Of a DNA stretch of 64,000 bases, positions 1-64,000 are shown piece by piece. A model generated the notes under the pieces. The model was not told the origin of the DNA. It worked only from the letters and a program-made list of their open reading frames with translations, and did not search any database. Every line of letters starts with the position of its first letter. The stretch's first letter is position 1. Position numbers and translations under genes: made by a program. This DNA comes from Stegostoma tigrinum. Its lineage: Eukaryota. The DNA lies in assembly GCF_030684315.1 (NCBI RefSeq), contig NC_081379.1, positions 23,280,637-23,344,636 of the forward strand, given 5' to 3'.

Positions 1-1802
1 GACTCCTGAGTAACTATTCAACAGCCCTCATACTGGCGTCACACACCCCAATTACAATTCCCTCCAGACTACTTACACCCCTCAGACACTGACCTGAGCA
101 ACCCTGGGACGAAGTTGCAAACTCTGACCAGACCCAACCTGACTGGACCAGAACTCACCTCTGGGTCCCTGAATCCCTGCCACTCACTGGACCCAATTTC
201 ACCTACCCATCCTGATCTAAACATTACATCACTTAGCTGGCACCCTTTCCACCTTACGCCATGACATCCTACCCCACTTCCCTCAACATCCTACCCAGCT
301 GGCACCCTACATTTACCTGACCATGCCACCTCCCTCTTAAGCAGGCAGTCAACCCTCCTGGCCAAGGTTGCAATCGTTTTACATAATAACTGGTTCTCAC
401 TAGCTGTAAAAGTGGCTATCAGGACCCTTTTTAAATTTCAGAATACATTAGCTCACTGCTGGGGAAAAAAGACCATGGGTTGCCTTCTCCTGATAGTTCT
501 ACATTGTGAAAGAACTGTCAGAGGAAGTTGTGGAGGCTGCTACAATTACAACATTTAAAAAGCAGCTGGATGGGTGTGTGAATAGGAAGGATTCAGAGGG
601 ATAAACGCTGGCAAATGGGACTAGATTAATTCGGGATATCTGGTCAGCATAGACAAGTTGGACTAAAGGTTTGTTTCAATGTTGTATGGCTCTCTGCCTC
701 TATAACTGTCAGAATGGAAGTACAGCTCCACTTTTCTGAAGGACCTGAGTTTGGAATTTCGTCTCAGAAATGCTCAGTTTCTTTCTTTTGTAAGTGGCAA
801 TCTCAAAGATTGGAAAATCCAGCCCAAAACTTACAACTTCACCACACGCAGTAATTGTACAGTGTTTTCGAACTGCTTGGTGGTTGTGGCAAAGTTCTTG
901 GTAAATGTTGAAAGCAAGGTATTATCTTTAAAATACTTGTATCAAAGTCATTTTCAACTTAGTGATTTCCATTTTAAAATGATTTGACAGTACTTTTTCT
1001 AATGTAGCTGTTTGCTCTGATTTTGAAGTGCACAAGCATTGTAATTCTAAACTTCAAATTTAGTCGGACAATTTTTGAGCCAGCACCTTGTTGGCTGTAT
1101 AAAATGTCATGACTGCCCCTTAACAGGACTATATAGACTACATAATCACGAAAACAACAAAGGAATGATTTGAGAGCTTTTTCCCCATTGTTGATGATTG
1201 GAACACTTCACATTATTGACACAAAAATGCTTTAACAGCATTAAAGATGGCTTCAAATAAGTAAATTTGCAGAAGAGTAGTGGGAAGATCAGGAAAGACA
1301 ATTATGATAGCTGCAGTTGAAGAGATGGCACAGATGAAGTGGATTGCTTGTGTTATAGATTCTCTCTCTGTAGCAAAATTACCATATGATCCGTTTTCTC
1401 TTGGACGTGACTTTGAGTTTGAAATGCCTAAACAAAGAATCCCAAGAAACTTAATTGTTCCCTCTTTTTGTTTAATGTTTGGCTGGTAGTTGTTGTAGAT
1501 CTTGTATTAAAAAACACTTGAAAAATGGTTGGAGTTAAAATTGAAACCAATTTAAAAATTGCAAAATGTGTAGTTGACAGTGCCAAATGCTTTTATGATA
1601 AAGTAAACTTGGTTTCTAAACAAATCCAGAAAGCCCTTGCTGCTGGAAAACTGAAATATAAACCAGGAAATGCTGAAAATACTTGGCAAGTTACACAGCA
1701 TCTTTGAATAGAGCAAGGTTGCCATTTTAGGTCGATGGTCATCTGCCAATGATGCCTGAAATAATGGTACAGCCTTTAAAAATTTTCTCTTTCTCTTTTC
1801 AG

Positions 1803-1869
1803 ACAAGTTAGAAAATCTACATTGAATCCAAATGCTAAAGAGTTCAATCCCAAGACTTTCTATACTCCT
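1803..1869 (+). CDS. ATXN2: Ataxin-2 internal exon encoding the PAM2 (PABP-binding) motif
   Basis: Pyrimidine tract + AG (1801-1802), GTAAGT donor at 1870; reads (x)QVRKSTLNPNAKEFNPKTFYTP, the canonical PAM2 of ataxin-2. Upstream exons lie outside the window. Confidence 0.96.
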
Positions 1870-2531
1870 GTAAGTTGTCCTGCCTATTTGTTCTCCCCTG
1901 GTGGTAATATTGAAGAGAACTTGTGCTCAGATTCAAGGGAGGGAAGAATCCAGAGCCAACATCAGAAGGAAGTGAGGGGGTAAATGATAGCTATATAGTT
2001 AATTTCTTGCTGAAATGAGGATTCTCATAGGTCTTTTGTCTCTCTCAGAAATTTTCAGTAACATCCACAGGAGGGACATGGCTGTACATTCCAAATTGGG
2101 TCAGTTAATGGGGCACTATGATACTGACTTCAGAATACATAAGATGACTGATTATGGGAAATTTGCATTCTCTGAGGCACATTGGTTTCTCAGCTGCATG
2201 TTAGGGCAGTCCTTGCTCATTGAGTAACATGAAATATAGTTTCCCAACAAGGACGGAGACACTAGTCAAATCCAGATTTTGGTGATAAAATTAATAATTT
2301 TTGCAATTGTGATAAGAAAATTATTTTCTGTCAAGAGATTTACAATAGATGACTTTTACTCCACATTCCCCTTTTTCTTATTCTACAGTAATCAACTTCA
2401 GTGTTTCCATTTCTATTGTCGTCATTGCTTTAGTGACTGCCCGGAATTGCACTAATTTTAGACAATATTTAGAGAGGCTACACAGGGTTTAGGAACCTCA
2501 GTGATTATGTCTTAAAATAACCAGTTCTGGT

Positions 2532-3790
2532 TCCTACACTTCCTACAGGCAAAGGGGTTGGCCATGGGCCCAAGCTATGCCTGCCTCTTTGTAGGATACT
2601 TGGAACAATCCCTCTTCCAAAACTACACTGGCCCTATCCCCCACCTCTTCCTCTGTTACTTCAAAGATCATATAGGTGCTGCCTCGTGCTCCCACGAGGA
2701 GCTCGAACAGTTCATTCACTTCAGCAACACCTTCCACCCCAACCTTAAGTTCATCTGGACCATCTCTGATACCCCTCTGTCCTTCCTGGACCTCTCTGTC
2801 TCCATCTCTGATATCCACCTGGAAATCAATATCCATTTCAAGCCTATCGACTCCCACAGGTACCTTGAATACACCTCCTCTCACTCACCTTCCTACAAAA
2901 AGGCCTTCCCCTACTCCTCATTCCTTCACCTCCGCCACATCTGCTCCCGAGATAAGGCATTCCACTGCAACTTCTCCTCCACAGTGGTTGAGAACACCCT
3001 CAACTGTTTCTCGCATGTCCTGCAGCTCATCCCTCACACCCCCTCCCTGCAATAATAACCAAAACAGAAACCCCCTCGTCCTCACATACCACCCCACCAA
3101 TAACAGTACACTGTATCCACTATTCCCGTTGTGGCCTCCTCTACATTGGGGAAACCAAGCGGAGGTTTGGGGATCGCTTTGTGGAACACCTAAGCACAGT
3201 TCGCAACAAACAACTACACCTCCCAGTCATGAACCATATCAACTCCCCCTCCCACTCCTTGGACGATATGTCCATCCTGGGCCTCCTGCATTGCCACAAT
3301 GATGCCACTGGAAGGCTGCAGGAATAGCATCTCATTTCGCTTAGGAGCCCTGCAGCCCAAGGGTATCAATGTGAACTTCACAAGCTTCAAAATCTCCCCT
3401 CCCCCCGACCACATCATAATACCAGCCCAGCTAGTCCCCACCTCCCTAACCATTCCTCCCACCTCAAGCCCCACCCCCATCTCCTACTCACTAACCTCAT
3501 CCCGCCTCCTTGACCTGTCCTCCCTGGACCGACCTATTTTCCCCCCCTCCCTAACTCCCCACCTACATTCACCTTTCCTGGCTCCAATGCTGCCTCTGAC
3601 CTGTCTCGTTCTGCCTACTTCTCCTTTTATCCATCTTCTATCTGCATCCCCTGCTGTCCCTATTTATTTCAGAATTCCCTTCCCTTCCCCTCCCCCATTT
3701 CTGAAGAAGAGTCTCGAGCTGAAATGTCAGCTTTCCTGCTCCTCTACTGCTAGGCCTGCTGTGTTCATCTAGCTCTACACCGTATTATCT
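2532..3790 (+). mobile_element. Penelope-like retroelement, 5'-truncated and internally deleted
   Basis: RT C-terminus (AMGPSYACLFVGY...FLDLSVSI...SSHSPS), GIY-YIG remnant CGLLYIGETKRRFGDRFVEHL (~3130-3190), pyrimidine-rich tail; 10-bp TSD CAGTTCTGGT at 2522-2531 and 3791-3800. Confidence 0.88.
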
Positions 3791-4129
3791 CAGTTCTGGT
3801 CTCTGTTTGCTTTACTTAAACAGTAGATTGGATTGGTTATTGTAACCATTTGTTTCATTAGTTTGTGGCTTCTGTGGTACAGTGCATTTTCTGTCAGTTT
3901 GCAGTTGAAATATTAATTTGTCATTGTAAAGAACAATTTTGTTTGAACTGTACTGGGATAGAAAGCTTTTTGCTGAAACCTTTCCTTGAATTTCAATGAG
4001 TTGCTGATCTTATCTAATGACCTTGCTCTCCAGACCTGTCTTTTCTATCAAGCAAGATGTCAGCTTCGATTGTTTACCATTAAGATTAGGTGCATTCGGG
4101 ACTCTGTAGACCTATTTTCTGTTAAACAG

Positions 4130-4828
4130 ACCATAAAACATAGGAGCACATGTAGGCTATTTGGCCATTTGAGCCTGTTCTGCTGGTAGTAATATCATGG
4201 CTGATCTGCTAATTTAAAGTCCACTCTCCTGTCTTATCCTGATAACCTTTGATACCCTTACTAATGAAAAAAATTGTCTCATCCTTGAATGTCCTTAACT
4301 CTATGGTAAAGCATTCCACAGATTTGCAAAGCTGAGAAGGGCAGCTTTTCATAATCTCTCTATTTGACGGGTAGTCCCTAACTCTAAGACTACATCCTCA
4401 GGTTCTAGGATTTTCTTAAAAGGAGCAATTAAATAAGATGGGCCTGTACTCATTCAAATTTAGAAGGATGAGAGGAGCCGTTACTAAAATATTTTAGATT
4501 CTTGGGGGAATTGACAAGGTAATACGATGTTTTCCCCTGGGAGAATCTAGGATTAGAGGACGTAATCTTAGAATAAGGGATTGTCCAGTTTAGACAGAGA
4601 TGAGATGAAACCTCTGAGGGGATGAATCTGTGGAATTCTATTTCACAGAGAAGTTAGGAGGCTGGGTTGTTAAGTGCATGCAAGACTGAGATACAGATTT
4701 CTTACTTAGTAAAGAAGTCAGGGGTTATGCAGAAATGACAGGAAAGTGGAGTTGGGGGTAATCAAATTAGCCATGATCTCAGTGGCAGGGCAGACTTGGT
4801 AGTCTGAATGGCTTATGTCTACTTCCTT
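4130..4828. mobile_element. Two oppositely oriented CR1 3' ends
   Basis: ~4130-4415 minus-strand CR1 3' end followed directly by a plus-strand CR1 3' end ~4425-4828. Confidence 0.65.
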
Positions 4829-5283
4829 ATCTCATCCCCTCATAGAATAGGGGATAGTGAGGGACTGGTGTGGCAAATGGGACTGTAGGTGGGAGGCAGT
4901 GAGGAGTCAGGAGCAGGCCAGTGGCAGGAGACAGTGGTGAAGATTTCGTAGCAGGTTGATATCTAGGCAGCGGCAACAGTGGGGAGCAGGGTGGAAGCAG
5001 GAAATGGTGAGATGTTGGTGAGTGGGAGGCAACAAAGGGTTTGGGAGCAGTCGGTGAAGTTGTATCAATCGTATAGTAAACAAGGGCATCCAACTGAAGT
5101 TAGTGGCACCATGAATATAGCTGTTGATGGGTTTCATACTGATTTCCTGTTCCACTTTGGCAGGAAGTAGTGACAGTATTGTGGTAAAGATACTATATAA
5201 GGCTATGTTGCTATTAAAGATTACAGTAAAATTTCGTCCATTTCTGCAAGTGGATACTTGAATTGCTCTTAAAATTTTAACAG

Positions 5284-5436
5284 CCGAAGCCAACAACCAC
5301 ACCAACACCGCCACGTCCTCAAGCCCAACCTAGCCCATCTATTGTGGTCCAGCAGCATCCTCCAACGGTGTACAATCAGCCAATGTGTTATGCACAGAAT
5401 GTGGTATACCCAGTTCCAGTTAGCCCAGGAGTACAG
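5284..5436 (+). CDS. ATXN2: Ataxin-2 internal exon
   Basis: CAG acceptor, GTAAC donor, 153 nt, phase 0/0; PKPTTTPTPPRPQAQPSPSIVVQQHPPTVYNQPMCYAQNVVYPVPVSPGVQ resembles human ATXN2. Confidence 0.96.
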
Positions 5437-5550
5437 GTAACCAGCCTGAAATCTCTCTTTGTGTGGTTTTAAAGCTAAACAGGGTAAATTGTTTATGTAA
5501 TGCTGTCTTGTTTAATAATGGATGGGTATAATGTGATAGGCAACAAATCT

Positions 5551-5917
5551 GAGATAGTAAGAACTGCAGATGCTGCAGCCAGAGACAAGACAGCGTGGAG
5601 CTCGAGGAACACAGCAGGCTGGGCAGCATCAGAGCAGCGGGCAAGTTGACGTTTCGGGTTAGGACCCTTCTTCAGAAATAGGGAGGGGGAAGGTAGCTGA
5701 GAAATAGAGACGGAGAGGAGAGGAAAGTTGGTGCTGGGGAAGGCAGGTAGGATGGTGCCTGCCTTCCTCAGCTCCAACCCTCTACTCTCTCTTTATTTTC
5801 CAGTTCGCTTCTCTCCTCTCATTTCTGAGAAAGGGTCCCAACCCGAAACATCAACTTGCCCGCTGCTCTGATGCTGCCCAGCCTGCTTTGCTTTTTTACT
5901 GCAGTTCCACACTGTAT
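5551..5917. repeat. Fold-back (palindromic) Penelope-terminus element
   Basis: Arms 5614-5660 and 5840-5886 are reverse complements at 46/47 nt; inner GGAAGGCAGG (5738-5747) and CCTGCCTTCC (5758-5767) close a 10-nt loop; arms match the tail of the element at 2532-3790. Confidence 0.85.
5648..5675 (-). ncRNA. Minimal type-I hammerhead ribozyme core within a Penelope terminus
   Basis: Minus strand CUGAAGA-A-GGGU(CCUA)ACCC-GAAA-C-GUC: all core nucleotides, 4-bp stem II, palindromic ACGU stem III; stem I weak. Confidence 0.55.
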
Positions 5918-6102
5918 ACGCAATGATTGCTGTTTTTGCCAGTGATGCTCACATCCTATGAACCATTGAGCTTCATGAATCTACTCCAGAAACAATATTG
6001 ATGCTAACTCTAATGTTTATAACTTCTAAAGTCTTGCTGAGTTGCATAAATTTAATTTTCACTGTCCAGACTAACAACCATTACTGTTTCTTCCAACTCT
6101 AG

Positions 6103-6169
6103 ACTACGCACATGTATCATGTTCCTATGACTCCAATGCCAATCAACCAAGCCAAGTCATATAGAGCAG
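6103..6169 (+). CDS. ATXN2: Ataxin-2 internal exon (alternative donor extends it to 6175, adding GK)
   Basis: TAG acceptor; TTHMYHVPMTPMPINQAKSYRA; tandem donors G|GTAAAG|GTGAG, both phase-compatible with the next exon. Confidence 0.93.
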
Positions 6170-8622
6170 GTAAAGGTGAGAGAATGGGGTTTTGTCTTGT
6201 ATGATGTATGATTTCTTTTTTTATGAGGGATTTATGTAGGATGATATCTTAAGTAGTGTTCAGTGTATCTGTAATTGACATTTCAGTTTTGACTTTGGTA
6301 TCATTTAAAATCACTTTTATTTCTTCCATGTTTTGGAAGTTGGTATGCTAATCAGCAACATGTGCTTTAAGGAATTTAAATTGTCATAATGGTATAAGTC
6401 AGTTAGTTGTCAAGTACATGAAATGATCTTTGAAAAGTCTGATGGAGAAAATATTCCATATGTGGCTCTTTGACAAGGCTGGAGTCTAGCCTATTCTCCC
6501 TCCCACCTGATTTTTGCTATTTATAATCAATTGATTGTAGAGATTCATTGGTGTCCTGCCACTAATGGCGTGGCTGATAATCACTACTGCATATTGTGGA
6601 TATCTTGGTGTTAGTGCAGTTTGTCTGCTGTTAGCAATTTTACAGCAAACGGTCTTCTGAGGAAGAGTGATCATAATACTGTTGAATTTGAAACTTTTGA
6701 AACAGAAGAGTCTGTTTCCATGCTGTATGAATCTATGACTCTATTTGGTATAAGTATGTTCTCTACTATTAGGGGGAATTCCAGAATTTTGACCCAGCAA
6801 CAGTGATAGAACAGGGTAATGTTTCTACGTCAGGTTGGTGAATGGCTGGCAGGGAAATTTGCAGCTGGTGACATTTTTATGCGTCTGCAGCCATGACCTT
6901 TCTAGAGCAGGGCAGAAATGGCTAGCACGAGGGGTCATAGTTTTAAGCTGGTTGGAGGAAAGTATAGAGGGGATGTCAGAGGCGGGTTCTTTACACAGAC
7001 AGTTGTGAGAGCATGGAATGCATTGCCAGCAGCAGTTGTGGAAGCAAGGTCATTGGGGTCATTTAAGAAACTGCTGGACATGCATATGGTCACAGCCGAA
7101 TACAAAGGCTTGAGAAGCATGAATTTTAAAGTCGATTGATAAATTAAATGCAAGCTATAACTGTGCATGTAAAGAAATAATTGAGTAATCTCAATGAACA
7201 TATATTTCTCTGGGGATAAAACTGTAAGGGAATGTGTTCCTACAATGATAAAACGAAGAATTTATAAATAGAATTGGATTAAAAGAGGAACCTCTCAAAT
7301 GTATATTGTGATTTATGGAGAGGAAAATGGACAGCATTCAAGAGGACTTAATGCTGTTAGAATGGGTGGGTATATCACAGATGAGATATACTGTAGTCAT
7401 GTAGAGTAACACATTTTGATAGCGACAAATGCCAATATAAATGAAAGGGTGTAGCTTTAAAGGGGCAGCACAAAGACAGATCTAGAAATATGTATACACA
7501 AATCATTGACGGTGGCAAGCTATGTGTAAAAGTTTTTTTCTATTTTAAAAATAAAAAGACACACGTGATCCTGGGTCTTATAAATATGTGACAAGTGCAA
7601 AAACAAACCTGTTACAATGAACATCTGAGACACTGATATGGTCTCGACTGGAATATTGTGTCCAATTACAGATAATCTACTTTGAAAAGTACCTGAAGAC
7701 TTGAGAATAAAATCAAGATTTATTTGCGTAATGATTCAGGGTTGAAGGACTTTGGTTATGAAGATTGGTAATTTGAAAATAAGAGTGTATCATTCTTAAT
7801 TGCTGATGGTTTAAAACTTCAGATCTATTTTCCAAAGATTGTGCATTTCTTTTATAATTATTACGCATTCGTATCACATGACAGTAACCAGATTTCTGAA
7901 GTTTAGTAAAATTGAAATTCTGTTGAACAGGTTTGATATTTAAATGGGTTTTGATGCACTTGTGCATAAATCACAGTCACGTACTGAAAGGAATTGGGAA
8001 GGGATATGGCACATGCTGTTCTTACAGGGGACTTGCTGCTTAAGAGTAAGGAAGCAATATACTGCTTTTGTGAGACCACACGTCAGGTATTGTGTACTGT
8101 TTTGGACTCCATCCCTAATAGAGGTATATAGCTATCTTAGAGGGAATGTTATAAAGGTGTTCTACATTGATACCAGTGTTGAAAGGGTCAACCTATGAGG
8201 AGAGATGAAGTAGAATGGACTTCTTAACTGAAGTTTAGCTGAATGAGAGCTCATTGAAATTTATAAAATCTTTCAGCGACTTGATTGGTTAAATTCTAAG
8301 TGGCTGTTTCTCCTGTCTTGATCTAGAAAGACAAGCTATAGTTTAAGAGTAATGAATCAGCCATTTAAAATTGAGATGAAAATTTTTTCACCTGTCCTTA
8401 GATGGATATGTGCACCTTGACTTGTTTAGTGTTGAGATAAATGATTTTTTTTACTGATGCTCAGCATGTATCTTTTTTAGAAATGATCCATCCTTATTTA
8501 GCTGATCGTTATGCAATTTAATTGTTTGTGTTGACTGTTAGATTATCATTTGATCTATTTTCCTTACGCGGTTTTTGATTAGATGTTGAAGATCACTGTA
8601 ATCTCATTAATTTTTTTTCCAG

Positions 8623-8810
8623 TACCAACCATGCCGCAACAGCGACCAGATCAGCACCACCCTCAGGGCACACCGACTATAATGCATCCAGTTAGTGCAG
8701 CTGGCCAGATTGTTTCGACTGCTCCAGCTTATTCACAATATGTTACTTATAACCCTCAACAGTTTCCTAACCAACCCCTTGTACAGTCTGTAGCACATTA
8801 TCAATCACAG
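8623..8810 (+). CDS. ATXN2: Ataxin-2 internal exon
   Basis: T-tract + CAG acceptor, GTAAAT donor, 188 nt; (V)PTMPQQRPDQHHPQG...YNPQQFPNQPLVQSVAHYQSQ. Confidence 0.96.
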
Positions 8811-9140
8811 GTAAATTTCCCTCAAAGATACTTTTTGAGTTTAACTTACAATGTTCAAATAGTTCTTTGCTAAACTAGCACTGCAAGTTACAGTTAAATG
8901 CTGCCAGATTTTATTAGACTTGTAATGACTAGAGAACATTGTGTTGCATTTATGTTATAAATTCAATGCATTGTCTATTGATTTGTACTTGCTATGGTAG
9001 TTGATTTCTTGAGATTTACAGTACATCAACTCCATTGTTAAAATATGTAAGCAATACACTGGACACCTGTCCGGTGGAAACATTGTTATTTTATCCTTGT
9101 GCGTAAACTTAATTTTACTGATAATAGTTTCATTCTGCAG

Positions 9141-9270
9141 CCTCAGATGTACAGCCAAGTAATGCAGAGTAATGCTCGAATGATGGCACCACCCGGTCAT
9201 GGGCAACCAGGAATGGTCCCTTCGTCTACAGCACAATTTCCTGCTGCTGAACAGACACATGCTATGTATG
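9141..9270 (+). CDS. ATXN2: Ataxin-2 internal exon
   Basis: CTGCAG acceptor, GTAAGC donor, 130 nt; PQMYSQVMQSNARMMAPPGHGQPGMVPSSTAQFPAAEQTHAMY. Confidence 0.95.
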
Positions 9271-9739
9271 GTAAGCCATCAAGGCAGTTTTTAACTTCTG
9301 GTGTTTATTGGTTAAAATAATAACTGTGCTTGCATTTCTTGGAAAATTTACATCATAGAAGCATGTATAGTATTGTGGAATGTTGGCCTTATCTCAAGAA
9401 GGTGGAAAACAAAAGTGAAAACAGACTTCAGTGTGGGAGTAGGCTATTCATCCCTCAAGGTTTTTCACGCAAGCAAGTGTGAAAGCAAGATTACAGTTGT
9501 GAAAAACCCCAAGTTATACTCTGTCTGGTTTTGAACACCGAACCTCATGAAAGATGTATTGGTTTGTATTGGGGATGCAGCATAGATTGTGGGGAATGAT
9601 ATGGTGTTTAGTAGTGATGATGTTGTTATAGTCCACTTGAGTTCATGTTCGTTGCAAATACTTGTTTTTGCTTCAAGCACAAATGATATAAAACAAGTTT
9701 TTAGCTAATTGTGTTGGCTATAATATGTTTGTAATGAAT

Positions 9740-10420
9740 AAATGATTTATTGTCACTTGTGTTCTATAATGAGCAACATAGTAAAACACAGTGAAAAGCT
9801 TCAACTGTCAACACAATCCATGCTGTTTTGAATAGTTTAAGACTAAAAAGATATCTCTGACTCCAGTATCGGCAGTTCTTACGATCTCTCACTGAAAGAG
9901 TCCATCTTCATTCCATCACCTCTGCCATGTGTCCTGAATCCTGAACAGCTGACCACTAACTCCTGAGCATCCACCCCCTGCACCATACCTGCTGTCAGAA
10001 TCGCCACACTTTGATGTACCATCAATTTGTGGTAGATCCACCTCGCCAACAGGCTACCGATGCCAGGCCCCGTGTTTGGACCCACAGCCTGCAAAAGGGG
10101 GCCCCGGCTCCAGGTCTACCACAGCCAGGAGTTCTTGGCTCTGCTGCAGCCTCACCAATGACCGGGAGCCCTTGGCCTGGGCCTACCACATCTAGAAATC
10201 CCTGGCTGTGCTGCCAGGCCAGGCTGTCACTTTGCCAAGAGTCCTGCTCGTGCTACCCTCCTCTCCAATGTTCTCCTCTCCCACCACCAACAGATAGATG
10301 AAAAAGATGAAGAAAACGAGGACTAAAAGGGTAAAGAAGGAAGGGAGGAAGCATTGTCTGGAGCATACAGGCCCAGAAACCCGAACACTGCCTAACTTGC
10401 TGTAAACGCTATCTCCGGAA
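9740..10420 (-). mobile_element. Probable non-autonomous LINE-tailed element
   Basis: Minus-strand tail AAGCTTTTCACTGTG...GTGACAATAAA resembling Rex1/L2-type 3' ends; GC-rich body with degenerate ~30-nt repeats. Confidence 0.4.
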
Positions 10421-10939
10421 GATTGAATCGCAGTCCTCTGTGAAAAGTCTCTCCCTTTCAGCGTCATTGGTGCAGATAATACTTTTACAACATATGAATC
10501 TTTAGATGCTACTGTGAAGAAGTAATTGTAAATCATGGTTATAATGTACTGAACGCTATATACTGCAAGCACTTCATGATATTGAATACTTTGAATATGT
10601 TTATTACTGAAACAAGAATAATCTGGCTTAGCAGAAAGATTCAGAAATAATGGGTCAGTGTTGAATTTGTTACTACAGCATTAAGTTGCAGTTGTAAAAA
10701 TAAATGGTGTGTACAGAGAAATCTAGTCATGCCCACTTGGACTTGGGTTTTGCAGTACTTTGTAAGCTAAGAGTACGCATATAGTATTTTTTTCTAACTG
10801 TATTCTATTTCTTAGGAAGGTTAGATGCTATGTAAAGGATTCAAGAACGGTCATTGTGCGTGATTCTAGGTTTTTAAACATCTAACTAAAGAGAAATTAT
10901 GAAAACAAAATATGGAAAAATTACATCAAAGGTAAAGAT

Positions 10940-11835
10940 GTAGCCAGGGCCAGCAATCTGGAAATTGTGGATCTGATAAATTTGTGGCTCTGACACAAAA
11001 CATCAGAAGAGCCACAAATGTAAGTGGGAAGAAACTGATCGGTGGAGAAGAAAGGATCAAAATAGCAAGAAACAAGTTCATTGGGACAGGAACAGACTGA
11101 AAATGTCTGCTGGAACAGTCCAGTCAGTGGATTTTGGGAAGAGGGTAAAAGTGTCAGTTTGGGGTCTTTAAGGTTAGAAGTTGTGGATGTCAGTGTCAGT
11201 CCTGGAAATGATAGCTTAGAGTTCAGTGGTGAGGTCATGATCCGAGTGAGATAAAAAGAAAAATCCAAGAAGTGACATTCAGGCTCTGAGGGTTGAGGTT
11301 AGCATGCTTTTTTGGTGTGTGCAGCACTTCTTGTTCCAGTCCTCCTTGGGTGGTCCACCACCTATAACACTCTCTGAAGCAGTGATGATGCCAGCGATGC
11401 TTTGCTTCCTATAGTCATCTTTCTTACTTTCCTGTCCATCTCTCTTCCCTTCTTTGACTTCACTCTTTCCATTTCTGGTCTTGGGTGCTACACTACAGAT
11501 TATCCGACTCCTGCAATTACCTTGATTGCACTTCCTCTCTCACTGCTTCTTGCAAAGGCTGCATTCATTCTCCCAGTTACTGTTTGTGTCACACCTACTT
11601 TGCACCTCACTGTGTCATTTGCTATTATTTAACTCTCATTGTCTTTTCCTCTGGGCACCCTCAGCATCTAGTCTGCTCACTCCCCCTCCCCTTTTGTCAA
11701 CTGCATAGAAAATGTTATTTTCCAGGTGCCTTGAGTTCCAGTGTGGAGTATTTTGACAAAAATGTTAACTGTTTCTCTCTGCAACTGCTGCCCGACCTGG
11801 TGATTTTCTGCAGCGTTTTCTGCTTTTATTTCTAG
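10940..11835. mobile_element. Decayed Penelope element with inverted 5' part, abutting an ATXN2 exon
   Basis: ~10940-11310 minus strand gives the RT remnant SVCSCPNELVSCYFDPFFS...LPTYI; ~11330-11835 plus strand gives downstream RT remnants and the family tail. Confidence 0.6.
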
Positions 11836-11984
11836 TGTCTCCAGGCCCAATTCATCAGCAGTTTGCACCCCACCCAACTGCTACCCTACATCCACATGCT
11901 CCACACCCACAGCCATCTGCAACCCCAACTGGACAGCAACAAGGGCAGCATGGTGGCAGTCATCCAGCACAGAGCCCAGTCCAG
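11836..11984 (+). CDS. ATXN2: Ataxin-2 internal exon
   Basis: TTTATTTCTAG acceptor, GTAAGG donor, 149 nt; (V)SPGPIHQQFAPHPTATLHPHAPHPQPSATPTGQQQGQHGGSHPAQSPVQ. Confidence 0.95.
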
Positions 11985-12979
11985 GTAAGGAAGTCCGACT
12001 GTCCCCATTTAACTTTCTTCTGGGTATGGTTTATAAAATAATGTGAATGAGACGGACATTCTAAGTTGATATTAATTATGACACATTGAAATCTAAAATC
12101 CTTAAAATGTTAAAAGAAAAATTTTCCCCAATTGTAGTGACCTTGATGGGCTCAGTTGAAATTTCATGTGTAACTCTTGGCTGCCTGTTCGACAGGAAAA
12201 ACATTCTCCAATTTTGCTGGTTGAATCATGAATTTGGCCACTCTGGCTTATGGTGACATTTGACAAGTTATTTTAAAAGTCAGTCAAAACTCCAGAGCTG
12301 CTTTCTTTTTTTAGAAGCTTAATGTCAGGAGGAGAGATTTTGTTTCATATTGGAGATTTTGGCATTTTCTTTATTTGGCAAGACTGTGATCCATACATGG
12401 AAGCACTGCACAGGCTTCCCCACAGTAAGTAGGGATAGACTGACAATATAGACAATAGACTGTAGGAGTAGGCCATTCGGCCCTTCGGATGGGTCTGGTG
12501 GTGTGCAGGTAAATATAAGACTTCCTCATTTCGAACTGACTTTGTATACCAGTCAGCCTTGGCCAAGATCGTGGCGAAGTTCAGTTCTTCCCCTCCTTGT
12601 TGCAAAGAAATGGTTTGAAGTAGAGAGGTGAGATAATAACCAAGGTTAACTTGGCTGACAGTAATAACTTTTTATGGTATTGGTACACTATTCCTGTTAA
12701 CGTTGCCATCTCGTACTGTACACTGAATGTGATGAAAATTAAATGAGGCTGCAGGTTGCAAATGATAAATGCCACTACACATTCTGGCTGTTCAACTTTT
12801 TCACTTCCTGATGATGGAATTCATATTTATCATTTTTAGATTTAGGAGCCACTGTATATCTGTTGTACTTCTTTAAAAAAAAATCAGTTGAAAGCAATAA
12901 ACCTGAAAGACCTGGCTGCATAAACTTTGTAACCAATACTTGCCTTCCATAATAATTCAATAATGATTTTTAATTTCAG

Positions 12980-13207
12980 CATCCTCAACATCAAGCTCCT
13001 CAGACTCTTCACTTGGGCAACCCTCAACAGCAACAAGCAATTTATCACACGACTCTGACACCAACTCCTCCCTCTATGACACAGGGTCCTAGTCCACAGT
13101 CTCCTCAGACTAGCTTTCCATCAGCACAGCAGACAGTCTACACACTTCACCCTCAGCAGGTGCAGCATGGATTTTCAAATCCGCCACATATGACGCATGT
13201 ACCACAG
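12980..13207 (+). CDS. ATXN2: Ataxin-2 internal exon
   Basis: TTTCAG acceptor, GTAAGT donor, 228 nt; HPQHQAPQTLHLGNPQQQQAIYH...SNPPHMTHVPQ. Confidence 0.96.
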
Positions 13208-14169
13208 GTAAGTGAACATCCCAAAGGCCTTTAGGGCTAATGTTTATATATAAACTTTTGTGGCAATGCAGAATTCCTTTTTGTATTATTTGAGATTTCG
13301 TTTACATAAAGAAACCATTAACTACTTGGTTAGTAGAATTTTTAAGAGTTCACATTTGAGAAGCAACTGTATCATAAATGTCTTCTGATCAGCTATTGAA
13401 AAATCAGTCTGTGCTTCAATGGCTCCGTCTTGGTGAATGTGCAGTTTTTGGTGGAAAAACACCAGCTGATACTTTTTCTGCAAGAGTATTTCTGACATTG
13501 CTAAGTTGAATAAAATACTTAATGCATTTTAAAATTTGTGCCACAGAAAATAAATGGGGTAGTTGATATTTTTGATTTATTTATTTAATTTACTTTTTTT
13601 AAGAAGTCTAATTCTTTGGACTGTATTATCTTGATGTTCGCTGTATTATCTTGATGGTTCCTAATCATGAAATGTAAGATATCTCATCTTTCTCTGCAAC
13701 ACTCTTTGCTTTTTGGAAGTTGGGTAGGACTTTGTGTGAATTTGATTAGTGCTACTCTCAACTGCCTTAGATTTATGTGGGCAGTGGGCAATAGTACCTC
13801 AAAGCACTGCATCATGCAGTGATATTTTTGTTGCTGCAGTATTCAATCTTACATGAGATATACTTCCAAATTGAAATGACAATTCATGTCCATCAGCTTG
13901 TGTGCTAGTGAACAGCAGCTTAATTGTCATCTAATCTTGATATGAATGTGGGCAAATATCAGTAAGTGAGCTGCACACTGAGTCAGCCACCGATTCACTA
14001 AAGTAGCATAAAGATTGCAATTGCAACAATCTGAAGTTGTGTATAACTTAATGGGCTAAAAGGCTGGCTTGCGCTGCAGAGTGAGGCCAGCAACGTTGGT
14101 TCAATTCCCACACAGACTGAGGGACTCTCCTTCTCAATCTGTCCCCTTGCCTGAGGTATGTGACCCTCA

Positions 14170-15300
14170 GGCTAATGTAACATCCCTGTTTAAAAAAGAA
14201 ATAAGGCAAAAGATGGAAAATTACAGGCTGAGTAGCCTATCCTGTTGTGGGTAAGATTTTGGAGTCCATTGCAAAGGATGAGATTTCTGCATATTTAGAA
14301 GTGTAGTGTAAAACAGGGAAAAGTTAGGAAGTAACAAGTAGGGTTGACCAAGGGAGCCAATGGATGTTATCTACCTGGACTTTAAGAAGGCCTTTGACAA
14401 GGTGCCACATAGGCTAAGTTTGCAGATGATACAAAGATAGGTGGAGGGGCAGGTAGTATTGAGGAGGTGGGGAGGCTGCAGAAGGATTTGCACAGGTTAG
14501 GAGAGTGGGCAAAGAAGTGGCAGATGGAGTACAACTTGGGGAAGTGACAGGTCATGCACTTTGGTAAGAAGAATAGACGTATGGACTATTTTGTAAATGG
14601 GGAGAAAATTCAGAAGTCTGAAGTGCAAAGAGACTTTGGCGTTCTAGTCCAGGATTTTCTCAAGGTAAACTTGCAGGTTGAGTCAGCAGTCAGGAAAGCA
14701 AATGCAATGTTGGCATTTATTTCAAGAGGACTTGAATATAAAAGCAGGGATTTACTATTCAGGCTTTATAAGGCTCTGGTCGGGCCACATTTGGAATATT
14801 GTGTGCAGTTTTGGGCCCCATATCTCAGGACGGATGTACTGGCCCTGGAGTGGGTTCAGAGGAGGTTCACGAGAATGGCCCCAGAAATGGAAAGCTTAAC
14901 ATATGAGGAACATTTGAGGACTCTTGGACTATACTCATTGGAGTTTAGAAGGATGAGGTGGCATCTAATTGAAACTTCCAGAATACTGAATGGCCTGGAC
15001 AGAGTGAATGTTGGGAAGATGCTTCCATTGGTAGGAGAGAGTAGGACCCCAGGGCACAGCCTTAAAGTAAAGGGAAGACCTTTAAGAACAGTGATAAGGA
15101 GAAACCTCTTCAGCCAGAGATTGGACTGCCACAGAAGGCTGTGGAGATCAGACCATTGAGTATATTTAAGACCGAGATATCAAGGGTTACTGCAGGAAGG
15201 CAGGAGAATAGGATTGAGGAACTTATCAGCCATGACTGAATGATGGAGCAGACTCGATGGGCCAAATGGCCTAATTTCTGCTCCCATGTCTTATGGTCTT
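14170..15300 (+). mobile_element. CR1 LINE fragment with internal deletions
   Basis: DFKKAFDKVPH, FADD and HLEYCVQFWAP motifs; ORF 14554-15159. Confidence 0.9.
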
Positions 15301-15483
15301 AAAAGGAATATTTTAAATTTTCTATGCATCAACAATGCCAGTGCTTTTAACACAGCACACTGTCAATTAGTGCAACCAATAAAGTTTTTGGCACAGTTTT
15401 GGAAATTATTTGTATAAGCTGCTGTCAGTTACCATTACTTATTTAGTAGAAATAATGACCTTTTGGCTGCTTTTTGTTTGTAG

Positions 15484-15655
15484 GCACATGTACAGTCGGG
15501 AATGGGCCCTCCCCACCACCCTGCTGCTACCCATCCTCCCATGATGCTAATGCCTGCACAGCCACCAGGTGGTCAAGGTGCCATTCCTCAGAATGCACTG
15601 CCACCCATTCCAGTTTCCTCAACTACACACTTCTCTTACATGGCACACCCCCAAG
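15484..15655 (+). CDS. ATXN2: Ataxin-2 penultimate exon
   Basis: TAG acceptor, GTGAGT donor, 172 nt; AHVQSGMGPPHHPAATHPPMMLMPAQPPGG...PIPVSSTTHFSYMAHPQ. Confidence 0.96.
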
Positions 15656-15934
15656 GTGAGTGATAGACAATCGGGGGGAGATGGTCAGCATTTCATTCAA
15701 GTGAAAAGTTTGATTTACATTACCCTTGGCCTGAAAGTAGATTGATCCTGTGGAATTTGGTACATCTCACTGCATTTGTTATTTCTACAACTGATGCAAA
15801 GACTAATTCTTTTAAAAATAAAACTGCAATTTAACTGTGCACTTTGAAAATATTTTTCTTAGATTTTAGCAGCTGTGTTTATGGAGTAAAGTTGGAATTT
15901 TAAACTGAGTTTTTTTTGTTTATTCTCCATTTAG

Positions 15935-15963
15935 TACAAGCCCATCATCAGCAGCAGTTGTAG
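15935..15963 (+). CDS. ATXN2: Ataxin-2 terminal coding exon
   Basis: T-tract + TTAG acceptor; (V)QAHHQQQL then TAG at 15961-15963, matching the mammalian ATXN2 C-terminus. Confidence 0.96.
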
Positions 15964-16507
15964 TCCTGTCCAGCAGTAACCACAGGCTGGCCAGTTGAAG
16001 GTACACATCCTTCCCTACCCTAAAACGTGGAACCAGAAGCGCACAATACTAGAAATTGTCTTCTCATGTTAAACCATGTGCTGTCACACAACATCCAGCA
16101 GGAATGTGTTGCCATGTGATTCGGTAGCTGCCCTTGTGAAGAAGGCAAGATAAACTGGCAAGAAAGAAATAAGAGCTAAGTTCAAATCTGGAATCAATGT
16201 GTCTTATCAACAGCCTTACAAAATGCCCCAAATCTGCTTTCTGATAACTGGAATGTATTTATTTTGCCTGACCCTTCTAAGTTATGAACTTCCCAAGGTG
16301 AAAGAACTAATAAAATTGTTTGTTCCTGCTGCAAGCCATCCAGATTTGGCAAACCAGAACTCTGCTTCTAACCAAACTTGAACTCTATCTTATAACAAAA
16401 TCCGGATGTGAACTGGTGGTTTATTTATGAATAGAGGTTCCTGGAGGAGAGCACTGTCACCGGACAGTGATGTAACTTTTAAGTTAAATAACTTTTACTT
16501 TGTAGAT

Positions 16508-16542
16508 AATAAAAAAAGTTTAAAAAAACCAAAAAAAATAAA
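16508..16542 (+). terminator. ATXN2 proximal polyadenylation signals
   Basis: AATAAA at 16508-16513 and 16537-16542, with GU-rich TTGGTGTGATTGT downstream; about 0.6 kb after the stop. Confidence 0.75.
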
Positions 16543-17654
16543 GTTTTAAAAACTGACATTGGTGTGATTGTAATATTTTTTCCCCATACCTTTAATGGTC
16601 AGGAAAATTGACCAGAAGATGAGGTCATAATTATGGAATGCGTGAAGAATGTTCTGACTATTTGAGCTCTTTTTCTCAAATTATGCTGTGTTCCTGTATC
16701 TCCTTAACAAACACAGGAATATTATGACATCAAAATAGAATATTTGAAACGCTCCATATTTATGGATGAAGATCATATTGTGATGGGCTTCAAGTGACCA
16801 AATGGAATTTTTTGTAATTTTGAACATCATGCAGGAATATCTGTAACCAAAAGTAATATGTTCTTGAAAGAACAATAATGTTTCCCTTTGACTCCAATGG
16901 GTAATCCTGGAATTTTTTACTAAATTGTGAATCTTAATATTAAAATCAATGCAGTGAAATCCTGGCCTGTGATAAGCCCAGTAGTTCTCAAACATTGGTT
17001 GAAGGAGTCCTTTACAAATGGGAAATTCCTTGCATTTTTGAATATAATGATCAGTGTTTTTTTTTAAAAAGGGATTTGCATGTAATTTGGCAGTGAATGG
17101 TGGTAAACTTATCTTTTTTGCAGTGAAAAGCTAAATGCATATCTTTAGTGATGCAAACTTCTTTTGGACAAATCTCTGAAATGGATTGGGCTTGGTGGAT
17201 CCTGTAGCTAACAGTAAGACAAGGTGAGGTGTAAACTTTGCAACAATGCAATCTTGGAAGTAACTGATCACAAAGGTTCTCCAGGGCATTGGCCTAGGCC
17301 CAGGCAGCTTCAACTGTTCATTGCCCCTGTTTGCATGAGGTTAGATATGGGGTCATGTCTACTAATGATTGAATAGTATCTGTCCTGTTAAAATGCTTAT
17401 ACTTGGGTTGAAAAACGGTCATGAGGATGCTCCACGCATGCCACATACTGACTATCTTCAACAACATAACATATAAGCATCTTCTGTTGATGTTCAATTG
17501 CGACATTCCCCACCACCACCAAAATCCTAAATTACTGTTGCTGAGAAATTTAACTGAACCAGCATATAAATATGTGCCTATAGAAGTAGCAGAGGCTGTG
17601 TATTCTGTAGTGACTAATTCACCACCTATCTACCTAAAACCTATGTGCTAATGA

Positions 17655-17927
17655 TCACAGAATATAAAGAAGCCATTTGGCCCACTGCGTCTGCACTGAC
17701 CCTCTGAAGAGCATCTCACCCAGACCCATGCCATCCCTGTGACCCCACATTTACCATGGCTACAGCAGCTAGCCTCCACTTTGTCAGACTGTGGGAGGAA
17801 ACTGGAGCATCTGACAGAAACCCATGCAGATGTGGGGACAATAGGAAAATTTTACATAGTCAGCTAAACCTACAATTGAACCTTGGTCCTGGGTGCTTGA
17901 GGCAATAGTGCTAACTACTGTGTCACC
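17655..17927 (-). mobile_element. HE1-type V-SINE
   Basis: Diverged reverse-complement match to the SINE at 49793-50070. Confidence 0.75.
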
Positions 17928-20345
17928 TGAAGCACTTGAGCCAGGCAGGAGTAAGTGTTTTAAGCCATAGACAAGTGACTCACCATGGTTGCATTGATAG
18001 CATCACCCAAAGGCTACTTAGAAGGCCAAGGATAATAGGTATGCAGAAAGAAACTGGAAGTTGGTGGTGCCAAGTCTTGCCATTCTCAGTTAGCAACATT
18101 ACCATTGCTTCACTGCCACTTGCTGAAAATTCTGAACAAGTGGATCTCTGCCATAGTACTGCAGAGGGTGCTGGATGCTACTAGAAATCATGGAAGAGGG
18201 AAGTGAAGTAAGTGAGTGAATGGACAATAAGCCAGCAATGCCACCAAGAAATTTTTAAAAATTGAACAATCGTAAAGATTGTGCTTTGGCTACTATTAAT
18301 CCCATCACCATCACAGAAGTAGATCATGCTGTACCTCCCAAAATTTTGAGTTTATTGTGCACAAATTAGCTGCCATACTTTCTACATGACAACATACACT
18401 GCACTTTTAAACATGTATATCTTTACATTTTTGAGTCATTTGATCTAAGTCTGTGGCAGAGACTAAACAAATACAAGTCTGATTAGTTAGTCAGTTGCTC
18501 TTGCATTATGAGGGTGGTTAGCTTGGAACTGTTTATCCTAACAGTTGTAACCCCCACTCGACTGCAATAAAATTGATTCAAGGACTGTGGGATTCACACT
18601 GCCAAGACCATTCATAGCCTATCGCTAACTGCACTTGAGAAGGTAGTGTTGAACACTGCAGATGTATTAATTGTGTTGTTAAGCAGGTTAACGCCACGAT
18701 TCTGACCCACCAATGACTTTCCAAGTCAGGATTGTGAGAGACTTGAAGCAGAATATACAGGTGTTGATTTTTTTTTCATGTACTTGTTTCTGTCATTCTC
18801 TTGAAGCTTGAACATGTTTGAAAATTCCTGCTTGAAGGTGTTTTGGATGTGGTATTAGTGGGTGTTTCAGTAATTTCGGAGTGGAGTTTAAATAGCAAAA
18901 ATAGCTCAATATGCTGAATAATTTAGATATTACTGGTATGAGTAGTATAGAATCTTCCAAGAGGCAGAAAGATCAGTACGAGGGAGGAAGGAGCACTGAA
19001 GATCATAGTCATTGAGTATTACACCACAGAGAGGTTGTTTGGTCCATCATGTCTGCAGTAGTCATTTGAGCATCTATCCAGTTTCCCAGCACTTGACTCG
19101 TAGTCTTACATTGTTATGGTTTTTCAAGCATTCATTACAACTTTTTAAACTTGTGTTGCTGATTGCCTTTACATTCTTTTATGATGAGTTCTAGGTCTGA
19201 CCACCCTCTGCATGAAATTCTTACTTCAATCACTTCTAGATGTCCTGCTCTAAATCTAGTTATTAATCCTTCTACTCAGCAGAAACGTTCCTATCTATGC
19301 CCTTCTGTTTGCACACCTCCGCCTTCTCCGAAGAAAATAACGCTACTACACTTTACTGAATTATTGCATAGGCAGAACAAGACAAATCTGTTTAATGCTA
19401 ATTGTCCTGCCTTCCTCTTTCTTTAAAATTGTTTATTATTGGCAAAATGCAGCAATGTACAAAAAATTTACTGTTACCAATTTAGATGAATTAGGGTGTA
19501 ATGAAAAGACTTGGAATCAACTAGGTTCAATGACTTGTTTTTGGACCTATAAAGCTTTGAAATGAGCAAGCTGATTTGAAAATACAGTTAATTGATTCTC
19601 CATTTATTCTGTTTTGACACAGGGTGATGATCTTGGAGATGTATGGATTTGATCACCTCTCGCTGGTCCAAAAACATAGATTAAGGGTGTAATTTAGTTT
19701 TGGTGGATTCCTCACATCTACAGAACACGTTGCAGATCTGGCAGTTATTTGATCATTCACAAAAGAATTTAAAAGTTGATTTAATTGGAAGCTATTACTC
19801 TACTATATAAAAAGATATTGCAGATAGCAAAAATTCTGATGGTCAACATTTTGAGGATATTGTGAACCTTCGGTGAGAAAGTTACCAGCTGAGCAGAGTC
19901 AGAAGGACATGTTTATGTCCCACTTTGAAGATTCAGAGACATGAGCGCAGGGTGTGTAATACCAGTAGTAAACGATCAAAGAGTAATCTTTTGGCTAAGA
20001 TGGTGAATGGCATTGTCTAAACAAAGAGTATTTACTATTTATCCTTAAATTTGCAATGCATCACCATGCTACAGTCTCAAATCAGTTTAGCTCGATGGCT
20101 GGTTTGCAATTGCAGCGTGAGGCCAACAATGTTGCCATAATCTGGTAACACTATGCTGACTTTGCTGTGCAGCAATCTGTACAAAGTAAATGTATAATAC
20201 TACTTCAATAAAAGTTTTACATTTTGTTGTATTACAATCAGAATTTGTTAAATATGCTTTACATTAAAATTGCACTAATGGTTATGCATCCAAATTAAAA
20301 TCTTGGAAGGTTTCCTCTCGTTATTCCAGTAATGAAAAAAATTGC

Positions 20346-20351
20346 TTTATT
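20346..20351 (-). terminator. Probable distal SH2B3 polyadenylation signal
   Basis: Minus-strand AATAAA preceded by UGUA-rich, U-rich sequence; implies a 3' UTR of about 5 kb. Confidence 0.45.
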
Positions 20352-22699
20352 AATTTTTATAGCAAATGATTATTTTGGCAAAATGCAACAATGTACAATA
20401 AGTTACTACAGTACAAATGAACATTAGTTTGTAGAAAATAAATTTTGTTGCAGCGTATGCATAAATTGTAATGGAAAAATGTCAAAATACAGTTTCTTTG
20501 AGAGCAACCTTGCATTTAATAATTTACCAGCTGAGTGTCTATATCTCCAAGTGCAAATTAATTCAATCCTCTTACATTATGTAGAAGCTAATTCCAAGGA
20601 TGCTACCATGTACAGCAGAATCCTTCAAGTGGCTGCTGTGACAGCATTTCTATACCATGTAAAATTGATCTTCAGACCTGGAAAAGCCTGGATCACGCAT
20701 CTTCATGGTGTAATTCCCCTAATTTTGAACAGCTTAAGTTTTAAATTGTATACAGTAATCAAATAATAGTATTTGAATGGCTAATGATTCAAATCTTTAA
20801 AATTAATTAGGGGATTCCATTTTGATGTTTTTCTGGTAATAATTTTCATTTTATTTGTTCATGCAATGTAAGCATTGCCAGCAAGATCAACATTTCTCAT
20901 CCCTAAGGCAGCTTATCAAGAAGGTCTGATTGTCCATGGTAAATTACAAGATTTAACTAAAGATTTATAATTTCAATGAATTAATTGTTTAGCTATTAAA
21001 TTTTCTCAAACTTCCTTTCTCTATGCACTCTAACATTTAAAAATTATTACATATTTTCATTACTTAATTTCAGTTCAATGCCACACTTCTATCCACAGGA
21101 AACCAAAGCTATAGCGCCATTGAAATTCAATTTAAAAGGCTAATTTTGTGCAATGGTTGGAAATGTAGACAATCAGCAGGAGCTCTGGAAATAAAAGCAC
21201 ATTTCATATAAATGCAAGCCAAATTTACAAAAAGAAATAGTGTTCTATTAGCCTATTATCAAAGTCATTGCTATGCAGAGTTCAATTCAAAAGTACGTTT
21301 GCCAAAAGTTACTTATTGAAGATAAGCAAAGTAAATAAACTAAAAACTGCTTGGTGCCTGCAAACTTCCTTCTTTCTAACAGGGTCATGTTTTGCCATTG
21401 ATGTATGCCTTGACAACATAAAATAGCTCATACAGGTGACACTTCCTATGCCAATTCAGTCACAACCAAGAAGAATAAAACTACACTCCATGGATCAAGA
21501 GATTGATTGGCTATTTTTAACAGCTATTTTTAACAACTTCCACAAAAAATGAAGTAAATATCCAATTCAGTGATGAAGGAACAGTAAACACTATCGATCT
21601 TGAAGAAAACTTATTTTGTTTTAGGGCTGTAGGCAGATGTCCTCCTTTACAAACACCTGTTTGAATTTAGCAATTTCTACAAGGAATATCTTGGGTCTAC
21701 ATCCAATGTGGACTGCAAGGGAGACATAAATGGAATTAATTCTTGCTTTGCAATATAAGTTGCAAATAAATATAAACTGCACCTGTTGTTATACAGAATG
21801 AAGGAACAGAACATACAGGATTGAGGGAAAACAATTTTTAAAAATTAAAAATTTCTGAAATTTACAAATTATTTTGATGGAATTAAATTGATTGTCATCA
21901 CTTAGTGCACTATTTAAATACCCAAGTTATTTCTGACTGAACAAGGCTTACCAAGATTTTCATCAATTTTTCGTGAGAATATAGGGCAATTTAGCTTGTG
22001 CTTCCAAATCAATAATTCTTTGTTCATTCCATTTATGAAAACTCCAACAGCACAACCTGCAGAGAAGCAGGATATCTGTAACTTTTGGATTTGGATACTT
22101 AACTGCATGAGCTACCACTGCTATCACTTTCGCCAACTCAGTGAATGACTCAGCCTCATCGTCACCAGTGTAGCCAAATGAGAGCCAATGACTAGGATAT
22201 ATTGGAGGGACTAATTTCCCTGGAACAATACACCAAGGAGTTACTACTTTGCTGAGACTATTAGCAAAATTTTTTTGTGACAGATTTAAATTGCTTTACA
22301 ATAGGTGAGAACTGACTTGGGAACTTGTTAATTTGTAAACTGCAAATCTCACATTGCTGGGAAGTTTGAGAAATTCCGCTGTTAGCTTTGCAAAAACAAT
22401 ATCTCACTTTTAACTTCACATGATTTTCATGGAATTGATGTATTTTCACTTTAAGCAGTCATTAAACATACTACATAAGTAATTAGTAGGATAATTACAT
22501 TTTTTGTTGTGGAAATTGTTAAAAAAGAGCAAATTGACCTCTTGATCTGCAGAGTATGGTCTCATTCCTCCAGGCAGTGACTAAACTGTCATGGAAATTA
22601 TATAAATTATGAAATAAATGTTTTTCTTTATTCTCACCCCCATGAGCTACTTCATATTTCCAAGGCTTACATCAATGGCGAAACATGATGCTATGAGAA

Positions 22700-23365
22700 A
22701 GACTGGATAGTGTTGTCGAACAAAGAGACTTAGGGGTTCAGGTACATAGTTCTTTGAAAGTTGCATCACAGGTGAGTTAGGATGTCACATTGAGGTTGTA
22801 CAGGATGTTTGTGAAACCACTTTTTGAGCACCGTGTATGGTTCTGGTCACTCATCCTTCCTATTGCAATTATTATATTGGAGAAGATTCAGAAAAGATTT
22901 ACCAGAATGTTGCCAGGACTAGAGGGTTTGAATTATAAGGAGAGGCTGAATAGGCTGGGATTTCTTTCACTGGAGCATTGGAGTTTGAGGAGTGACCTTG
23001 TAGAGGTTTATAACATCATGAGAGGCATAGATAAGGTGAATAACAAGAGTCTTTTTCTCCTGGTGGCGGGGGAAAGAGTTCAAAACTTAGGGAATATATT
23101 TTTAAGGTGGGAGGATAAAGATTGAAAAGGGATCTGAAGGGCAACTTTTTCTACACAGAGGGTTGTACATGGAATAAACTGCCAGAAACAGTAGTGGATG
23201 GAAGTACAATTACAACATTTAAAAGACATTTGGATAGGTACGTGAATAGGAAAGGTTTGGAGGGATATGGGCCAAACACAGGCAAGCGTTTCTAGTTTAG
23301 TTTGAGAGATCTGATCAGCATGGACATGTTGGATTGAAAGGTCTGTTTCCATGCTAACTCTATAA
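22700..23365 (+). mobile_element. CR1 LINE 3' fragment inside the predicted SH2B3 3' UTR (antisense)
   Basis: ORF 22790-23125 (RFTRMLPGLEGLNYKERL) and CR1 3' UTR. Confidence 0.88.
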
Positions 23366-25381
23366 AATTGGTTCACAATACAGTTTTATGGTTGGTAATG
23401 TTTTTTAGCTGTTAAACATCCCTGAGTTCTTTACTATTTTTATCCAGTGGTCTTCAACTACCTGCAAAATTCTACACTGAGTACAGGCAGCCAACGTGCA
23501 TTGTCATATGTCGAAGCAGGGCAGGACTTTTGACTGACTCGAAAAAACTAACAGCATAATTAAATTTTTGCTAAAAAAAGAACTAGCTGGAGAAATGCAC
23601 TTATTCTTATTAACTGAATGAACACTCTGCTGATAAGATTAAGCAAGATTATTGGGTTATGCTGTTTTCCAAATTGTAACTGATGAACTGCTTACACTTT
23701 AAAATTTATTAACAGTTTCACATTAATATGGCACTGTAAAAGAACATTGTTTTAAAAAGTCAAAAAAATTAGCCATCCAATACACAGTGCATCATTCTGA
23801 AGTACAATGGTGTGTTATAATATCCTAATATCCCTTTTAGTCTATAAGATGTCATTGCTGTGCCTTTCGGAGGTAATGGTAAGTTAATTGATTTTGGCAG
23901 ATGGATCATTGGGTACTAGACCAGTTTTCTTTATTGGATGACCTAAAAACATATATAATTGTCAACAAAGTGACATATATGATAGCTAACCACATATTTC
24001 ATAAAGCTTCAGTAACTTTATTGTGCCCTCAAAGTTTACTAGGCAACACTATGCTAACCAAATATGATTGGACCATCCTTCCCATGATGATTAACTCCCC
24101 ATCCTGGTTTTGCACTTTCTCAAGACATTCACGAGACTACAAACAGCAACTATAAGCAACAGATATAATTTAAGGCAATGGAAAAGATCTAAGATTGGGG
24201 CAAATGTAGGGAAATTGTAAACAATTTCAAACAGTGATTCCTCCATTTCAGGAAACACTTTTCAAGTGCCTGTGTGCAGCTCATAACAAATGGCCAATGA
24301 TCTTTCTCAAACAATTATCAGTTCCTCACTGTGTACAAATTCTTAATTAACTTGATTACAAAATGCAAAGACAGTCATTTTTCTGATTGAAAATATTAAC
24401 TGTTCCTCCCTCCATCGCTGTATTTTTAGCCTCCGCAGTTTCAGCAAGCCAGATTTCCTATGTGCAACCTATCCTGCATGCAAATCCACCATTTTTCAGA
24501 CTTCTTCCTTTAGAAAGACCTGTACCTGCATTCCATTTTAAGGCATGATATTCCTGCCTTGATGAAGCCTCCTAGTAGCAGCAATGCAGGAGATTTGTTC
24601 ATATAATTCTATCTGAAACTATGTACTTAATCCCATAATGGGAAATTCTCTGCTAATATCATAATGGAAAATAAGACATCAGCTGTATCCTGTAATTTTT
24701 CAAAACCAAAAAAAATCACCAAAATTAGATCACCGTAGTGTTCACAATCTAACTTGAGCACTCGAATTACTAGTACATAACTGAACTGTCAGTTAAGCTT
24801 TAAATGAAAAGCACAAAAGCACAAAGTATGAGTATATCCTAGTTAAAGAAATCTACTTTAACTGAAACTTGTAAACACAGCAAAACAGTTGTAGAATTAT
24901 TTTTAAATGCAACAAGCCCAATAACTGTATTTTCATTTATTGCATATTACTGTTGTTAAGCAATTAAGTTAAAGTATTTCATAGAATAATTTTAGAAAGG
25001 TTACAGGAAATACAGATATATAAAGAAATATGCTTAAAATTATATTCAATTCATATACAATTTTTACATAAGCAAAATTAAACTGAAGGACATATTTTCT
25101 ATATTTTCAATTAATAATCCAAGATATCTATGTTTTAAAGATAAATCCAGATCAAAGCTGTACAATTTAATAATATTGTAAACAGACCCTTCAACAGGCC
25201 TAATTGTAGAAGAGGCCCATTTCAGAGCAAACACGTATTTGCCCTGAAGGTTTCTTAAGTCTACCTCCCTGAAACAGAAATACATTCAGTTTTTGAAGCA
25301 AACCTGAAAATGTTTCAGTGTTGAAAAATTAATAATGGCACACTTTCACATGTGTGTACCAACTTGTCTTTGGCGACAGAA

Positions 25382-25680
25382 TCAAAGAAACATATACTGA
25401 TTATCAATGGCCCGGGAATGACCTCTGGCAGCCGATTCAATTTCATAGTCTGAGTCTCGTTGGTGCCTTATCGGCACAACCACTGAGCCACTTCGCCGCA
25501 GTGCTGGAAGAGATTCCTCAGCAGGGGGCACCATGTGGAATACCTGTTCTGGAGCTGGCCGGGAAAGAAGAGGCTCTGATGCATTGCAGCCGGAAGGACC
25601 CAAGTGAGCAAGACTGGGTTCAGAATTCCAGCGGTGAACGGAAAATGGCAACACTGATGCATTGATTGGAGAATGAGATC
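25382..25680 (-). CDS. SH2B3: SH2B adaptor protein 3 (LNK) terminal coding exon
   Basis: Minus-strand acceptor TTTGTTTCCAAAG; (G)SHSPINASVLPFSVHRWNSEP...RDSDYEIESAARGHSRAIDNQYMFL* with the LNK C-terminal RAIDNQY tyrosine motif. Confidence 0.95.
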
Positions 25681-28600
25681 CTTTGGAAACAAAACAAAAA
25701 TGTGAATCTTAAAACAACTTCTGTCAAACCTTAAATTTAAACTGATTTAACTTTCTGCTGAGTAATTTTGTGGCTACTATGCAAATACAGCAAGTACATC
25801 ACATTCAAAGCATTTTAGTAATTAGGCAGGTAAATTTCAATCCTCATATTTAACTACCCATCTGCTCCTTAATATTTAATAGTCTCGCCACTCCCTAAAA
25901 CTGTTTAACGTTTTAACGTACAATGATCAGTATTTTCTAATAACATTAGTCAGACATTTTATGAAATGTCACAGTCCCAAACATGTGAACCAAATATGCT
26001 TCAATCCAGTATTTTACATGCACACAGATGATGAACACAATGAAGAAACAGCTTTCTAAGACTTTCACAATTTGATTTCAAATACCAGGAACTAATTTCA
26101 AATACATATTTCAGTAAGTGAATTTTCAAATTTCAATCGCAGAAAACATAGACAAGAATGTGACAACAAGGTGTGGAACTGGATGAACACAGCAGGCCAG
26201 GCAGCAGAGAAGCAGGAATCCTGACGTTTCAGGTTCATTAGATAGTCATAGCCCGCAGGAGAAATGCAGATAAGTAACAATTCCCATGTCTTACATATTA
26301 CACGAGTGAGAATTGTCAATAATAGAATTTTATACTGTTCTTTACAAATAGACGTGCAACACAAATCCTGTTCAGCAAGTTTCTGATGAGATCATTTCCT
26401 CCTGTGGAGAAACCGACTTTATGATAGCGACAATCTGGCAGGAAATGGGGACAAGAAACCTAATAAAATTTATACCAAAATGGTAATTTCCTGGAATCTT
26501 ACATGTTCTTTGCCCGCAAGTCTGCCTTTAGCCATATCTTCAGTTTCAAGAATCTGTCATCACAAGTGGAGACAACAAATTGATAACAGGCAGAAATTAG
26601 TGAAGCTCAAAATATGAGGTATCCCTACAAAATACTCCAGAAATAAATCAGGATGGTGCTAAACCCAGAATTATTTTATCCATTATAATGCGTTATTTCA
26701 GAAAGATTAGAACAAACTATTTTTCTTCTCATTCTTCATTTCACTTCCAGATTCTCCTTCGCATGAATTTATAGGTCATCTTGTTTTAAATTTGGAGTGC
26801 TGCCTTTGTGCTAACGAAGTGCTAAATATATTTAATGGGTTTGTTTTTCACACAAATTGTTTCCTCTCTGACCTACTGTTAGTTTTTCTCCATCTTTGAT
26901 CTTATTCCAACAAACATCATAGAATCAAGGAATATCCTCCAAGAATCCTTAGATTATAGAAAGTGCTGAGGGATTGGAAAGCTGCTCACGTAACGAAAAG
27001 CAAGTTGAAAAGAGGCAACTATGGGCCAGTTATCTTAACATCTGTCATTGGGAAAATGTTATAGTCCAGTAGAAAGGATGTGACAGCAGAACATTTAGAA
27101 ATGTATCATGTAAACGAACAAATTCAGCAGGACTTCATGAAAGGAAACCATGCCTTTCGGAGTAACAAACAGGATCGATAAAGTGAAAGCTGTAGGTGCA
27201 ATATTTTTGGATTTCCAAGGCTACTTAATAGGAGCCCACGGTACACACGGTCGTAAAATAACTTGGAGAGAAGATCGGCAAACTAATAGAAAGAGAGATT
27301 GGATAAGGGAATTTGTGGACAGTTGCAGAGGCTGAGATTCTGCAAACACTAACCTGGGCCCCTATGCCTGACTTACTGGCAGTCACACACCCTGGAACCT
27401 GATCACAGATAAAATCTAAATTTGAATTACAGAGTGTGAATGTGCTTGCCTCCTCAAGCAAAGTGGTCAGGTAGCTTTCCACCTGCCCAATGTGGCACAA
27501 TGCCTGTCGCTCCTCAACTCAAATCAGAAGCTCCTCAAGCTGCAAACATTTATGGCTGATCTGTTTGTGTTTGCCTTGGATTACCAGCAGCAACACATCA
27601 CCCATCCTGCCATCACCATCATATTTAATTTAATTTATTAATTACTCTAGAATTGCTGTCTTTTATTGAAATTATTACTTTTAAAATAAGTACCAGTATC
27701 AATACTAGTACAATACCACCACAGTGATGACCTTAGTAGTACTTCTTTGGTTGTAAAGCTTGTTGAGATGTTGGGTTGTCATGAAAGGCACTACACATAA
27801 ATGCAAATCTTTCTTTGCTTTTTCCCCAAATAGTCGTTGGTGGCACTTTCCTTGGACTTCGGTAGACTTTGTAGCAATTGTATTCCTTGAGGTGACCAAA
27901 ACTCTCTTGCAGACATTGCTTGTTTTATTGACAAATAAATTTACAACTTCCTTCTAACATTTTATATCCCTAACAGAATTGTGGATCTACTTACAGCACT
28001 TAGACTGCAGTGGCTCAAGAAAGTAGCTTCCTCTATCTTCCCAAGGCAAGTAGGGACAGGCAATAATTGCCAGCCAAGCCAGTGACACCCACATGCCACG
28101 AGTAAACAAAAACTATTTCTAAGACAGAAGAAAAAGACTGCAGATCTAAACAGAAACTAAAAACTTTCCATTTACTTTAAGAACTAGCAACGTTCAACAA
28201 ACCTATTCAACAAACAGCTGCTTTCCCTGGTTCATAACATCCCTTTGCCAGGAGGCCTCTCAATCTGCACCTTTTCTTCACTTCTGCTCACACCTTGCTC
28301 TTAAGTTTTTGTTTGTTACAGTAAACCTTACATTAAGCACCTGTATCACTCTCTGTACTAAACTTCACTTTGAACCAAGTTCCCAAATATACTCATTCAG
28401 GCAAAGTCTCCACTCATGCTGACCTTGTGCATACCCTCTAGTTACCAACAGGTCTGTCAGTGCCAGAGGTCAAGAATACCAGACCATGCTGGATTGCCAA
28501 AAGATGTCACCACATGGCAATAACACCATCACAGACACCCTATCCATAAGCCCACATCCCACTTGGCCTGGAGTGGGGAAAACAACAGGGATACTCTCTG

Positions 28601-29864
28601 CCTGCCCTCAGCACTCATGGTCTTTCACCTTTCATTACAAGAGTCACAAAGTAGTATTTGGTTGCTGCCGCAGACAGAACGAATTCAGCACAGGCCCCTG
28701 TCACTACACAAATGAAGAGCTCAAAGGCATCCGAGAACACAGAGTGGAAAGACCGGTTAAAGACCAGGTGAATGGCCAGCCTAGTTATCTCCTTATCTTA
28801 GCTAACCCCTCATATCCAGGCTAACAGTGAAGGAGCCACAGTTCAGGAGAGATGTTAGGAAAAACTTCTACGCACAAAGGGTGGAAAATGTTTGGAACTC
28901 TCTTCCACCAAAGGTAGTGGATATAGGGTCAGTTGTTAATTTTAAATCTGAGATAAATACATTTTTGTTAGCAAATGGTATTCAGGTATATGGACCAATG
29001 GCAGGTAAATGGAGTTAGGCCTCAGATCAGCCACAATCTCACTGAACAGTAAATCAGGCTCCGGGTCTAAATGGTCTCGTCTTGTTCCGATGTTGATGCC
29101 TTCTGCTCATGATGTCTTATGACTAGCCACCAGAAAGGGTGGAAAAACCCAAGTATGTGCTCCCTAACTGTCTTGCTACCTCTCCTCTGTACAGTTTAAT
29201 TATAACAAATAGCAGGCTGTCTAAAGAATCATAGCCCAACTTACCTCAGAACTAAAACCAGTGGCAAATGAGCCAAATTGGTCAGCTCATCTTCTATACT
29301 TTAGAAAAGAGGTCTAGAACAACTAGCATGTTCAGGTATTACTGGTTCTTTACTGGCTTTTTCTGCTGGTACCACTCTGTAGGCGTCATTCATTACACAA
29401 AGATATTTTCTGCACCAAATGAAAGACAAAACTGAACAGAGTCAGGGCACAAAAAAAAACACAAACCTGCAGAAATTCCAAGATATAAGCATTTAACACA
29501 CAGCAACAGAATGCCTGTGCTGCACATAAAGTTCGGAAAGAAATTGCTGGGAAGTGTTTGATCTATTCCATGTTCATATGTAGTCAAACAGGTTACAGAC
29601 TGAAATCTCTGTGCAACTGGTAGAGGACATATGTCTGTCAATACAGACTGTACTGTTAACTATTTATCTCTGAACGTTGACTGCCCATTAGAGAGAACAG
29701 CAGTAATAAACAGACGGTCACATTCTTCCGATAATAAAAGTGCTGCTCAAAGCACGAGATATTGGTGCTGGGGAATTAAACACTTGACCTTTCAGACATC
29801 TGCCATCAGCCTGAGTTCTCCTTTTCCTCTGCCCTAACACTATGATGCAGCTCAAACCCCAAAG

Positions 29865-30497
29865 GTATAGAACATAGAACATTACAGCACAGTACAGGCC
29901 CTTCGGCCCTCGATGTTGTGCCGACCTGTCATACCGATCTCAAGCCCATCTAACCTACACTATTCCATGTACGTCCATATGCTTGTCCAATGACGACTTA
30001 AATGTACTTAAAGTTGGCGAATCTACTACCGTTGCAGGCAAAGCGTTCCACACCCTTACTACTCTCCGAGTAAAGAAACTACCTCTGACATCTGTCCTAT
30101 ATCTTTCACCCCTTAATTTAAAGCTATGCCCCCTCGTGCTCGCCGTCACCATCCTAGGAAAAAGGCTCTCCCTCTCCAACCCTCTGATTATTTTATATGT
30201 CTCAATTAAGTCACCTCTCAACCTTCTTCTCTCTAACGAAAACAGCCTCAAGTCCCTCAGCATTTCCTCGTAAGACCTTCCCTCCATACCAGGCGACATC
30301 CTAGTAAATCTCCTCTGCACCCTTTCCAAAGCTTCCACATCCTTCTTATAATGCGGTGACCAGAACTGTACACAATACTCCAAGTGCAGCCGCACCAGGG
30401 TTTTGTACAACTGCAGCATAACCTAATGGTTCCGGAATTCGATCCCTCCATTAATAAAAGCTAAAACACTGTATGCCTTCTTAACAACCCTGCCACC
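29865..30497 (-). mobile_element. Young CR1 LINE 3' fragment
   Basis: ORF 29955-30419 (LYKTLVRLHLEYCVQFWSP...TRGHSFKL); 3' tail with GTTCTAT-type repeats. Confidence 0.92.
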
Positions 30498-31059
30498 TGT
30501 ATAGGCAAGTGATTTGCTTCGTCCATTTATCACATCTTTTGGCGGCATATCTCTCCAAGCAGTATTGATCTGGGACAAAACCATCCTTTCCCCTGGACAG
30601 CTGCAGCCCATTAGTGTCCAATGACTTACCAGACACACATCAGTACTCTATACCAGCTTTAAAGGTGCATACAGCACCAGTATCTGTGCTGGTGGCTACA
30701 ACTATCAGATCAAATACGAGGGCTCCTTTACTGAGTCTTTGGTCTGCTGTTGATGAGAGGCGGCAGATTTAGGGTATGTAAAAGTAGAAGATCAGAAGGG
30801 AAACATTGGGCTGAGTTAGAAAATAAGAGAGCCATGATCCTAGAATCAGCAGTTCACTCCACATGGCATATAGCAGATTGAGAGTTGGGAAATGGCTTAA
30901 GGCAGAGCCATCCTGCATTCCTCAATTCCAAATGCCACAAGCTCTGTCACGGTTGAGTCCATGATACAGAGAGGCATTCTCACTGGAGATAGAGTATTTG
31001 AGCCCCGAGTGGTTGAGTGAATGATGGCGTAAACAGTGGTAAATAGGAAGACTTGTTTA

Positions 31060-31260
31060 CAGTCACTGATCTTGACCAACACCGTAAGGTTTTTAACCAC
31101 CGCTGCTAGCTCCTTTGGTACCTTCCTTTGGAACTGAGCGCCCTGGCCACTTGCTCAATCCTTTCTGACAGTGGTCCTTCAGACTTGCTGGACTCTGGAA
31201 GAACCATATAGTGGGTCTTCTCCTGCATACCTTCACCACTAAGGCCTCCAAGGATCATAT
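31060..31260 (-). mobile_element. Possible PIF/Harbinger Myb/SANT-like ORF remnant
   Basis: LEALVVKVCRRR...EQVARALSS...RS*QR...KNLTVLVKIS loosely resembles the Harbinger DNA-binding protein; heavily decayed. Confidence 0.3.
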
Positions 31261-34200
31261 ACATAACCTTTGAACATTCCTAGTGTCCTGGTGTTGTATT
31301 TTGTTCTTCATGATATCAGCAATCTCCTGTAACTCAGTACAGTTTTCCTTTAAGAGTGATGGCCCGCCTTTCAGCAAAAAAGGCTGATTACACAATGGGT
31401 CTCTGCAGACACTGCTCAGTTCTCTGCTGAGCATTGAGGCACCCAGTATCTTGGCATATGCTGAGCCCTATGCTACAATCGTGCAGATGAGGTGACAACA
31501 TCAAATTTACCACCAGAACCAAAGCTGGCAGGTTGAGAATGATGATGTGTGCAGCCAAAAAAATTGGTGCAACCCAATTTTTAGTTCAAGATTTTGCACT
31601 AGACGGACTGAGTTCTCAGTAGCATTTAATTTTACTGTATGTTAAAGCTTCAAATCCTTCAGAATTATTAGCAAGTGATTTTAGATGTATTCCTTAAAAA
31701 TGCAGAGACGGATAAATGTTTACAGCATTAACTGTGGGTAATTAAGGAAAAGTCACTTTCTCACGGCAAAATCTACTCTTATTCAGTACATTTTGAGTAC
31801 AGATTACACAGTCAGCTGTTCCACTTCCAGTCAAGTAGACAAAGGAAGTGATACTCTTCATCAGAAAGAGTAAAGCTGCATGTTACGTAAATGAAAGGAG
31901 GTCACAGCAAAGCTGGACTATGGTGAGCTGTTATGGTAAAACATTCTTGTCATGATGCCAAAGTTACTGAATTTGGGGAAGGAAACGAGAACTGATAAAG
32001 TTTCACCTGTGCCTGGTTCTACACACACTTCCCTACATTAATATATGTAAAGTTAAGAGATAATTATATACTGTTGTTAAGTCACAAAAGATATAAAATC
32101 TAACAGCACAGAGCAGAAGAGCTGAATATTAAATAGTTTATGAATTGAAAGTTCAGCTAATGCAATAATTGGAGTCAGCATATATAATAAATACACCCAA
32201 TACAAACACTTGTAATTAAGGCTGTACATTGTTAAAATTCATTCACTTCACATGCTAATCCAACTCAGCTGCATGCCTTTGAATGGAAACCATTTGATAA
32301 ACTAGGAGACCAATGCATTATGATCTGATCAAGAGGCAAAATCATTAATTACACAAAGCAACATATATTTTGTAACCCTGAGTTACAAATTCCCACAACA
32401 TGAGATTGAATCAACAACAACCTCGTATTTCATTCTACATTATCCTGTGACATGCAGGGGAAGCATGATACAGAAAGGTGCTAATCAGCAAGGAAAACTT
32501 CACATTTCGATGTCAAAGAAATGGTTTTTGGGGAAAATGCTAATGAGATTATCAGGAAATTTGAGAATAATCTGGTATTGGCATAATGAGCACAATTTCC
32601 AGGTTGGATGCCTGCAGGGAATTCTAGGCCAGGTGTGGTCTAAAGGACTTAATACCATTTTCTTTCTCCCTGCCTTGTTACCCAATATGGAAATGGTAAA
32701 GATGATTGTTCCAGACTACCGCACCAGGGGGTGGTATAACACACCAGTTCACAAAAATATCATTAAAATTGGCATCAATGTGGGCAAGTTGCATCCGACC
32801 AAGAAAAACAGCCAAAACTATCCTACATAAACACTTTGGCAGATACAGGTAGTAGAACAGTAAGTAACATTAGCAGACCAGCTTAACAACACCTGAGACC
32901 TTCTTAATATGCATTAAACATGGCTCAGAATATCAAAATTGAGATATTTTAAGTAAGAGTTACAGTTCTAAAATAAATTTAAAATATCAGCCTACTGCAG
33001 CAATAATCAATTTAGTTATTTATCAGGAAACTACACTGAAAAGTGACATGCAGCGGGTAAACAAAATTACAACCACATAAAACCAAGCAACAACTCCCAA
33101 GTTTGCCAAATTAATATTCTGTGTAATAAATCACAAATGTACTTTACATATGAGAACCTACCAAATGACCAGCAAAACAGAACTATTGAGAGCAGCAAAT
33201 AACCATCTGTGAGCAAAATCTCCCAAGTGAAGCAAAAACAAGATTCTATCACAAACAACTAAACATTCACAATTGAGAAACTTACAATTAAAGTAAATGA
33301 AAAAATGACCACAGCATACATTTGAAATATTACTACAGAATAATATAGCCTAGAAGTGATTTAAATAATGACCCAGAAATTAGCAGAAAGACAAAATAGA
33401 ACATAAGCACCAGGAATTTATGGGACTGGACCAATAAGGACCCAAAAGTAGTATGAATTTCTACTAATATGCAAAAAGACAGGCAAGAAATTTAGAACAA
33501 AAGTGTAGAAGGTGTTTTTTAGAAGCTAATGCAGGAAAAATCAGAATGGGGGAATAAAAGAAATAGCCCATATACTAAACAAATATCTTTTGTCTGTCTT
33601 CACACAGCAGAAGGTACAAAAATTGTTCCAGAAATAGCAGGGTCTGATGAGGGTGAAATATAAAAGAAGATCTAAAAGAAGTAGCTGCAGAGATATCATT
33701 GTAGTAACTTTCTAAAACTCCCCAATTTCTGAAAAAGTCCCAGCAGATTTGAAGGTATTAAAGTATTTGTCCCTATTAAGACAGCAACAACACGGTACTT
33801 GGAAACAGAAGTCAAAATTACTTCCCTTCTCTCCACACCAACCCTCCAACCCAGTATTCAGTGATTTTTTTTTGGTTTTCTGGGGCTTTTTATCTCATTC
33901 TTACGAATTCATCGATAGCAATATTTGCTGACACTAAAACTGCTGGGCAACCATGCATGCATGCTCACTTGGAAACACACATGGTTCTAGGCCCTGTACA
34001 GTGTTGTATCATGCACAAAGTCCGCACTATGCATGTGCTCAAAACAGTCGCAGCACTGAAGCTGGACTCAGAGGGGGCTTCAGTAGAGGTGGTTGAGAAC
34101 AGAGAGGGGGCAGAGAGGACTGGGTCAGGGGGTGAAAAGAGAGCGAGCAAGGGGCAAGAGGACAGGTGGTTGTCAGAGAATGGGCAGTCAAGAGTGAATG

Positions 34201-36589
34201 ATCGAGAGAGAAAACAGAAGAGGGGAAAGAGAGAATGGGCAGCAGGAGACAGGAGATGAGAACAGAGACAAACTTCCCTACACCACCCTGCCTTGATCCC
34301 TCCCCTCCCTCGGCTTGATCCCTAATGGCCACATCCATCAACGAGCATGCAGTATTTACAAGGAATTGTGCATGTTCTCCACAGTATCAGCAAACTCAGC
34401 CTTTATTTATTAGATGGTGCAGATGCATGGCAACAGTACCTTCTGTATTTCAGCTAACAAATAGTGCACTTGGACTCTCACATCATCAAAATTAGAAGAA
34501 ATCACCTCCACTCAAATTCATAATACACAAAAAAACTGTTAGTTTTCTTAGGCATCACATATATAAATTGCCACAAGATAATAAAAATAAGTTAGCAAAA
34601 GTTTTTATTTAACTGCACATCCCTCTGTACACTAAAAGCCATCACCATAAATATTCTTCCTGCAGTCTGGCAAGGTTACAGCTAAACAATTGCATGTTTG
34701 TCTCTAACATAGTCACTGCTTTCACAATAATTCACCACATTTTGAGATGTGAAGACACCAAAGTGCAAATCCTTATGAAATAAAACTGTTCAAGTATTAA
34801 AGTGTCCATATGACAGAGTGTTTATTCTAATAGCATCCACAGCAGTTTTCTTTATATAGTAGCTTCCTGACCTTGAGTAATCCTAAAATACGGATTTCAT
34901 ATTAGCTTGCAAGGAATAAAACTTTCAGCGCAGTCATGCCCTCCTCACTTCAGAGCCTAGTACATCCCACTTTGTAGAACGCTCTCTCGTTCCTTGCAGC
35001 CTCCCACATTCACCTTTGAGGATACCCTCCTTTGGAACTTCTCAAGTTCCCTTACAAGCCATCACTTACTCTTTTGCAGTTCATTGCTCCTTCCCAGACC
35101 AGCCTCACTCACTCTTCTATTGCTCCTTCCTCACCTTCCCACTGCTGCTCCAACAATAGGCTGCCCCTCTCCCAGATTTGATTCTGTTACGCTCAATGTG
35201 AGCTTATCAGTAGAAAATGCAGAAGAGAACCAGCCTATGATTGATGGACAGCTTTTGGAAGTATATTTGCAACCCTCTCCCTCCTGCCATCCTGTATTTT
35301 GAGCCCTGATTGGAAAGCCATACTATGATTAGGCAGAGGCAACTGTTTTATGAAAGGGAAATCATGACTAAAAATCTACTACAATTTATGTTCTATGTAA
35401 CTAGCAGAGCAGATAAAGGATATAGTACATCTGGATTTTTCCCAAGATAGTCTTGGTTTCAAAAAGAATTAGGAAAAGAGACTTATGAAGCCAATACAGA
35501 ATTTTTTTTTAAACTGAGATAGTTAGCAGGCTTCAAAGCAGTATTTGTTCAACTTTTATAAATAGAATTCAACATTCAACTGAGTCCCAGGTGTGAGGTT
35601 TTACAAAGGAATATGTTACAGTGTGCTTTAGGAGGTTTCCCAGATTTGCCCTCCATGCTAGGATTTCAGGCGCAATATGGGAGCAACTGGCTTCAGTAGT
35701 CCAGGGTTAGGGAGAGCTAAGTCAGACAAGCTTCTCTCTCTGATCACAAGTAAAAGGAGTGGGTCACTGCTGAGGACAGTACTGAGCTTATCTGTTGTTC
35801 TGATAAGGGTCAAACTTTGCAAGAAGGAGAGGGGGAGGTTACTGACAAAAAGTAACTCGCAGGGCAAAAAGTGCAATTTTGTGTATGAGTTCAAAAGTTG
35901 TGTTGAAACGCTTTTGGATAGCAACGCAGACTAAAATGTTACCATTTCTTTACAATTAAGTACAAAAATGGGAATAAAAATTTCTGAGGAAAGAGTGTCT
36001 GAAGTTTTTAATGGAATTTTATGTATTAGATACAAACAGGTAGTTGAGGAACTCACATTCAGACATTACCCGCTAAGATACACAGACCAGGTCGATGATT
36101 TACAGCAATCGAAACCACATTGTGCTCAAACATGCAACAATTTTTAGCAAGAATCCAATTGTATGATAAATTTTCCTGTAGTTGAAACTGGGATAGTTAC
36201 AATCCCCACACGCTGAGTGCAATGCCAAATATCGGGAAGGGTAATCAGCCTTCAGTGGATGCAGTCTTCGCTGTTTATCCAGAAAACTGCAATTGACAGA
36301 TGGTGTACATATTTGCACCAGTAAGTGCTCATTCCAGGAACAAATCTGCACAGGAAGTGCTGCTATTATCCCATCCAATCAATGTAAGTCATACAATCTA
36401 CAGGAATACACTAAAATCTGGCATGTGTGATCCTCTATTATAACTTCCGATCAATTCTTCAGTATCTCAACATTTTTAGAATATATTTGATGTTTCTCCA
36501 GCAACAAGATTTTCAGCCTAATTTGGCTTAATTCTGTAATTACTTTTTCTCACACTTTTAACAAGGGAATATCAGTCAGCACCATTTCA

Positions 36590-38150
36590 AAATGAAGTCT
36601 TAACAAAGTAGAATGACATGCAATAACTATCACTATAAGACAAAGTACCATGACAACTAATGAGGCTAAAAGCTGATAAGTTACATAGACCTGATGAGTT
36701 CCATCCTAGGTTACTAAAGGAAGTCACTATAAAGATTGTGGATGCACTGGTCGCAATTCTCCTTGCACCCTTTGATTCTGGGAAGCACCAAAGGATTAGA
36801 AGATTGCCAGTGTAACACCTTTATTTAAAAAGGGAAGGAGACAAAATAACAGACAACTATAGGCCAGTGAGCTTGACATTTGTGATTGGGAAAACATCAG
36901 AGTCTACATTAAACGATTTAACAGCAAAGTGTTTAGAAATACATACTCTTAATAATGCATAATATAATCAAACAGCATGGATTTGAGAAGGGGAAAGCAT
37001 TCCTGATAATTTTGTTAAATTTTTTTTCTAGAAACAAGTCGGGTAGATAAAGGGGAACCAATGTTTAGATTTCCAATATTTAGAACCAACATTTAGATTT
37101 TCAGTGTGCATTTGATAAGGTACCATACATTAGGGTCTTATTTTATAAAGTAGCCTATGGTGTTGGGAGTAGTATATTAGCAACAGAGAGAAGATTGCCA
37201 GCTGGTAGAAGACAGTGAGGTGGGATAAGATGTGCTACAGGGATCAATGATTATTTACAACAATTATTCACTTCTTTCATCCAAGTTGCTGTGAATGTAC
37301 GACAGCCAATAATGTGGATGACAGAAAAATAGATGGAAAGGCAAGCGGTGAGGATGACAGAGAGTCTGCAGAGGGTTATAAAAGTTAAGTGAATGGATTG
37401 TAATGTGAGACAATGTGAGGTTATGCACAATGGCAAGAAAAATAGGGGAGCTGAATATTATTTAAATGGAGAAAAACTGTAGAAAGCTGCAGCACAGAGG
37501 AATTTGGGGGTGTACAAGTTTATCAGTTAATAGGGAAGACAAATAAATTTATTTTAAAAGGAATAGAATATAAATATAACTAGTCTCATTAAACTGTACA
37601 AGTACTAGTTGGACCACACCTAGGATACCATGAACAGTTTTAGTTTCCTCACCTAAGGGCAGATACACGAAATTTGGATGCAGTCCAGAGAAGATTCACA
37701 AGATTTATCTCAGATATGGAGGAATTTTATTAGGAGGAGATGCTGAACAGGTTGGGCCTGTACTCCTTAGAGTTTAGAAGGATAAGAAGAGACATGATTG
37801 AAACATACAAGTTTCTTAGAGAGCTTGGCAGGGTTGAAGCTGAAAGTTTTTTCCCTTGCGGGAATCTAGGATCAGAGGGCATATTCTCAGAGTAAGGGAT
37901 CACCCAGTTAGGGCAGAGAAAAGGAGGAATTTCTTCACTCTATAGTGAATCTGTAGAATTCTTTACTGCAGAGGGCTGTTCAGGCTTGGTTTTTATGTAT
38001 ACTCAAGGGTGAGACAGATAGATCTTTAAACAAGGCAATCAAGGCTTGGGGGAAAAGGCAGGAAAGTGAAGTTGGGTATGATCAGATTAGCAAATGATTT
38101 AATTGAATAGAATCGGAAGATGTCGTCTAGCATCTCTCTTGTGGTGTTAT
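36590..38150 (+). mobile_element. Old CR1 LINE ORF2 remnant
   Basis: Degenerate NYRPVSLT, QHGF, FDKVPH and RRFTR motifs with many stops and frameshifts. Confidence 0.8.
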
Positions 38151-38748
38151 GAACTCTAATAGTTTCTGTTACTTTTCTGAGTCAGTTGCTTTACATATTG
38201 GAGTAATTTTCACGACTAAGGGAGTTGGTTTTCCTGGTATCAGCCAGCTGAACTAACATCATCGGACATTTCCATTAATCCAGATGAACTCGCCATTTCA
38301 CCCCTGTACTCTCCCCTTATAGATAGTCTCAAATGTCCCTTTTTCCAGAAGCACTCACTGTGTCAAACAAAAATAACAAATTCAAATAAAAATCAAACAG
38401 AAGTCAAACAGCATTTTGTGTTACCTCTTGGTATAGGAAATTAAGGGAACATTTATGTTGTCCAAACTCATTACCAGTAAGCATTTCCTACTTCTGAATT
38501 CTGACTCCCCAAATTCATATATCCCCAGGCCACAGGCTGACCCTTGTGGATACCTAGGGACAATGGATCAAATGCAGATAAATGAAGTTCAAATGCATCA
38601 GGCATGATCTAAGAGACTGGTGGGAAAGGACAAGAAGGTGAATGACTTCAGAGATAATGGGAACTCAGATGCTGGAGAATCTGAGATAACAAAGTGTGGA
38701 GCTGGATGAGCACAGCAGGCCAAGCAGCATCTCAGGAGCACAAAAGCT

Positions 38749-38776
38749 GACATTTCGGGCCTAGGCCCTTCATCAG
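38749..38776 (-). ncRNA. Minimal hammerhead ribozyme core within a Penelope terminus (element ~38650-38780)
   Basis: Minus strand CUGAUGA-A-GGGC(CUAG)GCCC-GAAA-U-GUC; a second copy at 39051-39078 reads CUGAAGA-A-GGGU(CUAC)GCCU-GAAA-C-AUC. Confidence 0.5.
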
Positions 38777-40529
38777 AAAATGCCTTGTTCTTATGTTTTG
38801 AGGATCAAGCCTGTAACACTACCATCAATCAAATGCCCATTTTCTTCATCATCTGGATGCAAGTTCAAACTTGAAAGCATATTCACAGTATGAGCATGAA
38901 TGCAAAGAACTGGCTTCCAATTCTCAGCTGCAACTGGAATGTACCTTATAAGAAGTAAAATTACTAAAACAAGTGTCTAAACAGAAGATAACAAGGTGTG
39001 GAGCTGGATGAACACAGCAGGCCAAGCAGTATCTAAGGAGCACAAAAGCTGATGTTTCAGGCGTAGACCCTTCTTCAGAAAAGTAGAAGAACTGCTGGAG
39101 CTACAATCCACATGAGGAGAGGAAAATTAATCCCTAATGTTAACCTACTTATTGTTCTCTTTGCAAATGTTGAGGGACTTATTTGTAGTTCCATTTTTAA
39201 CATGTGTAAGCACAGTGCTCCTGCTTGAGTATTTTATTAAGGTGACAACTGAAAATAATTCACTTATGTTTCAAACATCCTCACTTTTTCCTGCTTTAAA
39301 CTTTGTTAATATAAAGCAATTGTAATGAATTGTACTCAGCTCTTGGGGACTCAGGTATGAGATGCTCTGGCTGCCTTTGGGGAGGTACGTTGCCTGGTGA
39401 GCTTGTAACAATGGCTGGGAGTCAAAGTCTTGATGGTGAATCTGGGGGACACTCATGCATGCAGAACTAATAATGATCCAGAGTACAGGACAGATAGTGT
39501 CCCAGATGCAGACAATCCAGGGCACATGACAACCAGCTCATATAGTTAGTCCCCTAACTGTAACAGAACAGAAAGTGAACTCACTTATTTGCAAAGGTAC
39601 AGCCATTTAAACACTTTCAAGTCTGAATTGTCTAAGAACAGCTCATGCATTAGTATTGTATTGTTCACAGCAAACAATGCACCTGAAGGAGTGCTAAGAT
39701 GGATCCATGAGCTCAATATTTTCACAAAAGTCAAAGCTTTCTCTTAAAGCATCACAATTTTTTAAAAAAAAAGTGTTTTTCTGTCTGATGTTATTTTCTT
39801 AAGTGCAACTTAGCATTTTCTACTTGTTGCACTGTCATTCTAATTATAAACTTACTTTAGTTTCGTCTCTATTCCTAACCATCCGGCAACGCTGGCTCAG
39901 AGCTCAGTTCTGCATTTTTAAAAAAAAATTATTCTGTTGTTCATCGACATCCAGTGTACATATTTGTAACAGGATGGATTTTCTTTCACATTTTAGTGAG
40001 TGTATCCATTTGCTTTAATCCAGCCATGAGTAAAACAAACAGTGCTCCCATACTAGTAGTCAATTTCGATCTCTTATTTCTAAAATAATTAGATTTATCT
40101 TTTAAAAAATTGTTTTCAAAAATTCTGACTTGGTTAGTAAAATATACAATTAGAAGAGACACTTAATTTCCTAAAGCTTATAGTTTATGAAAGGTCAAGA
40201 GTTGGAATACAAGCAGCTCTCAGTCTAACGTTTACTCTCCCCAAGAGGCCTTTTCCATTATATTATTTCTTTCGGCTCGGGGAAAGAGGTGGTCAGGACT
40301 GGGGACTTCTCCAGTATCCCAGGCAGCAACATTCACTGTCCCCCGAATAGGGACGAAGCTTGCTTGCATAGGGTGAGCCGAATAGCCAGATTTAATTCAG
40401 GAACAGATGGAAAGTATTACCATAAAAAAGTACACTGTTAAAGCTTAGTTTGAAGATGACAGATTTCATCCCGAATGCAGCAGGATTTGAGCATTTGGAC
40501 ATAAAAGTTGCAGGTCCATTTACGGAATC

Positions 40530-41330
40530 ATAGATTTATCCAGCAAGGAAACAGACTGTTACACCCATACCAACCAGATATCCTGAACTGATCTACTCCC
40601 ATTTGTCAGCATTTGGCCCATATCCCTCTAAACCCTTCTTATTCATGGACCCATCCAGATGCCTTTTAAATGTTGTAATTGTACCTACCTCCATCTCTTT
40701 TTCTGACAGCTCATTCCATAAACAGACCACCCTGTGTGTGAAAAAGTTGCCCCTCAGGTCCCTTTTAAATCTTTTCTCTCTCACCTTAAAAATATACCCT
40801 CTAGTTTTAGACTCCCCTACCCCGCGGAAAACACCTTGTCTATTCTCCCTATTCATGCACCTCATGATTTTATAAACCTCTACAAGGTCACCCCTGAGCC
40901 TCCAATGCTGCAGGGAAAATGCTCCATTCTATTCAGTTTCTCCCAACTGCTCAAACCCTCCAGTCCCAGCAACATCCTTGTAAATCATTTCTGCACCCTC
41001 TCAAGTTGAACAACATCTTTCCTTTAGCAGGGAGACCAGAATTGAATGCAGCATTCCAAAAGTGGTGTAAACAATGTCCTGTACAGTCACAGCATAATAT
41101 TCCATCTTCTATATTCAAGGCACTCACCAATGAAGGCAAGCATGCCAAATGCCTTCTTCACCACCCTGTCCACCTGCAACTCTGCTTTCAAGGAACTATT
41201 CATCTGCACCCCTAGGTCCCGTTGTTTGGCAACACTCCCCACAGCCCTATCATCAAGTGTATAAGAGCTGCCCTCATTTCCCTTACCAAAATGCAACACC
41301 TCACATTTATCTAAATTAAACTCCATCATT
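40530..41330 (-). mobile_element. CR1 LINE 3' fragment
   Basis: Minus ORFs 41087-41452 (MEFNLDKCEVLHFG) and 40593-40865. Confidence 0.88.
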
Positions 41331-41519
41331 TCTAAGCAGGAAGCCGTTTGCAAATCGCTTGATTTAGCTTGTGTTATCTTGTTCATGTGCTGAATCAAAA
41401 TATTTCTAAGGACTGTGATAAGGTATTCAACATCATTGATAGTACTTTGCACATCACCTTATCATCCCTTCAGTTTCTGTATTCAATGGATTATCCTGCA
41501 ATATTTCTGTCAGCTCCAG

Positions 41520-41950
41520 AATGTTGCAATCACTAAGTGTACCTTCCAATGCCCTTTCTTTTCAGCATTCTGGAAGGAACCTGCTGTCCACTCCTCAGTC
41601 CTAACACTGAATCTGTCCTCTGTGGCACCTTTCCATGCAAGCACGGGGGACACAATATCCGCACACAAACTTTATTTCTTATTACAACCATTGCTACTGT
41701 CTTTGGATTTTGCCATATGAAATGTTTCATTAGTGGAGTCCTACCCTCTACCCTATCACCAGTTGTGCTTGCACACCCCTCTCCTCCCCTTCTACTGATT
41801 TTAAGAGGTTTATAGTTGTATCTTTCTTCAGTTCTGATGAAAGGTCATTGACCTGAAATATGAACTCTACTTCGACTCACATTTGCCAAGTATTTCCAGT
41901 ACGTTTGTTTTTAATTCAGATCTCCAGCATCAGCTATGTTTTGCTTTTGT
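41520..41950 (+). mobile_element. Decayed Penelope 3' end
   Basis: Family tail with hammerhead-like AGTT-CTGATGA-A-AGGTC(ATT)GACCT-GAAA-TATG-AACT at 41830-41866. Confidence 0.6.
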
Positions 41951-42422
41951 GTCAAAGGCAGACCCTTTTGGTTTACATGGGTAGATAATGCCCTTTTACT
42001 CGCTTAACACTATTGTGAAGAAACCTTTTTTGATTTTGATAAAAAAAAACAGTTCAAGTGTCAGCTTAACTGTCCTGCTGATGAATTATCATTGTTAGCT
42101 ACTTACTTTAATCCATCAAATAGTTAGAAAATTCCAAATTTCCATCAACTCTTTTATAGTATCTTCCAAAATTCTACAAGACTGAATAAGATTCTATTTT
42201 GTTTTCAGAATAAAGCTACTACCTTCCATAACTGGGTTACACAAATATCACCATGTCCTAAAAACCATCACCCTTCGAAGGTTTCTCTCCACTAGTAAGA
42301 ATTTTATTTGAAGAAGCTAGCGTCTTAATCTGATAATCATAGATCTATTGAATCATTGTATTGTAACCAAACATTTTCTGTTTTGCAAATGCTACTAAAA
42401 ATATTCATGGGATCATTCTTAC

Positions 42423-42594
42423 CTTGCTGGTGAGGAAACGCCACGACATAGCTTGACAGTTTGACTTCACAGGTTGTGCCACATTCCAACGGTATTGCAA
42501 ACCTTCCAAAATAGTTCAGCATTTCTGTGACAGACTGGAAACAAAAGTGTTGGACTAGACATTGCCCTCTTTCTGTCACCAGCAGTCGGAGATG
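42423..42594 (-). CDS. SH2B3: SH2B3 exon, C-terminal half of the SH2 domain
   Basis: AG/GTAAG boundaries, 172 nt; [57 protein letters not shown]. Confidence 0.96.
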
Positions 42595-44449
42595 CTAAAA
42601 ATTTAGAAAAACATTTGTGAATCACTACAATATTCTGTTTGGTATTACAGCAATTACTGGGCACAGTCTAGTTTACCTAATTTAGCAAATAGACTTAAAT
42701 TTGCAATATGATTCAGCTTAAGAACAAAAATAATCCTTAACAGCTTGTCTTTCCCTACTTCAGGAGTAGAGACTAATCATTGTTCGCAATGAAGATCAAG
42801 TAACCTTGATCACAGAATGACCAAAGCTGCAATATACCTGTCTATTAGATCCCGTACCAAACCACAGAGGGAAATTACCCACTGAGTTATTGGATGGCGA
42901 TATAAGGTTTACTTACTTACACAGAAATGCATAGGAGTTACAACATAGAAAAATGCATTCGCCTAATTAGTCCATGCTGTCGTTAACCTCAATACAAGTA
43001 GGCAGTTCTAATCACAGTTATACATTTTTTTACCATGTCCATTTTCCCCTCTTATTTCATTCATCCATCAAATCTAATTTTAAATTTTGACTTAGATCGT
43101 CTTATACAAACCCGCTGAGAATAGTTTGTGTTTTGGACAGTTAGCAATTCAGTGTGTGTCTTGAAACACAATTTCTAAGGCCTTAACAATTTCCTCACTC
43201 GTTTCTTTCAGCATCCTGTAGTATAACTGTGTGATAGGCTAATGAGAAACAATATACATCATCACAGGAAATGATGCAATGTCACATGATCTCTCTTGTA
43301 GTCTCATGTCATGATGTAGCCACAGTAAGGTGTTCTTTAAATAAAAGTAATATTTTCCTCATCACTGCAGATTCTGGGAATACAATCTAGCAGCAAAACA
43401 AGATTATTATATGTTGACAATAGTGCAAGAACACGTATGTAAAAGTTTCTGCCATCAGTGGTGCGCTTCGAGCAGGTCACAAGGTCTTGCCAATGACACT
43501 CCTGGTCCATGAGGAAGGGACCTCATCCAGGTCAAGCAGAAACATGGACGATGATCAGAGGCATGAATAGAGTGGACAGCCAGAGACTTTTCCTCGGGTG
43601 GAGGTAGCTATTACGAAGGGGCATAGTTTTAAAGTGAGTGTTGGTAGATATAGGGGAGCCGTCAGAGGTAGGTTCTTTACTCAGAGTGGTAGGGGCATGG
43701 AATGCATTGCCAGAGGGGGTAGTGGAGTAGGCCGCATTAGGGGCATTTAAGTGGCTATTAGATAGGCATATGGATGATAGGACAAGGTAGGGATGGAAAG
43801 TGGAGAGTATTCCATCACACTCCTAACTGTGTTTAAAGATTATGGACAGGCTTTGGGGAGACAGGAAGTGAGGTAATTTGTTGCAGATTCCTAGCCTCTG
43901 ACCTGGTCTTGTACCTAAATATTTATTCAGTTGGTCCAGTCCAGTTTCTGGTCAATGGTAACAACCCCCTACCTCCCCAGATATTGATAGTGGCAGAATA
44001 CAATGACAGTAATGTCAAGAAGAGATGTTCAGCTTCTCTCTTTCTGGAGATGCTCATTGCCTGACACTTAGGAGGTGCAAAAGTTGCACTGGGCCATTTA
44101 ATAGCCCAATCTTGGATATTGACACAGTGTTTCAGCATCTGTAGATTTGCAAATATTGCTGGACATTGTGCTATCATCAGTGAACATCCTCATTTCTGAC
44201 CTTATTGTGCAGGTAAGGTCATTGATGAAACAGCAGAAGATGGCAGGCCCTGGGTCACTATCCCAAGACACTCCTACACAAAGGTCTGGAGCTCAAACGA
44301 TCAAATCCAGCAACACAAACAGCTTTCCATTGTGAGGCATGACTCCAAACACAGGATTCTGCAGGGGTGCTTTTGTAGAATGTATTAAGTCCAACTGTGA
44401 GACTGGTAACAAGTCAACATACAGCATCATAAGTTGTTACAGAGATATA

Positions 44450-45657
44450 CAACATAGAAACAGATCTTCCAGTTCAATTCATTTATGCCAACTAGTTTTC
44501 CTAAATAAATCTAGTCCCATTTGCCAGCATTTGGCCTGTATCTCTTCCTATTCATATAGCCATCCAGATGCTTTTTAAATGTGGTAACTGTACCAGCCTC
44601 CAACACTTCCTCTGGCAGTTCATTCCATACATGCACCACCTTCTGCATGTAAAAGTTGCCCCTAAATTCCCTTTTAAATCTTTCCCCTGTCACCTTAAAC
44701 CTTCTAGTTTTGGACTCACCCACCCCTGGGAAAAGACCTTCTCTGTTTACCCAATTCATGCCCCTCTGACGCTACAGGGAAAATAGCCCCAGCCTAGCTG
44801 GCCTCTCCCTATAGCGCAAACCCTTCAACGTTGGTAAAATCCTTGTGAATCTTTTTTTGAACCCTTTCAAGTTTCACAACATTCTCCCTATAGCAGGAAG
44901 ACTAGAACTGAATGCCTATACTGGCCTAACCCATCTCCTGTATAGCTGCAACATGACCTCCTGACTCCTATACTCAATGCACTGACCAATAACAGTAAGC
45001 AAACCAAACGCCTTCTTCACTATCCTATCAAACAGCAACTCCACTTTCAAAGAACTACAAACCTGTACTCCAAGGTCTCTTTGTTCAGCAACACTCCCCA
45101 GGACCTTATCATTAATGTTCTGCCTTGATTTGTCTTTCCAAAACAGAGCACCTCACATTTAGCTAAATTAAACTCCGTCTGCCACTCCTCGGCCTATTGG
45201 CCTTTCCAATCAAGATCCCATTGTATTCTGGGTTAACCTTCTTTGCTCTCCAGTACATTTCCAAGTTTTGTGTCATCTGCAAACATACTAACAATATGTC
45301 CTATGTTCAAATACAAAACATTTACATAAATGATGAAAAGCAGCGGACCCAGCAGTGATCCTTGTGGTCATAGGCCTCCAGTCCGAAAAACAACTCTCCA
45401 ACACCACCTTTGTCTTCGACCTTCAAGCTAGTTCTGTATCCGAGAGGCTAATTCTTCCTGTATTCCTTCTGATCTAACCTTACTAACCAGTCTACCATGA
45501 GAAATCTTGTTGAATACCTTACTGAAGTCCATATAGGTCATGTCCTCTGCTCCGCTCTGATCAGTCCCCGTCGTCACTTCTTCAAAAAACTCAATAAAGT
45601 CAGTGAGACACGATTTCCTCTTGCACAAAGCCATGTTGACTATCCCAAACAGTCCTT
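44450..45657 (-). mobile_element. CR1 LINE ORF2 fragment
   Basis: KSCLTDFIEFFEEVT...YMDFSKVFNKISH and CR1 3' end. Confidence 0.88.
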
Positions 45658-45904
45658 GTGATGCAATGTCACATGATCCTGCTCTGTCTTGATTTGCCAC
45701 AAGGTTGCACGACACAGTAAGATGTTTCTTCAATAAAGTAATGTTTTCCTTACCTGACCAGACACAGTAAATACTGTTTAGCAGCACAAGGAGATCATAA
45801 ACATTATACATTTAAGGATGTGCCCCCCCCCCCACCTTTCATCATTAATGAAAGGAATAGTTTCAATATCATTAAATTTTCTTTAATCCTCTCACTCTTG
45901 ACCA

Positions 45905-47080
45905 CTATGGATTCGAAAGCTGCAATCCAGAAAGTTGCAGGCCTGTGAGACACACGTTGGTGGTAGGGAAATTACTGGGAAAAATTCTCAGGGACAAGAT
46001 CTGTACATATTTAGAAACAAATGGACTTATTAGCAATAGACAGCATGGTTTGGGTGGGAAAGGTCAGGGCTCACTAACTTGATTGAGTTTTTTGAAGGGG
46101 TGACAAAGATGTTTAGGGGAAAAGCGATTGATGTTGTCTGTATGGACTTCAGTAAAGCCTTCAACAAGGTCCCTTGTGGCAGACTGGTACAAAAGGTGAA
46201 GTCACATGGTCCACAACAATAAAAACAGAAGTTGCTGGAAAAGCTCAGCTGGTCGGGCAGCATCTGTAAAAAGAAAGCAGGGTTCTGAGGAAGGGTCACC
46301 AGACCCAAAACGTTAACCCTGATTTCTATTCACAGATGCTGCCAGACCTGCTGAGCTTTTCCAGCAACTTCTGTTTTTGTTTCTGACTTACAGCACCTGC
46401 AATTCTTTCAGTTTTTATGAAGTCACATGGTATCAGGGGTGAGCTGGCAAGATGGATACAGAACAGGCTTAGTCATAGGAGACAAATGGTAGCATTGGAA
46501 AGATACTTTACAAAATGGAGGATTGTGAAAGGTGGTGTTCCACAGAATTCAGTGTTGGGACCTCTGCAGTTAGTTGTCTACATAAATGATTTGGAGGAAA
46601 ACATGGCTAGCCTAATGAGTAAGTCTGTGGATGATACAAAGATTAGAGGAGTTATTAATAGTGAGGAGGACTGTCAGAGGATACAGCAGGATACAGGTCA
46701 GTTGGAGGCATGATCAGAAAACGGCAGATGGAGTTTAATCTAGACAAATCTGAGGTAATACATTTTGGAAGGTCAAGTACAAGTGATCTGGGTGTGTGGG
46801 TCCACAGATCACTGAAAGTGGCACCACAGGTAGATAAGGTAGCTAAGGGTGGTGGTTTCAAAGAGACGTGCGAGGCAATTTCTCCACACAAAGGAATGCG
46901 CCGCAAGAAGAGGTGGTGCAAGCAGATACAATAGCAGCACTCAAGAATTACCTGGATCAGTACATGAATGGAAAGGGAATAGAGGGATATGGAACATTTA
47001 AGTGAAGACAGTTTCAGTATGGAAGGGCAAAATGTATTGGCACAGGCTGGGAGGGCCTGTACCTGTGCTGTATTGTTCTT
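45905..47080 (+). mobile_element. CR1 LINE ORF2 fragment interrupted by the palindromic element
   Basis: DFSKAFNKVP...KSHGIRGELARWIQN...GVPQNSVLGP continues across the insertion. Confidence 0.88.
46211..46417 (+). mobile_element. 207-bp palindromic Penelope-derived non-autonomous element nested in a CR1
   Basis: 14-bp TSD TGAAGTCACATGGT at 46197-46210 and 46418-46431; long inverted arms flank a hammerhead-like core at 46285-46314. Confidence 0.85.
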
Positions 47081-47993
47081 TGTTCTTTTAGTAACACAGA
47101 ACATGCTAACGTATGATTAGAAAATTGATTATTTCAGATAAGGAGGAAGAAACAAATAATGTCAACTCCATTAATTTAATGTTAGACATGAGAAAGTCAC
47201 TGGAATCTACCTAATGGTACTGAGCAACTGAGTAACTAGGAAAATCCAAGATGCTCAAAGTCATCATAAATTTGTGAGAACCAGTCCAGTTTGTCATAAA
47301 GGAATCTACATTGGACTTCTAGCTTGGAACAATGAATGGAGTTGTTATTAGCATTTCTACCCTCATTCACTCCTTTTGATGTTTTAGTGCTATCCTTAGA
47401 AAATATCCAGAGATATATATTTGTGATGATGTCCAACTCTTCTCTCCTGCTTCCACACAAATTCCCACTCTTATATCTTTCCCATTCTCAATGACTTCCT
47501 TATTCCCAGGTTCTCCCATTCAAAAAGTACAGAGTCAACACTCTCATTCATAAATAAATCACACGATATTTCTTCTCTCCTTTGCATCATCTACATTTTC
47601 AGCCCTTTAATCCTCTAATTCTGGCTCTTCCGTATGTCTACGGTTACTGTCCACAATCAACTTCAGAGTTTTCAATGATCATTCCCCTTCTCCACAACCC
47701 CTTTCAATTTGCACTTTCTTGCATATTTAAGAATGTGTGCGCTGATCCTTTGAACAATGCTCTTCATCATCTCACCTAATGCTTCTCACTGCTCAGCTTC
47801 TGGTTTTCCTTTGTCAAGGATCTTGTGAAACTTTCTATATCAAAGGCACTGAATAAATGCAATTGTTATCCATTCTCATCCTTTATCTATCCTTTCAACC
47901 ATTAACATGATATCAAAAATGCATCCATCTTTGCTCAATTTAAAATCAGAACACTTTATTAAAGGTAAAGTTCTACAGATGCATTTTCATTAC

Positions 47994-48208
47994 CTTGGCT
48001 CTCCCTTGATAGTTGAATGTTAGGACATACTCTCCTCGCTGGGTTTCACTCTGACGCACAAGAAACACGCCATGACCCTCAGTTCCTGGAATCTGTACCA
48101 GCTGCGCTGCTTTAAATCGAGAGATTGGACCATGAAACCAGGCATAGGATGAGAACAGCCGGTCCGTCTTTTGGTAGGGCTGTTCTGTTGAGCAATGATG
48201 GGCAGCTC
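47994..48208 (-). CDS. SH2B3: SH2B3 exon, N-terminal half of the SH2 domain
   Basis: CAG/GTAAT boundaries, 215 nt; ...[51 protein letters not shown], with WFHG and FLVR motifs. Confidence 0.97.
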
Positions 48209-49009
48209 CTGAAACACAATTAAAAAGACAACAATTGTATCATTTTTGCAGAATATTAACACATCAGGGAGAGAATGGGGGAGAGGAATTATTTTTGAAT
48301 ATTTTAGTAAATAAGTCAGATAATGTGAGCAAGACTGAATTTCCCATTTTTAAAGGTAAATCTACTAAACAGGATAAATTTTCAGTTCACTTAGATTTTA
48401 TTTGCTATAATCAATTTACTTAGTGGACTAACTTGTACCAAACATTCAATTTCTTTTAAGGAAAAATCTTTGAAATAATTCTGGTGCAATGACACCTGGA
48501 AAACCACAATTTCTTAGAGAATGGTTGAGTTCATGTTTAATTGACTTGCTGGATCCTCTCAAAGATACTGTAACTGTGGTGAATAGGAAGAATGGAATTG
48601 GTATATTGTACCAAGAGTATCCACAAGGTTTCAACAAGATTCCACTTTAAAGTAGTGTCACAGAACTATAAATAAACAAACTGTCAAATTGTTTGGCTAA
48701 AAACAGACAGGAGAAAAGAGTTATGAAATTAGAACTTAGAAGGCTACATAGAGGAGATAACCAAAGCACTGTATTCCATACCCTTTCTTTTTTAATGTCT
48801 TGCTGACCTTACATTAAACATAATCTCCATGTTTGCTGTCAGGTTGCCAAAAGATGAAGCAGCAGAGGGAGCAGTATTACTAATACCAGATTTCTGGATT
48901 TCTGGTATGTTAGGTTATACTTGACTTCTTTGGTAAAGAGACATTGCAGTGATTATGAAAGGAATTAGCAAAAGCCAAACTGGTCAAGTTAAACATTACA
49001 ACAAATCAA

Positions 49010-49376
49010 GTCCACCTCCTTTACCTGACATAACCTGTCCATCTTCTTCCCCACCTATCTGACCTGTCCCCTACCTGCATCCAATCTATCACCATCCCAC
49101 CTACCTTTCCCCAGCCCCACCCATCCTCCCTCTCACCACCCTGACCTGACACAACTTGTCTGTCTTCCCTCCCACCTATCCAACCCACCGATCCCACTGA
49201 CCAATCTCCACCATCCCATACCTGCATTCACCTACCACCATTCCACCTACCTTTCCCCAGCACCATCCCCACTCTCTCTATTTATTACCCAGCTCCCTTC
49301 GCACCCCCCTTTTCTGAAGAAGGGTCCTGACCCAAAACGTCAACTTTCTTGCTCTTCTGATGCTGCATGACCTGCT
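49010..49376 (+). mobile_element. Penelope 3' pyrimidine-rich region and terminus
   Basis: Internally duplicated C/T-rich ~50-mer, then CTGAAGAAGGGTCCTGACCCAAAACGTCAAC and TGATGCTGC as in other copies. Confidence 0.7.
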
Positions 49377-49792
49377 CAAGACTGTGGTCAACAAAGAAAA
49401 GTCAGTAAACACTTTGATGTAAGATTGTCCCAGCTTACTCAATAGCTACGGCATCAACCATTATACTTCCAATGATATTTAAATGCAACCATGATTGCTG
49501 AAGTACTAATGCTTTCTACCATTACCCTTTATAAAGTTTTTCAAATTGACAACTGCTTCTGTGTAAGCCTAAATATTTTTAGACAAAGCAATTGATTAAG
49601 TGGAGAACTTGGCATTATGAGCCATAAGTCATAGTAGCAGGAGATGACCATTTGGTGAAGCAAACTTTTTCTACTATTCTAAAAGATCCTGGCTGATTAA
49701 ATGTGGCTTTAATTCCACTTGCCTGCTTATGCTCATAACCTTTCACTCCTTTGTACATACAAGCCTGTCTAACTTGCCTTGAATGCAAAAGA

Positions 49793-50070
49793 CACAGTGC
49801 TCAGTGGTTAGCCAGGGACCTAGATTCGATTCCACCCTTGGGAGACTGTCTGTGTGGAGTTTGTACATTCTCCACGTGCCTGCGTGGGTTTCCTCCCACA
49901 GTCACAAAGACGTGCAGGCTAGGTGGATTGGCCATGCTAAATTGCCTGTAGTGTTCAGAGACGTGTAGATTAGGTGGGTTCCCTGGTGACGGGTCTGGGG
50001 GGGATGCTGTGAGGGTCAGTGTGGAATTTTGGGCCAGAAGGATTATTTCCATGCTGTCGGGATTCTATGA
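49793..50070 (+). mobile_element. HE1-type tRNA-derived V-SINE nested in a CR1 3' end
   Basis: tRNA-like head (CTCAGTGGTTAGC...TTCGATTCC), V-domain TGTGTGGAGTTTG...TGCGTGGGTTTCCTCCCACAGTC; minus-strand CR1 resumes on both sides. Confidence 0.85.
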
Positions 50071-50919
50071 CTGTCTATGAATATTCAAGATCCAGCCTCT
50101 GCAGATCTCTGTGGAAGGGTAGTTAAAAGACTAATAACCCTCAAAGGAAATCTTAACTCCATCTAAAATGGAAGATCCTTTCTTTTCAGACATTGCCCCT
50201 AGTTCTAGATTTCTTCAGAAGAGGAAATATCCTCTCAGCATCTACCTTATTAAGTCCCACCAGAAACTTATATGTTTCAATTAAATCAACTCTCATACTT
50301 CTAAATTCCAACGAGCAAAGGTCCAATCTACTTAACCATGTCTGGAATTTTTGGTGCAGTTTTGGAGTGCATTCAAAAGCTTCACTTACACTGGAGGAAA
50401 GAAAACAAAGGTTTCCTAGATTAGTCCCTGGGACCAAAGGCATGTGCGTAAATTTGGCCGGTATCTCTGAAATTAAGAAGAATCAGTGACAACAAGATTC
50501 TGAAGGAATATGTAAGGGTGGCTGCTGAGAGACTGTCTCCACTGGTTGAGGAATCTAAAATGGGAGACAGTCTCGCGAAAAGTGGCTGATTATGTAAAAC
50601 CATGAAGAAAAGAAATTACTTCACTCTGAAGGTTAGTGGCTCGATGCAATTCTCTACCCCAGAGGGTTGTGAATGCTCCATTAATAAATAACTAAGTTTG
50701 GAACAGACAGATCATTGGTCTCTCAAAAGGGAGTGTGTGGGGAATATGGATTTCAAGCCAGAAATGCAATATGACCATAATGAATAGTGCAATTGGTTTG
50801 AGGCCAATGATCTCCTTTTCCTATTCCATGTGTTTTTTTTGTCCCTCATATGACAACTCAATCAACCTTGGAATTATACTGGTAAACAATATTCAAATTA
50901 TTTTCACTGAAAATATATT

Positions 50920-52560
50920 CTTCCTTAAGTAAGGAGCTCAAAATGGTACACTGTAATCCAGATGTTTAATTGCAGCAAGACTTCTCTATTTATACATTCC
51001 ATTCCCCTTTGAATAAAGGCCAACATTCCATTTTCATTCCTAATTATTTGCTGTATGTGCTTGCTATCTTTTTGTGACTCTTGGACAAAGTCCCCAGATC
51101 CTCTGTATCACAGCATTCTACAGTATATATATATCTCTCTCTCTGTTACACAATAATTTGCTTTTCCAATCTTGCTGCCAAATTGGACCAACACATATTT
51201 TCCCCACATTATACTAGATCTGCCAATCATTTGTATATTCATTTAACCAATCTATATCTTTTTTGCATCCTCATCACATCTTGCTTTCCTGTCTAACTTT
51301 GCTTCATAAACAAATTTGACTATAGTACAGTCAAACCTTTCATCCAAGTTATTACTGTAGAATGGAAATATCTGAGATTTCATCACTGCAATATTCCACG
51401 AGTTAAGATTTGCCAACTTCAGTACGATGCATTTCTCCACGCTGTTTCCTGCTAGTTAGCCGAACCTCTACCCATGTTAATATATCAACCCTAACACCAC
51501 AAGGTTTTATCTTGTGCAGTAATCTTTAACTGGTATCTTATAAAGCCTCTTTTGAAATTCCACATATGTTACTTCTACTGTTTTCTTTTTATCTATCCTG
51601 TTTGTTGCATTCTTGAAGGACTAATAAATTTGAGAAACACAATTTCCCTTTCACAAAAATGCAATGTTACATTTTTATGGTTGTCCAGTTAGCAGGGTCA
51701 ATACCAGAATCCAGTAAACTCTGGAAGATTAAAAGTAAATGTACCAACTAACTCTGCAGCCACCTCTTTCAAGACTTAGCGTGCAGGTCACCGGATCTGG
51801 GGTATTTGTCAACCATAATCCGATTTAGTTTTCTTAGTACCTTTGTGATCATGACCATTTCAAGTTCCTCCCTAACTTCTGCTCCCTGATTTTCTACTGT
51901 TCTTTGGATGTATTTTGTATCACTTACTGTGAAGATGGATGCAAAACACTTTTTTAATATCTCTGCCATTTCCATTTTTCTCCACTATTAATTCTTCAGT
52001 GTCAACCTATAAGAAATAAATGCTCACTTCTACTACTCTTTTATATACCTATAGAAGTTTGACTTCCATTGTTATGCTTACTTTTGCTCTCATACTCTGT
52101 TACTCCTTTTCCCCCCCCCAAAGTTATCCTTTGGTGGTTTCTAGAACTTTGCTGATCTTCTTACCTATTACTATTTTTTGCAGCATTACTATCTTTTCTT
52201 TCAAGTTGATACCATTTCCCTAGTTTGTCACAGACAGGGCACCTTGTCAAAGTCTTCTCAGTGAAATAGATCATTGTCAAAACCTATGAACTATCCCTTC
52301 AAATAGCTGCCACTACTTCACCATTTTATCTTTTAATCATTTTTTTACATTCCATTTTAATCAAATCTGTCTTCATAAAAACAAATGAAAGCAATTTATC
52401 AAAGAGTAAGACACCAATGTCACACCAATATTTCTCATCTTCAAACTGAATATGAAATTCTACAATGTTACACTTACTCCTGTCAAGTGGAACCTTTACA
52501 ATAAGGTGATTAATTTATCTTGTCTCATACACATTACCAGCTCTGAAAAACCTAGGTGGT
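50920..52560 (-). mobile_element. Old CR1 LINE remnant
   Basis: MAEILKKCFASIFT (ORF 51769-51975) and other degenerate CR1 ORF2 motifs. Confidence 0.7.
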
Positions 52561-52962
52561 TCTAGAAAGTATTGTTCTAAAAAAAGCTGTCCTGAATACA
52601 CACACTACAAACCCATATGCAAGTTATCTTTACCAATTTGATTCACCCAAACTCAATAAAGGTTAAACTCTTCACAGTACCTTACAAAACTCCATTTTGC
52701 TTGATATATACCACAGGGCATATATTATCAGAGCACCTATAAACCATTCCCAGTAACACTTCCCTTGCTATTTCTTTATTCAAATTGATCTACGTTATAT
52801 CCTCTGCAGCATGATCAATTTTGATTACTGTACCAATGTCTAACCGAGATTTCCTAAAGGTCAACTGCAGAGTTATCTTCCATTGCTGAGAAATTTCTCA
52901 ATTGAATCAAATCATGGCCCTTACGTCAAATCAAAATTTTGAAAAACCAAGGTAGAATCAAG

Positions 52963-53091
52963 GGTCACTGGACCTGAAACGTTAACTCTGTTTTTTCCTT
53001 CACAGATGCTGCCAGATCTGCTGAGCTTTTCCAGCAACTTTGTTTTTGTTCCTGATTTACAGCATCCGCAGTTCTTCGGTTTTTATTCTGT
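52963..53091 (+). mobile_element. Short Penelope-terminus insertion
   Basis: Same family as 46211-46417, right arm only; 11-bp TSD GTAGAATCAAG at 52952-52962 and 53092-53102. Confidence 0.8.
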
Positions 53092-53139
53092 GTAGAATCA
53101 AGTGATGGTTTGTCTTGAAAGTTGCTTCATAAAGTACTG

Positions 53140-54816
53140 AATTATAAGGAAAGGGACCATGTTGTGAATGAGAACTTTGAGGAGCAGGAAAACAGGCTTG
53201 AACAGATCGAGATTGAGGAAGTTGATGTGCTGGAAATTTTAGCGAACATTAAGATTTGTAAGTCCCCAGGGCCAGACCAAATTTATCCTAGGTTGCTCCG
53301 GGAAGCGAGAAAGGAGGTTGCTAAGCCGCTGGCAAAGATCTTTGCTTCCTCACTCTCCACGGGAGTCGTACCGGAAGATTGGAGGGAGGCAAATGTTGTT
53401 CCTCTTTTCAAGAAAGGGAATAGGGAAATTCCTGGAAATTACAGGCCAGTCAGTCTTATGTCTGTGGTCAGCAAGGTTTTGGAAAGAATTCTGAGGGATA
53501 GGATTTATGACCATTTGGGAAAGCATAGCATGATTAAAGGGAGGCAGCATGGCTTTGTGAGGGGCAGGTCATGCCTCACATATCTTATTGAGTTCTTTGG
53601 GGAGGTCACGAGACAAGTTTACGAGGGTCGAGCAGTGGATGTGGTGTACATGTACTTCAGCAAGGCATTTGATAAGGTTCCCCACGGCAGGCTCATTCAT
53701 AAAGTCAGGAGGTATGGGATACAGGTTGATTTGGCTGTCTGGATTCAGAATTGGTTGGGTGACAGGAGGCAGAGAGTGGTTGTAGATGGTAAGTATTCTG
53801 CCTGGAGGTCAGTGCTGAGTGGTGTCCCGCAGGGCTCTGTTCTTGGGCCTCTGCTCTTTGTAGTTTTTATAAATGACTTGAATGAGGAGGTTGAGGGGTG
53901 GGTTAGTATGTTTGCTGATGACACAAAGGTTGGAGGTGCCGTTTATAGTATCGAGGGCTATTGCAGGCTTCAGTGAGACACTGGCAGTATGCAGAGCTGG
54001 GCTGAGAAATGGCAGATGGAGTTCAACCTGGATAAATGCGAGGTGATGCATTTTGGAAGGTCGAACTTAAATGCTGAATATAGGATTAAAGGCAGGAATT
54101 TCGGCAGTGTGGAGGAACAGCGGGATCTTGGTGTTAAAGTGCATAGCTCCCTCAAAGTTGCCACCCAAGTGGATAAGGTTGTTAAGAAAGCATATGGTGT
54201 TTTGGCTTTCATTAACAGGGGGATCGAGTTTAAGAGCCACGAGGTTATGCTGCAGCTCTACAAAACCCTGGTGAGACCACACTTGGAATATTGTGTCCAG
54301 TTCTGGTCGCCCTATTATAGGAAAGATGAGGCGGCTTTGGAGAGGGTGCAAAGGAGATTTACCAGGATGCTGCCCGGACTGGAGGGCTTGTCTTACGAGG
54401 AGAGGTTGACTGAGCTCGGACTTTTCTCTCTGGAGAGAAGGAGGAAGAGAGGTGACCTGATCGAGGTGTACAAGGTAATGAGAGGCATGGATAGAGTCGA
54501 TAGCCAGAGACTTTTCCCCAGGGCAGGATTGACTGCCACGAGGGGTCATAGTTTTAAGGTGTTAGGAGGAAGGTATAGTGGAGACGTCAGAGGGAGGTTC
54601 TTCACCCAGAGAGTTGTGAGCACATGGAATAGTTTGCCAGTGGTAGTCGTGGAAGCGGAGTCATTAGTGACATTTAAGCAACCACTGGACATGCACATGG
54701 ACAGCAGTGAATTGAGGGGAGTGTAGGTTAGGTTATTTTATTTTTGGATTAGGATTATTCCACGGCACAACGTCGTGGGCCGAAGGGCCTGTACTGTGCT
54801 GTACTGTTCTATGTTG
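53140..54816 (+). mobile_element. Young 5'-truncated CR1 LINE (ORF2 reverse transcriptase)
   Basis: ORFs 53122-53976 and 53989-54726 share a frame, split by one TGA; KSPGPD, NYRPVSL, QHGF, GVPQGSVLGP, FADD and RPHLEYCVQFW motifs; CR1 3' tail; imperfect TSD ATAA[A/G]GTACTG. Confidence 0.95.
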
Positions 54817-55821
54817 ATAAGGTACTGTGATATGTCATTTCAAAACTCCAAAGTCTTACACATTAGAAATAATGGTGAATCAATGAATAGGTAAATTGCA
54901 CATTGTCCTGTGTATTTTATATTGTTGGAAGGTTTGAAACTTTTTTCCTTTTATGAGGGTCTGACAGAAATATACATTAAACAATGTGAAACATCTTCAC
55001 TTTTAAAATGAATGCTCAAGGTGTACACATCACTGTCAGTGTTTACTGTCCATCCGTAGTTACCCTGACAACTAAGTAGATTGTTAGGCCACCTCAGTGA
55101 GCAATTAAGAGTTAATCATATTGGCGTGGGACAGGAAATGCACTTCATAAATTTAGAAATAGAAGTGAAACACAGACAAGTCTAAAATTCCACCACAGTG
55201 TTTGAAAGCATTTACATTTATAAATAATTCAACTAAGAACACAAAATTGCCACACACAATTCTAAAACAAAATCAACTCTCTGGAGTTTTTAAGCAGCTC
55301 AAGCAGCCCTTCAGATCAGCAACCTAAAGTAGTCATTTTGAGATTTGGTGTGCTAGGCAAGATCAGAGAAAACCACCCCAAGAATTTTGCTGCCCTCAAT
55401 AGTCACCCAATTCTGTCCTGCAAAACACAACACCCAGGCAGAATGGGAATACAGTAAATTTTTAGACTTGCATTTAAGATCATCAGAAAATTAAAGTAAT
55501 TTACATTTTCAAAGACAGGAGAGAAAACACAAACAGAAAACAAAATTATAAATTACAATTTAAGGAAAACAGGAAACTAATAATATTACTATACATTTCG
55601 AGAGGGTGTCTATACATGATTCCACCCTCTGAGGAGTATCATTAGACAGTCAAGATATCTGTTAAGGGACATGTAAGCAGATGAATATACATCAATGCCT
55701 CAGTGCAGAGTGGTCATATGGGATTACGTTAGTGTTTTAAAACTTCTCAATATTTAAATGCAGTCTTCTGTAACCACGGAATGATATTATCTAAGAAAAT
55801 TTGGCTAAAATTGCCTGTTAC

Positions 55822-55916
55822 CTTGGTGTGCAGAATCTGTGCTTCCATCAACAGAGACTGTCTGCATGCTGTTAGAGTGGGGGGCAGCAAGCAGTTCCAC
55901 ATCAGTTCCATCAGAC
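55822..55916 (-). CDS. SH2B3: SH2B3 linker exon between PH and SH2 domains
   Basis: TTTTATTGCAG acceptor, GTAAC donor, 95 nt, phase-compatible with the 215-nt exon; SDGTDVELLAAPHSNSMQTVSVDGSTDSAHQ. PH-domain exons not found in the window. Confidence 0.82.
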
Positions 55917-56544
55917 CTGCAATAAAACAAGTTGAAACACTTCATGCAGGTTTAATATTATCTTAATTGTACTGCATTTCATATCTCTAAGGTGTCCAAA
56001 AACCTGAAGGATTCAAACAAATGGCCCTTTGGAGCAAATGGGAAATGGCATCATACAACATCTCATGATTATCATATTTTTCAAATTTTCATTAATCATT
56101 ATCCTTTAACAACAGTTTTGGATTTTTCTCATTCCTAAACCTGCATGTGCTCACACCACTTCAAATAAAGGGACAATTATTTCCCAGGGCTTCTTAAATC
56201 AATATCAAGAAATCAAAACAAAACATTATACCCTTTTAGTGGAATTATACGATAAACTCTTCAGATTATTTGTATAAACAGTAGACAGATATTGCAGGTT
56301 GTAACCACATATTGTGCTCAATGTATTATCCCTGTGAATAGCTGTACTGTGCTCTATCACGTCAGTAAGTGATCATGACTGTTAACTTCCCCTTACTGAT
56401 TTCTCCCACTGCTATCTTTCTCCTGCTGCAGATTCAATCACTACTTCCTTTTAGGTGAGGTGAGCTATTGGTTTACACTGACAATGATGCTTTTAAGATA
56501 ATGGATAAAAGAGCAGTAAAAGAAGATAACACAATATTACACTG

Positions 56545-57960
56545 TTCCCAAAAATATTTTTATTCATAAAATCTTTAAAAATGCACAACAGTTCAAATTT
56601 GACATCAAAGTGCAATGCAGACTTCTTTTAATTTGGTACACAAGGCTCTCATTACACTTGCCATTACAGATTATATTTACATTGTACATTTCCATTTCAC
56701 ATCAAGCACTGTCTACTACGTACAGCTGGAGCAGTTCTACTTATGTTCCAGTCTCTTGCTAAACGACATGCCCTTACCCCACTGAGCCACTGCAACGGCT
56801 CTCCTTTGTGTAGTGTTATGCAGAAGACAGGAAAATGCTTGTTTGGAGACCGCAAATAGATGTATTAAGCAGAATGGTGTTCTTTGATGCTACAATATTT
56901 TACAATTCTGTGAAATTTTTGTTCATCTTTCAAAAAAGCAGTTCTGAACATTCCAATATGCCAGTCTGCTGCACTGGATCATCAACAACTCCTTGAACTG
57001 GAAGTCAAAAACGTCTCAGGCAAATCAAAGAGCTTCTTTCACCAATCTTTGGTCCTCCAATGACACCTAATGTCTGTCTCAATGTGCATTCCTCAGAACA
57101 ACCTATGACAGCTGGTAGGGATGGACTTGGACAAAAGCTTCTGCAGCTATTTCAACATCTGCTGTAAAGAGACCTTCCAGAAAAGAGTAGTTAACGGTCT
57201 CTTGCTCACTGCAGCTGTCTCGTGGGAATCTTGCAGACCTGGGATATGTGTGTGCAGGATGGATCTAACTCGGAAGGCCCATCCCACCCATTAGCTAAGC
57301 CATGTACTTGTGTATGTTTTGAGTCTTCCAAAAGGAGGCATTCTGCCAAAAAACATTGACAATCTGCTCAGGAACAATTCAACAGGATTCACCATCTCCT
57401 CCTGCTCCACATGGATTTTAAATGCAGACCACTGCCTTATGGACATCCTGCCCCTGGTGCTTTTCTGCACAAAGGTATTCACATTTGGCACAGTAAGGCT
57501 GAGGGAAGCATTCTGTGACATTGTGGTCAGATGTTATTGCTTTAGTTTGAGCCAATTCCCTCCTCCTGTTCCTTTCCCATTAAGCATGCGTCCTTAAATC
57601 TGCCTGTGTTTATATTAGTGCACTACAAGGAGAAGCCTATAATAAGCTAGCACCCCTGATGCTCTGTAGTCTGCCAGGTGGATCCCAGTGCATCAGCAGC
57701 AATAAGTACATACTGTATTCCTCTTTGAAGTGCAATAATTGTAACTGGAAAATAACCTTACATACCAACAAGAAAAAGCTAGCATGGTAAACCTGAGCCA
57801 CTTCAAAGCTGTCTTGAGTAAAACTGATGGATAGCTCCCAGCAGGAGCTATGTCCCAGGGATGCACCTTGGCATTATTTTTTGTGCCATCTCATTACAGT
57901 ACCACTGCTAAAAGCAGCAGGATCACAAAGTGGATGGTGATGGCATTCTCACTATTTTTT
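56545..57960 (-). mobile_element. Decayed L1/Tx1-clade LINE 3' portion
   Basis: Minus translation VKEAL*FA*DVFDFQFKELLMIQCSRLAYWNVQN and VRSILH resemble the Tx1-type ORF2 C-terminus; A-rich 3' end near 56550. Confidence 0.6.
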
Positions 57961-60900
57961 CTTGCCCATAATACAGCATTAAAAGCAGTCTCTCATTATA
58001 TTTCTCATCAAAGACATATTATTGATTAACTTTGAAGAGAAATATTGTCTGACTAGCTTAGCAACAAAGCAAACCCCAATACAAAGCCTCACTCACACTC
58101 CGACATTTGAGCTGTTGTATGGAATCAGCAAACATGACAAAAAATGAATGAATTTAGAAGTTTCTATTTAAAAATAAAGTGCCTTATTCACTACGGATAC
58201 ACAAATACATTAATAACTCACAGAAAAATATTGTTTCTGTTGCTCATTACTAATTGGATGTTTAAATTATTACTGTATCTCAATCATGAACTGCCAAAAT
58301 AAATACTGCACTTTACCAGTTCAAATCACATTGGAAGATAACTGTCTACATTTCAATACACTGTGAATAAGTGAAATAGGGGTTGGAAAAAGAAGCAAAG
58401 TAGTCCGGATATGGGTTACAGGTAATCTGTACGTCAGTGGGGTCTGGGCCAACTCAGGCTATTAGTTTTCACACAGTTAGTCAGGAAATGTGAATCTAAT
58501 TCATGGAAACATGAGGAAAGTGGCTGAGAGAAGACAGAGTGCAGAGTTCTGTAAATCTCACCATGATTAATTGCTGACACATTTCTCGGTATTTGAATAA
58601 CAGGAAAAGCCTCTCACTGAGGCAATCAGGAGGCCCAGATGATATACAAACCCTGCAGGCCAACATGTGCTTCCTGAATTTCCTGTCATACAGGCAACTA
58701 TTGTCACCGTTGATCGAGATAACTGCAAAAAAAAATCTTTTTTGTTTTTATTCCTTCATTTCACTCAATTTCTAATTCCAGATTTAAACATTACACATTT
58801 TAAAAAATAAAAACAATCTATTGTATTCTTTAGAAATTCTCGCTCATTTAAGTCATTTGTATTTAACATTTCACTGTTGATGCCAACTGTAGAACTGGCC
58901 TGTAGTTAAACAATGAAATACGGAAGTTATTAACAGGTACCAAGTTCATTCACATTCATGAAACTACTTGAAGTGGAGCAGTTAACTCACTGAAATATAA
59001 TGGTATTATTTTAACAATTTAGCTCAGGGTTAGACCAGAAGACCATAACACATAGGAATAGGAACAGGCAGTTGAACCTATCAGCTGCTCTGCCAATTAG
59101 ATTATGGTTGATCTGACAATCTTCAACTCAATTTTCCTGCATCAAGCCCGTAACCCTCGACTCCTCTGCGAATTACAAATCTGTGTCTCACAGCCTTAAA
59201 TATAACTTAGCCTTGCCAGCACTCTGTGATAAAGAGTTTCACAGATTTTTTTTATCCTCAGAATAAACAAAACCTCTTTGCGTAGCTTAATTGGGCTGGT
59301 AAATGGGATTAGAATATTGGGCGCTTGTAATGACCAGTGTAAACTCAAAGGACTGAAAGGTCATTTTCTGTGCTGTAGACCACTATAATACTGGACCCAC
59401 AACAGTAACCATGGGCTCAAATTTTATTAGTTAGCCTTACATGCAGTATCTTATTGAATGTCTTTTGCAAATCCAAATATATTACATCTACTGTTTTGCC
59501 TTTATCTATCCTGCTTAGCACCTTCTCAAACAGGTCAAATAAAATTGTTAGGCATGATTTTCCCTTCCTGAAGGCTTGGCTACTCTGCACAATTATATTA
59601 TGCATTTCTAACTGCTATTTTATTACATTTAATACTCTAATATTCTCCAACTGACTGATGTTAAGCCAGTTGGCTTATGGTTTCCTAATATTTTGACTCC
59701 CTTTCATTTTGAAAATGTTGGCATTTTTTTGATTGTCTGGGTCTTTTCTAGTTTATGGATTTTAAAATCTTTCTTACACTACAATTAAAAGAACATTTTA
59801 ATAAATCCCAATGTACTCAGAATCACTCCATGGATCTGATGGGTGAAGAGACTTTGCCTTCTGACAATTTCTTGAGTGATACTGTGGACAATGATGGGAC
59901 ATTTAGATTTTTTTTTTTAGGTTGAGACCTATCAGCATTAATATACCAAACCCTGTAGTGAAGGGGAATTGATGACATAGACTAGGCTAAGAACATGGAA
60001 GCCCCTACATGTACATACAAGCAACAGACATACAAAGGCTGTTGGACATCTCTGTTGAGATAGAGACACCTTTGAGCAGCAGCATCTGTGACTGGCAAGT
60101 TCTCTTTAGTATACCTTCTACTTATCACAAATAGGGAAGAGGCATAAAAGAGGTGCTCCACAAATAAGCTGTCCCTAACTTCCTCCTGGTCAGGAAGTTT
60201 CACCCTGCAGGTTACAATCTGTGTGGTCAAATAGAGAAAACTAACTTCTGCGATTTAGAATTTTAAAATATTCGTCAGCAATCTCAAGGGTGGCTATTCA
60301 AAAAAGGCAGCAATCTTATCTCATGAATCATCAAGACTCTGAATTGACATAATTGTTCCCAGTGGAACCTGACTTTCAGGTAGGGACAACCGAATGAACA
60401 GGCAGTTCCATACGCCCTCCACCAGAAGAGAAAAATTGACAGTGACTCTCCTATCCATGGAGTCGATTTTGTAACCTGAAATTGAATTCTATGTGCACTT
60501 GAAGAATGAAAAATGTAATCAACATACCCTGTTTGCTCCACTAGGCAGTTTGCATGGATTGTGTCGACTAACTAATGAGAAAAGTAGTCTATATTTTAGT
60601 TTAAATGTTATCTAGACAATAATTCTGAATAATGCCCCAGATGAACTTCTCTTCTGTTTCAACTTTTTGAAATGTATATATCTTGTCCAATTGTTTCTAA
60701 AATTTTGGAGCTGCCTCTTTGAATTTTCAATCCCCAAGTTTTTTTTATTTGCAATTCTAACCACTTCTAATTCCACGTCACTTATGTAAATGTGAAATAG
60801 TCCCATTACCGACAAAACCTGAAGTACCACAATCCAAACTTCCCCACAATGACATAATTTCTCCGACTAGTATTCGTTTCCTGCAGCTTAGTGGGTTGCT

Positions 60901-62199
60901 TCATCCATTCCAGTAACTTACACTTCTTCATTACAATTTTGTATCAAATTAATAAATAATGTGAAAGTTAATCAAAATACTTTTTAGAAATCAATGTACA
61001 ACACGTGAGACGGTTTCAAACAATTCAGTTGGGTTGCCATTTCTTAAAGGAGTGAAGAAGATCAGGCAGAATTTTCTTCTGTCTAAATCCATGTTGACTG
61101 CTTTCATCAGATTGTTCTATAGAAAATCTTGATTTTTTCTGATAATCCAGTTCAGTTATTTTACATGTATTGGCAGGATGATTAATTAGAAAACAGGAGC
61201 AGTAGGCCATTTGGCCCCTTGAGTCTGCTCCGCCAATCAATGAAATCATGGCTCATCTTACACCTCTGCCATTTTGCCACACTGCTCCACATCCCTCAAT
61301 ATCTGGTATTTGTTCATTGGCTTCTACTTACCTGTATAGCTTTTCTGAATATACATAATGTGTCACCAACACTCACCTTAAAACAAATGGTATTATGGCA
61401 CAGGACTATAATTAGGCCTCAGTTAGAACATCATACTCAGGTTTGGATTCATCATTCAACTAACTAATGGTAGTTAATACTGGGATTTAGGAAGGGTATA
61501 GGAGAAGCCAAAATTCACTACATATTGGTTGCTAAGATAGGTCATAAGAGTTGGGGCTCCACATCACAGCACTATAGACTTAGGATGGTTATAATTGAGA
61601 CATATAATGGGACAGTTCTGTTGTGCTATCAAGCCTCACTGGGAAGACAGTGTGCTGGAAATCAAGCCCCACTATTGCTGGGGTTGCCGTAAAACTTGAA
61701 ATGTTTTAACAAAGTACACAAAGTCCCTGACTGGTACTCGGATTACCAGAAAACATGGGGATAAACAGCTGGTTTTCTTTAGTTTCAACTATGTACTGGG
61801 GAGTGGGAGAGACTGAGAGCACGGGAGAGAGGGAGGGACACTGACGCCACCAGACATTTCAATGGTCTGAAGTCTTTGTCAGTATCATTCATACACACAA
61901 ACTCTTCATCTACCCAAGAGCTAGTTAGATAGTTATTGCCAGCCTGTTATCCACAACTGGTCACAACTCCACAAACCAATAAGTGACCTGTTGCTGGCCT
62001 AATATTACTCTGTATACACACACTGGAGTGGTGCCATCTTACACCTTCCTCCACTCTGGCAAAGTAACATTGTAAACACGAGTTTCAGAAATATATGTTT
62101 TTTAAAAGTAATTCCTTCCTCAATTCTTCATTGTAAGACAGTCCTCTTCCCAGTTCAGCCCACCTTAAAAATCAAGTAAAATGAAAAGATGTGGGACTT

Positions 62200-63170
62200 T
62201 ATATTTGATTGGACCTTGCTCCTGAATTTATATCTACTCCATGCCCCATCCCCCTACCTTTTTAAAGTTTCCCAGTTTAAAACATCTCAACAGCCCTAGC
62301 AAGCCTCCCAGCAAGGATATCGGACCTATTCAGGTTCAAGTGCAACCCATTCCAGTCCCAGTTACCACAGAAGCTGTCCCAATGATCCAAAAATCTAAAG
62401 ACATCCTTCCTACACCATCCCTTTAGCTGCATGTTCATCTGACCTATTTTCCTATTCATGCTCAGTAGCATATGGCACTGGAATTGCCAGAGATTACAGT
62501 CTTAGTAGTCTTCCTCTTTAATCCCCGACTCTCTCAATTCCCATTGCAGGGCCACATTTCTTTTTGACCCATGTCGTTGGGACCGACATGCTCCATAACT
62601 GCTGACTGTTCATTCTCTCCCTTCAGAATGCCCTCAACCTTCTGAGTCATCCCCGATCCTGGCTCCAGGGAGGCAACATACCATTTGGAAGGTCTCATTT
62701 GCTGCCACAGAACTGCCTGCTGGTTTTCCTTACAATCAAGTCCCCAGTCACTAAAGCTCTCCCAGTCTTTTGTCTCCCTTTCCGTACAGAAGAGACAACT
62801 GTGGTACCACAAACTTTGCTGTTGCTGCTTTCCCCTAAGAGGGCCCTCCTCCAACAATATGCAACATGGTATTTCAAGGTATATTGAGAGAGGATAGTCA
62901 CAGGGAATTCCTGCACCATCTGCCCACGCTTGCCAGCCTTCCAGGTAGGTCACTTAATGCTTTTCTGCCTGTGTAGCCCTTACTAGTGCAGTGACCAGCT
63001 CACTAAATGTGCTACCCACAACAGCCTCAGCATCCTGGGTGCTCCATAGTGGGTTTACTTACAGCTCCAGGTGCTCCACACTCTTCCTACATACGTGGTC
63101 ACCATGGACACTGGAAGTATACTGGGGGGCATACATTGAGAGAATCTTTTCCCCATGGCAGACATGTCCA
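62200..63170 (-). mobile_element. CR1 LINE ORF1 remnant (zinc finger + SGNH esterase)
   Basis: Frameshifted segments DHVCRKSVEHLEL, RALVTGDLIVRKTSRQFCG, EHVGPNDMG and WCRKDVFRFLDHWD...GLHLN, as in CR1 ORF1p. Confidence 0.8.
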
Positions 63171-64000
63171 AGACCAGACTGCTTAAGTGTTAAGGTGAGG
63201 AGTAAATGGTTTAGAGAAGATCCGAGAGAAAAAAAAAGCAAACATTCAGCTAGAGGGTGGTACAAACTTGCTGCCTGGCAGGGTGTTGGAAGCAAGTACT
63301 CTCACATTTAAAAAGCAGCTGGATTAGTAGTTAAAATGTCACAGCAGAGTAGGTTATGGACCAAATGAGATTAATGCAGTTTGGTTTTGTTGGCTGACGT
63401 AAACATGGTGGGCTGAAGGGTCTTTTCTATGCTGTATGACTATGACAATTTTTTCACTTTCACAATGCTCCTGAAGCCTCATAATGCACACATCAGTCTA
63501 AATGCATTAGTGAAGTGCAATCACTTGGATTTAGCTGTGATTATAACAGCATGAAGCAAGTACACTTCATGACCCTTAAACTGGGGAACTGATTTCCCCT
63601 AAGTCATTCAACATTATAAGAAAGTATTTTGCCCTAAATAGAAAACATGATTCACAATGACCACTTCCTGCAAGGCCTGTCCAATGAATCATTCCTGTTC
63701 AAGTGAACATTTTTATGCATGAGCTCAGCAAGAGTCAGCAAAGATTTTAACCAATACCACTACAAAGCTCAATGATATGAATAAACGTCCAAATTTTAAA
63801 AAAACACTAAGTAGTTACCGAGAGCAGGAGGAAAGCTGATTTCTCTCATCCAAGCAACGTTATGCTGTGACTGATTGTATTCCTCCCACTAACACCTTGT
63901 GTATGAGATCACAAACTCAGCACTGGCCAGGGATGAAACCAGTGTTAATTATTTTTTCATCATCCTGTTCAGAATAGGTTCTGATTCATCTCCATGGTAG

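Follow-up and report, generated by a model that had tools for sequence, protein, structure and literature searches.

Minimal hammerhead motifs at the 3' ends of truncated Penelope-like elements, probably of two endonuclease-bearing lineages, in a shark ataxin-2 region

Minimal hammerhead ribozymes (min-HHRs) in the pLTRs of metazoan Penelope-like elements (PLEs) were described by Cervera and De la Pena 2014 (PMC4209133), who reported them in Xena, Poseidon and Neptune elements of fishes, coelacanth and Xenopus. PLEs produce TSDs of 8-10 bp (PMC8557442, PMC3846280), inserts of the Anolis element PAc are copied from uncleaved RNA and enter AT-rich targets (PMC11167929), and the role of PLE hammerheads is still an open question (PMC8557442, PMC11167929). 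A literature search (titles and the beginnings of abstracts) returned no description of these motifs in shark or elasmobranch PLEs, and the words shark, Callorhinchus, milii and skate are absent from the two supplementary files of PMC4209133 that were searched. The window analyzed here (a stretch of 64,000 nucleotides of Stegostoma tigrinum DNA) holds 12 PLE-terminus pieces of two lineages, A and B, with eight full copies among them (Table 1). Their motifs share with the min-HHRs of PMC4209133 a CUGANGA-H core, an extra nucleotide between 9 and 10.1, the G10.1-C11.1 pair, GAAA, a palindromic CG for helix III, and UH. We conclude that the pieces are very probably the dead, 5'-truncated 3' ends of two endonuclease-bearing PLE lineages, likely Neptune, each end with a min-HHR whose predicted role is RNA processing in the active parent.

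The loose CUGANGA..GAAA pattern matches 18 times in the window, with 7.5 matches expected. A descriptor of the structure, requiring the core, UH and a stem II of 4 bp or longer, gave three perfect matches and seven with at most one core mismatch, compared with 0.03 and 0.5 in shuffled sequences (n = 30, maxima 1 and 2); at two mismatches it is at chance level (14 matches versus 9.6 in shuffles, maximum 14), and it misses copy 3701 because stem II is broken there. That the copies are chance motif matches or assembly artefacts might be argued from the expectation for the loose pattern alone and from the Rfam search of the window (E <= 1), which returned no hammerhead match, but the structured matches far exceed their shuffled count, the copies have tails in common, TSDs flank copies, and contigs carrying three species labels span the 5' junction at 2532. 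This explanation has a vanishingly small probability, and the hammerhead motifs are confirmed as real. All eight cores of the original prediction and its truncated copy were recovered where it had placed them. An nhmmer search with a profile built from the window's own copies added the pieces 1619-1738 (minus), 11757-11833 (plus) and 26135-26240 (minus), and the single family of the original prediction separates into two lineages. Weak miRNA-like Rfam matches on 5714-5788 were rejected, this region being the joint of two PLE arms.

Table 1. PLE-derived features of the window (positions are those of the whole window)
Feature	Position	Strand	Details
Decayed lineage-B-like terminus	1619..1738	-	nhmmer E 5.9e-14; absent from training set
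5'-truncated, internally deleted lineage-A PLE	2532..3790	+	RT/thumb remnant ~2532-3052; GIY-YIG remnant ~3103-3435
3' part of 2532..3790 element		+	Pyrimidine-rich 3' UTR, min-HHR, then downstream terminus
TSD of 2532..3790 element	2522-2531 and 3791-3800		Perfect, 10 bp
min-HHR core	3701..3728	+	Broken stem II; C15.2>U; position 3710 is G in 85-98% of the depth among related contigs
Inverted pair of two lineage-A termini, head-to-head	5548..5890		Junction ~5747/5758; arm pairwise alignment, self-BLAST
min-HHR	5648..5675	-	Intact core, 4-bp stem II, ACGU palindrome, GUC site; stem I 2 bp
min-HHR core	5825..5852	+	G8>A, G16.2>A
Lineage-B PLE end, heavily decayed	11426..11833	+	ORF remnant E 7.8e-4; terminus piece 11757-11833
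Lineage-A terminus truncated inside stem II	26135..26240	-	nhmmer; self-BLAST 81% to 3719-3811
Short lineage-A copy with full tail	38645..38778	-	Start 2-3 nt before core 38749-38776; C15.2>U
Short lineage-A copy	38986..39081	-	Start ~3 nt before core 39051-39078; C11.1>U, G16.2>A
Lineage-B PLE end	41421..41945	+	ORF remnant 41421-41630 (tblastn E 1.7e-5), UTR, core, tail
Core of 41421..41945	41834-41862	+	4-bp stem I; cleavage position G
Lineage-B insertion inside LINE remnant	46211..46417	+	Inverted tail arm 46218-46284, core 46285-46314 (G12>A), tail
TSD of 46211..46417	46197-46210 and 46418-46431		Perfect, 14 bp
Lineage-A end with ~300 nt UTR	49010..49385	+	Core 49314-49341; G12>A
Lineage-B terminus truncated inside stem II	52963..53091	+	Perfect 11-bp TSD, 52952-52962 and 53092-53102

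Across the eight full copies CUGANGA, GAAA and UH are the majority state (three copies have no core mismatch), and an extra A stands between 9 and 10.1 in every one; the description of the motifs as Penelope-terminus minimal type-I hammerheads with an extra A holds. The 10.1-11.1 position is G-C in five copies, G-U in two and A-U in one. Stem II had been described as variable but still paired, and 87.5% of its cells are indeed paired, with weak covariation support (two-sided changes at two of the five pairs, one sequence each); the covariation count over the whole structure was reached by 4 of 500 shuffles, a kind of significance that the relatedness of the copies inflates. The palindrome at 15.2-16.2, in place of helix III, is CG in three copies, and the other five differ solely by C>T or G>A. 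Inactivation often at CpG sites, as predicted, is visible in the 11 of 32 CpG letters that have changed, every one by C>T or G>A, compared with 1 of 80 non-CpG core letters. Core, stem or palindrome is broken in seven of the eight copies; the one that keeps all three, 5648-5675 on the minus strand, lies antisense to ataxin-2. All three mismatch-free cores are on the minus strand, but a strand bias was dropped as a candidate: ataxin-2 ends near 16.5 kb, and the 24 non-LINE reading frames beyond it have no Pfam match, so that no transcribed strand can be assigned there.

The element at 2532-3790 matches the Rhincodon PLE protein P0001 (tblastn 64%, E 1e-70), and the window's RT fragment is 55-75% identical to elasmobranch PLE proteins. 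Relatives of this element have Pfam RVT_1 and GIY-YIG domains, which in P0001 accompany a CX4CxxC linker, while the window's own GIY-YIG piece reaches only Pfam E 0.24. The CX2-5CxxC linker is present in P0001, P0005, P0007, P0008, P0010, P0012, P0013 and P0015 and deleted in the window copy, which also lacks the N-terminal half of the RT, has YFKD for the YIDD-type motif and has lost about 95 linker codons; by its sequence, the element is catalytically dead. The motif at 3701 is the 3' end of this element itself. Mobilization of the other copies by this RT/GIY-YIG, as originally proposed, is not supported, the copy being truncated, dead and found under three species labels. In P0002, an ORF-bearing PLE of the zebra shark, the reading frame runs through the 3' UTR into a lineage-A terminus, and its end is the tail variant of the shortest window copies (the translation of 38645..38778, LMKGLGPKCQLLCS, aligns with LMKGLRPKRQLLCS at the P0002 end). 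ORF remnants lie upstream of three of the 12 pieces (3701, 41834 and the decayed 11757), and the other nine have no ORF match. Neither an intact parent element nor a tandem pLTR was present in the sequences examined. Judged from the linker of the relatives, the clade within the EN+ PLEs is likely Neptune, preferred to Nematis on account of the vertebrate host.

Projected onto the 2532-3790 reference, the copies begin at 2532, about 3354 (the point to which 49010..49385 can be aligned), 3631, 3647, 3698, 3698 and, twice, in the interior of stem II, giving at least six different 5' ends. Inverted arms occur in two insertions: in 5548..5890 each arm has 55-70 nt of UTR-like sequence ahead of the core, and in 46211..46417 the arm matches the sequence from 46315 onward at 61 of 67 positions, starting with the nucleotide that follows the predicted cleavage site. 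Three of the 12 intervals are flanked by perfect TSDs, 10, 14 and 11 bp long (of 200 random intervals, two scored 10 and none scored 11), and the search at the other nine found nothing above the random range. The 2532 junction, being common to three species labels, marks an old fixed insertion. The predicted high copy number agrees with the summed depth in run X1 (89,721 contigs), which is 4e5-3e6 over the terminus, 3e4-4e6 over the ORF bins and about 20 over the flanks; this depth is not a copy number and shows that the coding parts and the terminus are both highly repeated. Among the matches listed, no RNA run contained 2400-6000; run X20, RNA by conjecture only, was left out of the evidence on expression. 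A pattern scan of viral contigs gave 0 matches, and a scan of metagenomes found the same core at 55 loci (11 with a PLE protein match), which derive from other animals, given that none has a blastn match to the window at 1e-5; their stem I has at least 3 bp in 12 of 30 distinct flank pairs, compared with 4.0 when shuffled.

The original prediction took the copies for a separate non-autonomous family. One rival explanation of this kind is a discrete element of 95-135 nt (a solo-pLTR SINE or a retrozyme monomer) that would multiply through RNA of its own with borrowed PLE protein. Two short copies (38776 and 39078, 90% alike) do share their start at reference 3698, 3 nt before the core, where 477 X1 contigs among the loose ends listed also start, with unrelated, low-agreement A-rich letters before it; random truncation would be expected to give less regular starts, and a 2026 preprint (10.64898/2026.07.22.740005) traces non-LTR retrozymes to pLTRs, with one chondrichthyan among their hosts. 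The loose ends listed, with 3393 rows beyond them, give no comparison with neighboring positions, however; local alignments also end where subfamily UTRs diverge, and P0002, which bears an ORF, ends in the same tail variant as the short copies. Other copies reach 55, 70, about 350 and 1170 nt upstream or begin inside stem II, three carry ORF remnants, in X1 the ORF bins match the terminus in depth, and the window has no tandem ribozyme units (its three short tandem arrays all lack the motif). A fixed 5' end free of coding sequence, as in a SINE, was thus not found in the window set, where the shared start is confined to the two copies, plus the contig excess at 3698; we consider an independent family improbable and favor truncated PLE ends.

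A further alternative concerns function only and is compatible with a PLE origin: the lineage-A motif might be a vestige or a protein-binding hairpin, and a ribozyme no longer. Stem I is a 2-bp, U-rich helix (U-A/U-G) in all six full lineage-A copies, as against 4 bp in copy 41834 and 7 bp in 46285, where the inverted arm lengthens it, and ribozyme mutants of the anole PLE insert unimpaired, with no RNA ends at the site (PMC11167929). None of the six folds into a hammerhead shape; when three copies were cofolded, the lowest-energy form was the hammerhead dimer only for 46285, and there only in part, a comparison that is uninformative with helix III so short. Given this stem I and these folds, even the parental lineage-A ribozyme may cleave poorly or not at all. 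Against a vestige stand published min-HHRs with a 2-bp helix I, though of G-C pairs (PMC4209133 supplement), and the lineage-A non-CpG core, in which 1 of 60 letters differs compared with 33 of 198 in the tail (p 0.002), a conservation that fits selection in the parent elements. On balance we regard loss of the ribozyme function as unlikely.

For the truncated PLE ends that we favor, the anole PLE in vitro (PMC11167929) suggests by analogy that the element's own protein would nick AT-rich DNA and that reverse transcription would start in the tail, 60-110 nt downstream of the ribozyme. Copying would pass the cleavage site and core and usually end early, leaving solo ends, and fold-back or self-priming could append an inverted arm, the join at 46285 being a stem-I microhomology. 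Because both sides of the cleavage site are in each copy, the template would have been uncut or re-ligated RNA. Ribozyme activity is predicted in the active parent, where it likely cut RNA: by means of the ACGU palindrome, a pair of ribozymes in one tandem transcript, or a ribozyme assisted by protein, would build stem III and cut after GUC/GUU. Lunse et al. reportedly described PLE hammerhead dimers in 2017. Dispersed copies would be unable to cleave alone and would decay neutrally. More speculatively, and with little confidence, the 5' edge of the ribozyme may be the true boundary of the copied RNA, such that shark PLEs would shed a discrete ribozyme-plus-tail unit of 95-135 nt, with stem I as the fold-back point for inverted arms; this unit could arise from internal priming in a 5' pLTR with run-off at the RNA start, or be a self-propagating mini-retroelement. 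If so, thousands of genomic junctions would map the PLE transcript start and show uncut RNA to be the in vivo template.

The first 16-16.5 kb or so of the window is ataxin-2, and the tail of 11426..11833 forms the pyrimidine tract immediately before the acceptor AG of the ataxin-2 exon at 11836. The sequence before 11836 aligns to the 46285 copy with a score of 67, compared with 14-21 for eight other ataxin-2 acceptors, and may be a minor instance of a splice signal supplied by a retroelement tail; a literature search on PLE exaptation at splice sites returned general reviews and TE surveys only. As found, the motifs extend to shark lineages a PLE feature known since 2014, and matter little in themselves. 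Related pieces of the shark PLE lineages number many thousands in each genome, and this abundance allows computational tests (of starts at the ribozyme edge, and of faster core loss in sense-oriented intronic copies).

Like the window copies, the min-HHRs of PMC4209133 are mostly single dispersed copies from truncated PLEs and include opposite-strand pairs 100-700 bp apart; the window differs in its shark host, its short helix II (4-5 bp) and, in lineage A, a 2-bp helix I weaker than the published 2-bp G-C cases. EN+ PLEs of the Neptune clade (Craig et al. 2021, PMC8557442; Arkhipova et al. 2013, PMC3846280) likewise have an RT followed by a C-terminal GIY-YIG, with the CX2-5CxxC linker in close relatives, and show 5' truncation, an inverted 5'-truncated arm, an optional tail, solo pLTRs and short TSDs; from the window copy the linker and the N-terminal half are gone. 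The Anolis Poseidon element PAc (Frangieh et al. 2024, PMC11167929) also places the ribozyme upstream of the tail in which reverse transcription starts; it belongs to a different clade, and its mechanism is carried over to the shark elements by analogy. Non-LTR retrozymes (10.64898/2026.07.22.740005) share type-I hammerheads, descent from pLTRs and the occurrence of dispersed monomers, but they are defined by tandem ribozyme units, of which the window has none, and several window copies join PLE coding sequence.

Each hammerhead motif of the original prediction was found in the window, and the extra A between positions 9 and 10.1 is present in all eight full copies. A structural descriptor that asked for the core, a stem II of 4 bp or more and UH gave three perfect and seven near-perfect matches in the window, compared with 0.03 and 0.5 for shuffled sequence (30 shuffles). 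When two mismatches were allowed, the match count in the window was at chance level, and an Rfam search of the window reported no hammerhead. Profile searches added three further pieces, for 12 in all plus one inverted tail arm, covering about 3.7 kb or 5.8% of the window (rough bounds). The pieces form two lineages: in lineage A, UUU precedes the core and GUC is followed by AGC or AAC (AGG in truncated 26240); in lineage B, whose members are only loosely related to one another, AACU or AACC follows the cleavage site and, in copies that retain this part, AGUU or GGUU precedes the core.

Hammerhead pieces (named by first core or piece position in their own direction) and associated features of the window
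Feature	Position	Strand	Lineage	Observation
3701	3701	+	A	stem II broken
5675	5648-5675	-	A	only copy with everything kept
5825	5825	+	A	G8>A
26240	26240	-	A	
38776	38776	-	A	palindrome altered
39078	39078	-	A	palindrome altered
49314	49314	+	A	G12>A
1738	1738	-	B	
11757	11757	+	B	
41834	41834	+	B	G at cleavage position
46285	46285	+	B	G12>A
52963	52963	+	B	
Penelope-like element (PLE)	2532-3790	+		bounded by perfect 10-bp duplication
Ataxin-2 exon	5284-5436	+		100% identity with Rhincodon and Stegostoma ataxin-2
Paired insertion	5548-5890			inverted arm; head-to-head pair
PLE RT remnant	10996-11193	-		weak, E 2e-4; reversed relative to 11426 remnant
Decayed PLE end	11426-11833	+	B	abuts acceptor AG of ataxin-2 coding exon at 11836
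Pyrimidine run plus CAG	41815-41833		B	ends just within stem I 5' strand of 41834
Hairpin insertion	46211-46417			inverted arm; perfect 14-bp flanking duplication
Flanked insertion	52963-53091			perfect 11-bp flanking duplication
LINE RT remnant	53119-54726	+		285-aa open stretch, Pfam RVT_1 E 6e-24

CpG sites have decayed, as had been proposed: 11 of 32 CpG letters are altered, every one C>T or G>A, compared with one in 80 of the remaining core letters. A change at H17 blocks hammerhead cleavage, and the same is established for G12 and G8. G12 is the general base (PMC6155905), and a G8C change is known to block cleavage (PMC11167929). Stem II is paired in 87.5% of cells and shows two two-sided changes, each in a single sequence. 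The six full copies of lineage A each have a 2-bp stem I; in lineage B it is 4 bp long in 41834 and 7 bp long in 46285.

The motif at 3701 forms the 3' terminus of the 2532-3790 element, whose reverse transcriptase (RT) piece has 18 protein matches among 143 candidates, elasmobranch proteins being the best. P0001, a related PLE protein from Rhincodon, carries RT, GIY-YIG and a CX4CxxC linker; linkers of this type mark Neptune and Nematis elements (PMC8557442), and the vertebrate groups found in a recent preprint are Neptune and Poseidon (10.64898/2026.07.22.740005). The window element is, by its sequence, dead, because it starts late in RT, reads YFKD where P0001 has YIDD, and skips from residue 259 of P0001 to residue 355. 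Its 5' junction is crossed by contigs from three sequencing runs with three species labels (X1, X5 and X15; 35-37 letters each), and the insertion is therefore old and fixed.

The original prediction saw in these termini a separate non-autonomous family mobilised by this element's RT/GIY-YIG; the observation stands, as does the part of the interpretation that makes them PLE minimal hammerheads, and the separate family is not supported. P0002, a PLE protein of the zebra shark, translates through its own UTR into LMKGLRPKRQLLCS, resembling the translation of the short 38776 copy, LMKGLGPKCQLLCS, so a counterpart with an ORF exists for the variant of the short copies. Upstream of 41834 (E 1.7e-5) and 11757 (E 7.8e-4) there are ORF remnants as well. 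With contigs aligned to 2400-3900 at 80% likeness (89,721 placed from X1), summed X1 depth, which is not a copy number, rose from about 20 in the flanking sequence to 3e4-4e6 in the ORF bins and 4e5-3e6 at the terminus; the coding parts are highly repeated too, contrary to what a terminus-only family predicts.

The 5' ends of the copies differ, falling at positions 2532, about 3354, 3631, 3647 and 3698 (twice) of the reference element and inside stem II (twice). Starts about 3 nt before the core (reference 3698) are seen in the window copies beginning at 38778 and 39081 (minus strand) and, among the ends listed, in 477 X1 contigs with unrelated letters before 3698. The 3' ends of X1 contigs cluster at 3790-3793, some continuing into the tail. 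In the duplication search, 9 of 12 intervals were no better than the random range. Two insertions contain inverted arms; that in 46211-46417 agrees with the tail at 61 of 67 positions and begins at the first base past the predicted cleavage site, which makes the join a stem-I microhomology. With this arm the piece becomes a long hairpin whose loop is the ribozyme core (z -3.3); it likely arose by fold-back at stem I. Inverted arms, palindromic junctions, tails, solo terminal repeats (pLTRs) and 8-10 bp duplications are all known features of PLEs (PMC8557442, PMC3846280).

If the anole element (PMC11167929) is a guide, the PLE protein would nick AT-rich DNA and begin reverse transcription in the tail; synthesis would then proceed through the ribozyme, an early stop giving a solo end and self-priming an inverted arm. 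Every full copy spans the cleavage site, and the template RNA was therefore uncut or re-ligated. A pair of ribozymes in the parent element would associate through the ACGU palindrome, or with protein help, and cutting is predicted after GUC or GUU.

The non-CpG core letters of lineage A have changed less than its tails (1/60 versus 33/198, p 0.002, with both arms of a single insertion counted among the six copies), a pattern that fits selection acting on parent elements and neutral decay afterwards. Points against ribozyme function are the short (2-bp) stem I of lineage A, predicted folding, in which none of its full copies forms the hammerhead motif, and the anole result, in which insertion does not need cleavage (PMC11167929). 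Of 55 metagenome loci from other animals, all selected because their core is intact, 11 match a PLE protein. Of their 30 distinct flank pairs, 12 have a stem I of at least 3 bp, versus 4.0 in shuffles (maximum 11 in 2000), and stem I covaries between families (GCU/AGC, UGU/ACA, CUU/AAG, AGU/ACU, CCU/AGG); 11 of the 30 have no stem I pair. An inverted arm joins within 19 nt of the core in 16 of 52 metagenome hits (about 11 deduplicated), a count for which pattern selection favours near-core joins.

The window DNA is shark, judged by its sequence. Plus-strand ataxin-2 exons span 1803 to about 15960, with a PAM2 motif at 1804, and much of the remainder consists of LINE-like repeat remnants. Many pieces related to the LINE RT remnant occur window-wide; we take it to be CR1. 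Within ataxin-2 introns the three sense copies (3701, 5825, 11757) are broken and the sole intact copy (5675) is antisense, numbers too small to test selection against intronic cleavage. Because the decayed PLE end reaches 11833, beside the acceptor AG, the pyrimidine tract is PLE-derived, and the branch point likely is too. Its acceptor-side alignment to the 46285 copy scores 67. The eight other ataxin-2 acceptors compared gave 14-21, and among 400 random pieces of the window one reached that score. The remnant at 10996-11193 is possibly an inverted part of the same insertion.

We found no description of shark PLE hammerheads in the literature searched or in two supplementary files of PMC4209133. 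Preprint 10.64898/2026.07.22.740005 includes one chondrichthyan, and both it and Lunse et al. 2017 may bear on novelty. A non-LTR retrozyme was ruled out, as the window holds no tandem units. The run at 41815-41833 resembles, by sequence alone, the D. virilis Penelope arrangement, in which an intron ends at helix I (PMC4209133). On every feature tested other than helix I of lineage A, the window motifs match at sequence level the PLE minimal hammerhead class, as described by Cervera and De la Pena in 2014 (PMC4209133).
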